Source: an uncultured Planctomycetales bacterium (lineage in GTDB: Bacteria > Omnitrophota > Gorgyraeia > Gygaellales > Profunditerraquicolaceae). From it: 50,516 bases of DNA. Of this stretch, positions 1 to 50,516 are shown one piece after another (position 1 is the first letter of the stretch; each line of letters begins with the position of its first letter). The stretch covers positions 1-50,516 of the forward strand of contig CAZAPM010000015.1 in NCBI GenBank assembly GCA_964487475.1. Reading direction: 5' to 3'. Both the position numbers and the translations under genes were made by a program. The notes beneath the pieces are model-generated. The model did no database searches. It worked only from the letters and a program-made list of their open reading frames with translations, and was not told the origin of the DNA.

Positions 1-2
1 AC

Positions 3-806
3 CCCGAAACGGATCGCGGCATTGACCAGGCCATGATCGCGCGCCTGCCCCTTCTCCAGCGCCGTGCGCCAGCTCGGCAGACCGAGCCCCTGCCTGCGCG
101 CCAGCTCCTGCTCCACCGACTCTTTGCTCTGATACTTTTCCTGGCCCTTGCGGGGAAGCGCCACGCCAAAACGTTTGGCCGCGTCATCCAGCTTAGGATC
201 GGAGTGCTCCCCCTCCTCTAACGCCTTGGCGTTACAGGGAAGTCCTGCGGCGATACGGCGCGCCAGTTCGGCTTCGACCTTCTCCCGGCTCGAATATACG
301 ACCTTGGTCCCGCATTTCTCTTTTGGCAGGGTCAGTTTGAACGTCCTGACCGCGCGCAACAATCCGTAATCGCTGTGTGCTCCCCGGGCGATCGCCGAAT
401 AATGGCTGGGTATCCCGGCAGCCTGCCGGCGCGCAATTTCTGCCTGCGCCGCCGCAGCATCCGGATACTTCCTCTGCGGCTCATAAGAAGACTCGGGAAG
501 CGCCACGCCCAGCCTTACCGCAGCGCGATACAGCGCGAAATTGGTATGCTCCCCCTTCTCCAGCGCCTGCGCATAGGAATCCCATCCTAATGACTGACGC
601 CTGGACAACTCCTGTTCCACCTCCTGCCTGGTCTTATATACTGCCCGGGACGGCTTTTTCGGCAGCGCCACGCCGAACTTACGTGCCGCATACCAGAGGG
701 AAAGGTCCGCATGCTCGCTGCGCATAAGCGCGCTGGTGTGGCTCTTCCACCCCAGTTGTTCCCGGCGCGCAAGTTCTGCGTGCACGGCTTCGGCATCCGG
801 ATATGC
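3..806 (-). repeat. Second tandem array of the ~55-aa basic repeat (>=5 copies, runs off the window)
   Basis: AYPDAEAVHAELARREQLGW..EHADLSLWYAARKFGVALP and four further copies, ending LVNAAIRFG at the window edge. Confidence 0.9.
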
Positions 807-3800
807 CAGCGTGCCTCTCTTACGGCCTTCACCCGAACCTGCGGCGGCAACTGTGCCGGCGAACACAAAGACCAAAATGCCGGATATCGAGGCGAGGAGC
901 GCAGCCACCGCGATCACGATTACCAAAGGCACCCAAATACTCCCTGACTGCGCTACCGTGCGCGCGGTCAGCAGACGCTCGCAGGGCAGGATCACGGTCG
1001 TGGTCGTGCCCTGGCCGGGAGCAGAGCGCACGGTAAAACGGCCCCGGTGCAGCGCCACCGCGTCCCGCACGATCTCGAATCCCAGGCCGTGCCCGCCGGT
1101 CCCCGAACGGGAGGTGACCCTGATCCCGGTACGAATAGATTCCAGAATATGCGCTGGCATTCCCGGTCCGTTATCGGAAATGGTAACCTGCACTGCCCCC
1201 TCCTGGGGAAGCAGCCGCACCTCCAGCCGCACCTCCGGAGAAACGGTCCTGTGCTCGGTAAAAGCCTTATTGATATCTTCGAAGATATTGAAGAACATCT
1301 CCCAGATCTTGACCCGGTATCCATGCACCAGGAACGACTGCCCCGGCTCCACGATCCATACCACACGCACGCTTTTCAGAAGCCCGGCCTGGCAGGATTT
1401 CTTGAGCACCTCCCGCACATCCACGTCCGACTTAAGGCCTGCGGCGATCCCGCTGTTGATCACCGTTTTGACCTCGGTGATGATCAGTTGCAGCGCGGGC
1501 ATAACACGGCGGAAATGCTGCTGGGGGAATTCGTAATTCGGATCCGGCTCCAAAGGAATACCCATACTCTCCAGGAGACGCTCCGCGGTCCCGTACTCCC
1601 GTCCCCAGCGACGCATCGCGCTGGCAGCCCAGAAACACCTGAGCATCGCCATCCGGTACCTATGCGCGGGCAATTCTCCAGAATATTTCCGGGTGATCTG
1701 CAGCACCCGCTCCAGTATGGATTTAAGCCGGAAAAGAGGGGCTTTGACCACGGGAGCGTCGAAACAGGAAAGATCCGCCGACATCATCATGATCGCCAGA
1801 ATATTATTGATGTCATGAATGGCATACCGCAGCAAGGTAAGGTTGGAACGCAGCTTGGCTTCGGTCACGGTAGAGATGATCACCTGCCGCTGCAGGCCTT
1901 CCAGCTTCTTCCCGACCAGCTCGTACTCCGGCTCCTCCCGCTGCGCGTCGATCGCCTCTTGATGCGCCTTGCCCTCCACTTCTTCCGCATGCTCATGGCG
2001 GCCGATGGCACGCCAGACTATCAGCCGCAGCCGGGGCAAAGAAAAGTTGCTGAGAATGATCCCCTCTGCTTCGACGGTCAGATAGACCCGGTACGGCTGC
2101 CGGCGAAAATCGCCGAATATCTCGGGCAACGCCTCCGGAGCCCGGATACCCGGAAGCAGCCTGAAGAATCTTACCGGGATACCCCGGATCGACACTTCTC
2201 CGGGAACAGACAACTCCTCGGCCAGAAGTTCCCCCCGCGCCACCCACTCCAGACGCTGCGTTTTCTGCTCGGGAGTAAGATTGTTGAAGAATCCGCACTC
2301 TCGCTCTTCGGCTCTTTCCGTCCGCTCTTTTCTACTCCCGGTTTTTTCCTTGAACCTGCGCGAAAGGGCGATCGCCTTGCGTACGCTCTGCTCCATGATC
2401 GCCAGGCCCCGGATATGTCTGGAGCGCTGGTTGGCCGCGTCCATCAGCCGCTCTGCATCGCTTTCCAGGCCCACTTTTGCCGCAGCAACGAGATGCTCGA
2501 ATTTCACCCCCACCTTCTGCGCCTCATCCACGAACCGCTCGGCGATCTTCTCGGGATACCCTCTGAAATGTTCCTGCACCGCAGCGCGGGCTGACGACGC
2601 GCCGCTATTGCCCGAGACGGCGGATTCCGGTGCCGGCTGCGAAGAACGCGCCGAACGGCCGGCGCTGTCGCACGCCAGCTCGTAGATACCCGCCCATTCC
2701 CCGTGCGCGCACTCCGCGCGGCGGCTCCGGGGAAGTTCGTCGAATACGCCTAAAAGCAGCGCCAGCCTGGTGCGGGTCGCCTCCGGCACTGCCGCCACCA
2801 AAGCACCGTTGCTCAATCCCTGCGCCTCCCGGCATTGATTGAACATCTCCAGCGCCTCCCACCCCGCCATCTTCCCTTCTTCCAGCGCTGCCACCGGATC
2901 ATCCATGGAAAGAACCCCGTTGACCACTCCGTCGACGAATGCATACAGCGGCATACTGCGCAGCCACATCAGACGATGTTCCTTATGCATCATCCCGAGC
3001 ATGCGCATCACAAGGCTGCGGGCAGCGCGGCCCCATCCGTAGCGCGCTTTAAGGCTGTCCGTGCGCGCAAAGCTGGTCAGCCACAGCGCTATAGTGGCAG
3101 AAGCTCCCTGCAACGCCTGTTCCGGGATCGCTTCCAGAAGCGCCAGCGCTTCCCTGGGCTCCCCGGTCTGCATGAAACACCACGCCATGCGGAAAGCCAC
3201 CTTAGGATGATCCCTTCCCAGGGTCGCGGTATCATGATAAAGGTAAAGGAAAGGCAGGCCTTCTTCGATTGCCGTCGCCGCATCCGTCCCGAACACCACC
3301 GGCACGTCATTCTCGCAGAAATCAAGGTATATCCCGGCAAAACGTATCAGCGCACGGACGCTGATCTGATCGCGCTCCAGAAGCAGATCAAAGGTACCGT
3401 TCGGAATGCCCAGCCGCGTTTCCGCCAGCGCATATCCTTCCCCATAGGCGAAACGCGAGGAAACCAGGACCGAGAGCCTGTGCTGCCATCCCTTTGCGGG
3501 CAGCGCCGCGCCGGCCATCGCCGCCCAACCTGCTTTACCGACCTCCCCCACCAACCTTTCCTGCCTCGCCAGAAGCGTGCCGTCAGGAAGCGTTACGGAA
3601 TATTCACGGGCGGCCGCGCGAAGCGTAGTATCCTTCTCCTGCCCGCAGTTCAACGCGCCGGGGGTGCAGGCTTTTCCCTGAAGGACCCTCTCCACCAGCG
3701 CGCGCCGGACATCCTCCTCGGATGAGTATTTCTTGCGGCCGACAGGCAGCTTGACCTTGAGACGTCTCGCGGCATCAAGGAGCGCGCTGTTTCCGTGCGG

Positions 3801-6800
3801 CCCTGTAGAAAGCGCCTTATAGTGGTTCTTCCATCCGAGCTTCGCGCGCCGCTCCATCTCGGCCGTCACTTCGGCTTTGGTCTTATAACGGAAGCGGGCA
3901 GGTGCGCAAGGCAGCGGTACCCCGAAACGTTTTGCCGCATCGCACAACCCCTGGTCGGTGTGCGGGCCGCGGCGCAGCGCGCGGTAATAGCTGGGGATCC
4001 CCCTGATCTGTCTCCGGGCCAGCTCCGCCGTCACTTCCTCCCTGCTCTTGTACCGGAACGTGCTTCCCCCCGGGATCTTCGGAAGCGGCACCCCGAACTT
4101 TTTCGCGGAACGGTAGAGCTTCGGATCGGAGTGCATCCCGTTATCCAATTCCTTTGCGGTGATCGGCAGCCCCGCTTCTTTGCGGCGGGAAAGCTCGGCC
4201 TCGACCGCGATCCGGGTAGGATACGCCACCACCGGAGTCTTAGGCAGCCGCACCTTGAGGGTACGGGCTGCGCGGTAGAGTTTCAGGTCCTTATGCTCCC
4301 CCTTCTGGAGCTGCTGCGGGGTATTCTTCCAGCCTTTGCGCTTACGGGCCTTGAGTTCTGCGCGCACCGCATCCGCAGTCTTATAGAACGCGGTACTCTC
4401 GGCGGCGGGGAATGCGACCTTGAATTTGTATGCCGCGTACCTCAAAGAAAGATCCGGATGCTCGCCTTCCTCCAAAGCCTTGGGATTGCTCTGCCATCCC
4501 AACCCTGCCCTGCGGGCGAACTCCGCCTCAACCGCTTCTCGGGTAAGATATTTCGGGAGATCGGTCTTTCTCCGGGTCGGCAGGGTCACTCCGAAGTGCT
4601 TAGCCGCATTAAGCAGTGCCCTATCCCTGTGCACCCCTGCGCTTAACGCCTTGTAATGGTTCGCTTTGCCTTCCGCAGCACGCCGCGCAAGTTCCTGTTC
4701 CACTACCTCGCGGGATTTATAGGTAAGACGCAAGGCATCGGGAAGCGGAACGGAGAACTTCCTGGCCGCCCGGTACAGGGTCTCATCGGTATGATCTCCG
4801 TGCGCGAGGTCAAGCGCGGTATTGCCCCATCCGAGAGAAGTGCGGTGCTCCAGGGCAGCGGTCACGGACGCGGCATCAGGGAACCTCGGCCCCCTGCGCA
4901 CAAAGGCCACCTGCAGGGATTCCGCCTTTTTCACGCGGGAAGGGGCGGCAGGCAACGGAACAGAATATCTCGCGGCGCCCAAACGCAGAGGGATGTCTTT
5001 ATGCGCCCCGCCCTGAAGGGCCCGGTCGAAACTGGGGATCCCCTGTGCCTGCCTGCGGGCCAGCTCGGCTCTGACCTTCTCCTCCGTATCGTACTTCGCC
5101 TTCCTTATATTCTTATCCAGCACCACCCCGAACTTCCGGGCTGACTTGGCAAGAGCGTGATCGGCATGCTCACCGTCCGTCAGTGCGCGGGAATGGGATT
5201 CCCACCCCCGCGCCTTGCGTGCGGCCAGCGCTGCCATGACCGCATCCTTATCCGGGTACCTTCCAGTGATCTCGGGTAATGCCACTGCGAATTTCCTCGC
5301 GGCCTTGTACAGCGGACAATCCTTATCCTTCCCCCTCTCGAGCTTTTTGGGAGAAACCGGCAGTCCGGCGGCTTTTCTGCGGGCCAGCTCCATCTCCACC
5401 GCTTCCCTGGTAGTATATTGAGAAGGAGTGCCCGGTGCTTTCTGAGGCAGAGCGACTTCGTATTTTAGCGCCGCGTAATAGAGCGCGAAATCCTTGTGCT
5501 CTCCCTTGGTCAATCCGGCGGCATGACAAGGCAGCCCCTGCGACTGACGGAACACAAGCTGTGCCTGCACCGCTGCCGCATCCCGGTATTTGGTGCGGGG
5601 ATCGACGGTCATCCCCGCCAACAGCACCCCGGCGGCGGCACAGGGGCCGACCCAGACAAAAACCATGACCGCAAGCAGTGCAACCAGACCGGGACTTAAG
5701 AAACGCCGGATGAAGTTCTGCACCGTCTCGGGCCGCAGCTCCTGCAGGTTCGGCACGAACCCCTGGCAATAATTCCAGAACGCGCTCCCGCACGTCTCCA
5801 TCAGTTCTGAGATCCACGGCTCACCCTTGACCCTGATGAAATGATGCGCGGCCGCTTCTTCGCGCACGACACCGAGGAATCTTTCCCTGTCGGTGATATC
5901 CGCCAGAAAAGACTTGAATTCCAGCAGGTCCCGGGCCTTGAACACCACTTCGCGATTCTCATAACTGCCGGGGGGGATAGTGAAACACCTCTGCTTCTCG
6001 TCAAACTCAAGCGCCGCCCCGCTGAAGGAGAATATGCACAGCAGCTCCCCGGATCCCCTGGTCTCGACCTCTACCTCTCCGGTAAAGATCACGTTGCCCT
6101 GCGGCAGGTAACGCAAGGGCACGGGCGCGCCTATCCCCAGGTAATGCAGCACGCCGTTGCCGTTGACCCCGGGGACGCGCTCTTTTCTCAAAACGGAAGC
6201 GCGTTCCTGATGGAGAAGGAACTCCCCTGCTTCCATGACCGTAAGATTCACTCCGTCAGGAACCATGGTAAAGGGGAGCCGGCGCTGATATTCGGCCATG
6301 GTCCGCACTCCCAGGGACCCGAAGGCGAGGCGTTCGAATAAGGTCGAACCCAGCGCATACTCCTCCATCCCGTCCGTGACGCTGACCAACATATGCCGCA
6401 GCCCCTTAGGCGGCCTGCCCATCCATGATTGCTGGACGTATATTCGCAGCACGCATATCTGCTGCGAAGGTATTCCTTCCGCAAGGAGCGCTTCCACCAG
6501 ATGCCTGGCGGCGAACTGACAGTCTCCCCCGCGGACGAATACCGGGGACCGGGTCGCCAGCATCCCCCGGCAATCATGCAACCCCTGCGCGAACCACTCC
6601 CCGAACCCGTACTCATCGACCCTGGACTCCTGCGCCAACAGTGCCGCCGAGATCCTCTCCGCATCCGACACCGCCGCCGAAGCGTTCTTGATCACGCCGG
6701 TGAGGACCCCCAGGTTATATTTGAAGTGTCCCCAGACCGCATACGGATAGGCTGCCAGCCAGCTTCCCCAATATCGTTTACCTGTGCGGCGGGAGAAGGC

Positions 6801-9800
6801 ATCGTCCAAACCGCCGAACCACTCCCATGCCCTCTTCTTCAGATCGTCATAGTTCGACACCAGGGTGTGCGCGCCCATGAAACGGTACATGCCATGCGGG
6901 GAGGAGAAGAACTTGAATGGTTCCATGAGCGGCGCCCATACCAGCGCGATACCCCAGCCTATCGGACGCCTCCAGAAGTTCAGCCACCAGCGCCCGCGCA
7001 TCGACCAGCGGTAGAGCCGACCGTACCACGCAGTGCGGGCCACTCCCGGGACGGGTCCCAAAGGATCCGCCTGCGCTCCAAGGAACAGCGCTTCAAGCTC
7101 GTCCGAAGGCTGCTCCGGTTTCCACCAGCGCTGAACCACGTACTCCTCGTGTGCGGATGAAGCCGATACCGCGCCTACCGCGCCCAGCGCGTTCGATTCC
7201 CCCGGGATACTGTTGACCGCCGCACGATCCGGCGCATGGCCGGACACGAGGGCGCGCAACAGATACTGCCCGTTCTCGAATGTCCTCTGCTCGAGGGGAA
7301 GCTTCAGCAGCGCCTCCAGCATCCAGGGATATGCTTCGATCGCGGGATAGATCAGCTTCCTGCCCGTCTCCATCTCCCAGAGCGCAATGAAGGTGAACAT
7401 CTCGTCCCGGCTGGCGCGCGCGGCGGAATGGCACTCGGTGCAGACGGCGTCATCATGCATGGGAATGTTCACGAACACCTCGCGGTAACAGGATGCGAAC
7501 ACCGCATGCCACTGCGGGATGGACCCCTCCCACTCCATCACCGCCAGAAGGAAGTCTCCGGCCGTATCCGCAAGCAGCTCATCCAGCGCATCCTTCCCTT
7601 CCTGCGCCGGCGCCCGGTTGATATCGACCACGAACGCGTTGATGATGTGCCCGATCTCGTGCGCGCCTACCGCAAAGCACATCTTCGGCGCAGCGGCATC
7701 TTCGATCAGGTCCTTCCTGCCGAATTTCATGAAGGAGTTGCCGACCTTCGGAAAATCCTCCGTCAGGAATGTCTGCATCATGATGGTGTTGAGCAAATGC
7801 TCATCGAGCGCTTCGCTCGCGAACCTCGATCCGTCGCGGCGCACCAGGTCCTCCCGGATCACCAGCCATATTGCCAGCAGGAACGCTTTCCACTTCTCAT
7901 TGAGCCACACGGTCGAGTCGGGAAGCAGGTCCAGCGCGGTCGTATCCGCATGCCGGGAAAGGAGCTCCCGGGCAAGTCCCACCGCCAGGCCACGCATCCC
8001 CGATGCCGGGATCAATCCGAACGCATAGATGCGCACCTCCAAAGGAGCCTGCTCGTTAAGCAGAGTGTTCAACGCGGCCTGCTTATACGTGGATCCGGAT
8101 ATACGCGGAGACGCTGCCCCAAGGTAGCACGAGAGTTTTTCCAGCAGGTATCTCCCGTCCTCCTCCTTCTGGAACTTCCTCGCCCGGTATACCAGGCTGT
8201 TGACCGCCACCAGACGGTCATCCTTGGAAAACGCCGGATTGGCGATGATTGCGCGCAGGATATTGACGGCTTCTTTGCAGCAAAGGCCGTATCCTCCGGT
8301 AGCCAGTTCCGCAAGACTCCATATACCCTCCGACTCCTCATGCCGTTTCGTGACCTTCAGATCCCGGAACATCTTCTCCCACAGGGAAAGGTCAACGGCC
8401 TTGCCTGTTTTTGCCGCCCGGGCCAGCGCACGCGAATATACCCGAAGCAGGCTGCCGACCGCGGAATATTTCTGGTTGTTTTCCGCCCGGGCGCAAACTG
8501 CGAGTTGCTCGAGCGCCTGCGCATTACCGCCCAATGCCAGCGTTTCCAGCTGCGCCAGCCCCCTGGCGAAAGCATCCTGCACGGTCATACCGAGGAGGCA
8601 TACTCCCGCCGCAGCGACGCCCGCGCCGGGCAGCAGGGCTGAGAGCGCCGCCAGAAGACAGAGCGCCAGCACGATACCGGCGCGCTTCGCGAACCGGTGC
8701 AGAGCCTCCTCCACCGGCATAAATGGCGCCGGGACCAGTCCGGTGCCGTGCACTTCCTTGTCGGTAAACACACCCGTGAGCGCGCTCACGCCGGATCGGA
8801 ACCCTTTATCCTCCAACGTACTCCGGTACAGCCCGCGGGAGACCATCCTCTCCAGATACGGGATACGCGCCTGCTCGAGCATCTGGGATGCGGACCGGGC
8901 GATGATCCCCTCTCTTCCGGGCATATTCGCGACCAGGTAATAGACCAGGCCCTTGTACCCTACCCGCACCGGATCATGGTGGTAGGTCACTCCGGGGTCT
9001 TCGATATGAGTCCCGTCCTTGTCCAGGAATTCAAAGTTGTCCACTGCCACATCGACCATGATCCGGCGCTTCGGATGCGCGTCGCACACCCTGAGGATGA
9101 GGTCATGCCGCAGCGTGCGCACCGCCTTTCCTCCGGTTCCGACGGCAGCGCCGATCATGATACTGGCGTGCGAGAACGCGTGCTCGACCGCCTCCCAGTC
9201 GAACGCATCGATCACTTTCAGCTCACCATGAGAACACGCGCTTCGCCCGTACTCGCCGGCCAGTAAATCCTCCAGGTAAGGAATGCCGTGCTTCTTGGCG
9301 GAGATAATGACCCGTGCGCCCATGCGCCGTGCCTGCCAGAGCGCGGACAATCCCGCGGCGCCGGCGCCGGTGATGAACACTACGACATCCCTGAGCAATC
9401 CCGGCGCGCAGGCATCCGGATACGCCCCCAGCATCTGGTGCACCCACAAAGGATCCGCGAACACCTGGCCGTCGAGCAGGACCTTTTCCTCATTAAGATA
9501 AATGGCCCCTTGCAGCACGGCCTGGGCCCCGGCCACGATGCTCATAGGATCGAGACAGATATGCGTTTTAGGGAGGTGCTCCTTGGCTTTCCTGACCAGG
9601 CCCGGGACCATGATCCTTCCCGGAGCACCGGCGGAATCGATCCACTCCGGCCGCATGAAAAGCGCCGCATCCTGCGCTTTTCCGGTGATCCCTTCCAACG
9701 CGATCGCGGCGCACCCGGTCTCCAGCACCCTCTCTGCCATCGTGGGAGAGTCGATAAAATGGAAGTAGGTCATGAGCGCCGGGCCGATCGGGTCCGGCGA

Positions 9801-12800
9801 AACCCCATGCCACGCGGCATATTCAAGCAGATGCGTTACCCCTGCGGGCGTCAGCGCCACGCGGCCTTCATCGGGAAGCCGCTCCTTGACCACGCCGATC
9901 ACTGCGCGCGCCCGGGAACGGGATGTCCTGCCGACTTCCCCCATCAGGGAGAACTCGTCCGTGCCTTCAAGCACCAGCGGCTGCTTGACCTTGAGCACCA
10001 GGTCAGACCCCTCCCACACCTCACTCGCGCTCGCGACCAGGGAGGCGCCCGCATCCTCATACTCGTCATTGCTGAAGCCGCTGCGCACCCCTGCTCCGGA
10101 CTCGACCAGTATCGCGAGATCCCGCTGATCATTCGCGGTGTGCGCGGCAACGGTGCTTCCCGCAAAACACATCCCCCCGGCCAGGGAGCACACGAACGCC
10201 AACATCGCCAGCAAGGGAGTATTCCGCAGTACCTGCGCCAGACGGGAGTACACCGCATGCACGAATGAAAAATGCGCCTTGCCCACCCGGATCTGCTGCC
10301 TGAACATGGTGATGGAATCCCGCACCTCCTCATTATCCAGCGACGGGTCGTTCGGGATACGCGCTGCTGCCAGCTGGTCCGTAAGCCTGCCCAGCGTCTG
10401 CAGGTGCGGCTCCATGGCCAGGATATACTTAACCGCATCTTCTTTGGCAAACACCGGAGGCTTGTTTCCATACACCATTTCGACCATGCTGCGGTGCAGG
10501 GGAGTCCGGGAACGCACGGTGTGCAACGCTTCGCTCAACTGCTGGCCTAAGTCTCCCACGGTCACCGGTACCATATCATCAAGGTAGAAGACCAGGGTCT
10601 TCAATGCCGTATAGAGCGTGCTATCGAACTTCTCCGCGATGCATACGCATAACGCATGCGCAAAGGCCTTTATACGATGCTCCTGCGATACTATCCCTTC
10701 CGCATCCTCCCGGGAGAAAGGCCGTTTCTCTCCCTCATCCGGAGAAAAGACGAACTTCTCGCCTCCGCACTGGCGGTACATTTTCTGCAGATGCGCATAC
10801 AGCGCAGCCTGCGTGATCTCATCCTCGAGTGCCCGCTTGATCAAACGCTGGGCACGCTTCTTCAGATCCCCGGCCAACGCCATGGAAACGGTAAAGGAGC
10901 AGAGCCTTCCGTCCCGAGCCAAGCGGCTAAGCATTGCCTCTGTCTCCTGCGGGCAATGGGCTGCCATGAACTCCCGTCCGGATAAAGTCCGCGCCTGCTC
11001 TGCGGAGACACCGTCGATCATCCGCTCATCCGTACGCATGCGCCCGATGGACGCCAGCAGCTGCTCATCCGCAGAGACCACCATGCCGGCGGCCGCCAGA
11101 CCTATACCCGCCGCGGCAGGGACATTCCCCAGCAGCAGTACTATGGAGATCCCCGCCAGTATCAGGGAAAACACTCCGGCAGGAGCTGCGGCGATTACCC
11201 GGTAGAAACGGCTGGCCGCGCCGGCCGCGCGGTCGATCCAGTCAGTCCTTTTCCCGGTCAACGCGACTGTCTGAGCCCTCCGCCACGTACGCATCTCATC
11301 ATCGGAAATGTGGATATCCGCGGTGGCGATACGGGGATCGTTGCGTATGACGGTCACGGTGACAGTGCCTGCCTGCGGCCGCGAGATCTCCAGCATCAGG
11401 GGATCGACCACGGCAAAAGGAGAAGCCCCGCGCAAACGGTATATCTCCCAGGACATCGCCGAGAGCGATTCGCCGTTGATCGTCGACCAGTACGGATTAT
11501 CGCTGAACACCTGAATGCCGGCGCGCTCGCAGTACGGGAACCCTGCGACCGGCACCAGCGCCGACTCGCAGGCCTCAGCCTCGTCCAGCATCCGCTCAGC
11601 GGTCAGGGCGTCCTTACGCTCGTAATAGTATCCGGCGCTCATGCGGTACGCCAAGATCATCTGCCGGGTGAACTCGTAGAACACCGCCATATCCCTGCGG
11701 GGATTGCAGGCACGCGCATTGGCCAGGTTGGATGCGTCGAATCCCCTGCCCTGCACTCCGAACACGGCCTTGGAGCGGTCCATCAACGCCGAGGGTTCGA
11801 TCCCCCAGGACTTGATCAAAGGCGCACCGAACGCCAGTATTGCCAGGGCCTGCACGTCGACCGCCGGCAAGGTGCCGCCCGGACCGCGCCGGAACTGCTT
11901 TCCTGCCACATCCACGCAGTTGTTCCTGACCCACTGCCTGACCTTTACGGCCTCGGCGAGCGCATCTTCACGCTCCGCTGCGGTCAGGTACGGAGCGAGC
12001 ATCTGCAGGAACGCGAAATAGTCCAGATTATGCTCGGTGGAGAACTTGTCCCTCCAGAACGCATCCCATCCCATGGCGATCCCGCCGCCGGAATGAGGGA
12101 TGGAATTCTTCACCCAGAGATAGATGTTCCGCGCCAGCGCCAATGCCGCGACGTTGCCGCCGGCCTGGAAATATTTCAGGGAGAATATCCCGATCCATAC
12201 GTTCGGACCGACGTGCACGGTGGACTCTCCCCCGACGGCGCCGGTCAGATAATTATACATATTGGCGTACCCCTTGAAGCCTCCGCGGGCAGCCTGATAG
12301 TCATACACTCCTTTATAGAATGCGAAAAGTTTTGCGGCCACCGCATAGGGCGCGTTTTCCGCCAGCAGCGCAGCCAGCCCTGCCGCCGCCTGATCATAGG
12401 TTACGGCCTGCGCAGCCATGAAGGTATCGCTTGTCCCCCGGAAGCTCACGAAAAGCCCGGTCGTGGCGTTGCGGCCCAAAAGCATCGAGGCAAAGACCTG
12501 CTGCGCCTGATCAACGGACTGCGCCTGCGCCCAACGGAAACCCGCGCCGAATAATACCCCGGCCACTCCCGTCGCAGCCTTCGCGAGAAAATCCCTCCGG
12601 GAGAATCGCGATGATGCCGGGATGGACAATTGATAGGTATCCGGGACATACCGCGAATCGCCGCTGTTGTTGAACCCGAGTTTTTGCATCAGCCCGGCTG
12701 CTTCCCGGCTTACGACCCATCCCCAGGCACGGCGCAACCCCATTGCCTGCGCCTGAGCGAGCGCGGTCTTAAGCAGCCCTTCGGCGATCCCGTGCCCGCG

Positions 12801-15800
12801 CGCGCAAGGAGCGACCACCAGCTGCTCCAGTTTCACTTCGCCGTTGGCGCCGTCGAAACTCGTCGAAAGATACCCCCGCACCTTTGCTCCGGTATCCGCA
12901 TACACCCAGAGCTTCGCCTTCGCATCGCGCGTGATACGCGAGGCAAATGCGGAAGCCAACACCACCTCGCCTTCGGGAGGGATCAGCATGGAAAGTTCGC
13001 TCAATACCGGTGCATCCTCGGCGCGGGCCGGCCTTATGCCTTCGAGAGGATCGGCGTGCAGCAGGGATACGTCCATCAGGGAAACCTGGCGCGTCCACGG
13101 CACGAAGCCTGTGATCAACAGGTCATCGGAAGTCTTGCCCTGTTCAAAGAAGAATGCCCCTTCACTAGTAGCGACGATACCGGCGCTGCGGCTATAGCGG
13201 CGTACCTCCACCTGCATCTGTGGATACCTTCCGGCGATCAGCCGAAGCTGGGCATCGAGCAGAGGATCATCCCCCTGCGCCGCGTATAACACCATCTGCG
13301 CCGGGCATCCCGCGAGATCGGCGCACACCACCCGAGCCAGCTCGGAAAGCATCCCGTAACTCCCGAATCCGTCGCGTGCCCATACGTGCGCAGCCGCTGC
13401 CCTCTCCCCGTACGGTCCCTGCGCCCAGGCTGCGGCAGCAATGCAACTGGTGCACCCCGAAGTGCCCAGGACGTCCCGCGATCCGAACTCCTGCTTCACG
13501 CATGCCCATCCCTGCAGGGCATACGCCATATCCAATTCCCGGTACGGACCTCTGCTTCCGGGGACATAAGGAGAATCCGTCCGGACAAGGGTGTTCGGGT
13601 CCCTGGCGGCGAACACCCTCCACCAGCCAAGCCGCGCAAATGCGCTGCGGCTTAGGTACGCCCATACATCCTTGAGGGTAGGATACGGCGCGGACGGCAT
13701 CACCTCGAAAAACGCCTTGAGCTTATCCTCCGCCGCACTCCCCGCTCCCAATACCGCAGGCAATGCGATCCCGAGAAGCAGCCCGGCACCGAGCCCCTGG
13801 CCGAAGAGCGCGCACACGCTCGCGCCCGCCAGCAAACCCCAGAAATGGATCCTCCTCGCCACACTGCCGCGGTTCTGGATATCACCGGCCTGCACGCGGG
13901 TGAACATACCGGCTGCTCCCTGCAATATTCCCGCGAACGGCGCAGCCATAAGCCTTAGCGATCCCTGACGGACGCCTGCATGGACACTGATAAGTATGGT
14001 GCGAAGGACGGAAAGCGCGCAACGGACCAAAGAGACGGGATGGCGCATACGGGGATGCTTTTGCAGTGAAAGGAAAAGATTGCGCACCGCCTGACGCATG
14101 ACAAAAGGCGTGACAACTCCCCCTGAAGTGCTCGCACTCTTGTGCCACACCAGGGACCTGCGGGTGACCGCCAGGTTGAACCCGGCATCCACCATCCTCT
14201 GGGCCAAGTCCATTTCCTCGCCGTACGCGAAATAACGGGCATCCCATCCTCCGGAAAGACGCAGCGCCCGGGAAGACACGAGCATGCACATCCCCCGAAC
14301 CTCATCCACGCGCATGACATCGGGGAACGATTGTATATCGGTCCTTCCCGCGCCGATCGTCGAACGCCTGAATAATGCCCGGCGCATGGAACGGCCGCCG
14401 TAGTTCTGGATGCTACGTGTCGGCCGGTTGCCCTTCATCTGCAGCACCATCGGCCCGGCGACTCCTACGCTTCCCCGGTCCAGGCCGCATTCCGCGTCCC
14501 CCTCCAGGCACAATCCCACCAGAGGCTCGATGAAATGCGGGGCCACGCACATATCGTTGTTCAGGAAAAGCACGTACTCCGCGCGCGCGACATCCAGGGC
14601 GTGATCGATCACCACATTATGCCCCTCGTCAAAACCGAGGTTCACGGGACTGCGCAGCATCACTAAAGGTATCGGAGAGTACCACATCGCTCTCAGGCGG
14701 GAAAGTTCGCAGGCGGCAGAACCGTTATCCAGCACCACTACTTCCAGCGGCCGGTAAGACACGTGCATCAGACTGCGCAACAGCCGCTCCGTATCCTCCC
14801 ATCCGTTATGCACCAGGATACTGATTACCACCTTGGGAGGCCCGCGTCCGGCATTCGCTCCGTCAAATCCTACGGGGACCCGGGAAACGTACGGGTCGAC
14901 ATCGGCCATCCACGCCAGGTCCTTCTCCCAGCGTGCCCGCGCATGGGTATCCCACTCCGGCATCTGCATGAGCCTTTTCAGGAATATCGTGCGGTGCAGC
15001 GATTCCAAGCGGGTAAGCGCTGCGGATTCCTCCGGAGACAGCCCTGCCACGCTTCCGGCTACCAGCAACATCCCCGCCGCGCCGGCCAATCCCTGCACTC
15101 CGAGGAGAAAGAACATGAGCGCCAGCAACGCCACGGAGTAAATGGCCAGTTTTCCGTTGCGAAAATCGAATTTATCCGCGATACGGGAGGTGATCCCTCC
15201 CCGGGAACAATCCTGGGTCACGCGGATCATATCGATCCCGGGGACAGCCCGTAAACGGGCGAAAGCCCGATAGAACAACGCCGTACCGATCCCCCGCCAC
15301 CTCCACTGGCGGTGCACGCAGATCGCGCTGATCTCCCCTTCCCGCACCTCGGAGAACACCCGAGTGACATTGTACCCTACCACCTCCGTACCGTAGCGGG
15401 CGACCATGATCAACCCGTACGGATTTCCGGGGGTGAGGATATAGGACCTGACCGCTTCCAACCCTGAAATGAACGTCTTTTTAGGATCGGCCCCTCCCAC
15501 GAGATCGGGGGCAAAATGTTCGAACCAAAGACCCGTAATGGCCGACGCATCCCTTTCTCTCGCCTCCTCGATCAGCACATCCAAACGCGAAGGTTTCCCG
15601 GGATCGCCGTAGAAATACTCCGAGCCGAGCACGCTTCCGGCAAGCACAATCCCTGCGGCAGGACCCCATCCCAGGAAAGCGGCAGCCAGACCGGCCGCAG
15701 CCAGCAGGAAGACTGCGGAAAGCCGGGGAAACACAGAGGCGGCGATGCGGTGATAGTGTTCGGAGGGAGCGGTGGAGAACAGTTTCAAGCGGGACGGTGC

Positions 15801-18800
15801 AGGAGGTCCGCGGGGTGAATGCTGCGGCGCAACCCCCAGCAGCTGCCGGGAGAAATGCTCCCGATGGATCGCCACATAATCGACAGGGTCCAGCACCAGG
15901 ACCGCCAGGCCCTGCTCAGCCAGGTATTCCATCAACCCCTGCTTAAAGGAAGTGAAATGCGTGCACCCCAGGATGATCCCGTCATACTTTTTCAGATCGC
16001 CGTATGTTTCCAATCGCATCAACAGATGCGCAAGCGTCTCCAGGGTCTCGGCCCTCTCGATCAAGGGGACCAGTTCGCCGACCGCCAGGGAATCGACCGC
16101 GATCCCTAAGGATTCACCGATCATCTGGTAATGTCCCGAATCGACGGTCGCGGAGGTGGCCAGGAGCAGCACATTGCGGCATCCGGAAGCGCGTAGCATC
16201 TCCCTGACCACATCGCTGATACCCGATACATTCACCTGATACTGCGCTGCCAAAGCCTTCAGGGACACCCTGGTGCAGATGGTATTGCAGGCCACGAACA
16301 CCGCCCGGGCCCCGTGCGCCACCGCGGCATCCATCAGCCCGCAGGTAAGCGTATACAGCTCTCCCGTGGAACGCGAGCCATACGGGCAGTTCGCCGTATC
16401 CGATACCGCCACCACATCCATCCCCGCCTGGTGGAAGACTTTGGCGGAAAATAGCGCGCCGATGCCGGAATCGATCACCGCCAGCCTTGCGCTCGGAGAG
16501 AGCACCGCGTGCAGCGGTTCGGAAAGGAAATAGATATCGAATTCCCGCGGGTCACCATCCACTCGCGGCCAGCCGTTGACCAGCCGGACCTTATCCAGCG
16601 CCTCGGGGAAAAAGGTATCCCGCTCCGTGATCCTCATGATGCGGGCCCCGTGCGCATCAGGCTCGACCACGAACTCTCCGACCGGCATCTGGTAACCGTG
16701 ATGGTAAAGCTCGAAGTGCCGGATGGTATCGGGGTCGAAAGGCTTATCATCCTTATCCACGAACCGCACCTCGGCCAGCCCCTCAGCAGCGATCTTGCGC
16801 AGCACATGGACGACCTTGACGTTCTGCACCTCAAAGACCCGGCACATCCCGTTCCCGGCCTCGAGCAGCCTGCGCAACAGCGCTTCGGTGATCCCGGAGA
16901 CTTCGCCTACCCGGTTGATGTTCTGCAAAGTCGGGACCGCCGCGCCATGGTCCAGGGAGAAGTATGCCACCGGGGATTCCCGCGCGCCGAGCACGACGTA
17001 ACTTGCGCCCGCATCACCCACTCTCCTGACCTCGTGAAGGGTACCCTTGAGTTCCAGCGGCTTCACGAGCGCTTCATGCGCCCCGCCGACGCGGCCATGC
17101 GCCGTATCGGGATCGATCTCCTGTGCCGGCACATACCAGGCACGCTCCCCGGGGGGAAGATTCTTCCATTCCCTCGCGGAAAGCGCATGCGCGTACTGTT
17201 TCTCACCGCTGATGAAGATTTCTGCGACCGCCGCCGCCATATCACGCTGCCCCACGCGGAGTGCGGAAGATTTATCAAGGTAAGGCTTACCGTCCGCCAG
17301 GAATACCTCCAGCTCGCGGAAATATTCCGCCACCTCCGCTTCATCGATCTGCGACTCGGCAACGGCAGAGGTCTGCCTCAGGGCCTTCACGAAACAGGTC
17401 TCGGCGCGCAGCATGGATTCCGTCTCATCCAGATATTTCGAGAGCTGTTCACGCGCGTCCCCCGCCAACGCATGCAGCTTTCGGCGGATATCGCCGAATG
17501 CCACCTCCCGTGCGCTCAACGAAACGAACCGGCGTGTCTGATACTCTCTTCCGCTCATTACGCCCATAAGCACGGTCGTGATCTCATCGCGCGCATACCA
17601 GCCCAGGAATACCCGGCACGGCGAAGCCCCGGACTGACCCTGCACCTCGAAAGAATGATAGTACTGGGTCCACCGGGAAAGCGGCGGCGCACACAGCATG
17701 GTAAGCCGGGGCAGCATCCTTTCCCACTCGAAGCGGTACGCATGCGAGAAGGCGAACGCCAGCACTTCCCGCAACGGCACATCCCTGCCAGCCATCAGGT
17801 ATGCTCCCCTGTCCGTACGCAACAACATCTGCTTAGTCTGGCCGAGCGATTCGGGAGCGGTAAAGAACCGCACCTTGGCGCCCGTCTTCAGGACCTCGTA
17901 CCAGGCGGCAAGGCCGGCCATACCCGGGACCTTATGCAACTGGGGCAAAGCTTGGGACTTTTCCAGCAATCCCGCGATGGCCGTAAATCCCCTGTACTCG
18001 CGCGGCACGTCAACCACGACGTTCTCCGGCAGTTGCTCCACTCCCGCGAGGCGCTCCCGGGCAATACCTTCGAAATATCCCGCCAGCAGGATATCCTTGG
18101 CCTGCGCCGCAAGGGATATCCCGGAACCCGCAGAGGTCATCTCCTTAAGCATCGCGGCCACAAAATGCCTGTTCACCGGATACGCCGCCCATTTCCGGGT
18201 ATATCCCATTGCCGCCGTCTCCCCCATCTCGTCCGGAGGAAGATGGAATCTCTCGTGCCCGGCCAGTACGCCTACCCGCGCATCCCGGCTTAAAGAATCG
18301 AAGAAGCGCCAATGGACCATCAGCACGTGGCCCTCCGATACCTCTGCCAGCACCAGCCTGCCTCCTCCCACAACCACTACGGTATCGATCTGCTCGATAA
18401 AACACTGCTGCAGAGTATCGTTCACCCGCTCCTCCAGCTCCTCCAGCTCCGACTCCGACACCGGCTGCCGGCATCCCGTATCCGGGACCGCGGTCTCGAC
18501 CGTAAAGACGCCCTCCCGTTTCCTCAAGACGACGGTATATTTATCGACCGGCCGGCACAGCGCGGGAAAAGCCAGGCCTTGCGGCTGCCCAAAGCTGCTG
18601 CCGCGCTCAAGGCGCGCGAGCAGCGAGAAGAAGAACCGCAGGTAAAGCCGGGAATCTTCGGTAAGCGTGGAAAAATCGGAGACGTGGTAATTCTTCCGGA
18701 TGAGGATACGGCCCAAGGCGTAATCGACGAGCGCAAAATCCGGGTGAGCGGAGAATATCCCGGAAGCGCACAGCAGAAGAAGCGCATAATACTCGTTTTC

Positions 18801-21800
18801 TCCGGGATACGCTCCGAGCATGGTCAGCACGCGGCGGTGATTCGAAGCATAGAACACCTGCACCATTTGTTCGGTAAGCCTGGCCAGCCTGTCCCAATCC
18901 GCCTCTTCCTCCACCGCTCCTTCTCCCCAGGCCCAGTCCTGGGCGTGCGTGGCGAGGTAATCCGACATCAGATGCGCGCAGGTATGCGCCACCTCCGCAT
19001 TTGCGCCGTTGGCACAGAAAAACAACTGCAAGGCGGAATGCCGGGTGGAATCATACACGAATTCCGGATACCCTCGGGTCAGCGCCTCAGCCCTGACCGG
19101 GGAAACGACATCCATCAGCGCTTCCCTGGCGTCGGTGAAATTCCCCGAATCCAGGCAGATCTCGGCGATCCGCATCGAGATCAGCGGGGGACGGATGCCT
19201 CCCTGTTTCAGGGAAACACGGTAATACTCCAATGCCTTGGTCAGAAAGAACAACGCCGCCTGTTTCCTGCCTCTTAAGTCACAGATGGTCGCCAAGTTGG
19301 AAAGGCAATCCCCCGCCGTGCAAAAAGAGGACTGGATCAGCACATCCTGCCGCACCGCTTCATCCAGGTCCTCGAAATCGGCTTTGATCTGACGGATCTC
19401 CTGCCGGGCATCTCGCAGCTTGGAACGGATGGCGCGGACGTGCCCGGACCAATCGATGTCCTTGAACCTCTCCAGCGCCCAGAAAAGCCAAAGCCGTACT
19501 TCCGGGGATACCAACAGCGGATCGAGCGCCATCTGCATCAGCGCCTCGCGGGACTGCGGCCCGCCGATTATTCCGGCGGCCTTGACGCATGCGGCACGGG
19601 CGCGGTAGTACGGCTCACGCTTCAGGTGACGCGCCAGCAGGGATGCGGCGTTGCACCGTGCCTCTTCGTCACGGTACCTGGCCTGGCCCAGAAGATAGGC
19701 GGCGATCCTGCGGTCGATCTGATACTCCACCCCGTCCTTCCCCAGCACCTGCCGCAACATCTCCTGCTGCTGCGGCCTGATCTGGCCGCTGTACACCTCG
19801 TGGAATACCGCCAGAAGCAGCGCGGCCTTATACGGCATCTCCCAACCGCTCATATCCTCCACCATGAGGCCGGTTGCGGCACACACATCCTCCGGCAGGA
19901 TCCCGGGAGTCTCCCGCTTCACGCGCGTCACCAACGCGCGCGTTGCAACCACCTGCCGCAGCCTGGCCGCAGGCACTTTCTGAAGCACCCGGGTATGACG
20001 GTACAGCGCGGTAGAAAGCGCATACTGCAACGTGGAGAACTCGTCATTCATGGTGCGCACGATATCCACCATATGCACCAGGCCGCGCGTCCTCTTCAGC
20101 TCATAGATCAGAGACCACATGTTCGCCAGGGTCCGGTCCGTGATCCCTCCGGACATATGCTCGTAGGAATGATACCGGTACTTCCCCTCACAAAGCGCGT
20201 TCAGTATCTCATAACGGGCGGCATAGGCGCCTCCCACATTGGCGGTCGAGAACGGGATGAAAAGCGCGGCCCGGCTTTCGAGATTCATGATCGCGGAGGA
20301 GGTAGCGGCATGCGGGGTAGCCTCGATGACGATGGCCCCGTTGAAACGCTGCGCGTCCTCCCGGTCAAAGCTATGAGGCCATCCGGTCAGCACCAGCACG
20401 TCCGCCCGGGCATACGACTTTCCTCTCGACTCCCCTTCGCTGGGAAGGCCGTGAAGGTACGGATGATTCGATCTATACGCCTCCATCACCCCCTGCAAAG
20501 GCGCAAGATTATGGTCCTCTATCCTCTTGTTCACTTCGTGGAACAGCTGCGCGGGCACGACCCCGGAGACCGCAAAAAGTTCCAGCGCATGCGTGCGCTC
20601 ACGGGGATCATCCCGGCCCTGGATGCCGACGATCTCCATGGTCACCCTGCCGAAATAATCCTCGAAGAGCACCTTAGTGAACCCGGCGGCATATTCGTTG
20701 TTGTATCCGTGTATCGCTACCCGCAGGATATCCGGCTGTCCGTCGGGACGGTACGGGATATGTTTAAGGTACCACTCCCGCACATACCCGTTGCGGGCCA
20801 GACCCCAGGTCGCGACAAAAGGGCTTACCCCTTTAAGCTTGATGCTCCCGAACTCCGGATCGATACCCACCGCCGCAGGCAGGGGAAGGGCCAACCGGTT
20901 ATCCCTGGCTGCCGACCGCGCGGCGTCCCTGATCAACCGCATATCGCCGTAATCAAGGCGGGTACCGCGGGAAGCCACATAGCATTCTCCCAGAACCCGG
21001 GCTAACGTGACCGCCACTGCCCACTGCCTGAGCACGCGCGGCTTCATGGCCTGAGAGGACATCACGATACGCGTATACGCGCCGCTGAAAGGGCTTATCC
21101 CCAGGTGCTCGTCATCCCGGCTGCGCGCCAGCAAAGGCACCACGGAAAGGAACTTACCCCTGATCTCGCCGTAATCCGCCGCACCTCCGGCATAGAACAC
21201 GTCTACCGGCCCCTCCGCAATGACCGTCCTGGGTTGCAGTGCATTGCCGTGCAGCACGGTCAGCGCTTCGAAATCCATCCCCGAGGTCACCGGGTCATCG
21301 TGGTATACGTATACCAGCCTCCAGGGCATGCCCCGGCCCCAGAGCTGCACAGGAAGCGCCCGGATGAAAGGTTCCGGATCGAGGACAATGGCATTCGCCA
21401 ACGCATGCCTCCTGCGGAAAGGGATCTCGATCGTATCGAAGCGCACCGCGGCCCGCAGCGCCTTGGCCAACGCGTTTTTTTCCTCCTCATCCTGTATCCC
21501 GGGGACCAGGGAAGCCAGCCGCAGCAACGCCGCCTGCCTCTGCGCTTCCCCTTCCCCCTGCCCCGGCGCGTAGCTGCCGAAACCAAGCAAAGACAGTATC
21601 AGGTTGACCGCTGCGTGGGGAAGGAGCAACCCTGCCAACCACGCGACCGGCCCCATACCGGTAAGATACGCGATGGAGCAGGCACCCAGGGTCAAAATGG
21701 AGATCACCAGCTTTTCGGGGGAGAAAGCGAACTTCATCCTGGAGGAAAAAGTGGCATCGGTGAGCCCGAGCACATGGAAGAGATGCCAGGCCAGCAGCAG

Positions 21801-24800
21801 ACCAAGGAGCGTCCAGGGGTGCAGCATGATCCCCAGCATCGGCAGATGCAGCATTTTCGAAACCGCCCATCCGAGCACGCCGACGGCAAGGATCTTCTCC
21901 ACCAGCAGCGGGCCGACCACGGTATGCCTTCCGTACAGCCGCTCCATGAACGGCCACACCCCTCCGCGGATATACGGATTGCGCAGATGCCTGCGGAACG
22001 TGTACACCTTTGCGAGCATCATCACCGCGTCCTTATCCAGCTGCTGCAGGGTACTGGCGGCATTCGAGTCATGCCAGGATATCGGGACTTCCGCGACCTT
22101 CCCTCCGGCGAGCACCGTCAAAAGCAGCAGCTCCACATCGAACGCCAGGGAAGTATCCCGGGCAAACGCCAACAATATGCGCAGCAGAGCGACGGAAAAG
22201 AGCTTGAAACCGCGTTGCGTATCGAAGATGAAACGCAGGAGCGGCTGGAGGAAATGGATGCACCGGATGAACGCCCGGCTGGAGAACATCCGGTGCAGAG
22301 GCACCCCCCGGGCATGTCCCTGCGCCATCCAGCGGGACCCGATGGCGGCGACCAGCCCGCCACCCCTAAGCTCCTTGAGCAGCAGTCCAAGCTGGAGCAG
22401 GTTGGTAGAGCAATCCAGATCGGTATACCCTATGGCGTGCGCCCATTTCTGGAGCAGGGCATGACGCATACCCCACAGCACCGCCCCTCCCTTCCTGCTG
22501 GAAATGATCCGTTTCACCTCCGGGGTGATCCGGTCGATCACTTCGATCGAGCCCGGGTCAAAGTCTTCTCCCTGCAGCCCATACTCTTCGCTCAAAGCAT
22601 TCCGCAGGACCTGCACGCAGCGCGCCGAACGCAGGCCCGGCGTGCCGTCATCCACGAATATCAGCCGGAATCGCACATGAGGGCTGACTCTCGAAAGTTC
22701 TTTCAGCTGCCGCACTTTCTGCCGAAGCGCATCCTCCCCGTACGGATTCAGGTAAGGATCGCGGGGGCAAAGGCGGCGCACTTCATCGTACATCGGAACG
22801 ACCAGCGCAACGTTCACCGGCTGGCGCAATCCCCGGATCACTTCGAGCGAAGCATCGATCTTTTCCTGCTCCTGCGCATCCCGGGGGCCCGCTGCCGGAG
22901 ATGCCGGCAGCGTGGTGAGCGCGGAGAAGAGGAGCTCCTGCGCCATTACGTGCGCTTCGGATTGTTCCATCCCCTGCTGCTCGAACATCAACGCCAGCAC
23001 GATCCGCACATACTCTGCGCGACAAGCAGGATTAAGGAGAAATTGCCGGCCGGCGGTAAATCCGTTCACCTTCACATCCAGCAGGGAAAGCACGCGAAAA
23101 AGCCACGCCGGCCCGGCCCGGATCAACCCGAGAGAGGCCACCTCCTCGGTAAAAGCCTTGCCTGCGGAGGCGCCCCGGGTACGCTCCAGCACCATCCGCA
23201 CCGCATCGAGATATCCTTTGTCGGGAAGCGCAAAGGCGCCGGAGGATTTCCGGCAGGCGACCGCCGCAAAGGAATACACGACGCCCGCCGCTTTACGTTC
23301 ATACGGCAGCGCCTCCTTCCCGTCAATCCGGCTGATCGCCCGCACCTCAAAACAGTACCACTCCTTCAGCCAGAACCTGCCCCAGGCTTCACCGGCACCT
23401 GCCACCAGCCGTATCAGCAGGGGCGTCTGGCGGTTCATCAGATACGCGGAAAACACCGTCATGCACAGGTCCCACACCTGCTCTACCGGGACCTGCAGAT
23501 ATCCGGGGAGGAAATTTGCGACCAGGAACGTCTTGGGCGTCCCCAGGCACACCTTGGCGGCCAGTACGTCCGCGGTCTTTGCCGACTCATAGGAAGCCGC
23601 TCCCATAAGGGTACGGGCAAGGCCGATGGCTTTCGCCAACAGCAGGGAAAGGATCGCGCCGCCGACCAACGCGATCGCAGGCTTAAAGACAAGCAACGCT
23701 CCGGCCGGCCAGGCCGCCGGCAAAAGATGCACCAGCGCATAGATCACGTTCGTCCCCGCTCCCTGCACGATGCCGAACAAAGAGACCATGGCGCTTTGTC
23801 CGTAGCGGATCACCCTGCCCTGATTGAGGTACTGGCCGAATACATCCGCAAAGAAACAGATCACCATCCCTGTCGCCATGTCCAGCAGCAGACCGGTCGC
23901 GATCCCGGACACTCCCGGAAGCTGTTTTGCCGCCAGATACCACCAGAAAGCCCCGGAAAGATACCCGTAGCCGATAAGCACAAGGAAGATCGCAAGCACA
24001 CAGAGCACTGCCGCCAGGCGCCAGGCAAAAGAGAGGTAAAAGTCCGGATACACCTTATCCAGCAGCTCCACGGCTTCGGGAGCGATCCGGCTGAACATCC
24101 TGCGGCTGATCCTGTCCGCCCGGCGGTGCGAACGGCCTTCGACCCGCTCGATGTATTCATGAACTGCCAGCAGGTTAAGCGCGCTGAAACAAACCTTGCC
24201 CCTCCCGTCCTTTTCAGCGCTGCGCAGCGCCTCGTACACGACCTCGGGAAGGAATACCAGGAGCCTCCCTTCCCGCACCAGCGCCCACACCTCATTGGAG
24301 GCAACCCGGCGCACTGCCGGCGGCGCATGCGCGGCATACTCCATGCGGTAGAATTTGACCGGCATCCCCCGGACGTGCATCAGGGCATTACCCCACACCT
24401 CGGTCCCGGAAATATGCCCCTGATCGTACTCCCCGGCCAGAAATGAAACGTCCTGCGCGAAGTTGCGCCCGAAATATCCCGCCGGCCCGGAAAACGCCAG
24501 CGGCACACCGGCAGCCCGGGCCATCAACTTTGCATCGACCCCGTGATCGGCAGCCACTGCCGTCACCAGACGGGACCTTTCCTGATCCGTCAGGTGCGCA
24601 AACGTGACCCTTCCCTGCGCGGCGTCACGGGTGACCTCCGCGTGCGTCTGTACGCTTAGCCGATGCTTGGCTGCGGCAAAGTATCCGAAATCCGAACTTT
24701 CCAGCACCCGGATGAGTTCCAACACAGCCAGGAACTCCGGATTCGTCACCGGCTCATGATAGGAAGGTTTTTTCTTCCCCTTGGAAGGAACATACACGGA

Positions 24801-27800
24801 AAGGAAGAACCAGGCATGGCGGACATAGAGGTTGATCCCGGGCACGGTACCGCTCGCCGCGGCGAAATCCGCCCAGGTCTGCGCAAAAGCCTGGTCCACG
24901 GCCTGCGCATGGGGCTTGCCCTGCTCCCGCAATGCCACATACACGCCGCGATACTTCTCCATCAACCCTGCCAGGTCATCCGCGATCTCGGTACGGAAGA
25001 CACAGAACTGCGCCATGCGCTTGATCTCTTCCTTTTTCTCCGGGGTCAGCTCATGGGAACGGTGCGCGATGGCAAACAGCGCATTGCGCACCCGGACGAA
25101 CTCCGGCTCGCGCATCCAGAAACCGACCACCATAGGCAAATGCTCAAGCTTGATGAACTTCTGGTGTGCCACCCTCGTCACGATATACCGATTGCTCACC
25201 CAGACCCGGTCGTGCTCCACTTCCCGGATGATCTCCCGGAACATCTCCCGCATTTCCCGGTTCCTTATCTGCACGATCGAACGCAGCTGGGCCAGACGCT
25301 CGCGGGTCAAGGACTCGCGTATCGCATGCGCTTCGCGCTCCCTGGCCACGAGGAACTTATCCGCGCTCCTTAAGACGGTCAGCGCGCGCTCCACCAAACC
25401 TGCCTGAATGAGACGGGAAGCACTGCGCAGCTCGATAGCCGCAAGTATCTTCACTTTCAGGGGAGAGCGCTCCAGCTTACGGCAGCAGATCGCCAGGGTA
25501 CTGCACCATTGCTCCGCCTCCCCCTTCTTCAGCGAGACCTGCGGCCGGAAGGCCTCGAGCCCGGGGAGGAACACCCCTTTGCGGTGCTCCAGCTGGGCCT
25601 GTTTTTTCCGGCCTTCCTCCATGATGAAAGCCACATGCCTCCGGACTTCCGGGATAAGGTCCAACTCCTCCGTCAATTCGTAATCGATCCCGCTGTCGGT
25701 CGCCTCGAACACCTGCCAGAACAGCATGAACTTGAGCTTGGCATAGGTAGGGTACGCGTACGCGTGCCCGGCTGCCGGATATATCCGCTGCAGAAGCCGC
25801 AGGCTTTTGGCCATCGGGTTCTTGGGCAGCTGGATACGCTGTGCCTTCCTGGCACGCTTAATCCGGGTATCCACGAGCAGGACCTGCTGCTGATGTATCT
25901 CGTTAAGCACCGCCTTGATCTCACGCATCGCCGCGGAATCATCCCCGCTTACGATCCCCTCCTCCAGAGCCACCCTGTGCGCCGTTTCCTTCAGCTGCGC
26001 CAGCACCCGCGCGGCAAATGCCGGAGTGCGCACCAGCGCCGTACGGGAAGTCTCCCTTTTTGCCTGCCCCGCATGCGCGATGATCCCCTGCACTTTTTCC
26101 ACTGCCTCCTGGACCTTATGCTGGGTCCCGCTCAGCAGCGACTGCCTTGCGGCCATCAGTTTCTCTATTCTGTTCTGCAGCCTGCTGCCCCGCGCTGCCT
26201 CCTCCCGGAAAGCGGCCCGGACCGCCCTGAGCTTTCGGTCCACGGCACAGCGCTCGGCCACCGCGCAATACATATCCGCGTAGACGTCAAAAAGCGTGAT
26301 AAAAAGATCGTTATCCAGCGGCTCCTCGCAATAAAGCCTTTCCCGGTACGCATAGGTGAACTGCCCCACCGCCACGCCTGCCACCAACAATCCCGGCCCC
26401 GCAGGCAGGACACCGAAACATACGCACAAACCGATCAGCAGCGCCGCAACCATCATCAGCTTCGAAAGCGCCTCGATCGTCGGAAGGTTCCGCGGAGCGA
26501 TGGCTAACGCTTGACGGAACACGAGGATGGCATTGGCAGTATCCCCATGATTACGGTACGCCTTGCCCAGGCAATGCAGGGAAATGACACTGGCCTGATC
26601 CCGGCGCTGGGGATCTATGGTAAGGCGCAGTTCATACGCCGCGATCGCCTGTGCAGGCATGCCGGCGCGGAGGAATGCGGTGCCCACCATATGCAGTGCC
26701 TTCTGGACCCTCGGCGTGGACGGAGAATGCCGGAACGCTTCTTGCGCCTCCCGGAACGCCTTTTCCAGCAGGCCGGCGACATCCGCCGCGCGTGCGGACT
26801 TCGCCTTTTCCATGTATACATACGCCAACTGGGTCTCGGTAAGGCAATCCCCCGGGAATTGCCGCAGCGGCTTCACCTTGAGGTAAAGTTTCTCGGCGAG
26901 ATCAAAATCCCCCTCGATAGTGGCGATGCTCGCCAGGCCGGAGAGGGTCACGATACTCTCCGGATCCGCCCTTAACGCAGCCTGGAAATACGTCCTGGCT
27001 GCCCGCAGGTCATGCCTGTCCACCGCCAGATGGCCCAGTCCGTTAAGCACGGAAACATCCGTCGGGAACTGCGCGGCCAGCGCCTGGAAACATTGCAGCG
27101 ACTTACCTCTATTATCATGCTTGCGCAGCTCGGTGGCGACCTTACGCAGGTGCTTGGCGGACTGGTCCCATCCGGAAACTTCGCGCAGAGGCAATGCTTT
27201 GATCAGGCAATCCGCCGCAGACTCCAGGTCCCCCCGGGAATACCACACCCTGCCCATACCCACCAGCGCTCCGTAATGCGCAGGGCTGGCAGCCAGCACG
27301 GCCTGAAAGATCCGCGCTGCCTCGTCAAATTTCATCTGATCGCACAATCCGATCGCCCGATTCACCAGCTCGTACTGCGCTTCTTTATTCCCGAAATTGA
27401 TCTCCAGGACCTGCGTGAAATAGCGCACCGCCAGATCGGCATCCTGCCTGGCCTGCGCATCCCTGGCCATGCCCGCCAGCGCATCGCTTACGGCAAAACG
27501 GCCGTCCCGGGTATCCAGGGAGATACGCGCACGTGATGACAGAACCTTCTCGAAACACGCCCGGGCGGCAGGATACGAACCGGTTTTCTGCAGGGATTCC
27601 CCCACGCGATTGAGGCGCTCCAAAGCATCCGTATTCCCCGGATCATGCTCCAGCGCGTCGAAGAAGAGCTCCCGCGCCTCTACCAGCGCCTGAGCCCGGT
27701 ATTTCACCGCGCCCAAACCGGCGACCGCAGCGGAGCGCATCAAATGCTCCTCCGGAGCAAGCTCCTTATCGATCACGGTAGCCGCCAGGGAAAAACACGC

Positions 27801-30800
27801 TTCGGCATTGGTAAGATCACCGAGACGCAGGAACCCATGCCCCGCCTTAAGCAGGCACGCCTTGTTCCCGGTACTGTACGGCCGGGACAGATACTCCTGC
27901 TCGAAACAGGTTCGGGCGCGCAGCAGGCAGCGCAGCACCTGCGCATGGTCCTCCACCCTTCCGTCCGGAGAATGATATTTCCTGGCTTCGGCAAGCGCAT
28001 CGTTGCCTTTAGTGACCAGGGAAGTCACTTCCTGGCAAAGCGTCTCCGCATCCTCATGCGTCCATCCGGAAAGCTCCGCCAGCTCGTGCAGCACGGTCTT
28101 CTGAAAATCTTTATGCCAGGAGGGGTTGAGTACGATCCTCCCGGCGAAATGGAACCCGAACAGGCCGAACCCGAAACGTTTGAGCATCCTGAAGAACCAG
28201 CGCGGCCCGGAACGCAATCCCTGCGCTTTCATCTGCGCCACTGCCGCGGCGAACTCGGGATGCTTATCCAACAGGTCCTTTTCCTGTACTGCGGGAAGTC
28301 CCGTCTCGACGCGTACCCTCTTCATCCCCCGGGAGAACCCGAAGGTGACAAGATAGAGCAACGCGGCCGCAGCCATGAACACCGCATACCGTACTCCGGA
28401 GAGATCCTTTCCGTCCAAGGTGCGGGTATGCCCGGTCAAGCGGCAGGCAAGCGCCAGACGATAGGTAAGGGTAGGGTAAATACGCCGCTGCGCCAAGATG
28501 GGAAGCGCTTCGCGGAACTCTTTTGCCAAATGGGTGCGGATATAACGGTCGACCAGGGAATGCACCCGGAAGGACTTTCCGGGAAGGAGGTAGTGCAGTA
28601 TCTCTTCGGCGAGGGTAAGCGCACAGATGCACTCCGGCGGCCCGCGCATGAGCAGCGCCCAGGGGATGATGATCTTGCGGACCCCATCCTCGGTGCGCAT
28701 CTCTCCCAGGCGGCTGCGAAAAGTCGCCCGGCGCAGGTACAGAGGAGCGATCCCTGCGGCCTTGACCGGCGAGACCTCATCCACGATCTTCCCGGCCATT
28801 CGGACCATCGCGGACAGTTCGGCTGCCGGCCTGTCCGCGGCGCCGCAATACCCCTTAAGCACTTTCAACTGTCGCTCATCGAGCACGGGCAGCTGCCGCA
28901 ATTCCCAGGAAGCAAGGTCAAGCTCGAAACTCAAACCTCCCAGGCTCGATTCGCAGGAAGCGCGCTCACAGGATCCCCACACGTTAAAACCTTTCACCCG
29001 GAACCGGGAATGCTCGCTGCGGCCGCCGCTGCGATAAGGCTGCGGCGCAGGCATCGCCGCGCGGTATGCTCTATGCTCCTTCGCATACGCCAGAATACGG
29101 CAGAATACGGAGCGCGCCTCGGGATTGCGCGCCCTGGTCAACGTTCCGGAGAAATCCCCTACGATAATGAGCTTTTCCTGCGCCCGGGACAGAGAGACGT
29201 TGAGTCGCTCCAGCTCCTTAAGGAACCCGATCTCCCCCTGATCGTTTGAACGCACCATGGAGAGGATCACCACCTTGTTCTCATGTCCCTGGATCGCATC
29301 CACGGTATTGACCATCATATGCACCTGCTTCATCTCGTCATCGGTAAAGATCCTTCCGTTAGCCGAGACCGGGCAGGCCACATGCCGCAGGAACTCATCC
29401 ACCCGCGCGGCGTGAGGCTGCTGCAGGAACGCCCGCACCAGGCCCTGCCCTTCCGCCCCGGGACGCAGGGACTTGCGCAACGTCAGCTGCTCCTTTTCGT
29501 TGAGGCGGTACGGGACTGCGGAATTACGGATGCGCGAGATCAGCGCCTGCAGCCGCAACGCCAGCAGGATCTTCTCGTTCTGAGCCTGATAGAATGAAAG
29601 CACGGTGATATCGCAAGGCCGATACCGGTAACTGCCGTCACGGTTGCGCAGCGAAAGCACCCGGAGGAATTCCCTGACCACCCAGGCGATCTCTTCCGGA
29701 TTGAAAAAGGAATGTTCCGTACGCTGCTGCCCGCCGCGCACGTCTACCAGCACCAGGGTATCCGCCTCAGGCCGCTCCTTCACCTGCGAATTGTAATCGC
29801 GGGCCAGAAGCTTACCCTCGTAAAAAATGTTCACGATGCCGACCAACAGAGGATGCGACCTGCGGTTCACCAGCAGGGTATGCGTGTCGAGATAGATCCG
29901 GCGCGCATCCTTCATCACGAACGCGCGTTCGAAAAGCGAGACCTGAAGGTCCTTCAGCCGGGCCGCAGAGAACACCTCATCCAGATGCGCCGCCATGGAA
30001 ACGATCCCGCCGCGCTCGCGCTGCATGATCCCCGTCTCCTCCCGGACCATCCGGATCGTCTCCTCGCTAAGGCCAAAAGCCCGCAGCTGCTTATGGTCTC
30101 CTACCATGATCACTTTTTCCTTGGCCATCAGAAGCGGGACCAGCACTTCCGCCATCGTGGCCCGGCCTGCTTCCTCGATGATCACGATATCATACTCCTG
30201 GAATGCGTCGTTGTGCCGGATATGCCGGTCATTGAGGAAACCGTTGACCGTACCCAGCACTACGTACCCGTGGTTATCCTTCCGGTAGCGCTGCCTGAAC
30301 TGCTCCAGCAATCCCTTACGGTCGAGCCAGTTGTCCTTCAGCTCATCGCTGATATTATCCTCCTGGCACCCCACACGGGCAAACGCGATCCCCTCCCGCT
30401 GCAGCCGCTCACCCACGTTGTTGACCGCCGGGTTGCTCTGAGAGACCACCAGCACGCGCTTTCCCCGCGCATACCAGGAGCTGATACGGGTCACGAATTC
30501 CGCCACCTCGGAGATGACCGTGGTCTTTCCCGTACCCGGAGGCCCCTGTATGAGCGTTACCTTATTATGCGGAGCTACCGCGTGCAGCAGCGCCTCGAAC
30601 TGCCACATATCGTCGCAGATACGCTGGTCCAGCACCGCCTCTCTTACGCGAGCCACCTCCTCGGGAATGATGACCTGGGGTTTTTCCTCGTTGATGCCGA
30701 AAAGCACATTGAGGAACTCATTGCCGGTGGTCGGCAGTATCGATTCGACGGTCGCGGTAAGCCGGGTGGTCACCTGGGAAAGCGCGCGCTCCTGGCGGGC

Positions 30801-33800
30801 CAGGCAGACGTCATCGACCTTGACCAGCAGCCCTTTGACCGCGCTTTTCGCCTTGCCCTTTCGCTTCTCATCGATCAGATGCAGCAGATGCTCCTTGTTG
30901 TCTATCTTATCGTACCCGAAGACGATCTTATCCGGAAGCACCTCGAGCACCTCGAAATAATCCTCCAGCTCCGGCTCCCTCTGGAAATTGACCAGCATGA
31001 AACAATCCCCCTTCATGGCGATGACCCGGGGGTCGACCGGGACCTCGGGGGTCTCTGCGTCTTCGCGAAGATGGTGCACACGCAGATCCTTAAGTTCGAA
31101 CTCCTCGTCGAACCCGTCCCCCCGCACCGCGATCCCCCGGTAGGAATACACCGCGCCGCCGTAGATATCCTTGATCCTCTGGGTACGGTGGCGCATCGCC
31201 TCGGAAACAACGGAGACGATCCCCAGCTGCGGCCTCAGGGCTTCCAGCGCCAGATACCCCATGGCTTTGCGCCGGAACATGTTCATCTCGGAGACCATCG
31301 AGGGGTTCGCCTGCGCCACTTCCTGGGCCAGGGTGAATGCGTGCGTATACGCGCCCGCGGAGATCAGACCGCCGACTCCGCCGCTGACCGTGCTGCGCGC
31401 GGTGGAATTCTCCGGAGAGAGAACGAACCCGGAAAGGAACGCCTGGCGCGACTGCTCGAAACGCTTATGTGAAAGCGCCGTCTGCGCATCCAGGAAGAAC
31501 GCCTGACGCTTCCGGATGGTCTCCTCCGCCGCCCTGATCATCCCGGCCAGATGTTCATCCTTCGGGAACACCTTGCGCACCTTCTCGAGCCTGCGCTGCG
31601 CATCGTCGGCGTTACGGGCGAGCAATGGACGCGCCTGCCCCACGACGATTATCTTCTCTTTTACCTGGATGAGCACCTTATCCTTGGGCCACTGCGTAAC
31701 TGCCAGGACCGCTCCTGCGGCAGCATCATCGCCCTGGGCGCTCAATTCCTCCGCCCGCTTCAGTAACGCGGCCCTGGCCTTGAGGTCGGCGAGATCCGGA
31801 AGCAGCGGCGCCTCGACCAGCGCGGTCAGCGAATCGATCGCCTGCAGACATTCCGTGAATGAATACGCGGCATAGGCATTCTGTGCGGTATCCCGAAGTG
31901 CGCGGGCGCGCACGGCATTCTCCCTGGCCCTCTCCGCCCCCTGCCTGCCGTATACCATTGCCTCCTCCTGGGAAAGATACTCGTCGACCCACTCCACAAC
32001 CTCGCGGTATTTCCCCTGTTCCAGCCATCTCTGCAAAAGAGGAAGGAATACTTCCGGCACATAGCGCAGCTCATGCTCCAGCCCCGTCACTGCCGTGACG
32101 AGCAGCGCATTGATACCCGGCGCGCAGGCGGGGAATTGCGAAAGGACCCTCAGCTGCAGCAGAAGCGCAACGGAGGAATACGCCATCAGCTCGGAAAGGG
32201 CCTGCGTGGCAGCGGCACACGCCAGATCCTCCCGGTTGGGAAGAGCAGCGCGAAGCGCTCCCCACAGGTATTCCTCATACGCCGGATACTGCAGCGACCT
32301 CAGGAAGTAGGTCAGCGGCCTCCACACCGCAGGTGCCATCGAAGAAACGCGCATCCTTTCCCACAACGCATCCTGGGCAAAACGCTGCACCTGACCCGGA
32401 AGGAAACGGAAAAGCATGAGGAACTGGCTTACCGCGTTCATCACCACGGCTTCGGCCGGGTTGGCGGTCACTATTGCCTGCACCACGCTGAACGCTGCCT
32501 GCGCATCCCCCCTGGCCTGCGCGGCGACCAGCAGCGCCAGGTGTCCGGTGAACTGATAGGAGATCAGATCGCACCGGCTCAAAGCCCAACCCGCATCATC
32601 CCCCAGCACGGCCTGATGATCGCCGGAAGCCACCATCCGCAGCACCCCGGAGGCCAGATGCGCTTCCTGGTCCCGGCTCTCGGCGAGCTCCTGGGTGACC
32701 TGCTGGAACATCGGTTCCTGAAAGAGATTCTCACCCGTACGAAGCAGGAACACTGCCCAGGCGCACCCGATGATCGCCAGCTTCTGCGGCTCCCTCTCCG
32801 GCTGGGAGAAGAATATACGCAATCCTTCATGCAGATACTCCCGCGCCTGTGCATCCTCGCCCGAGAGCAGGAAATGCATCAGTACCTTGGCCATGGCATA
32901 ATCGGTCACGTACGCTTCCCGCTCTTCCCGATTTACCTCCATCTCCCGGGAGACCGTACGCAATGACACCGCAGCTTGCATCCGGATATTCCTCGGCCGC
33001 AGCACCTGCGCGCATACCAGCTCGTAGATATCCAGGAACATCACGGTCTTCGCCGACTTTTCCGCATTCGCCCGGCAATCATCGGGAGAGATCATCCGGC
33101 GATCGGCCAAGGCCTGATTCACCCGGAGCAACTCCTTGAGATATTTTCTCGCTTTTTCCAGCGCCATGCAGGTAAGTCCGGTCGAAGCGACCGTATCCAG
33201 GAGATTGAGTTGATCCACTGTCGAAACGAACGCGCCGCATCCGGCCAGCCGCTCATACGCCTCTTCCCCGGTCTTGAATTTATTGTGCAGCGCATCGAAT
33301 GCCCGCAGTGTCCCCTCGCCTGTGCGGTTACCCATATACTGCATGGTACCCTGGACCATGGCCACCAGCACGGCGCGGGTGCCGGATGATTGCACCAGTA
33401 ACTCCGCATACGGCATGGAAATATCCATCATCCGGCGCAGGTACGGCCCGTGCGCCTGGAACATCTTAAGGAAGTACGCGAAGGAAGAAAGCACGAAAGT
33501 AGCCAGCAAATGCTGCTTCAGGCGATATCCGTCGCTTCCTCCGCTGGTGAACTGATTGAGCCACTCCAGCGCGAATTTAAACAGCTCCAGCCCTTCCTCC
33601 GGACAGAAATATCCGGTATAGAACGCAAACGCCGATTCCAGGCTTTTCAAGGCAGGCTCAACCCCCTCGGAGTATTCCCGCAGCTTCGCCGGATCGCGGG
33701 GAGGCTCTTTCTTTCCCAGCGCCATCAGCAGTACTTCGGAAAGGAATTTCTTCTTCTCTTCGAGCTCGCCCATGCGTACCGGAGTCACCTGGAGGCGCTC

Positions 33801-36800
33801 GTCGAAATTGGGCCGGGATATGAAATGCTCCCGCATCATCCCGGCAATGGCAGGAATGTGCACGAACCCTTTCCAGTATTCGAATACATACTTGCGCAGC
33901 ATGAACGCCTGCTCTTCGTATGAGATCGCCTTCGACGCCCCGGTCAGACGGCCTGCGATCAGGCTCAGGCTTTCGAAAAGAGACGTATAGAGCATGGCAT
34001 ATGCCAGCGGTGCGTCTCTGGCGGTAAGCTCTGCGAAAAGCGGCCGGTTCACGTACACCACCACCCCTTCGCGCTCGTCTTCTGCCGGAACGGTCAGCGC
34101 AGAGGATTTCTCCAGCGCCGCCAGGGAAAAAGAGGTCCGGAAATACCGAGCCAGGGCCCGGCCCAGATAATTAAGGGTTGATTCCATGGCAGAGAAAGCC
34201 GTATCCATCAATGCTTGGGCCTGAGGCATCTGCAGAAGGGATTCCTCTATCCTGACCGTAAGCTCGAACTCCTCCCCGCCCGAAGGAGAAGAAAAACGCG
34301 CGGTATCCTGCGCAAAGGTCTTCTCATGAAGGAAAACGCTCGCATCGGAAGGCAGCGAGGCATCGAACAGAGGGCTGGAATGATGCAGGGAAAATACGGA
34401 TTCCTGCTGGAAATAGTAGCTGCCTAAACGGTAATTGATGGCAGAGAAACTGATCGTGGTGCGCTCAAACTCTCTCGTGGTCCCCGTACGTCCGGTCGCC
34501 CCCACCAGAAGCTCGTTGGCTATGATGAACTTCTCGAAATCCGAGCGCGGCAGTGCCAGCACCAGGTCCTGGGTCATGCACACCGCTTTTGCCTGTCCCC
34601 GGGGCCCGCGGCTATCCCCCACATTCACGAAATGCGGTTTACCCCGCGCCTGGACCAGATAGAACGGTCCGCTGCCGAAACGGGGATCCTTGTTGCGGCC
34701 GTTGAAAAGATACAGGTAACAGGGCGCGGACAAGGTGACCCCGGAAAAGAGGTCTTCGATCTTTGCCTTAAGCTGCTCCGTGGCATTCGCGGTACAGATC
34801 TCCACGCCGGCATCGCTCACATACACCACCACCGTATCGTCCCGGCCGAAATGCTGGTCGATCAGCCTCTGGGTGCCGAAATACTGCGCATACAGCATCG
34901 CGGCGTCGATCACCTCTTCTCTTTTCTGGCTCTTTATCCCTGCGAGATCGCACAACGCTCCCGTCATCAAAAGCACCAGTTCCATCGGATCATCGAATGA
35001 CGCCTCGGTGCTGTACAAGACTCCGTCCCGGATGTACATCTCGGGATTGTGTCCGGGGAGGGCGCGCGGGTCGCTGTCGCGCGCGATCTGCATGAACCGC
35101 ACCATGCTCGCCCCTAAACCCGGAGCATCCTGTTGCACAAAACGGTTCACCGCGGAAAGAGCTCCTGCGAGAAGATTGACCCTGGCGGCCCGGCTCCTTG
35201 CCAGTTCCGCCTCGGCTTGCGCCTGCGCATCATCCGCCGGATCAAGCATGCCCAACAACCCGAACCCGGCACCGAACGCCAACGCAGGCAACGCGCCGAA
35301 ATGAGCACCCAGCAGCGCCAGGCCGATGAGCCCCAGTAGCGGCGTGTGCCGCTCCAGAGCCTCACGGGCTTCCCGTGCTGCCGAAAGGATCTCCTGGTAC
35401 CATACTTCACCCTGGACTTTACGCGCATCTTCTCTTTCATACGCGCCGACCACGGCCCGATGCAGCGCCCCCTGACTGACCCTGGCCAACGCTGTCCTGT
35501 CCCCCGGACCGAAGGTAACCGCGATCGACTGCGCCTCCTTCAATGCCCGCGTCCTCACGGAAGTGAATGTCGCCGGAGAGGAGATCGCCTGCTCCAGCAC
35601 CCAGACGCACTCCCGGCTGGGCAAATGCCCGTTCCGCAGCACCGCAGAAACAAGGGAAACCACCCGCTCCTGGTCATCCTGAGGATAATTCTCCTTCTCG
35701 GAAAAGATCCTTCCCGCAGCCGCAAAGATCGCTTCGTAGAAATCAGGTACCAGTTTCCGGATCCCCTGGTCCCAGTAAATATGCTCCGTCGCGCGGATCA
35801 TGAAATCCAGCTGCCGGGAAACCTCATACCCGTCCCCTTGCCGGATGCGGCGGGCGATGAGTGCGCCTTTCCATGAGCTGTACCACGGCACGATGATCCG
35901 ATTCACAAAAGGGAACACCACGGTCAGACTCATAAACGTCCATACGACCAGTCCCTTCCACCCCGAGATACACGCGGAAGCAGGGAATGTCAGCAGCATG
36001 TACCCTTTTAACAGCATGCTCTCGTAATCGGTATATGCCAGCGCGTCCATCAGACGTTCGAAACGCGTTCGAAGGATTCGCGCGGCATCGTTATTGCATG
36101 CGCAAAGCACTACGCCTCCCGCCAGGAATATCCCCAGGGAAAGATACGCTGCCAGAGGGATCAGCTTCAGATAAGGCAACGACAGCATCGCCATCCACAC
36201 CAGCAGGAACGCCATGTTCACCACCACCAGCAGCCGCAGATCGGCTCTTCCCGACTCTTTGCCGGCAGGAGGGCCGGACTTGATCGCACGGTAGAGGCCC
36301 GCGAGCTCGTTGTAACTCCGGGATAACGTTTTGAGCTCACCGGCAAATACCCGTGCGGTGTAACGCGCCAGAGAAGGTGATTTCACCAGCTCGAGCGAAT
36401 CGACGAGCCGCTCGAATTCATCGGTAAACATCAGCTGTGAATACCGCTTTGCGGGTACTCCCCTCTCGATCCTTGCGATCCACGCCTCGTCTATCGAAAA
36501 CGCGTTGCGGGCAGGGTCGATCTCCCCTCCCAGGTCCGCCAGCCGGCACTCCTGGTCCGCGATACTGTCCCCCACCGAGACGAACACCGCATGGCTTTTC
36601 CCCGTGACGTATTCCGAAAGACGCGCATACTTTTGCTTCATCGACTGAAGGACGGCGCTCAAGGCATTGATCCGGGCATGGATATTACTCGCGTCCCGGT
36701 ACGCCCACACCACCCGCTGGAACTCATTCGCCACCTGCTGTCCGCTCTTAGCCGCCACTGCCTTTGCCGCGCTGTAATTGTACCTGTGCCCGGTGCCCGG

Positions 36801-39800
36801 ATATTCCTCGGTCACGGTCAATGCCAGGGCTTCCCTGGCCAGCGCCAGACCTATCTCGACGGCTGAGTACTCGCCCTGCAGTATCCCCGATGCGATCGAC
36901 CTGGCCAACGCTTCCTTCTCCTGCAAAGACGATGCCGCACGTACCTTTTTTGCAGCCGATACCGCCCGCTCCATCCCCGCATTATCCGAAGGCTCCGTCG
37001 TTGCGCAGATCGCCGCAGCCGCGACCGCCGCGCCTGCCCATCCGGCCAGAACCGCTCCCAGCGCCAGCGGCAGATACTTCCAAAGTTGCCCGGGGAGCAC
37101 CCGCACGAACATCCTGATCACCCTGACGGTCTCTTCGCGCAGGGTGCCTACGGCCGGGACAAAAGGAGGGTTCTCCTTATGCAGCATCGCCAGGTAGCGG
37201 ACAGCGCTGTTGCGGCTCGCCGGATCCGATGAATTCAACGAACTCCACATCCGTTCCTCGATCAGCCCGGGATAAAGATATCGCAACTGGGAATGCAGGA
37301 GCTCCTTGCGCACATCTTCGCTCCGCGTCAGATACGGCGTAATGATCGCATGATATACGAGGGGCTCTATGCACATGCGGGAGATCAGGAATAACGTCAC
37401 GGCCATATGCGCCAGGCCGGCCGCCGCAACTGCGTAGGGGAGGAACCATGCGCCCAGCAGGCTCGCCACCGGAACGACCAGAATCAGTGCGGACAGGGTG
37501 ATCAGCAGCTTCGCCTGGCTGAAGCAGAACGCCAGTCTTTCGCGCACGGTGCTTCCCGGCGCCTGAGGATAATGCAGCAGGTGCCAGGCCAGCTGGATCC
37601 CGGCGAGCCGCAAGGCATGCTCAAGAGAGAACCCGAACGGCAGCCCGAGAAGGAGTATCAGCGCCAGATCCGCCGCGGCCATGAATGCCACCGATTCGAC
37701 CAGCGACGGCGCCGCCACCCATCCGACGAAGATCCCGTACTGCTGCTTAAAGGACTGGTACCATTCCCTCATCCACGGCCACATCCCGGCGCACGCCGCC
37801 AGGGTGATCTCATCCAGATGCCGCAGCGCGTTCCCGACCGCCCGTTTTTCCGCCCCCTCCTGCAGCGTCGCTTCCCGGTCTGCGAGCGCCTGGCGCGCCG
37901 CCTGCTGTTGCGCCGGCGTGAAGAAATGCTCCGGCTCAGCCAGCATCAGGCCCTCTGCCGCTTCCAGAAGTTTTTCCGGGTCATTGCTCTGCCGGATATT
38001 CTTGATGTAGTACACGATGGTCAGATTGATCAGCGCCTGCTGCAGCAACTGGCGGCACTCGGCATCCTCCGCGGAAAGAGCGGTCTCTTCGTGGTAAAAA
38101 GCCAACTGCGCCTGCACCGCCTCGATACAGGAGACCACCGGCCGCGCATCGCAAAAATGATTCTCGTTGACCGTGATCAGTACCCGCGCGATCTCTCCCG
38201 TTTTCTCGGGATTGGCGTTGCAAAAGCTCCATGAGATATGGTGCAGCAGAAGAATGGTCAGCCAGCGGTACGCCGCCTTGATCCGGTAGTAATACAGGTT
38301 GACCTCCCCGAAGGATCCGGACTCGGGGACGATCTCCAGCCGCAGCCGCAGATAGCGCATCCACCTGACCAATGCGCCCGGGACCTCGAAATCCCCTATC
38401 CCTGTCTGCCGGATGGAATCGATCAGTTCGAAGTGGCTTATGGAAACGCCGTGGTACGGCGCATCATCGGCTTCCGGAGGGAATTGCGGGAGTTTGGAAT
38501 GACGGTATGCGCACATCCCGGCGAGCCCGAAAACCAGACCTGCCGCCGCAGCGGGTAGCCACCAGGCGGCAAGCACCGCCACGGTAAGGATCGCCAGCGG
38601 ATGGATCAGCCTGCCGAATCGCGCCTTGACCGGCGCAGGTATTTTCTTATGCCGCAACACCGCACGCACTGCCTCAACCAGGGTCGCGGAAGAGCTAAGG
38701 GTCAGGGAAAGCCTGCGGCGGGAAGGATAATACCTGGCCTGCGCTCTTTTTCCGGCGAAACGCACCCGGCACTCCACCGTGCACTCTTCGCCGGAGATCG
38801 CCCGGACTTCATCATGCCATGGCGCGTACGTTCGCGTCGGATACCTGTACTCTGCCGAAGTATCATTCAACCAGGCTGAGGCGGCGTCAAAAGGGATCCC
38901 GGCGCCGCGAAGTTCCTGCAGCGCGTCCATTGGATCGGTTTTGCCCCTGTACACCAGCGAAAGCACTTCCTGCGCCTTTGCCGCCCTCTGCGGATCGAGA
39001 CCATCCACCCCGAACGCTCTCAAAAGCTTGGAAACGATAACACCATCGGGATACTGCCTGCGGCCGGCTTCGGCGAGTACCCGGTCGAGATCACGGACAG
39101 GCTTAAAAGGCCGGAACTCCCTCTCCGCCATCTCCCTTACCACAGAAGCAGCAGAATGGTTGGTCTGCACCCTCCCGATGATCCTCTTGGCTGCTGCCTG
39201 GAACGCCTCCGTAATGGAAGGTCCTCCCACCGTCGCGGCAAGCAACAACCAGGTGCCGGTCAAAGGCAGATACTGCAGCAGCAGATAGAGCGCATACACT
39301 GAAGCCGAGGCAAAAGCAACCACACCCGCGGCCAGCACAGCCAATCCGGCCAAACGGGATACGCCCGCCGCTCCCGTCGCACACGAAGGATCCTTAATCC
39401 TCCGCAATACCGCAGAGAACGACCGGCTGTCGAACACGGCATCGGCGGACATATCCTTCTTCCAGACCTCCTCCATAGGCATCCCCTCGAGCGGCCGCGA
39501 CCCATGTGCCTTACTCCGGACATAAAAGAAATGGTATGGAAGACCGGTATATATCTCCCGGGCGTTCAAGTCGTTGAAAAGCGGCCATTTTGCGAGTATA
39601 TCCTCTGCCGTGACGATCTCCATCCGCCGCATGCCGCTTTCCCGGGCATAATCCTCCAATGCCATCAGGAGCACTCCGGCCCAATCCTGATACTTCCGGC
39701 GCATGCCGTTATGAAGATGATGCACCACGTCGGTCTGCATCTCCGTCACCACCAAAGTATCATGCATCCGGTAGAAGCGCGCGTACGCCAACACCCCCTT

Positions 39801-42800
39801 GACGTGCATACCCGACACTACCCGGCTTCCGGCCTGTGCCGCCACCGTATCCCACTCCGGCTGCGCAAGGTACACCCCCAGCACATAGCTTTTCTGCTTA
39901 TCTGCGCCCACCTGGTGGTAACAATACGGCCGTACCGCGAAACGGCAGTCAAAAAGCCGCACCCCTGCCTGCGCATGGAGATTACGCAGGCTCTGAGAAC
40001 GGGATATGTCCTGGATCATCTGCCGCAGGATGCTTTCGTCGAAGTAGGGATACCGGCCCAGAAGCTCCTCGATCATCCCGGAGGCGCCGTTCCAATGGGG
40101 ATAGGCCGCCATGATGGCTTTACGCAACTGCCGGCGGGTAAATGATACCGGCCGCACTCCGCTGCCTGCAAGCAGACCGCTTAAGACTTCTGCGACTTTC
40201 TCATGCTCCTGCGCAGTGGCATTGAACGCCGCAGACTGCAGTTCAGTCTCATAACGTCCTTGCGCGTATCGCGTTCTCGTCTCTTCCTCTCCCAGCTCTT
40301 TAAGCGACCAGGCGTAATCATCTAATTGGCTGAAATCTTCTACAAGGCCAAGCGCCTTGAGCACATATTCCAGATCAAGTGAATCTGAAAGCCGGATCAC
40401 TTCCCTGACCTGCGGCCAGGAGTACCCCTTCTCAAGAAGACGGACCATTTCTTCAACCGGGAAACGCATCGCCAGCTGATCCACTTCCTGCAAAGGAACA
40501 TTGCCTAATTTGGCTGCTTTTTTAAGGCTTGTCTGATAAAGAGTTACCACATCTTCACCCTTTATCCGAAGCCATTTAAAACTTCTTAATAACTTATTAA
40601 AAGTCTTTAATAAAGTACATGATAATATGTCCGCGCCAACCAGATCATTTGGCCCAATACAACCTCTCGCCTGCCCAAGATGCATATACCCTGATGCGAA
40701 CGGACCAGAGGTCATATGCCAGATCAAAGCACCTTCTCTTGTCCTGCCCACCGGCTTTACGAACAGATTGCGGTCATTATCCCGGAAGGGGCTGTGCGGA
40801 TGATCGACCACGGTCAGGACCTCCCGGAAATTCATTGCGACGCGGAGATACTCCGATGAATCCGACGCCGCACTGATCACGGACTTCTCAAGGGAATGGA
40901 AATAGAGGACCGCCTCAGCGCGATCGATATTCAGCGCCTTCACCCCGGGAAGCTCGCTCACGGACTCCACGACACAGGACTCATCCGCCCGGATATCCGT
41001 GCCGCTGCGCAATATCTCCCAGGTCGCCAGCGAGGACCGGCTCAAAACGGCCTGCCTCTGCAGCTGATACGTACCCCGACCCGCATCAGGCCCCTGATGC
41101 GCTCCTGCCGCAGCCTCGAACAAATGGCCGGGAACGAGCGATAACACCGCCTCATCCAACGCATTCAGCGCAGGATACTCCGGCATCCTTACATCACGCT
41201 TGCACAACGCGGCCTTCTCCCGGTACAACTGATATTTCATGATCCCCAGACCACAGAACACCACAAGCACCAGCGCGACCACGAGCCCGGCCACCACAGG
41301 GAGCAGCACCTTCCAACCGAGCACCAGGACCGTTGTGACCGCAATAACCGTAAGCAGCTTCTGAGACACATATCCGCCGCTCTTCTTGATCGAGGTCGGT
41401 TTATTGGCGTCTATCTTGGCCTTGAGCGACTTATTCATGGCATCGCGCTGCGCGTTAGGGTTCCGGATCTTCTCCGCGAACTTCGCGGCCTTGGTCTTAT
41501 CGATCTCTCCGGTGACCGACGCAGCCTTGGAAACCTTCTCCCTGGCCGGCGACGAACCTTCAGCCTCCGCCCCCGGGATCCTTTCGATCGATATCCTTAC
41601 GCCTGACGTGGCAGGATTAAGCACCAGCACTTCACCGTGCATCGGAGGGTACACCAGCACGCCGCCTGCCAGCACGCTTTTCTCCCTCTCCCGGCTCAAA
41701 GAAACGGCGCTGTTGAAGATCACCTTCCCGGAGTCATCCTTGATCACAAACCCTCCGGCCAGCGGAAAGCGGTACTCGGCACCAGGCTTGAGCACCTTCA
41801 CCCCGTTGCTTCCGTTCGTGAATTTCATGACCGCAACTGCCGCTGCCAGCAGTGCGATCAACACCGCCGCGCCGATCGCCAGCGTCGTAAAAGAAATAGC
41901 TCCCAGCACCGGCGACGGGAAATAGACGACTGCTGCGGCGGACGCAAGCCCCCACCAGCCACGGAAGGAAGACTGCGTTCCCTTGGAAACGTTCCGCAGC
42001 AGCCGTACACCCGGTCTTTCATGAACGCCGAAAACCATCCCTCCTACCAGCGCCATGAAAGGTATCAATCCTAATCGCGTACCCAGCAAGGTAAGCACGG
42101 GAGAGATAATATAGGTAAAGCCTCCCAGGAACACGAACCCGATGAAGACGAACATGCCGACCATATCCGCGGTCCGGCTGTAACACTTCGAGAACAGCAT
42201 CGCGGCAGCCATGCGCGAACCGTCCAAAGGAGGGATCGGCAGCAGGTTGAACAGCACCAGCACGGCATTGACATAGATGAACGCCGACATGAACTGCCCG
42301 GCAGGCACCCCGCACAGCAGCAGCGCGATCCCCAGCAGCGCCAGAAGCGCATTGACCGCCGGTCCGGCGGCGCACACTGCGAACTGCTGCGAACGGGTCA
42401 GGATATCGAAATTGATGGGGATAGGCTTAGCCCAGCCGAACCCGCAGATCGCCGGAAGGAGCAGGGTGCCTACGGGATCGATGTGACGCAGGGGGTTAAG
42501 GGTCAGGCGGCCCATTGCCCGTGCGGTGATGTCTCCGAAACGATCGGCCATATACGCATGCGCGTACTCATGCACCATCAGCGAGGCCAGCGCGACCAGG
42601 AACACCATGATCTTGAGCGGCCAGGCGGCGGTAAAGAATCCGAACCCGAACACGGCGCATGCGCCCGCTGCCCCTGCGAGACGCCTTAACTGCGCCAGGG
42701 TCTCTTCGGAAGTCACCTGCCGCCAGCAGTCATAACGTGTCTCTCCTTCTCCCAGCACGCGGCATTTTGCCTCGGTATCGACGGTAAACGGCTTGCCGCG

Positions 42801-45800
42801 CCTTGCGCGCATCGCGTCCTCAAAAGAGGTGATCTTCGCGGGAGAGATATACCCGTGGTTGCCGCATCCGAAACAACCCTGCGGGACGGCAGGCACCGGC
42901 TTCATCACACCGGCCGCTTCGGGATAGACCAGCGCGTCGGAATGGGTGGATCCGAGCAGCAGGACCATGGAAGGCTTTCCGATGGCGTACGCGAAGTGCG
43001 CGGCAAAACTGTCAACGGTGATACCGGCAACGGTCACCCGCAGCACCTCGGCCAGGGACGCCAGGTCCGCGAATTCGTTGCCCGGGGCAGGCAGGACTCC
43101 TTCGGCTATCGGCGCGGTATTAGGCGCCCGTACTTCATAGATAAGATAATCCTCGCGCAGCCCGGCTACCACGTCCCTCCAGAAATCCTCTTTACCCGGA
43201 GCTTTCTGCGGCATGCGGTTCGCGCTGCCGGCGGCAGTGGTACCCAGCCATACGATCCCCTTCTTGCCTTCGACCCGGGCCCGCTCCACCAGCTGCCGGG
43301 CGCGCTCCCTGCCCTGCTCCGCGGCAGCCGCGCTGCCGGGCCCGAAACGAGCCTCCACGGTGTGCGCGCGGTCCAGGGTGACCGGCTGATTGAACTTGGC
43401 CAGGAGCTCGGCCTCCGCGCGGCGCATCATCGCTTCATAATAATGTATGCGCGCGATATTGGGCAGCGCATCCTGATACCAGGTCAGATCGATGATATCC
43501 TCATCCTTGAATTCCGTCGACTCCAGCGGATGCAGTTGATCGATGAAGCCCAGGGAGCCTTCGCGCGTAAGGTATCCCTCAAGCAGGCCCGACATCTTCA
43601 GAGGCAGCAGCACGTGGACGGGCAGCTGCGGGAACTGCGCATGCAGCGCCTTGAGCGTGCGGGTCGATCCCAGCACGTCCCCGAAGGAATTCGGGAGCTT
43701 GACCACGAGCCGGGTCAAAGGCCGCATCTGGCCGGTTTCCATGACCTTGACGATCGCCCGCGGATTCTCTAAAAGCATCTGTTTCTGCTGCGCATTGACC
43801 GCGACGATCCGGGCGCACACCTCGGTAGAGGCCACCAGCACCCACACCGTATCGGTCACGGACACGACAGGAGAGAACACCACTGCGGAAAATGCCCGGT
43901 ATTCCCCTTCCTGAAAATCGGCGATCACGACCGCAGGCTCGTTATTTGCCTGGCGCGCAGCCACATGCGCTCCGCTTACCAGGGACACCGCATCCAGAGA
44001 CACCGATGCATGCACCTGCAGCAAACGGTACGGCCAGCCCTTCACCCGGCTGAACACAACCCCCTGTTCCTGTGCCATGGGCTCGAGAGTCAAGCCGCCC
44101 TGCACAAGGTGCCGTATCGCAGGAAGCATCCCCTTGAACACGTGCGCGTGGAAATGAGGCACGCTGGCGCCGGCTTTCGGAGCATGCACCGTCACGGTGA
44201 ACATGTCCCCCACCGCCTTCTTGAACACCAGCACGTCCTTCGCGCGCAGCGCATACTCCTGCTCCAGAGGGTCGTCGCTGATAAGCACCATATGATAGCT
44301 TGCCCACGGGTAGAGGTTGGCTACCAGACGATATCCGTTCCCGTTTATTTTTAACCGGCAAATGACCTGTTCCCTCTTGATCCCCGAACAGAATTTGCAT
44401 TCCGCGGGAGTCGCGGGATGACGGATATCCACGACGCGATTTTGCCGGCCCTCATATGCCGCCCGCCATGGGGTAAACGCGACCGAACCGGACAGACCGG
44501 CAACGCCACCCTCAACAGCCGGAAGGGTTATCTCCGTTTCCTCGACCATCATGTTACCTTCGTAATACTGCTGCGGCACAATGGAAGCTCCTGCCTGCAC
44601 TGACGCTTCAACTACCGCACGGTAACGCCCTTCGATGAATGACGCCAGGCTTCCCGCGGGAACGCTCTCCTCCAGTACCACTTGGCCGTGCGAGAACACG
44701 ATCGTCTGGGCGCGCAGGAAGGTAAAAGTATCGGCGCATAAGGCATATACCGCATCGGTGAAGGCGTTGGGACGCTGCCGGAACTCCGCGCGCACCTGGG
44801 CCAGCGGCATTCCGCGGGCGGCGGGGATATTCTCTCCGTCGTTGAGCAGATACGCGAAGAGCGCCACCCATTCATGATTATTCACCAGATCGGAACAGGG
44901 GATCCCCGTTTCCTGAGTGATACGGGTGGCGAAGCGCTGCAACGCCTCCCGTTTGGACTGATCGAAGGTATACGCGAAAAGGGTGTGGTACACCGGCTGA
45001 TATACGAAATGCACCCGCAGGAGAGGATTCTCCTCCTCCCGGACTGCCTCCGCTTCCATCGCCTCGTGCACCTGGCGCAGCAATGATTCCTCCGCATCGG
45101 CGATCGCGGTAAACTCAAACATGGTAAAATGCACCTGGTGATCGTAATCAAGATTCGCGACGCCCGCCACGCGGATAAGCCGATCCGCATCCGGAACAAG
45201 GCCCGTCTTTTCCCTGATCTGGCGCATGGCGGCATCCCGAGCCCGCTCCCCCTCCTGGACGCTTCCGGTCACGGTCAGCGAAGTCGCGGAAGGGAACATG
45301 TATTTGTGCTCCGACCGCTGCTGCCAGGCGACAGAACCGTCGGGATTCACCGCGAGCACGTACACCCCGGCGTGGAAAAGCCCTGCCCGGTGCGCGCGGA
45401 CGTAACTATCCTTGCCCTCGAGCATGGCGCCCTGATGGTCGAAGAGGTCGATCACGGGAGAGCGCACATACTGGTCGACACGGTCCAGGCGCAGGCGCAC
45501 AACCCGGTAATTCTCGGTTGCCCGGCCGCGCACCTCATCCTGCCCGCAGCCGACAAGGCGCTGGTACAACTCCTTGGCCATGAGGTAATAGACGCGCGCT
45601 TTCAGGTAATCCCCGCTGACCAGGAAGCATTCGGCGCTGCGGAAGAGGGAATTCGCCTCGTTCAGCAGCTGCGTGGCATGCGTATGCATCTCCTTCTCGT
45701 CCGCAAAGACATATCCGAGCTCGTGCGCGATAGTACGGTCATCCACCAGCCGGCGGCGCTGTTTGACCCAGTCCGCGGCCATCCCTAAACGCGCCAGCAT

Positions 45801-48800
45801 GTTGGTCTTGGAAAGCGCCTCCGAATCCGACCAGAAGATCGGGGCCTGGATGAAGCGGCATCCGGAATAAAGCGCCAGCAGCAGCCATTCGGTGTCAAAG
45901 GCCCAGCGCTGGTCCTGGGCGTATTTCACGATGCTGCGGATCAGGCCGACGTGGAAAAGCTTGAACCCGCACTGGGTATCCTTGACCTCATCGAGCAGTC
46001 CGCTCAAAAGGTACTCCTTGACCGGCTTCAGTTCCGCGCCGGCCTTCATCTCGTCGCCGCTGACTCCCGGCAGGGAAACCGCCTCCAGGGAAGCCCGGGT
46101 GCCCATGGCTACTGCGCGGGGATCGAGCACCATGGGATAGACCAGTAAGCCGAGCTGGTCCAAACGGGTGGTGATATCGCAATCGGTGTACCCCACCAGA
46201 TCGTGCTCCTTGAATTCCGGAAGCAGCTGCTTCAATCCGTAGAGCAGCGTGCCGCCCTTCTGCATCCCGGGGATGCTCTCCGGCACGCGCAGGACGCGGA
46301 ATTTGCCCGAGCGGACGAAGGGACGGTACAAAGGATCCGCCGAGAGCATCTCCATGGCTACGTCGCTGGTATGGTCCGGGCAGAAATTATCGACCATCAC
46401 CAGCCGGAAATCGAACACATCCCCGTACTGGGCGAACAAACGGTGCAGATGGTTGAGTTTCACGCGCAAGGCATCCTCGCCATGGGGATTCTGTTCGCTC
46501 TTCGGCTGGATCCTCTCCGTCTCCTTGAACACCGCAAAAAAGAGCCATACCGTGACCTTATCCCCCTGGGAACGCAGAAGCTCGGCGGATGCGCGCATGT
46601 TCTTATAGGACGCGGTGATGATCACCTCCGCCCTTCTGGTCTGGTCGGCGGTCATCGGCCACGCACAGTGGATATCCACCGGCACTTCCTCTTCGCCGGA
46701 CGGACGGGGCTGCGCCAGCGCAAAGAAGACCATATCCTCATCGGCGATCGAAGTATATTCGCGGGAGAGATCGAACATGCAGTAGCACGACGCGGCCTCA
46801 CAGCGGTAGATATAATACCCGCTCTGAGAGCTCTCGATATGGGTGGTACTCACGATCGCGCGGCGATTCTCAAAACTGCGCTCCCCGCTTCCCTCGGTAT
46901 GATGCCCCTGCACGAAGACCTTGCCGCCCATGGTCTCCAAACTTGCCAGGAAGCCTGCCCGGCGGATGACGCTGGGTGCGGACTTACGGCCTGCGGCTTC
47001 CGCGGTGCAAGTATTATCCCCCGCCTCGTCCTTGATCCAATCGACGGTAAGCCCCTCGGGATGCTGGGCAAAGGCCACATCTACCAGGGTCGCCTCCGGA
47101 TCGACGGGCAACGCGGAATGCGCGCTGATCACGCCGTTCCCTGCGGCCGCGAGATACGCCAAATGCCCTAACGCCCCGAACACCTCCTCCTGGATCGCCA
47201 ACGCGTACTCCCAGCCGAAACGGGCGATCAGCTCGTGGATGAAATAGGGATTGATCTTGCGGTATCCGAACCTCTGCTGCAGGGCGTCCGCTTTCAGGGC
47301 CGACTCCTCGTGCCACTTCGAAAAATTCCGGATATACCACGCATACGGCTCGAACCGGTCATGATTTCCCGCCAGGAGCGTCACGCTGCGCGGGAACCTG
47401 ACCTTAAGCTCCAGCACCCTGAACACGACCCCGAGATTATTGGTCCCGTTCTGCAAGTAGTCGCCCACGATGACGAGGTGCACCGATGCGGGGTCGGAAG
47501 TTACCCGGTCGAAGAAACGCATCTGCGCCAGCGCCGAATCAAGGGCAACCAGATCCCCGTGCACATCTCCGATCACATACAGCTTTCCCTTGCCCGAGGG
47601 GATATACACCACGTTCCCGCAGCGGAAATACTCTCCCGCGCGGATGTGCTTCAGGGAAGGCGCCAGCCACTCGGGATGCATCGTTTCGCGCTCCGCCTGG
47701 ATGAACTGCCGCGTAAGCTCCCGCATCCTCGCCAGGACCTGCGCTCCGTCCTCCTGGACAAAATAGGACTGCGAGAGCGTCGCAGCCTGCGCCATAAGCG
47801 CCTGCTGCTCATCGGGAGTGGGAACGGGCAAAGGCCGCCCGGAGTGTCCCGGCCCCTCCTCTGCGCGAAGGATCTCCCGCAGCAGCGCGACGGTCTCCCG
47901 CTCGACAAATACCGGGAACCCGCCGCGGAACCCTTCGGAAGCCGCACACGTCTCCAGGGTCGCGATCGCGTCTCCCAGGATACCCAGGGCCACCGAATGC
48001 TGCTCCTTAGCCGTTCCGACTTTCTGCGTCTCCCCGGCCAGCGCGGTATGGGGTGCGACTAACGCATCGAAAAGCGCTCTGATCCTTGCGGGATCCGAAG
48101 ATGAAAGCATCTGCCGCCACAGCCTCGGATCGAGCTGCACCGCGGGATAACGCAACGTAAGGAACTCACCTAACCCCCAGGAGTACATCTTGTACATCAT
48201 GGCGGAGACCTGCGGGGGAAGTACCGTATCCCCTTCTTTCGTAACATAATCACCCGCGGCTGCATCATACCCGAAGTGCCCCTTGGAATTGACATAGTAC
48301 CCTTCCAGGCGCGCCCGCGCAGAGGTATCGTCTCCGGCCGCCTCGCGGACTTTATCAAAGAAGTTCGCCTTGATCTCACCGGGTTCGTTGCTGGTCACCA
48401 GCACGAAACGCACTCCCTGCCCAAGCAACCCGGCGACTTCCTTCGCCATCCCGGGAGAGAGCACTCCGAACGCTCCGGTCAAGGTATCATCCTTGTCGGA
48501 ATACACCACCGAGATCCGCACCAGGGCATCGGGATCGAGATGTGCGGGTAACACGGGGGGCTCTTTCAGGTGCGCGGCCAGCGCTTCAAAAAGGCCGCGA
48601 TACGTCATCGTTCCATGCGCCCGGGAAAGGAGGGAAAGGATATTCTGGGTTGCGGTGAACTTGGACTCGTGCGTATGCCACACGCCGCGGGAAACGGCCT
48701 CCGCAGGCAACTTTGTACCCACAAAGAACCGCAGGTATGCCGCATATCCCGGCATATCTAAGGTAAGGAATGGCAGATCCCCGGCAGAATCTCCGAAACC

Positions 48801-50516
48801 GACCGCCAGGCAGTCTGCCGTTGCCGGATGAGCCTTCAGGTCAAGGCGCAGCGCCATATCCTTGCGCACGGAGCTGGCCGCCATGTAGTCATTCCCGTGG
48901 TACAAGTATCTTCCTTTTGAGGCCAGGAACGCCCGCGCCTCTTCCTTAGCCTCCGCCAACGCAATACCGCTGAGGATATGCTCCCGGACGAACTCCCTGC
49001 GCCTTTGCACAGCGGAAAGGTGCGCAATGATCCGGGAAACGCTGCCGTCCGCATCCGCCGCATCGAAAAGCAGCGCCTGCATCCCCACCCCGGAAGCGCC
49101 CCTGATGTTCTTGGGCAGGTCATCGACCATGAGGCATTTTTCCGCAGGCACGCGCACATCCCTCGCCACGGAAAGGAAGCTCTCCGGCTCGGGCTTCCAC
49201 AGCCCGGTGATATTAGAGGCATAATAATCCGCCTGGCCGTTCTCCAGGAGCTCGAAAAGGAGCGCGAACGCTTTCTTCGCGAAATCGTAGTGGGTATCGC
49301 AGGTGTTAGGCAGGAACCTGACCTGATACCCCTTGGCGATCAGCACCCTGGCCAGGGCGATGGTCTGCCAAATGGGACTGTCCTGCCAGAAGACACGGTT
49401 GAACATCTCCTCGCACGCGGCCACGGTCAGTTCCCGGGGATGCGCCAGGGAGGAATTTTCCCTGATCCAGCGGTTAAGGCCTATGGTCAACTCCGCTACG
49501 TTGATCCGGCCGGGATTGAAATCGCCGATCACGGAATGCTTGAAGGTCGTCTCGTCAAAAAGCTGCAGGGCCTGCTGCAAAGTGATGCCGAAACCACGCG
49601 AGGGCCGGCTGAACTCCGCCGCCACCCTGCGGTAGTCATACCGCAGCAGAACATTGCCCACGTCGAAGATCACGCACGCGGTTTCGGAATCCGACGCCGC
49701 GGGGACCTGCGCCGACAAAGCCGTCTCATGCGGCTTCAAAAGCGACACGCTGTTGGCCAGGGTAAAATGCAACCGGTCGTTAAAGAAACCCTCTAAGCGC
49801 GTGTAATCCACTTCCGCCAGATCTTCAACCACCAGATCGGCCCGGCCCAGGAATCCCGCGGATTCCCGGTCGATGCCGATGGTGAAGAAATGCCCGTTCT
49901 TCGCCGCGCCCACCCCGTCCACCGCATCCTCGAAGACCACGCACTCTTCGTAGCGCAACCCTAAGCGGAACGCCGCGAAAAGGAAGATCTCCGGATACGG
50001 CTTGCCTTTGTTCTTCGGCAGATGGCCGTCGCCTTCGTTCTCGATCACGATGGTATTTCCATCCGCCGCCCGCGCCGCCATCATCGCGCGGAACCTCGAC
50101 GTTTCCTCCGCATTCTCTCCCTTGACCTCTCCGGGATCGCGGTTCGGGTTGAACATGTTGATGTTCCACAGCCGCAGCAGCCGGAAGGCGTTCGTCGAGC
50201 TCGAGGCGGTCGAGATCTTCGCTCCGTGCTGCGTGAGCGCTTTTGCCAGGGCGAGCGTGCTCGGATACACCCCGATCGTCACTTCCTTCGCTTCCGCACG
50301 GGTCAAAAGCTCCTGCACCATCCGGTTCTTGACCGGATAAAGGATATCGCTCTCTTCCCTGGAATACCCGTACTTCTTCAGGATAGCGAATGCGCCGTCC
50401 TTGCCGGGAAGCCCGTCCACTTCCTTCTTATACGTCTCCGGAGTGAACTCGAATGCGGGATCCTTGCGCTTGCCCGCGGTGATGGAACGGAACTGCGCGG
50501 TCTCGGCGGCGTTGCG
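3..50516 (-). CDS. Giant multidomain membrane protein, partial at both ends (>=16,838 aa within the window); Omnitrophota-type giant ORF
   Basis: Minus frame whose codons start at + positions = 0 mod 3. I saw no in-frame TAA/TAG/TGA while hand-translating across the window. None of the track's minus-strand ORFs lies in this register, although any stop would have produced one because in-frame ATGs are abundant. All long + ORFs (1047, 7236, 16509, 21105, 29712, 42855, 48978...) are antisense to it. Recognisable enzyme motifs occur in this one frame from end to end. Confidence 0.93.
975..1830 (-). other. Domain: histidine kinase (H-box + HATPase_c)
   Basis: AIHDINNIL (His 1815-1817); FFNIFEDINKA (N box); ISDNGPGMP (G1, 1161-1175); GGHGLGFEIV (G2); SAPGQGTT. 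Confidence 0.85.
1930..2160 (-). repeat. Small zincin-like HExxE..H module
   Basis: GIRAPEAL..IGRHEHAEEVEGKAHQEA (HEHAE at 1983-1997). Confidence 0.5.
3585..5591 (-). repeat. Tandem array of 12 ~55-aa basic helical repeats
   Basis: Consensus Y-x(4)-AV-x-AELARR-x(3)-G[LW]-x(6)-L-xx-GEH-x-D-xx-LY-x-AARKFGV-x-LP; 12 copies counted. Confidence 0.9.
6300..6560 (-). other. Domain: possible papain/transglutaminase-like Cys-His fold
   Basis: RGGDCQFAARHLVEALLAEGIP..RHMLVSV; the expected Asp is not evident (YALGST). Confidence 0.4.
6690..6960 (-). repeat. CAAX/Abi-like module, divergent copy C
   Basis: VWAPLMEPF..FMGAH..WGHFKYN (APxxE / FxxxH / HxxxN order). Confidence 0.45.
7380..7800 (-). other. 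Domain: zincin-like metallopeptidase
   Basis: GAHEIGH (7647-7661), third ligand region LDELLAD, downstream ECHSAAR. Confidence 0.6.
8710..10120 (-). other. Domain: alanine dehydrogenase (AlaDH/PNT family) with rearranged N-terminal segments
   Basis: LVESGAG..GFSNDEYEDAGA; LVLKVKQP; IGVVKE..EGRVALTPAGV; TYFHF; LDPMSIVAG; ITGAGAAG; MVDVAVD; TYHHDP; YLVANMPG. Confidence 0.9.
11410..12480 (-). other. Domain: (alpha/alpha)6 six-hairpin glycosidase-like
   Basis: TGLFVSF, AVTYDQA, VGPNVWIG, FSTEHNLDYFAF, AVDVQALAIL, FYEFTRQM; aromatic-rich helical hairpins. Confidence 0.6.
12522..12610 (-). other. Internal twin-arginine (Tat) signal-peptide-like sequence
   Basis: FSRRDFLAKAATGVAGVLFGAGFRWAQA|QSV: SRRxFL consensus (12585-12602), Gly/Ala h-region, basic c-region, AxA site. 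Confidence 0.75.
12670..13045 (-). other. Domain: GNAT acetyltransferase
   Basis: IRPARAEDAPVL; VRGY; LEQLVVAPCARGHGIAEGLL; AAGLMQKLGF. Confidence 0.85.
13150..13520 (-). other. Domain: possible CheD/NTAN1/YfiH-fold cysteine deamidase
   Basis: DVLGTSGCTSCIAAA..AAAAHVWA (Cys...His arrangement). Confidence 0.45.
13920..14835 (-). other. Domain: GT2 glycosyltransferase (rhamnosyltransferase/WbbL-like)
   Basis: ISILVHNGWEDT..VVLDNGS; NLGFDEGHN; VLFLNND; VRGMCML; GGWDARYFAYGEEMDL; VWHKSASTSG. Confidence 0.9.
15150..15430 (-). other. Domain: GNAT acetyltransferase
   Basis: EVVGY..GEISAICVHRQWRWRGIGTALF (acetyl-CoA motif A). Confidence 0.8.
15870..16490 (-). other. Domain: glutamate racemase (MurI-like)
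   Basis: AVIDSGIGAL, SDTANCPYGSRS, VACNT (Cys ~16287), LATSATV, IILGCTHF (Cys ~15963); both catalytic cysteines retained. Confidence 0.92.
18180..18450 (-). other. Small zincin-like HExxH module
   Basis: VLAGHERFHL (18243-18257) followed by E..A. Confidence 0.4.
19440..19690 (-). repeat. HEAT-like repeats
   Basis: DEEARCNAASLLA; EPYYRARAACVKAAGIIG; SPEVRLWLFWALE. Confidence 0.5.
19990..21400 (-). other. Domain: degenerate Glu/Leu/Phe/Val dehydrogenase-like
   Basis: DPEPFIRALPV; ATWGLA; LRVAIHGYNN (cf. VAIQGFGN); ADVLVLTG; IVIEATPHAATSSA..L; FIPFSTANVGGAYAARYE (cf. IPDxLANAGGVxxSYxE). Confidence 0.65.
21580..21960 (-). repeat. Repeated multi-TM module (CAAX/Abi-like), copy B
   Basis: VWPFM..VGPLLVEK..LAWHLFH..RMKFAFSPEKLVI..PHAAVN. 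Confidence 0.6.
21970..22830 (-). other. Domain: GT2 glycosyltransferase, ALG5/DPG synthase-like, copy 2
   Basis: VVPMYDEVRRL..NPYGEDALRQK; FVDDGTP; RKGGAV; GYTDLD; AIGSRW; DTQRGFKLF; LAFDVELL; VPISWHDS. Confidence 0.88.
23420..23890 (-). other. Domain: Mpv17/PMP22-like four-TM membrane domain
   Basis: ATGMVICFFADVFGQ at the N-end; LVANFLPGYLQVPVEQVWDLCMTVFSAYLMN at the C-end; hydrophobic helices between. Confidence 0.5.
24110..24340 (-). repeat. Small zincin-like HExxE..H module
   Basis: AAHAPPA..LLAVHEYIERVEGRSHRRA (HEYIE at 24147-24161). Confidence 0.5.
26460..27950 (-). repeat. Tetratricopeptide repeat array
   Basis: Repeated ~34-aa helix pairs: GALVGMGRVWYSRGDLESAADCL; VLNGLGHLAVDRHDLRAARTYFQAALRADP; LHCLGKAYRNHGDTANAILVFRQALAIAPRN. 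Confidence 0.85.
28030..28230 (-). repeat. Small zincin-like HExxE..H module
   Basis: LRSGPRWFFR..IVLNP..VLHELAELSGWTHEDA (HELAE at 28074-28088). Confidence 0.5.
29070..30620 (-). other. Domain: superfamily 1 helicase, UPF1/DNA2/IGHMBP2-like
   Basis: LIQGPPGTGKTT (~30519-30545), SQSNPAVN (Ia), IIEEAG (II), VGDHKQL (III), SLFER, NRRSHP (IV), NTVDAIQGHE (V), RLNVSLSRAQEKLIIVGD (VI). Confidence 0.93.
31200..33700 (-). other. Long, predicted alpha-helical region, partly TPR-like, preceding the helicase
   Basis: Ala/Leu/Glu-rich amphipathic stretches (e.g. LEQGKYREVVEWVDEYL, KRFEQSRQAFLSGFVLSPEN); no catalytic motif recognised. Confidence 0.45.
37390..37790 (-). repeat. Repeated multi-TM module (CAAX/Abi-like), copy A
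   Basis: MWPWM..VAAPSLVES..LAWHLLH..RERLAFCFSQAKLLI..AHMAV; aligns by eye with 21580-21960. Confidence 0.6.
39440..39900 (-). other. Domain: possible GNAT-like fold of unknown function
   Basis: GVLAYARF..LVVTEMQTD..WAGVLLMALEDYARESGMRRMEI; pattern resemblance only. Confidence 0.35.
42060..42640 (-). other. Domain: site-2 protease (peptidase M50, YwhC-like) intramembrane metalloprotease
   Basis: HEYAH (42558-42572), GDITARAMGRLTLNPLRHIDP, FGWAKP, AAGPAVN, FNLLPIPPLDGSR; all catalytic motifs present. Confidence 0.92.
42680..43720 (-). other. Domain: GT9 (ADP-heptose:LPS heptosyltransferase-like) glycosyltransferase
   Basis: VVKLPNSFGDVLGSTRTLKALHAQFP; ITVDSFAAHFAYAIGKPSMVLLLGST; CFGC..C C-terminal cysteines. 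Confidence 0.8.
43800..44480 (-). other. Domain: HIT-superfamily nucleotide hydrolase/transferase
   Basis: CKFC, ANLYPWASYHMVLI, AGASVPHFHAHV (histidine triad at 44142-44156). Confidence 0.8.
44740..45460 (-). other. Domain: Nudix / type-1 IPP isomerase-like fold with degenerate Nudix box
   Basis: AHRAGLFHAGVYVLAVNPDG..QQRSEHKYMFP; GSVQEGERARDAAMRQIREKTGL; NHEW. Confidence 0.75.
45750..46560 (-). other. Domain: GT2 glycosyltransferase, polyprenyl-phosphate glucosyltransferase (ALG5/DPG synthase)-like, copy 1
   Basis: FAVFKETERI..NPHGEDAL; VMVDNFCPD; QKGG; GYTDCD (DxD); DTQCGFKLF; WAFDTEWL; PIFWSDS. Confidence 0.85.
46740..47620 (-). other. Domain: PPP/calcineurin-like metallophosphoesterase (Ser/Thr phosphatase fold)
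   Basis: YVIGDVHGD, IVGDYLQNG, LLAGNHD, SAHSA, FVQGHH. Confidence 0.85.
48100..48960 (-). other. Domain: HAD class IIB (Cof-like) hydrolase with circularly permuted motif order
   Basis: N->C order is VRKDMAL (III, ~48861), VGFGDSAGDLPFL (IV, 48777-48794), VYSDKDDTL (I, 48480-48497), FVLVTSN (II, 48387-48395). Confidence 0.7.
49050..49680 (-). other. Domain: HAD-IA phosphatase, YihX/glucose-1-phosphatase-like
   Basis: VIFDVGNVLL (motif I), FLPNT (II), WKPEPESF (III), CLMVDDLPKNIRGASGVGM (IV). Confidence 0.85.
49790..50516 (-). other. Domain: beta-phosphoglucomutase-like HAD hydrolase (N-terminus outside window)
   Basis: VYPSTLALAKAL..ISTASSSTNA; GKPYPEIFL; ECVVFEDAVDGVGAAKNG; ADLVVEDLAEV (HAD motifs II-IV). 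Confidence 0.85.

Follow-up and report, generated by a model that had tools for sequence, protein, structure and literature searches.

A giant Omnitrophota gene of the multi-enzyme class, enriched in putative arrest tetrapeptides between and within its modules

Our results revealed that the window, as we call the whole stretch of 50,516 nucleotides analysed here (contig C15), can be regarded with high confidence as the middle third of one giant gene of Omnitrophota, which belongs to the Archaeovorin or multi-enzyme class and probably has about 55,000 codons. This type of giant ORF is already published and the gene is a further case of it. However, the enrichment of arrest tetrapeptides (RAPP, RGPP and related sequences) in a giant gene, together with their avoidance in ordinary genes, was not found in print. 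We propose, with a probability of roughly 45%, that the product would be a precursor bound to the membrane, whose translation pauses until force releases it and which the gene's own proteases cut.

Results

Reading frame and assembly

The reverse complement of the window, read from 50516 to 3, contained no stop in 16,838 codons, while each of the remaining five frames contained 108-581 stops. Even at the lowest stop rate among these other frames, the chance of such an open frame is about 1e-47. The GC content at the three codon positions was 64/44/74%. The hexamer coding score of the giant frame was 0.35 (0.21-0.48 across 17 blocks of 1,000 codons), compared with 0.40 for the ordinary genes of the genome; the other frames of the window did not exceed 0.04. 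Strain differences over window positions 1-20000 numbered 112, and the 40 best-supported ones were classified: 28 were synonymous, 12 nonsynonymous and none a stop. The differences were mostly synonymous (28/40 against 25% expected; P 3e-9), indicating selection on the giant frame. The minus-strand ORF of more than 16,800 aa claimed in the original prediction was thus borne out. A scan with 4,227 Rfam families gave 0 matches.

The assembly was checked over window 1-20000, in 30 bins, with Logan contigs of metagenome runs. Two runs (X1 and X2, from two studies whose records give a biogas fermenter and wastewater; either may be the source sample of the assembly) had depth in 30/30 bins. The indels listed for them were a loss of 3 bases and a mutually compensating -1/+1 pair, with no frameshift, but no single contig of either run covered all of this region. 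Runs X7 and X8 had depth in 28/30 and 12/30 bins, respectively. None of the 9 runs listed as containing the sequence was an RNA run.

Host, gene extent and locus

The host genome (1.87 Mb, 36 contigs, 94.6% complete) is placed in Omnitrophota by its RecA sequence: among the 120 relatives listed, 18 carried an organism name (88-92% identical), of which 17 were Omnitrophica/Omnitrophota and one Patescibacteria. Since the window is the entire contig C15, the start and stop of the gene lie on other contigs, as had been claimed. The frame runs on into C22, which carries a frame of 5,655 aa open at both ends and shares 55 exact nucleotides, in frame, with the window start. This join completes a HAD domain, of which C22 contributes the first half, and gives 22,475 aa by exact overlap. 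In the other direction, the frame of C16 (7,804 aa, including a stop codon) begins with 6 copies of the ~50-aa repeat with which the window ends, and C16 also repeats the domain that follows the first ~50-aa array of the window. The 23 copies of this repeat (17 in the window and 6 on C16) have no counterpart elsewhere in the genome. A search of metagenome contigs for pieces bridging the window to C16 gave 0 matches. C5, which overlaps C36, holds the sole giant 5' end, in frames of 7,707 and 9,464 aa divided by an N gap, and the frames of C23, C28, C33 and C34 are open throughout. The open pieces include a single giant 5' end and a single giant 3' end, and the ten pieces total 55,838 aa, including 169 X. 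By parsimony, they are probably one gene in the order C5 (start)-C36-C33/C34/C28/C23-C22-window-C16 (stop), where we infer the order outside the C22-window join. C23, C28, C33 and C34 consist of tandem paralogous blocks of a beta-PGM-like HAD and a nucleotidyltransferase-like module, with 70-88% similarity in DNA; this probably explains why the assembly broke there. The end of C23 is, by eye, a PTS enzyme I-like domain. Relatives carry uninterrupted frames of 35,000-82,000 aa.

Upstream of the giant 5' end on C5, a Pfam scan of 27 flanking proteins identified a secretin, T2SSE, two T2SSF and a Tad protein, and the frame itself has a C39 peptidase (PF03412) at aa 216-301 (31.9 bits, cut-off 22). 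Downstream of the giant 3' end on C16 are PilZ, a solute-binding protein, two permeases and two GH2; these flanking genes would belong with the window through the proposed piece order. Together with the RecA relatives, the match of this locus to the description of West-Roberts et al. supports the earlier assignment to an Omnitrophota giant gene. In the giant pieces of the host, between which the gene has unassembled gaps, no GT5 was found, and a search for SecA-DEAD matched only the ordinary SecA.

Enzyme and binding modules of the window

Domains were called by Pfam and TIGR profiles at their cut-offs, and weaker matches are marked as below cut-off (Table 1). Above the Pfam cut-off were HAD, metallophosphoesterase, Nudix, M50, SF1 helicase (AAA_11/12), TPR, Asp/Glu racemase, one GT2, two GNAT, the N and C parts of alanine dehydrogenase (AlaDh) and HATPase_c. 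All of the phosphatases, Nudix, M50, SF1 helicase, glutamate racemase, AlaDh, GNATs and histidine kinase named in the original prediction were among these, and its figure of about 30 modules agrees with our hand-made list of 31. Other claims held in part. The HIT module is present with its HxHxH but scored below the Pfam cut-off. The four glycosyltransferases became three GT2 and one weak GT9, since one GT2 was above cut-off, the second had an E of 3e-4 and the third was recognised via paralogy. For the glycosidase-like barrel, an alpha/alpha toroid fold is plausible, but there was no Pfam or PDB sequence match and glycosidase activity is putative; homologues of this module are conserved stand-alone proteins of ~650 aa in 46/151 genomes of the phylum, including C2:129764-131689 of the host. 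A SAM-dependent methyltransferase was not found in the Pfam scan of the window.

Catalytic motifs were kept in most modules, with the exception of the Nudix box, which is without what we take to be its usual glutamates. In AlaDh, the N-domain is permuted: residues 32-80, 2-27 and 88-120 of PDB 8hyh align with positions 20-68, 91-116 and 130-162, and a match to the permuted part was present in just one of 30 relatives. The Cys-His spacing of two modules without a Pfam match (~13077-13559 and 6117-6569, minus strand) presumably resembles that of a CheD-like deamidase and that of a transglutaminase-like fold. The basic ~50-aa repeat is possibly nucleic-acid binding, judged from its sequence; only 2 outside proteins with it were found, one of them a restriction-helicase with PF18780 repeats, and its best ESM Atlas match was <0.9. 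Tat export of the toroid module was considered and rejected: TatC was not found in the host genome (94.6% complete) and occurs in only 2/14 genomes of the family. A further internal twin-arginine-type signal lies at aa 6153 of the C5 frame, and giant frames of 8 genomes contain 13 twin-arginine-type motifs followed by hydrophobic residues, several directly after an SSP-like tag.

Table 1. Features of the window, in gene order after the whole frame.
Feature	Position	Strand	Basis or remark
Stop-free frame, 16,838 codons, internal part of giant gene	3..50516	-	aa 1 at 50516
Three HAD phosphatase-type modules: beta-PGM-like C-part, glucose-1-phosphatase-like, type IIB pieces	48117..50516	-	PF00702, TIGR02009/TIGR01509
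Calcineurin-like metallophosphoesterase, DxH/GD/GNH retained	46767..47594	-	Pfam, motifs
GT2 copy a, DxD retained	45747..46649	-	32% identity to copy b over 284 aa; no Pfam match alone
Nudix/IPP-isomerase-like module	44742..45455	-	Pfam, TIGR profiles, motif check
HIT/DUF4922-like nucleotide transferase, HxHxH retained	43917..44489	-	below cut-off
GT9-like glycosyltransferase	42687..43715	-	weak, E 0.21
M50 site-2 intramembrane metalloprotease, HExxH and LDG retained	42027..42644	-	Pfam, motifs
Hairpin linkers 1-4	42015-42143, 38493-38621, 36093-36221, 35226-35354	-	hydropathy
SF1 (Upf1/DNA2-like) helicase	29067..30719	-	AAA_11/AAA_12, TIGR00376
Degenerate zincin-like module with RGPP	28482..28709	-	BLAST context cluster with G228 RAPP copy; EExxH by eye; no Pfam match
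RGPP	28635-28646	-	inside the preceding module
Zincin-like module with RSGP (28203-28214)	28017..28259	-	paralogous to RAGP module, 30% identity, E 9e-5
TPR array	26457..27839	-	Pfam
Hairpin linkers 5-8	26352-26480, 15612-15740, 15030-15158, 11061-11189	-	hydropathy
Zincin-like module (HExxE..H) with HAPP (24318-24329)	24087..24374	-	sequence only
Small module with GIRAGP-like RAGP (23109-23120)	22917..23165	-	SecM motif as in PMC12992588
GT2 copy b	21987..22835	-	E 3e-4, below cut-off
Glu/Leu/Phe/Val (ELFV) dehydrogenase-like C-terminal domain	19917..20819	-	E 8.5e-4, below cut-off
Glutamate racemase, both catalytic Cys retained	15864..16484	-	Pfam; 30% identity to genome's own copy
RGPP	15801..15812	-	linker immediately past glutamate racemase
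GNAT 1, flanked by two membrane hairpins	15162..15569	-	Pfam
RGPP	14835..14846	-	abuts start of GT2 copy c
GT2 copy c	14097..14834	-	above cut-off
GNAT 2	12627..13028	-	Pfam
Internal twin-arginine-type signal sequence	12522..12602	-	TIGR01409 18.6 bits, cut-off 16.7
Probable alpha/alpha toroid module	11427..12449	-	stand-alone homologue matches toroid model weakly, E 2.6e-4
Hairpin linkers 9-12	10149-10277, 8565-8693, 5589-5717, 831-959	-	hydropathy
Alanine dehydrogenase with permuted N-domain (residues 32-80 precede 2-27)	8697..10172	-	Pfam; PDB 8hyh alignment
Basic ~50-aa repeat, 12 copies	3585..5594	-	self-comparison; weakly linked to a protein carrying PF18780
Zincin-like module (HExxE..H) with RAPE	1917..2204	-	sequence only
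Histidine kinase, His site and HATPase_c	978..1844	-	Pfam, TIGR profiles, motifs
~50-aa repeat, 5 further copies, cut by contig end	3..809	-	self-comparison

Arrest-type motifs in the gene and its host

With expected counts taken from composition, RAPP and RGPP together occurred 12 times in the 55,838 aa of the giant gene against 1.26 expected (3 of them within the window), whereas 1,514 ordinary host genes (510,995 aa) had none against 12.25 expected. The difference was significant (P 8e-13; 9e-8 after collapsing paralogous copies). This ordinary-gene background had been filtered by coding score; 6 RAPP/RGPP matches in the unfiltered set look like shadow frames. Ordinary genes also had AGPP 0 times (7.7 expected) and AAPP 6 times (9.5 expected). 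Two further copies in the host, one RGPP and one RAPP, are in a second long gene (C2:65636-80668; 5,011 aa), which has a similar N-terminal hydrophobic segment. In total, the window has 3 RGPP, 1 RAGP and 1 HAPP. The RAPP-type core (R/H/Q-A/G-P-P or RAGP) is present by sequence, and ribosome arrest at it is putative. QGPP was rejected as an arrest motif: 2 copies of it are Walker A loops, one inside the window. The codons at RAPP and at the hairpins described below vary among copies; for RAPP the motif is therefore a peptide, and a DNA-level junction motif was rejected for both.

Arrest-type motifs across relatives

The discovery set comprised the giant-frame parts of 11 of the 20 zincin-matching relatives and of the host (377,800 positions; a separate 2,557-aa frame was dropped). 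Observed and expected counts were 46/3.2 for RAPP, 20/2.5 for RGPP, 8/0.9 for HAPP, 11/2.2 for RSPP and 19/5.3 for RAGP, while the shuffled controls AAPP (3/4.5), ARPP (2/3.2) and RPAP (1/3.2) were at or under expectation. With Lys instead of Arg, KAPP was observed 7 times against 3.5 expected. After masking of zincin matches, 29 RAPP and 17 RGPP remained. Because the discovery genomes had been chosen via a RAPP-bearing profile, two further samples were analysed with a pre-fixed 3-fold threshold. In the first, twelve contigs with a C39 match (250,652 aa), RAPP/RGPP occurred 8 times against 3.58 expected; this 2.2-fold enrichment, with 0 in 7/12 contigs, missed the threshold. A post hoc division of this sample (block ends dropped) gave 0 against 2.56 expected in the Ser/Thr/Asn/Gly/Asp-rich, surface-like majority and 4 against 0.74 in Lys/Arg/Glu/Leu-rich blocks, and surface-like regions may, post hoc, account for the shortfall.

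The second sample was picked by GT5. None of the best 150 matches of a GT5 search over 201 genomes was in a giant frame; 15 genomes chosen for several GT5 matches were then searched singly, and the eight with a match in a frame >8,000 aa were used (116,470 aa). Here 13 motifs were observed against 1.70 expected, in 6/8 genomes, which are not independent as 4/8 belong to the host's family. The controls gave 2 against 12.1, no zincin match was present and the threshold was passed; with three paralogous copies counted once, the count was 11 against 1.70 (P 2e-6). Over all 31 genomes together, RAPP was the tetrapeptide enriched in the most genomes (12/31). The 74 sites of the discovery and C39-picked sets fell into 49 BLAST context clusters, within which homologous positions showed R/Q/H swaps and RAGP/RGPP swaps. 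This swap set matches the one that supports arrest (PMC12992588; PMC10987492). The sites had no preferred distance to membrane segments (7/74 sites, p 0.31), and a force-sensing distance between the two was rejected.

Minigluzincin-fold repeats

A domain of 107-115 aa with RAPP and HExxH..E occurred in 8 copies between enzyme modules on C22, C23 and C5, and in 21/301 genomes of the phylum. Among the 37 matches listed, all were in frames of at least 1,336 aa, and 17 of the 29 outside the host were in frames >14,000 aa. A wider zincin profile matched 109 proteins (median 1,306 aa) among 1.84 billion and nothing in ordinary genes. In genome contigs, the zincin profile gave 1 weak match beyond the phylum, and against PDB and Pfam sequences nothing significant. 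The best ESM Atlas match of the domain was <0.9. The structure model of the 115-aa domain (pLDDT 97) was closest to projannalysin (Z 6.9), selecase (6.5) and proabylysin (6.4), where Z <8 can mean a common fold; the next matches had Z 5.3 and lower. The superpositions had an rmsd of 3.1-3.5 over 81-83 residues at 12-20% identity (Foldseek probability 0.99, E 0.04). The repeated domain on C22 and C23 is therefore predicted from the model to have a minigluzincin fold, a minimal zincin fold with HExxH and a downstream Glu as third ligand, and its proteolysis is putative. HExxH was retained in 67/130 zincin copies. RAPP/RGPP was found in 59/114 copies, and Arg was often replaced by Ile, Leu or Phe while Ala-Pro persisted. 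In the model, RAPP is exposed, within the loop that runs from the strands to the HExxH helix. The window itself has five or six diverged zincin-like modules, chosen by eye and scoring below the profile derived from C22 and C23; a profile built from them found no further copy. MPTase peptidases are already listed in Omnitrophota giant proteins in the Lipocone paper.

Hairpin linkers and lineage-specific tags

Hydropathy identified 38 hydrophobic segments in the window. Twelve hairpins of 22-52 aa, picked by eye and mostly placed between modules, end in a small residue, a hydrophobic residue and Gly; the next residue is Met in 7 of them and Ser, Thr, Val or Gly in the others. In a leave-one-out comparison with 153 ordinary membrane-segment ends, 9/12 scored above at least 98.7% of these, as did 2 of 5 segments on C16. 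In most copies, the ending differs from what we take to be the double-glycine site of C39 peptidases. Among relatives, it was seen in 7/42 cases in genome G286 and near chance in nine other genomes. A universal Gly-Met hairpin cleavage signal was consequently rejected, its support being confined to the host and G286, and by its sequence the hairpin is a repeated linker specific to the lineage and, at most, a candidate cut site. Prepilin-like sites at hairpin starts were likewise rejected (0/25 window segments; 7/83 in G286). The C40 frames of G286 have hairpins that start with a prepilin/TadE-like G-Q/F-S-L (7/83 segments against 3/388 in ordinary genes), which is of interest given the Tad locus. 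Other lineages have tags of their own. SSP followed by hydrophobic residues recurs every 200-600 aa in giant frames of seven genomes (G091, G186, G226, G018, G218, G125 and G318), with 52 occurrences in 20,000 aa of G091; DGG occurs 32 times in giant frames of G259 and DxGG 33 times in those of G009. As junction motifs of the host, DGG, RSExR, ASSP and SSP-hydrophobic were rejected, with at most 2 per piece.

Discussion

RAPP and RGPP arrest the ribosome in varied contexts, resist EF-P and are released by pulling, and the arrest state prevents peptide-bond formation (Fujiwara 2025, PMC12992588). In the same study, they were the most under-represented tetrapeptides in 12/17 bacterial groups. 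An earlier paper named the RQH family and reported that most of 23 native RAPP-like sequences arrested inefficiently (Fujiwara 2024, PMC10987492). By title, none of the papers listed for RAPP and Omnitrophota concerned translation, and our searches found no report that joins a polyprotein with Omnitrophota and none on translational pausing or arrest in bacterial giant proteins, with most subscription papers and supplements outside the search; the domain catalogues of West-Roberts et al. and of Nielsen & Lui could be relevant to the zincin repeat; the word 'Omnitroph' is absent from the main texts of both Fujiwara papers.

We suggest that the giant product would be a membrane-bound precursor rather than one folded machine. 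Its N-terminal part with the C39 peptidase would be exported first. The ribosome would then make a chain of gene-sized enzyme and binding modules, spaced by membrane hairpins and small minigluzincin domains, and would pause repeatedly at RAPP, RGPP, RAGP or HAPP until folding, membrane insertion or export pulls the chain. The gene's own proteases (C39, M50 and the minigluzincins) could then set modules free, singly or in blocks. A single chain that combines cytoplasmic enzymes with a histidine kinase and an internal signal sequence would presumably be easier to use after cutting. A more specific version, which we offer tentatively and think somewhat doubtful as a whole, is that internal arrest motifs punctuate the enzyme-bearing parts of Omnitrophota giant genes in general, giving a force-released stepwise translation of a 50,000-codon mRNA, in which each step would be tied to the folding or insertion of one module and to the cutting free of that module by a minigluzincin within the chain. 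Use of the product against prey may be suggested by analogy with the literature on V. archaeovorus.

It is possible, though rather unlikely in our judgement, that RAPP-type motifs are a structural minigluzincin loop or a recognition or cleavage site (e.g., for Pro-Pro cutting by zincins), and that the precursor is cut without programmed stalling. The exposed loop leading from the strands to the HExxH helix would suit this, as would an HE dipeptide within 75 aa downstream at 48/85 discovery sites (9% at random). RAPP loss also accompanies loss of HExx[HE] (48/11/26/29; odds ratio 4.9, in related sequences), and the frequent hydrophobic replacement of Arg beside a constant Ala-Pro is as in a structural turn. 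However, the motif is still enriched outside zincin matches in the 109 proteins (31 against 2.3) and in the GT5-picked sample, where zincin matches were absent (13 against 1.7) and a downstream HE was found at 3/16 sites. Moreover, its position differs among zincin families, it occurs also in bare linkers, and Arg is not replaced by Lys (KAPP 7/3.5).

Alternatively, the product may remain uncut, as a many-pass membrane scaffold or a surface coat displaying enzymes against prey, as proposed for V. archaeovorus. The 38 hydrophobic segments of the window point that way, as do the coat proposal and the 3-fold more peptides in attached V. archaeovorus cells (Seymour et al. 2023, citing Kizina 2022) and the fact that no cleavage is demonstrated in the available text of West-Roberts et al. 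This reading seems unlikely to us, since ~13,000 aa on C22, C23, C28, C33 and C34 are nearly without membrane segments and carry cytoplasmic-type enzymes, several proteases are encoded by the gene, and relatives show dense lineage-specific punctuation (SSP-hydrophobic in G091, DGG in G259). Protease-free production of the modules as individual chains, by stop-and-go at stalling motifs or by re-initiation at the Met after a hairpin, is improbable. We know of no bacterial stop-and-go, no Shine-Dalgarno-like sequence was seen by eye at usable spacing upstream of the hairpin ATGs, and the minigluzincin motif sits inside the fold; on the other side stand the Met after Gly in 7/12 hairpins and the block of peptide-bond formation in the arrest state (PMC12992588). 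Finally, an assembly artefact or non-coding accident, for which one may cite a short-read MAG of 36 contigs, a gene broken at repeats with N gaps and a check of 20 of 50.5 kb by contigs rather than reads, is largely refuted and very improbable in view of the absence of stops, the synonymous bias of strain differences (28/40 against 25%, none a stop), the tiling of window 1-20000 by contigs from two studies and the single frames of 35,000-82,000 aa in relatives.

The question at stake is how giant Omnitrophota proteins are translated and whether they are cut; their cleavage points are unknown according to the text available from West-Roberts et al. The motif sites offer concrete places to study the making and cutting of such proteins. 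If they are working pauses, this would be a new use of arrest motifs, and short segments could be tested with existing reporters without culture. The proposed precursor, if true, would be a bacterial polyprotein with built-in translational checkpoints that employs the tetrapeptides most avoided by other bacterial proteins. The original prediction caught the modules and missed the recurring punctuation, i.e., RAPP-type motifs, minigluzincin repeats and hairpins. It further held that the domain combination may be undescribed. The exact string is probably unique, but uniqueness is typical of the class: 80% of 3,284 clusters are singletons (Nielsen & Lui 2026, bioRxiv 10.64898/2026.06.07.730766). 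A unique string adds little novelty because singletons are the rule, and the recurring punctuation is more informative.

Among known systems, the gene is closest in kind to the Archaeovorins, whose type is the 39,678-aa protein of Ca. Velamenicoccus archaeovorus (West-Roberts et al. 2023, bioRxiv 10.1101/2023.11.21.568195). It shares with them an Omnitrophota host, a T2SS/Tad locus upstream, a C39 peptidase by an N-terminal hydrophobic segment, and PilZ, a solute-binding protein, ABC permeases and GH2 downstream. Both further contain glycosyltransferases, glycoside hydrolase-like modules, peptidases, Nudix, TPR, HEAT, GNAT and many membrane segments; of the Archaeovorin enzymes, GT2, M50 and Nudix are in the window, and GH65- and GH13-like modules were seen on C22 by eye. 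Against the Archaeovorin size of at least 30,000 aa in one frame, our gene reaches 22,475 aa by exact overlap and 55,838 aa if the ten pieces are one gene. It differs in that no SecA-DEAD (present in most Archaeovorins, not all) or GT5 was found in the giant pieces, and in that it is spread over several contigs rather than one assembled piece. The West-Roberts description, as far as it was available, mentions neither RAPP-type motifs nor minigluzincin repeats nor hairpin linkers. The multi-enzyme metabolic clusters of Nielsen & Lui are defined by >10,000 aa and many distinct Pfam families with none dominant. Our gene resembles them in length and varied Pfam content, and HAD, GNAT, HATPase_c, Nudix and HIT are listed there; however, their main text does not mention cleavage, motifs, linkers, RAPP or a polyprotein.

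The arrest peptides SecM (RAGP), ApdA/ApdP (RAPP) and the RQH family have the same tetrapeptides and the same tolerated swaps (PMC12992588; PMC10987492), and the host's ordinary proteome shuns these as in other bacteria. Known arrest peptides, as described in these sources, carry a single motif, close to the C-terminal end of a small ORF that lies upstream of the gene it regulates, and the ribosome stalls there with the last Pro in its A site, whereas the giant gene has many copies, all internal to giant frames and arresting only putatively. The predicted fold of the repeated 115-aa domain is like that of the minigluzincins selecase (PDB 4qhf), projannalysin (4jix) and proabylysin (4jiu). Unlike these, the domain is repeated within a giant chain, about half of its family is without HExxH, and the copies in the window are more diverged.

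Follow-up and report, generated by a model that had tools for sequence, protein, structure and literature searches.

Omnitrophota are a host-dependent phylum. Giant proteins are read as machines for attachment and cell-wall attack in the text of West-Roberts et al. (10.1101/2023.11.21.568195), and the architecture of the DNA stretch studied here (50,516 nucleotides, below called the window) fits that of the multi-enzyme giants of Omnitrophota as presented in the consulted parts of that work, of Nielsen and Lui (10.64898/2026.06.07.730766) and of Seymour et al. (PMC10066038). Another class of multidomain chains, the polyvalent proteins, is outlined in the text of Iyer et al. (PMC5512222): they have 2-15 domains, are encoded by phages and conjugative elements and combine disparate enzymes with nucleic-acid-binding domains in one chain, for which processing by zincin-like peptidases was proposed. 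The class of host protein is already known, and the repeat described below belongs to a wider family that overlaps with a Pfam entry.

The window is contig C15 of genome G000, and its minus strand is entirely one stop-free frame of 16,838 codons (3..50516, ORF analysis), open at both ends. This frame encodes the middle portion of a giant membrane protein with many enzyme domains, of the Omnitrophota type. A 55-nt in-frame overlap joins it to the upstream contig C22, giving 22,475 contiguous amino acids. Downstream, the frame probably continues on C16, which carries a 7,804-aa minus-strand frame opening inside a repeat array; this join follows from repeat register with zero sequence overlap, and with it the total is at least 30,279 aa. 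No contig bridging C15 to C16 was found among the contigs of the genome itself, of public runs and of metagenomes. HAD and sugar-enzyme modules of the window recur on other fully open contigs (among C22, C16, C23, C28, C33 and C34) and, since several of these share them, the gene may exceed 35,000 aa. A Pfam scan of the four largest open pieces (C22, C15, C16, C23), divided into 28 chunks, detected HAD hydrolases, a metallophosphatase, NUDIX, an M50 peptidase, a superfamily-1 helicase, TPRs, a racemase, GT2, GNATs, alanine dehydrogenase, GH65, PfkB, VTC and a histidine kinase, the kinase and the helicase being encoded in the window itself. As judged by Pfam and a hydropathy scan, hydrophobic segments separate the enzyme domains. 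Two other repeat-bearing proteins, P0002 and P0013, are Omnitrophota by source label, and frames with matching repeats are present in G117 and G125, which are placed in the same class and family as G000. The genome is therefore likely that of an Omnitrophota bacterium.

Several features of the surrounding contigs deserve mention. Below position 26950 of C16, the giant frame is followed by genes that by eye resemble those of a sugar ABC transporter and of regulators of the ROK and LacI types, as with other reported giants. Contigs C5 (frames of 7,707 and 9,464 aa) and C36 contain a signal-peptide-like start and a C39 peptidase; the frame crosses an N gap into C36, and it may be the N-terminus of the window's giant or a second giant. 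It also holds one degenerate copy of a module of ca. 120 aa, a RAPP motif followed by HExxH, that is found at amino acids 1, 2014, 2982, 4234 and 5463 of L003 (C22) and 1330 and 3168 of L004 (C23). The module has no Pfam match and is present also in giants of G125 and G324. RAPP-type motifs number 15, against 2.7 expected (maximum 7 in 200 shuffles), and the module is a candidate self-processing zincin-like peptidase. Four matches to it in the window were dismissed as evidence, all being seeds of the profile. The hairpins between enzymes often end in a small residue followed by G-[MST] (window positions 38525, 35258, 15644, 15062, 11093, 8597, 5621 and 863), and these ends are possible processing sites. 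Apart from the seeds on which it was built, a profile of nine hairpin linkers retrieved a single weak copy (14.9 bits), which is near background, so a conserved cleavage signal is unsupported.

Two arrays of a short repeat lie at the downstream end of the window frame. Array 1 (3585..5591, minus strand) consists of 12 copies, whose cores occupy, in order, 5445-5591, 5274-5420, 5115-5261, 4950-5096, 4740-4886, 4578-4724, 4407-4553, 4242-4388, 4080-4226, 3909-4055, 3744-3890 and 3585-3731. The window part of array 2 (3..806, minus strand) consists of five, with cores at 660-806, 495-641, 324-470, 153-299 and 3-137, the last one cut by the contig end. A repeat profile built from 15 window copies recovered all 17, including the two that had been held out (E 5.5e-15 and 9.9e-12), and the count given in a preliminary description of this DNA (12 copies at 3585-5591 and at least five at 3-806) was right. 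The same profile recovered all six full copies with which, after one fragment, the open minus-strand frame of G000:C16 begins and which had also been held out; no further copies were found by it elsewhere in the six frames of the genome. Since C16 starts with the tail of a copy and the window stops four residues short of a copy end, array 2 is probably no shorter than the 12 copies of array 1, as reasoned from register with zero sequence overlap.

Each array is directly preceded on the minus strand by a hydrophobic hairpin-like segment (hydropathy scan), at 5604..5714 for array 1 and 831..959 for array 2, with gaps of 5 and 10 aa between hairpin and array. The earlier remark that arrays begin right after a transmembrane hairpin applies to both window arrays but does not hold as a general rule, because just 5 among 40 further proteins showed such a start. 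Array 1 is followed by a partner region of ca. 380 aa (2358..3488, minus strand) that was identified by homology to the C16 region behind array 2 (30% identity over 389 aa, E 5e-45) and that contains a TPR (3108-3227, minus strand, Pfam); 400 other phylum genomes yielded only two weak matches to this region. Next comes a histidine kinase (978..1826, minus strand), defined by an H-box-like motif at 1826 found by eye and an HATPase_c domain at 978-1292 (E 2.7e-18). The order in each cassette is thus hairpin, ca. 12 repeats, TPR-containing partner region and variable tail, the tail being the kinase after the first cassette and a VTC domain after the second. Since homologous regions stand behind both arrays, each array is the head of one copy of a duplicated cassette and not one side of a frame around the kinase. 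To describe them as flanking the kinase, as was done before, is correct in that the kinase lies between them but misleading, since it trails only array 1 and VTC follows the second. Two stretches after the window's arrays that were convincing by eye, with an Atlas lead at 0.76, were rejected as not significant: an XRE-like one, for which 9 of 60 shuffles scored as high, and one resembling sigma region 2 (E 0.095).

The repeat core is 49 aa long without internal gaps, and R15, G19 and L37 are invariant in the 17 window copies. The units are basic, as had been proposed: array 1 has a net charge of +59 and a pI of 10.1 and the window part of array 2 a net charge of +12 and a pI of 9.6, while the remaining 15,901 aa of the frame carry +44. 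K or R is kept at unit positions 1, 5, 14, 15, 29, 42 and 43. The residues between G[LW] and GEH had been put forward as setting specificity. The variation is, however, spread over the whole unit: entropy is 2.1-3.1 bits at variable positions 21-29 and peaks at position 35, after GEH (3.6 bits), which leaves a special specificity site unsupported. This bears on the possibility that the arrays read DNA in a programmable manner, one base or short word per unit, as in TALE arrays, where repeat units are near-identical apart from two residues. Like TALE arrays, the window has tandem helical units, a dozen or more of them, with an ungapped core and regular spacing; arrays of G117 and G372 also have 12-13 copies. 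Unlike TALE units, those of the window are 43% identical and their variation is dispersed, with no confined hypervariable site. In addition, the linkers are variable, single-copy relatives exist and no copy-by-copy colinearity of arrays 1 and 2 was found. We therefore regard such a reader as highly improbable.

Mean identity among the 23 copies is 43% for protein and 49% for DNA, and agreement at four-fold sites is 37% versus 33% by chance, i.e., synonymous sites are saturated and the copies are old. The contrast between conserved protein and diverged DNA that was pointed out earlier is thus borne out, the core residues being kept despite saturation. Strain differences were scored, with two-change codons counted singly, on contigs of four public runs from three studies that cover the stretch in part at a shallow depth of ca. 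3-7; there are 29, of which 20 are synonymous and 9 nonsynonymous at a site ratio of ca. 1:3 (pN/pS ca. 0.15), which shows that the stretch with array 2 is under purifying selection. Among RNA data no carrier of the stretch was listed. Array 2 (window 1-806) accounts for 21 of the 29 differences and array 1 for none; the clustering suggests that window 1-806 is an imported or recombined tract where the assembly breaks.

One can ask whether the repeats are decaying passengers from mobile elements that were amplified in a permissive giant gene. Their distribution is patchy in a way that would suit passengers: among the 401 phylum genomes, the repeat profile has matches in 10, one of them G000 itself, each time in frames of 2,518-16,838 aa, and it matches 2 of 59 other genomes of the same family; good matches to the partner region are limited to G000, and domains next to the repeats are often degenerate. 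On the other hand, the frame is intact, core residues have outlived synonymous saturation, and the differences within array 2 are 14 synonymous versus 7 nonsynonymous at the 1:3 site ratio. We consider decay improbable.

The preliminary description could not assign the repeat to a named family, and neither can we: no match of the arrays above cut-off was found in Pfam, PHROGs or NCBIfam, so that the repeat is newly defined; solved structures gave no sequence match better than E 0.076, and an Atlas search gave no usable match. A search with a 23-copy profile (E<=0.001) retrieved 267 representative proteins. The best 150 of these comprise 93 proteins with a four-helix unit that ends in FGSW..AL.AAG and is spaced by 68 aa (FGSW type, all proteins <=1,224 aa), 35 with a unit of the window's type that ends in V-x-L-P and is spaced by 55 aa (16 of the 35 proteins >1,000 aa), and 22 unclassified ones; none are mixed. 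The number of copies per relative ranges from 1 to ca. 19. Homing-endonuclease-associated repeats had been named as a family to be checked, and the lead was a good one as far as the FGSW type is concerned, since 63 of 67 scanned relatives (taken from the best 150 and chosen as mostly non-giant) pass PF18780 (HNH_repeat). The window units themselves fail: the window arrays have no match to PF18780 at E<=1 (gathering cut-off 26 bits), a search of their own genome gave the same result, and two overlapping sets of short-variant or unclassified relatives score 0/20 and 0/22. When short-variant proteins are aligned to the FGSW profile, the match ends within columns 38-46 of the 56. Comparison of the window unit with the FGSW-type profile gives P 9e-20, a value that is circular because the FGSW set was selected with a window-derived profile; comparison with 17 PF18780-selected units gives E 0.11, which 7 of 40 shuffles equal and which is not significant. 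The PF18780 score of the FGSW relatives comes mostly from the helix that is absent from the window unit, so the link to PF18780 is only transitive. As judged by these sequence comparisons, the window repeat is a shortened sister of the FGSW type that reaches PF18780 only through it.

PF18780 itself matches 20 of the phylum genomes, nearly all in short frames. Seven small proteins (P0055, P0059, P0074, P0108, P0121, P0132 and P0149) combine the short unit, in 2-4 copies, with Cys-x2-Cys clusters and a conserved, beta-rich-looking C-terminal domain without a Pfam match, and the short unit is therefore not confined to giants. No relatives were found in viral contigs, phage genomes, metagenome contigs or among longer proteins by searches sensitive to close relatives only, and three loci of one FGSW-type relative have no shared neighbourhood. 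The term "homing endonuclease associated repeat" and related terms were not found in the literature searched, where PF18780 appears only as a table row of one paper; neither the variant with three helices nor a connection between it and DNA-handling domains of giants was found there either.

An AlphaFold2 model of two units, made with 51 aligned two-unit rows, has a pLDDT of 97.4 and a pTM of 0.69 and contains three helices per unit (positions 5-18, 24-29 and 35-44), in line with the three-helix fold expected earlier; the units are predicted to be arranged as beads on a string. A five-unit single-sequence model was poor (pLDDT 60.7). Searches of solved and viral folds retrieved nothing, neither with Foldseek at E<=0.001 (best E 1.9) nor at Z>=5 (best Z 3.4), and no helix-turn-helix match; rows for Pax6 and GcrA were discarded as noise-level. 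An HTH-like unit, as proposed earlier, would be compatible with these results. That no DNA-binding domain matches the fold is what one would expect if the arrays were structural spacers or protein-binding scaffolds that keep the cassette off the membrane and have no ligand of their own. The varying copy number of the relatives would fit such a role, as would R15 and D34, which could form an internal salt bridge, and tandem repeats are the rule in giants in the text of 10.64898/2026.06.07.730766. A spacer would, however, need neither a charge of +59 nor basic residues fixed in position, and standalone relatives pair the repeat with DNA-handling domains. We consider spacers or scaffolds unlikely.

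The reading that we prefer, with a probability of roughly 55%, is that the arrays bind DNA. They would act as strings of small basic units, each predicted to have three helices, that hold DNA avidly and with loose specificity; at the head of each copy of the duplicated cassette inside the giant membrane protein there would be one such array. The short unit would have descended from the four-helix FGSW type by replacement of helix 4 with the V-x-L-P tail. DNA binding, in line with the nucleic-acid-binding array proposed earlier, is suggested by the company that the relatives keep, namely Ros/MucR-like fingers, a nuclease-helicase, sigma-70 and XRE. Among the 67 scanned relatives, 18 match Ros/MucR at E<=1e-3, five of them over cut-off, and an Mrr nuclease-helicase is present as well. 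The repeat of G028 stands directly behind a sigma-70 domain and an XRE helix-turn-helix. When five genomes were searched for XRE domains, matches over cut-off lay in three giant frames with the repeat, from G117 and G028, and none in the repeat-bearing frames of G000 and G086; sigma matches are present in P0003 and P0138. Seven post-array segments of other giants, picked after inspection from 11 and coming from few, partly related genomes, form a family that resembles sigma-70 regions 1.2-2 (P 6e-5, probability 65%, reversed control 0.16). When the flanks of repeats were scanned, 20 of 26 had no Pfam match at E<=0.02, and DNA-binding matches over cut-off were present in only one; a literature search on Omnitrophota giants and sigma factors found nothing related.

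A conserved degenerate sigma-70-like domain was observed after the arrays of L034, L035, L036 and P0078, followed in several cases by a GS..SD motif reminiscent of pol-beta nucleotidyltransferases.

After a hairpin the chain comes back to the side of the membrane that it left, so array 2 would lie on the face of the ATP-using kinase. The arrays would then most simply be cytoplasmic, and an array that binds DNA would tether it to the membrane or, if the giant is cut, carry the cassette to DNA. The relatives complicate this picture. A hydrophobic N-terminus (by a hydropathy rule, not SignalP) is present in 15 of the 35 V-x-L-P proteins, one of the 15 being a fragment that starts inside a membrane helix, versus 1 of the 93 FGSW proteins; in sequence terms this points to export and not to the carrier's own cytoplasm. 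Among the 15 is a protein of 236 aa that consists of a hydrophobic leader, one repeat and a DnaJ domain. In P0064, P0079, P0085, P0099 and P0130, an L-R-P motif was seen by eye within ca. 15 residues after a signal-peptide-like leader and is a possible export tag.

These N-termini, together with the high positive charge of the arrays, would be accounted for if the ligand were a non-nucleic-acid polyanion (an acidic surface layer or polysaccharide of the host, or polyphosphate) and the array an outer-face adhesin or tether. Attachment and cell-wall attack are favoured for giants in the text of 10.1101/2023.11.21.568195, and the VTC domain after the second cassette would also suit a polyanion. 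The neighbours are of a cytoplasmic type, however, both in the window (kinase and superfamily-1 helicase) and in relatives (sigma-70, XRE, DnaJ), and the four-helix relatives have no internal membrane segments (0/93), some of them carrying Ros/MucR-like fingers. We judge a polyanion ligand unlikely. Another scenario is that giants are exported, cut into cassettes and delivered to the cytoplasm of a host or prey, where the arrays would home sigma-like, XRE or kinase cargo to the host chromosome and reprogram it. Delivery would explain signal-peptide-bearing proteins with DNA-binding, sigma and DnaJ domains, which are useless in the periplasm; we consider it doubtful and offer it as speculation.

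DNA gripping is so far undescribed for giants, which are usually read in terms of attachment, cell-wall or sugar digestion or membrane-bound metabolism. The terms "DNA-binding" and "helix-turn-helix" are absent from the main text of 10.1101/2023.11.21.568195, as are "DNA-binding", "HTH" and "sigma" from that of 10.64898/2026.06.07.730766; the domain catalogues of either work could list PF18780 or HTH domains. If the units bind DNA, part of the giants acts on a chromosome, be it that of the cell or that of the host, and it becomes most puzzling why many carriers have signal peptides. A compact, soluble, well-modelled and probably DNA-binding unit also makes inexpensive testing possible for a class of proteins whose size prevents purification.

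Compared with PF18780, the window unit is likewise a helical tandem unit with a similar rough spacing up to the aromatic-Gly that ends helix 3. It differs in that the FGSW..AL.AAG helix is absent, the unit ends in V-x-L-P and the spacing is 55 versus 68 aa. By eye, 4 of 10 canonical PF18780 loci end in an HNH-type motif, whereas the scanned pieces of the window giant (C22, C15, C16 and C23) have no HNH nuclease.

Archaeovorin-type proteins are at least 30,000 aa long, a size that the window giant (22,475 aa contiguous) reaches with at least 30,279 aa if C16 joins. Like them, it has many membrane segments and GT2, GH65, NUDIX, M50 peptidase, HAD, GNAT, TPR and HATPase_c domains; of the archaeovorin feature set, glycosyltransferase, glycoside hydrolase, peptidase and NUDIX are present and dockerin is absent in C22, C15, C16 and C23. 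Most archaeovorin-type members have a divergent SecA DEAD domain, whereas the window's giant frames have none, the sole match in this genome, whose assembly is gapped, being in a 993-aa frame. The methyltransferase and SAM-dependent methylase domains of archaeovorins had no match at E<=1e-6 in the 28 chunks of the incomplete gene, nor had radical SAM, and the C39 peptidase, which accompanies an N-terminal signal peptide in archaeovorins, is here on the 7,707-aa frame of C5, for which no join to the window's gene was found.

With polyvalent proteins, the giant shares mixed domains in one chain, and its genome's giant frames contain repeated HExxH modules; it differs in being far larger, membrane-threaded and apparently on a chromosomal scaffold. 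We take polyvalent proteins as a working analogy for the window giant, not as a class to which it would belong.

Follow-up and report, generated by a model that had tools for sequence, protein, structure and literature searches.

Twelve hydrophobic linkers in the window (the whole stretch of 50,516 nt analysed here), from an uncultured Omnitrophota bacterium, are of one design, a cassette that recurs along a single giant reading frame. Because the cassettes mostly stand at enzyme borders, several of them where related giants have soluble motifs, they may well mark cut sites, and we tentatively favor reading them as membrane-embedded junction signals that are predicted to be cut after their glycine by a site-2-type protease. 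With a dozen candidate sites and an intact candidate protease in one frame, the gene makes it testable whether Omnitrophota giants act whole or cut; if the cassettes are plain anchors, they are a modest detail private to this lineage.

The frame spans the window on the minus strand without a stop codon (50516..3; 16,838 codons), is open at both ends and exceeds the 10,000 aa used to delimit the giant multienzyme proteins of Omnitrophota. It holds 32 hydrophobic blocks, and Pfam and NCBIfam matches place GT, GNAT, NUDIX, and hydrolase modules in it; SecA-DEAD and N-terminal C39 or S8 peptidase domains, which characterize the Archaeovorin type, had no Pfam match within the window, beyond which the gene continues. 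Upstream, the frame is joined to contig C22 by a 55-nt overlap. Contig C16 is probably the downstream continuation, as it carries two cassettes and ∼57-aa repeats in common with the window frame, although no sequence overlap between C16 and the window contig was found. These repeats form two paralogous arrays in the frame, each preceded by a cassette. Orthologues of the giant gene were found neither in 60 relatives (one region searched) nor in two metagenome scans or among long proteins.

Omnitrophota giants have been described as "Archaeovorins" (10.1101/2023.11.21.568195) and in a catalogue (10.64898/2026.06.07.730766), and the parts of both preprints consulted report, as here, very long frames with scattered membrane segments and glycosyltransferase, GNAT, NUDIX, HAD, and HATPase modules. 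The former already proposes cleavage into several products, names C39 and S8 as candidate peptidases and calls the cleavage points unknown. No junction cassette that recurs along a frame is described in these parts of either preprint, and "cleav," "motif," and "polyprotein" do not occur in the main text of the catalogue; literature searches found no similar junction motifs or hairpins in Omnitrophota.

The initial annotation had reported about 17 Gly/Ala/Pro-rich hydrophobic linkers with a recurrent ending. All 10 of the motifs it quoted are in frame and within about 25 nt of the places given, but the number of cassettes supported is 12 (Table 1). Each cassette begins with Lys/Arg, followed by an uncharged run of 31 to 43 residues that consists of a strong helix, often Pro with small residues, and a weak Gly/Ala-rich part (41 to 62% Gly/Ala in the second half); it closes with three hydrophobic residues, any residue, Gly-[Met/Ser/Thr] and then usually Asp/Glu. 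Charge polarity played no part in the selection of cassettes; Lys/Arg precedes 13/13 cassettes compared with 112/178 controls (P = 0.005), and Asp/Glu follows 11/13 compared with 64/178 (P = 0.0008). The final 19 residues score as unfavorable for membrane insertion in 12 of the 13 cassettes on a hydrophobicity scale. Met gives way to Ser or Thr in 6/13, and the position two places after Gly is V, T, A, C, or L in the cassette position table. The first helices are only 17 to 36% identical to one another while the tail persists, and the tail is more constant than the Pro-Ala run, as it alone sits behind the natural C terminus of the M50 module. The hairpin form first proposed is an inference: when one cassette was modeled, the structure was a continuous helix of low confidence (pLDDT, 65), which, like the charge polarity, is also compatible with one membrane crossing.

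Table 1. Cassettes and associated modules of the giant frame (positions in the window)
Feature	Position	Strand	Remarks
Giant open reading frame	3..50516	-	16,838 aa; continues upstream into C22, probably downstream into C16
Cassette 1 (Gly aa 2826)	42021..42062	-	Motif tail only, on last helix of M50; begins at the point where stand-alone homologues of M50 stop
Cassette 2 (Gly aa 4000)	38505..38609	-	Full form including Pro-Ala run; pattern and score
Cassette 3 (Gly aa 5089)	35244..35348	-	Pattern and score
Cassette 4 (aa 8020-8057)	26346..26459	-	G-Q-ending variant behind TPR block; not quoted in the initial annotation
Cassette 5 (Gly aa 11627)	15621..15722	-	Between glutamate racemase-like module and GNAT
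Cassette 6 (Gly aa 11821)	15033..15149	-	Between GNAT module and GT2
Cassette 7 (Gly aa 12259)	13731..13850	-	Weak member: pattern matched, leave-one-out failed
Module with internal twin-arginine (Tat)-like signal	11184..12605	-	Also present in the G318 and G576 giants
Cassette 8 (Gly aa 13144)	11070..11198	-	Counterpart TNAAIL in G318, VNSSVQ in G576
Cassette 9 (Gly aa 13453)	10131..10223	-	Ends 3 aa ahead of alanine-dehydrogenase-like module
Alanine-dehydrogenase (AlaDH)-like module	8700..10124	-	Internally permuted
Cassette 10 (Gly aa 13976)	8577..8681	-	7 aa past AlaDH end; counterpart TNSAVV in G576
Cassette 11 (Gly aa 14968)	5604..5702	-	5 aa ahead of ∼57-aa repeat array
Cassette 12 (Gly aa 16554)	831..959	-	7 aa past HATPase_c, 8 aa ahead of second repeat array; marginal score
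Possible degenerate cassette (aa 4481-4507)	36996..37076	-	Without Gly; P = 0.03 versus controls; outside the 12
Site-2 (M50) intramembrane metalloprotease module	42063..42644	-	aa ∼2625-2818; PF02163; HEYAH and NLLPIPPLDG intact

For statistical comparison, we formalized the ending as [AVLIFMCG]3-G-[MST]-[AVLTC]. It closes 11 of the 32 hydrophobic blocks of the window compared with 16/960 in the ordinary proteins of the genome, and shuffling within blocks gave on average 0.87 such endings (maximum of 6 in 5,000 shuffles). Since this test is circular in the window, it was repeated on held-out data, using uncharged hydrophobic runs of at least 26 aa. The pattern occurs in 10/22 of these runs in the window and in 3/6 on contig C16, two of them full cassettes, compared with 0/12 in five other giant frames of the genome, 1/90 in the giants of 12 other genomes, and 6/349 in ordinary proteins. 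When scored by leave-one-out, eight of the 10 window cassettes ranked above at least 99% of the 349 control runs, and the two C16 cassettes and an untrained window run (aa 8020 to 8057) outscored all of them. The common ending is thus enriched over ordinary hydrophobic runs, including on C16, a contig that the initial annotation did not cover. In the same scoring, cassette 7 fails (P = 0.29) and cassette 12 is marginal (P = 0.046). Outside this genome, the cassette was found neither in the giants of other genomes nor by a protein profile search, in which a 12-row profile run against 1.84 billion proteins gave two matches, both unrelated tandem repeats. On the genome itself the profile recovered training rows only; as it missed the C16 copies, it is insensitive. 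A search of the ESM Atlas gave no usable match.

The cassettes were said to punctuate the modules. Against module limits that were listed by hand and in several cases extrapolated, 9 of the 12 lie within 20 aa of a limit, whereas random placement gave a mean of 0.70 (maximum of 6 in 20,000). The punctuation is nevertheless partial, as cassettes mark just 7/20 module ends and 3/17 module starts, and aa 1 to 2800 and aa 8060 to 11590 hold several modules and no cassette. GNAT, GT2, and AlaDH modules of cytoplasmic type follow cassettes, and no return helix lies between the successive cassettes at aa 11627 and 11821.

This placement can also be explained by an uncut tether, in which a hairpin or reentrant anchor fastens one cytoplasmic enzyme block after another to the inner membrane, since any anchor must sit between domains. 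Gly-[Met/Ser/Thr] would then serve helix packing or mark a helix end, and would go back to a single linker that was duplicated. The Gly/Ala content of the second half resembles that of packing helices, only a minority of junctions carry the cassette, and Omnitrophota giants are studded with membrane helices (in the catalogue, 46% of the long proteins are of the TM-only class [10.64898/2026.06.07.730766]). The giant of G240 has seven copies of a different membrane unit of ∼95 aa (about 70 to 85% identity), showing that such linkers spread by duplication. On the other hand, an anchor needs no fixed tail, and here it is the tail that persists; a second segment followed by Asp/Glu rather than Lys/Arg should anchor poorly. 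We consider the tether a realistic possibility, although one that meets a further difficulty in related giants.

At four junctions that the cassette-bearing frames have in common with other giants, those giants carry a soluble motif, N-[S/A]-A-V-[L/I/V], and no membrane segment, which an anchor would not predict. These positionally equivalent junctions involve three cassettes. The motif is TNAAIL in G318 and a degenerate VNSSVQ in G576 at the position of cassette 8, and TNSAVV in G576 at that of cassette 10; the C16 cassette at aa 1267 has its counterparts in TNASVL upstream (G318) and TNAAIL downstream (G318 and G576). About 150 aa of G576 contained no soluble motif at the common junction after cassette 10. 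Strong soluble motifs occur in the giants of 6 of 12 other genomes (TN[SA]AVL in two, SSP[VI] in two, and PLDNG and DxAM in the remainder) and a weaker one, GLEE, in a seventh, while none was found in the window frame. The replacement of a soluble motif by a membrane cassette at homologous junctions points to a signal residing in the junction as such. A tail of x-Gly common to the cassette and N-[SA]-A-V-L was not supported (Gly two residues on in 5/43 motifs of G318 and 7/28 of G576).

Tat signals act at N termini. In G318 and G576, four of six internal Tat-like signals begin within 40 aa after a soluble motif (for each, a chance of about 0.09; two of these cases are orthologous), which suggests that the soluble motifs there are cut. 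The Tat-like signal of the window (aa 12638) has no cassette ahead of it, the nearest being 376 aa away.

Under the cleavage reading, the first helix would enter the membrane with its Lys/Arg end kept cytoplasmic, the chain would turn at the Pro/small-residue run, and the weak second segment would return toward the cytoplasm and be unwound inside the protease. Cutting at Gly|[Met/Ser/Thr] would release the downstream module with Met, Ser, or Thr at its start, while the upstream block would remain tethered through its tail. A close precedent is pro-sigmaK of Bacillus subtilis, which crosses the membrane N-out/C-in and is cut by the site-2 protease SpoIVFB behind a hydrophobic run, between S21 and Y22; replacing S21 or V23 with Trp abolishes the cut. 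Its C-terminal part is freed into the cytoplasm, as we propose for the cassettes (PMC11486902). The cassettes fit such a segment (hydrophobic run, small residue, and nonbulky residue two places on), Gly having been a selection criterion, and the segment to be cut would run N-out/C-in if the cassette is a hairpin. Unlike pro-sigmaK, with one N-terminal pro-sequence, one substrate, and a separate regulated enzyme, the giant would have a dozen sites inside a single chain, all preceded by a further helix and each a predicted cut only. Of the two functions initially suggested for the linkers, anchoring or cleavage, the latter is thus backed by the borders, the soluble equivalents and the likeness to pro-sigmaK, and the former is almost as likely.

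Polyproteins of flavi-, pesti-, and bunyaviruses contain internal membrane signals that are cut by signal peptidase and intramembrane proteases. The cassette frame is similar in being one frame with hydrophobic segments between products, each potentially both anchor and cut signal, but it belongs to a bacterial chromosomal gene, the enzymes it encodes are metabolic and regulatory, and their release from the chain is a prediction. GlyGly-CTERM, PEP-CTERM, and MYXO-CTERM signals likewise join a short signature to a membrane helix and use a dedicated membrane protease. They lie at the protein end with a basic tail, whereas the cassettes are internal, with basic residues in front and an acidic exit, and 12 segments matched no CTERM model (E up to 1); we therefore rejected sorting signals of this kind.

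The frame encodes an intact intramembrane protease, as initially annotated. Its zinc-ligand motifs HExxH and NxxPxxxxDG (HEYAH and NLLPIPPLDG) are invariant in an 83-row alignment, and its best PDB match is the S2P MJ0392 (profile E, 4e-8). The structure model (pLDDT, 75) has MJ0392 and SpoIVFB as top Foldseek matches (probability of 1.0, with E only 0.02 to 0.1). By motifs and fold, the module is a site-2 protease of predicted activity, and unlike SpoIVFB it is of a short type that lacks a CBS domain. It is the best candidate for the cutting enzyme, and the stand-alone M50 or RseP, which the genome encodes along with one SPase I, could also serve. A specific link between the cassettes and this module is not supported: an intact M50 of the same type is found in two other long frames, a fragment of a giant (15,301 aa) and a fragment of 1,491 aa, neither of which has a cassette (motif in 0/34 and 0/4 of their hydrophobic runs). 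The search found one long protein with this M50 type, which is not a cassette-bearing giant, and a Pfam M50 search of 151 genomes returned only the RseP type among the best hits listed. As the giant of G576, with its soluble motif, also carries rhomboid-like and CPBP-like intramembrane protease modules, the M50 module may be ordinary cargo. It is rather unlikely, in our estimate, that the polyprotein carries its own protease, with M50 releasing itself at its tail and then freeing a dozen blocks in replacement of the soluble code of its relatives. In that case, Omnitrophota giants would be polyproteins that can exchange both the cut code and the enzyme that reads it between lineages. The model of M50 with its tail (tail pLDDT, about 50) is uninformative on self-cleavage.

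The cassettes could instead mimic signal peptides, with SPase I cutting at the outer face behind Pro, after the small-residue run; the short second segment would slide back to the cytoplasmic side, and the first helix may then be cleared by a site-2 protease. RseP removes leftover signal peptides and cleaves helices of N-in/C-out orientation (PMC7728848), and RsiP is a membrane protein cut by SPase and then S2P (PMC8844934). A basic n-region, h-region, breaker, and small-x-Ala 14 to 30 aa past the last Lys/Arg are present in 13/13 cassettes (9.6 in shuffles, P = 0.019; 101/256 among ordinary internal runs), but Ala-rich runs satisfy this rule almost by default. The stricter Pro-small-residue run occurs in 7/13 compared with 8/256 controls; it is missing in six, and cassette 1 has none. 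All cassettes are internal and followed by cytoplasmic-type modules, unlike Sec signals, which are N-terminal and precede an exported domain. The mimic also leaves Gly-[Met/Ser/Thr], the most constant element, unexplained, and we regard it as improbable.

Other candidate signals were rejected. An internal restart at Met conflicts with Ser/Thr at that position; prepilin (class III) starts, by a pattern of our own (basic/polar-x-Gly immediately ahead of the hydrophobic run), occur in 3/70 giant runs of the genome compared with 14/707 ordinary runs; a rhomboid P4/P1/P2′ pattern is uninformative (12/13 cassettes versus 192/256 controls); and no glycine-zipper 2TM domain matched 12 segments in Pfam (E up to 1). 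At the DNA level, none of the imperfect palindromes or repeats of integron attC-like sites was found, and codon constraint at Ser (AGY in the cassettes) is not significant, as 33/60 post-Gly Ser codons of the frame are AGY too. An apparent one-codon insertion in cassette 8 was seen at 80% likeness, gone at 90%, and discounted.

Finally, the cassettes may be relics of recombination, one ancestral linker having served as a crossover point as modules were added, with a protein motif that has no role. Two cassettes do stand ahead of paralogous repeat arrays, and 11 of the 18 bases that differ between strains over 7.3 kb are grouped in two clusters located on or immediately ahead of cassettes 10 and 7. 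These clusters amount to two events, one from a contig of depth 2.9, and the contigs compared gave no trustworthy joint at a cassette. With no similarity between cassettes by blastn and no DNA fold beyond synonymous recoding in 15 segments (z, −1.5 to +2.1), we think a relic very unlikely. The differences between strains are conservative and do not affect Gly-[Met/Ser/Thr].

The minus strand of the window (contig C15 of a 1.87-Mb genome) is free of stop codons over 16,838 codons, and the frame is open at both ends. Contig C22 of the same genome overlaps the start of this frame by 55 nt, and the frame runs on there for 5,655 aa. A 7,804-aa frame at the beginning of contig C16 has the window's terminal repeats in common and is probably its continuation, with no overlap between the two. 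The window encodes two HAD phosphatases, a metallophosphoesterase, NUDIX, an M50 (site-2 intramembrane) protease, an SF1 helicase, TPRs, a glutamate racemase-like domain, two GNATs, GT2 domains, an alanine dehydrogenase (AlaDH), and HATPase_c. Its basic repeats were found in none of the 60 relatives searched.

The initial annotation described about 17 hydrophobic linkers, many ending alike. All 10 quoted motifs lie in the frame where it had placed them, and the number of cassettes in the window, named here by the position of their Gly, comes to 12. In the window, a pattern made of a hydrophobic triplet, Gly, Met/Ser/Thr, and one small hydrophobic residue closes 11 of 32 hydrophobic blocks; in ordinary proteins it closes 16 of 960, and shuffled blocks give 0.87. 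As this pattern was derived from window sequences, enrichment was retested on held-out data. On C16, three of six long uncharged runs bear the pattern (two of them full cassettes); the counts are 0 of 12 for five further giant frames of this genome, 1 of 90 for other giants, and, among ordinary proteins, 6 of 349. Leave-one-out scores placed 8 of 10 cassettes above at least 99% of the controls; of the other two, one was marginal and one failed. The two full cassettes of C16 and a run of the window not used in training outscored all 349 controls. Giant frames of 12 further genomes (~245,000 aa in total) have the motif at the end of 2 of 222 hydrophobic blocks, neither cassette-like. The cassette is a real feature and, among the sequences searched, specific to this gene.

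Full cassettes run from Lys/Arg through 31 to 43 uncharged residues to, usually, Asp/Glu. Among 13 cassettes (11 from the window and 2 from C16), Lys/Arg precedes all 13 (112 of 178 controls) and Asp/Glu follows 11 (64 of 178 controls). Gly and Ala make up 41 to 62% of the second half, and the insertion score of the last 19 residues is unfavorable in 12 of 13 (biological hydrophobicity scale). Seven of 13 have, at mid-cassette, a Pro followed by small residues (8 of 256 controls), in a set with aa 8051 replacing 2826. An AlphaFold2 model gave one helix (pLDDT, 65), and the hairpin of the initial annotation is therefore something we only infer. No sorting or zipper family of Pfam or NCBIfam matched the cassettes.

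For nine of the 12 window cassettes, a module limit defined by profiles or homology is no more than 20 aa away (0.70 under random placement); the limits were listed by hand, several of them extrapolated, and the test partly reflects the impossibility of linkers inside domains. One cassette begins 1 aa behind the natural end of M50, and others lie 7 aa behind AlaDH and HATPase_c or 3 to 8 aa ahead of AlaDH and both repeat arrays; the remaining three stand in sequence without a defined limit. Cassettes are found at only 7 of the 20 module ends and at 3 of the 17 starts. Identity to one reference cassette is only 17 to 36%, and no DNA repeat or palindrome was found at the cassettes. They could be relics of recombination, which we regard as very improbable. 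Contigs from four sequencing runs, compared over 7.3 kb, revealed strain variation of 18 changed bases in 15 codons and five residue changes, four of which, all conservative, fall in or just ahead of cassettes 13976 and 12259. Gly-[Met/Ser/Thr] is unaltered, and as these changes amount to two events, they carry little weight.

Other giants have short soluble words at their module borders, strong in 6 of 12 other genomes, weaker in a seventh, and absent from four. TN[SA]AVL has 45 spaced copies in G318 (frames L006-L010) and 26 in G576 (L074-L076); PLDNG has 69 in G249 (L026-L033), or, as PLDNG[KR], 88 in 45,887 aa. SSP[VI] or SSSP occurs 19 times in G437 and 86 times in G592, DxAM 19 times in G333, and the weaker GLEE 9 times in G296 (frame L023). 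G240 has instead a repeated membrane unit, seven copies of ~95 aa (~70 to 85% identical), which opens abruptly at small-hydrophobic3-x-GG in a mirror-image layout, a weak segment ahead of a strong helix. No soluble word was found in the window frame.

At shared modules, sequence comparison finds the cassette at the position that the soluble word has in other giants. Cassette 13144 follows the module ending RFYRVIAAA in the window, where the homologues run into TNAAIL (G318) and VNSSVQ (G576), and AlaDH leads to cassette 13976 and, in G576, to TNSAVV. Around C16 cassette 1267, the upstream module closes with TNASVL in G318, and the downstream module begins after TNAAIL in G318 and G576. Behind HATPase_c, cassette 16554 corresponds to the membrane unit of G240. 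At many shared junctions, the window has nothing recognizable opposite the soluble word of the other giant; downstream of 13976, one comparison found no motif in G576. Four of six internal Tat-like signals of G318 and G576 start within 40 aa downstream of a soluble word, which indirectly supports these words as generators of N termini. The window's own Tat-like signal has homologues in G318 and G576 that lie 15 to 18 aa behind N-A-A-V-L; its lack of a preceding cassette counts against the cassette as the sole signal. Its module has stand-alone relatives of ~650 aa in many Omnitrophota genomes.

Features of the giant frames and their coordinates (nt in the window unless marked aa)
Feature	Position	Strand	Remark
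~57-aa basic repeat arrays	3537-5591 and 3-809	-	~40% identical mutually; run on into C16
Tat-like signal (SRRDFL...AQA)	12516-12605	-	deep inside chain; no cassette upstream
AlaDH-like module	8700-10124	-	internally permuted
Modules related to C22 HExxH modules	aa 7434-7497, 9132-9195		motif apparently absent; second judged by eye
beta-Phosphoglucomutase-like stretch	49778-50213		paralogous to contig C34
G240 membrane units	L021, aa 1107-5290		
G576 rhomboid-like and CPBP-like modules	L074, aa ~505 and ~4493		simple patterns only
Ala-x-Ala segments	L101 (G127) aa 422-481; giants on contig C5 of this genome; L009 (G318)		by eye

The intramembrane protease noted in the same frame is indeed intact: M50 has both zinc motifs, and its profile and fold match site-2 proteases. 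It is ~40 to 46% identical to the genome's stand-alone M50 and ~50 to 57% identical to its best database matches, several labeled Planctomycetota. Frames of >1,000 aa with this M50 type occur in two of 110 family genomes, and neither has the cassette motif in any of its hydrophobic runs (34 runs over 15,301 aa in one, 4 over 1,491 aa in the other). The G576 giant combines its soluble word with rhomboid-like and CPBP-like modules (recognized by simple patterns only), and further proteases of the window's genome are RseP, one SPase I, one rhomboid, and A24 peptidases. Co-occurrence therefore fails to single out M50.

The geometry of the cassettes would nevertheless, by analogy, favor M50's family as the cutter, and the motif tail of a cassette lies directly behind M50 itself. 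As described in PMC11486902, pro-sigmaK is held N-out/C-in by SpoIVFB and cut at S21|Y22 after L16-V20, freeing the C-terminal part into the cytoplasm, with Trp not tolerated at S21 or V23. The cassettes carry Gly at the S21 position and V (6), T (3), A (2), C (1), or L (1) at the V23 position. A cut after Gly by a site-2-type enzyme is our leading, though tentative, proposal, and SPase I, the other candidate, is an unlikely cutter here.

The initial annotation had left the linkers as either anchors or cleavage signals. With cassettes positioned, by sequence, as junction words are in related giants, we lean slightly toward some cleavage at the predicted sites, by either enzyme. The cassette as an uncut tether, in our judgment almost as probable as the site-2 cut, would agree with a 2026 catalogue that views helices of long proteins as anchors (10.64898/2026.06.07.730766). 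West-Roberts et al. (10.1101/2023.11.21.568195) proposed C39 or S8 domains as cutters of giants and declared the cleavage points unknown; "cleav" and "polyprotein" are absent from the accessible portion of Seymour et al. (PMC10066038). Searches of openly accessible papers and preprint main texts turned up no account of junction motifs or cassettes in Omnitrophota giants. The chief value of the cassettes is that a question stated as open in the literature, whether and where giants are cut, becomes testable.

Several giants also contain internal signal-peptide-like segments that end in Ala-x-Ala, with a short loop and then a return helix behind them. In the AlaDH-like module, the usual first segment (IGVVKE...GRVALTP) is placed behind KVKQP; in the homologue from G576, the order is normal. 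HExxH words (HEAVH, DIFxHE) occur four to five times on C22, which carries the gene's upstream part. Finally, the beta-phosphoglucomutase-like stretch shares 75% DNA identity with C34 over 436 nt.

Follow-up and report, generated by a model that had tools for sequence, protein, structure and literature searches.

A putative export module with an internal twin-arginine signal inside a giant Omnitrophota reading frame

Introduction

What does a twin-arginine signal do in the interior of a giant protein, in a cell in which no tat genes are found? Proteins of 20,000 to 150,000 residues are known from the Omnitrophota, and the main texts of the two surveys of these giants (10.1101/2023.11.21.568195; 10.64898/2026.06.07.730766) list neither cut sites nor internal export signals and do not mention twin-arginine signals; their supplements may list signal or motif calls. 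Cleavage of the giants has been suggested; the first survey states that the cut points are unknown, and the second sets internal signal-peptide calls in giants aside as artefacts. For the locus described here, the mature N-terminus is predicted to the residue (QSVDQAQQ), and the locus comes with a puzzle, namely that Tat-type signals are seemingly under selection in cells without Tat genes. Either the twin-arginine motif is read by Sec or by an unknown factor, or it is meant for the machinery of another cell.

Results and Discussion

The cassette lies in a giant multi-enzyme gene

The window, meaning the whole stretch of DNA analysed (50,516 nucleotides), is the complete contig C15 of an Omnitrophota genome (G000; 1.87 Mb in 36 contigs, 94.6% complete). 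An Atlas cluster and the architecture of the gene agree with this phylum. The window is a single stop-free frame of 16,838 codons on the minus strand, open at both ends. Contigs C22 and C15 share a 55-nucleotide overlap that takes the frame to at least 22,475 codons, and C16, the start of which carries the same repeats as the end of C15, probably continues the giant gene beyond it. A contig from a second study spans 11382-13396, covering the GNAT domain, the signal, and the barrel described below, and a further contig spans 11009-11394, covering the RFYRV domain and the hairpin behind it, both with zero differences. Metagenomes holding at least half of the sequence words came from wastewater, a biogas fermenter, and sludge, in three studies; no RNA data set was listed among the holders.

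The gene resembles the Omnitrophota giants called Archaeovorins in its very long frame, in its glycosyltransferase, NUDIX, GNAT, HAD, kinase, peptidase, and hydrolase domains, and in its many hydrophobic segments, and the combination by which an Archaeovorin-type gene is recognized (glycosyltransferase, hydrolase, peptidase, and NUDIX in one giant frame) is present in it. SecA-like and C39/S8 domains were not found within the window, the gene being incomplete. The features needed below are as follows.

3..50516, minus strand: giant multi-enzyme gene, stop-free frame (frame reading, domain matches, C22 overlap)
13731..13817, minus strand: nearest upstream hydrophobic segment, hairpin-like, ~380 residues ahead of the signal
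12672..12932, minus strand: GNAT acetyltransferase domain of cytoplasmic type (PF00583, E 3e-9), ending 23 residues before the signal
12627..12629, minus strand: in-frame TTG, with no GGAG, GAGG, or AGGA 4 to 16 nt before it (16S tail not located)
12522..12602, minus strand: internal twin-arginine signal, comprising SRRDFL, a weakly hydrophobic h-region, and RWAQA (TIGR01409 above cut-off; kept in orthologues)
11412..12521, minus strand: six-hairpin (α/α)6 barrel of an unnamed family (TYDQ…GPNxW…STEHNLD…EFT; profile, models, structure comparison)
11190..11408, minus strand: seven-strand C-terminal domain ending WID…RFYRV (profile matches, second model)
11082..11180, minus strand: recurring hydrophobic hairpin (…LLGNVPAAAGIGLAAAG followed by M), candidate junction, its position matching the orthologues' polar junction
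10149-10220, minus strand: hydrophobic segment between the cassette and the alanine dehydrogenase-like domain (segment reading)
8808..10124, minus strand: alanine dehydrogenase-like domain, NAD-dependent, cytoplasmic type, downstream of the cassette

The internal twin-arginine signal

Positions 11190-12629 of the window (minus strand) translate as LSIPASSRF-SRRDFLAKAATGVAGVLFGAGFRWAQA-QSVDQAQQ…DWIDRAAGAASRFYRVIA. The first-pass annotation had seen a whole secreted-protein cassette here, with a Tat signal and an AxA site more than 12,600 residues deep, and reading of the frame, the TIGR01409 profile, structure models, and orthologues all bear this out. SRRDFLA agrees with the S/T-R-R-x-F-L-K consensus at six of seven positions, and the signal scores 18.9 to 24.1 bits against TIGR01409 (cut-off, 16.7), making it the top Tat-signal match of G000. 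The serine of SRR is residue 12,639 of the C15 frame, or at least residue 18,276 once C22 is joined. The h-region is only weakly hydrophobic, with a KD(14) of 1.67 compared with 1.72, the median over 12 N-terminal Tat signals, and with 1.84 to 3.09 for RR-less leaders of an SLT module that is discussed below. On its C-terminal side, the signal has one arginine, and the mature start QSVDQAQQ is free of basic residues. A signal peptidase I site is predicted between AQA and this Q, and we infer that it is cleaved; A-x-A is kept in 3/3 orthologous cassettes (AQA, AFA, and AYA), which suggests a signal that is cut.

Three such motifs occur in the seven giant frames of G000 (57,438 residues, not selected for the motif), compared with 0.5 in local shuffles. 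A wider count over 23 giant frames (30 motifs versus 1.3 expected) is inflated, most of those frames having been chosen for their Tat match, and one G000 giant frame was dropped from it by overlap, the count of 3 versus 0.5 being used for G000. Besides the one in the cassette, two RR motifs lie in another giant frame of G000, one of them ahead of a LysM-YkuD region, and the TIGR01409 profile has two matches in the genome, both inside giant frames and none on ordinary genes.

In its S-R-R-x-F-L motif, weak h-region, AxA site, and score over the curated cut-off, the signal resembles those of Class I Tat substrates (TIGR01409/PF10518), but Class I signals are N-terminal and have their own translocase, whereas this one lies deep inside a protein of a genome with no tat match. 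The assertion in the first-pass annotation that Tat signals work near a free N-terminus proves too narrow, since internal ones are known in Class IV (actinobacterial Rieske) and Class V (FecR) substrates (PMC13673990; PMC7317946). There, as here, the signal is internal; it stands behind other domains or membrane segments and exports a C-terminal folded domain. Class IV and V signals, however, are uncleaved and belong to small, single-function proteins in cells with a resident TatC, whereas the G000 signal has an AxA site, lies more than 18,000 residues deep with thousands more residues after it, and belongs to a genome without a tat match. None of the five listed classes of Tat substrates covers a putatively cleavable internal twin-arginine signal within a giant multi-protein frame. 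The literature that we searched holds no account of internal Tat signals in such giants, nor of Tat signals addressed to the Tat system of a host. The arrangement is real, conserved, and undescribed in that literature, and the pairing of an internal Tat signal with a genome showing no tat machine would appear to be its new aspect.

The barrel and the RFYRV domain

A first model of the barrel gave a six-hairpin (α/α)6 fold (pLDDT 77), and a second model (pLDDT 90.6, pTM 0.86) showed the seven-strand C-terminal domain as separate from the barrel. The first-model barrel aligned with the GH15-like structures 9ju0 and 5z3a, with cellobiose 2-epimerase 5zig, with MmpH 7qsj, and with GH76 at VIA-align Z scores of 26 to 31 (28 to 31 for the GH15-like, epimerase, and MmpH structures), with rmsd values of 3.0 to 3.6 over ~300 to 335 residues and 8 to 12% identity. 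It has the (α/α)6 barrel in common with the six-hairpin glycosidase superfamily but matches no Pfam or NCBIfam family, GH76 being reached only at an E value of 0.6 or worse. A PDB sequence search gave no significant match, and word searches, which are weak tests, returned no longer homologues of the barrel or of the RFYRV domain. A GH76-like fold has been noted in one Omnitrophota giant (10.1101/2023.11.21.568195; 10.64898/2026.06.07.730766). With the GH15-like, epimerase, and MmpH folds tied, a glycosidase is a likely identity for the barrel, and the released module would act outside the cell as a carbohydrate-active enzyme. The glycosidase-like barrel of the first-pass annotation stands as a modelled (α/α)6 fold, but the further step to a glycan-degrading enzyme rests on that fold, which epimerases fit equally well. 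The acidic residues that are invariant in the family (D43, E163, D167, D222, D262, and E283) are retained in the mature module. Across the phylum, 169/401 genomes have the unnamed family, usually in the form of a PilZ-coiled-coil membrane protein, and G000 itself encodes one of these.

The RFYRV ending had been likened to C-terminal motifs of secreted proteins, and this holds: the domain lies no more than 10 residues from the C-terminus in 21/32 profile matches (9/18 for proteins of at least 300 residues), and several of the proteins that carry it are large Ig/cadherin/Calx-beta proteins. Since the domain is normally C-terminal elsewhere, the cassette has natural limits on both sides. The closest Atlas clusters to the domain are from Verrucomicrobiota (score 0.89), a lead only.

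Translation is unlikely to begin inside the frame

An in-frame TTG with a weak Shine-Dalgarno signal had been proposed as a possible internal start. The TTG is present at 12627..12629, nothing resembling a Shine-Dalgarno motif precedes it, and translation from position 12629 would yield a stand-alone precursor. In support of such a start, both orthologous cassettes have an ATG 1 to 2 codons ahead of SRR. Across the motifs compared, however, starts are not enriched: an ATG lies within 25 codons in 5/25 internal motifs, compared with 11/12 N-terminal motifs and a chance level of ~43%, and a Shine-Dalgarno motif plus start precedes 3/25 internal motifs, with ~21% expected by chance (one near-duplicate genome was dropped from these counts). 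Moreover, RFYRV is not followed by a stop, and an internal start would not furnish the missing Tat machine. Overall, we consider internal initiation very improbable.

G000 encodes Sec but shows no tat match

Export through the cell's own Tat system finds no footing in the 94.6% complete genome. PF00902 and PF02416 had no match in G000 (controls, 11/14), and family-level TatC and TatA profiles run over all six frames gave nothing below an E value of 0.8. Four relatives carry tatC as part of a hydrogenase-type island that includes its own N-terminal substrate (gene names read from sequences). In G000, the small subunit of this island, tatC, and tatA are all without a match, and the gene that flanks the island in two relatives sits among different genes that are contiguous with it. 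It could be argued that Tat genes lie in the unassembled part of the genome and that the giant simply contains a Tat substrate of ordinary or Class V-like type. The assembly is in 36 contigs and 94.6% complete, the truB-like neighbour of the relatives' island is also unmatched, and tatC is above cut-off in 7/59 members of G000's family. Against this stand the joint lack of matches to the island genes, the contiguous neighbours of the flanking gene, and the finding that G000 has no ordinary Tat substrate, so that we regard hidden Tat genes as a far-fetched explanation.

The genome does encode SecA, SecY, and signal peptidase I, the single SecA match lying in an ordinary frame of 993 codons. In the absence of tat matches, Sec of the cell itself is the most likely route. 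We think it probable that selection maintains the module as an export unit, and we tentatively favour a reading in which it is part of a polyprotein, is freed by signal peptidase, and is exported through the cell's own Sec. The cassette would be a whole module (twin-arginine signal, barrel, and RFYRV domain) in a giant chain of unrelated proteins; the internal signal would lead the barrel across the membrane through Sec, signal peptidase I would cut after AQA and so free the module from the GNAT module upstream, and the hydrophobic hairpin behind RFYRV would provide either a second cut or a membrane anchor. There are precedents for such processing. In flavivirus polyproteins and in Bradyrhizobium FbcH, signal peptidase cuts at internal signals, and one frame yields products on both sides of the membrane. 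Those polyproteins, however, have hydrophobic signals of the Sec/SRP type and few products, whereas cleavage in G000 is predicted from sequence.

Paired-arginine signals are compatible with Sec, but paired arginines occur in only 0.02% of Escherichia coli Sec signals, and low hydrophobicity combined with C-terminal basic residues causes Sec to release an internal helix (PMC7317946). The lack of a basic residue in the mature start is in line with passage through Sec; an h-region as weak as that of true Tat signals argues against it.

Orthologous cassettes keep the twin arginines

Among the 150 listed of 195 places in 401 genomes, the best two matches outside G000 are full-length cassettes in genomes G305 and G151, in host frames of 19,266 and 33,383 codons and with 38% and 34% identity, respectively. 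Their signals read SRRSML…AFA and SRRQML…AYA, and both cassettes carry RRFYxV; the twin arginines, whose loss in homologous giant frames would have refuted the first-pass annotation, are kept in both. A stand-alone homologue, for which the first-pass annotation had proposed a search, is found in G079 as a gene for 424 aa with SRRTLF at its N-terminus. The copy in G209, which is more distant, reads TRRTFL and shows a lipoprotein-type Cys; it follows a RelA/SpoT region. The picture is looser for another 21 copies of the barrel that lie in long frames (from 20 loci out of 56 places in 40 chosen genomes): one has an RR leader, two have internal and four N-terminal Sec-type leaders, and 14 show no leader within the upstream stretch read, a pattern that speaks against a fixed link between barrel and signal. 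The six plain leaders among them suit export through Sec, and the 14 leaderless copies count against it.

These comparisons also bear on the idea that the cassette is a relic, that is, a secreted-protein gene captured whole from a Tat-bearing lineage, with a dead signal and a barrel that is cytoplasmic or idle. Modules have evidently been shuffled between families, the orthologues belonging to family f33 and having neighbours that differ from those in G000; decayed or empty motifs exist, among them a leader in G305 (see below) and a motif with no h-region in G468; and the upstream junction found in the orthologues was not found in G000. At 34 to 38% identity, however, SRRDFL of G000 is still closer to the consensus than SRRSML or SRRQML, the invariant acidic residues are retained, two more RR motifs lie in another G000 giant frame, one ahead of LysM-YkuD, and the motif appears to be under selection in other Tat-less genomes. 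A relic is therefore, in our view, improbable.

Giant-frame signals do not track tatC

Frames of at least 2,000 codons hold 67 of the best 150 of 596 TIGR01409 matches from 401 genomes, and among 30 loci listed, 20 are internal and 10 N-terminal. Within the same best 150 of 596 matches, tatC is present in 53/62 genomes with Tat signals on ordinary genes and in 28/47 genomes with giant-frame signals, the baseline being 210/401. Ordinary-gene Tat signals track tatC, and giant-frame ones do not (Fisher p 0.004, which is overstated because kin are not independent). In family f27, tatC is present in 4/22 genomes, and ordinary-gene matches over the cut-off occur in exactly those four, whereas giant-frame matches occur in eight genomes, seven of them without tatC. 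One of the f27 genomes, G149, is a single contig in which tatC and tatA are both unmatched and a giant-frame motif is present. Four genomes of family f1 with internal motifs are also without tatA.

The motif itself looks conserved by selection between Tat-less genomes. RRxFLK is invariant across four tatC-negative genera in which the mature domains are 34 to 55% identical. Between G149 and G103, both without tatA and tatC, the 21 motif codons show 6 synonymous changes and 1 amino-acid change, compared with 21 and 21 in 69 codons of the h-regions and 187 and 168 in 775 codons of the mature parts (binomial p 0.04 for the motif codons, overstated by kinship in the same way). Sec offers no reason to retain RRxFLK, and this conservation is the main point against it. 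Pfam-named domains, found in 7/22 of the pieces downstream of internal motifs, are of envelope type (SLT, GH2/GH72-like, subtilase, and LysM-YkuD). A query with the mature SLT domain returned 11 copies, all in giant frames; six have RRxFL (5/6 without tatC, two of them near-identical) and five have plain leaders (4/5 without tatC). Within one genus, the SLT leader reads SRRRFLK in G151 and QSRFLK, with the RR lost, in G305, a genome with no tatC match. That the same cargo travels with plain Sec-type leaders in 5/11 SLT modules, as in 6/21 barrel copies, favours Sec.

Selection on a Tat motif in cells without Tat could have another origin. Tat requires an energised membrane, and prey that has been opened may lose its energisation, a difficulty for any scheme in which a predator uses the Tat system of its victim. 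Such a scheme nevertheless has support. The signal would be a true Tat signal meant for the Tat machine of prey: parts of the giant would pass into the cytoplasm of the prey and fold, the prey TatC would export them, and they would attack the envelope from inside. The twin-arginine motif is recognised by TatC of bacteria and archaea (PMC13673990), and a cultivated Omnitrophota predator makes open cytoplasmic contact with its prey, according to a paper cited in PMC13153191, with its RNA found in prey cells. The independence of giant-frame motifs from the cell's own tatC, the seven f27 genomes, and the purifying selection on RRxFLK without an own Tat all agree with this scheme, and co-delivery of modules would account for a polyprotein in a bacterium that has operons. 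In contrast, it needs a delivery step into prey that is hypothetical for G000, RR-less, Sec-type versions of the same cargo occur, the G305 leader has lost its RR, and, kin being non-independent, repeated recent loss of tat could produce the same pattern. We consider export by prey Tat rather doubtful for this module, and we are equally hesitant about the broader proposition that Omnitrophota giants are effector polyproteins that would be cut in the prey cytoplasm, with internal RR signals addressed to prey Tat. If true, it would amount to a new predation strategy, in which a Tat-less predator makes its victim secrete the very enzymes directed at that victim's envelope, and it would explain the need for a polyprotein.

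Alternatively, a factor of the cell's own (a chaperone, a translocase that has diverged strongly, or a SecA-like domain within the giant) might read RRxFLK and export folded modules. Such a factor would account for selection on the motif without TatC, and Omnitrophota giants reportedly carry divergent SecA-like domains of their own (10.1101/2023.11.21.568195). The TatC and TatA family profiles, however, left nothing of significance in G000, the sole SecA match is the ordinary one, and no candidate reader emerged, making this explanation improbable too.

Junction peptides and release of the module

Tentative as it is, the polyprotein reading with export through Sec involves a cut ahead of the module and either a second cut or a membrane anchor behind it. 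In the G305 and G151 cassettes, which are framed by a repeated NxAV peptide, an NAAV junction peptide lies 15 to 18 residues ahead of RR and a second junction peptide (NSSV or TNAA) lies just past RFYxV, and proteolytic release of the module fits these bracketing peptides. In G151, a protein kinase follows the cassette with no hydrophobic segment between them, so that an exported chain left uncut could not leave the kinase in the cytoplasm. In four giant frames, 10/12 internal motifs lie no more than 40 residues past the junction of their lineage (1.2 expected), the junction patterns having been taken from those very proteins.

The G000 giant differs in that the downstream hairpin alone is seen. 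No short polar junction is enriched in it (SSP, 9 versus 5.3 expected), ASSP, NAAV, GARL, and AGLEE are absent, and a gapped-motif search gave domain repeats only. The orthologues' upstream junction projects onto DSRYVPDTYQ, in which there is no motif; no junction motif was found upstream of the signal, a point against the polyprotein reading. With no motif at this projection, the signal's own AxA site may serve as the upstream cut in G000.

In G000, the place corresponding to the downstream junction of the orthologues falls on the hydrophobic hairpin that follows RFYRV, a recurring element ending in …L-x-G followed by M. A search of 101 relatives with the RFYRV-plus-hairpin piece gave one weak match. 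A hairpin profile built from eight seeds recovered the seeds and one new copy in C16, with 0 matches in 1.27 million control residues; the profile is narrow and missed several hairpins seen by eye. The C16 hairpin occupies the place of TNAA in G151 and G305, ahead of the same kinase module.

Candidate hydrophobic junctions of the giant protein

Along the giant frame of the window, and on G000:C16, the contig of the same genome that probably continues the gene, a hydrophobic hairpin of 30 to 35 residues is repeated, its G000 copies sharing the end pattern …P-x-A-A-G…L-x-G followed by M/S.

Hydrophobic hairpin copies showing the recurring hairpin pattern (window coordinates approximate)
38514-38606, minus strand
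35247-35348, minus strand
26361-26456, minus strand
15621-15725, minus strand
15039-15149, minus strand
11082-11180, minus strand
8586-8687, minus strand
5610-5702, minus strand
G000:C16

In G000 this hairpin replaces the polar junction peptide found between modules in other lineages. By our reading of the sequence, the hairpin turn carries P-x-A-x-A, which looks like a site for signal peptidase I. A complete-looking M50 (site-2) intramembrane protease lies within the giant frame at about 42100-42600 and is a candidate for cutting the hydrophobic junctions.

Twin-arginine motifs and tatC in related genomes

Another G000 contig holds two more internal twin-arginine motifs, at G000:C5:91307-92300 (L153), within a 7,707-codon frame.

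Internal twin-arginine motifs at L153
DRRGFL, followed by LysM and YkuD
GRREAL, followed by an unnamed domain

A homologue of the barrel occurs as a stand-alone gene with N-terminal SRRTLF (L139:8288-9562, G079:C30), in a genome that gave no tatC match. At L121 (G468:C14) and L124 (G289:C37), the next SSP junction follows the twin-arginine motif with little or no cargo between, possibly reflecting module birth or decay. Where present in genome families f1 and f27 (neighbourhoods L066-L069 in G225, G179, G235, and G296; L109, L110, L112, and L126), tatC adjoins one dedicated substrate gene, which we read as encoding a putative hydrogenase-type small subunit or DUF362-like protein, an arrangement like that of an accessory island.

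Very long open frames elsewhere in the phylum
G235:C6, 54,392 codons
G091:C1, 44,145 codons
G212:C3, 28,499 codons

Other features of the window

A tandem repeat whose unit is roughly 55 residues long (Y…AELARR…G…ALxxGEHxDxxLYxAARKFGVxLP) occupies window positions 3-716 and about 3700-5600 and the start of G000:C16; it had no Pfam match, and the assembly break falls within it. The domain with GTSGCTSC at 12933-13730, which precedes GNAT, likewise had no Pfam match and is reminiscent of CheD-type deamidases.
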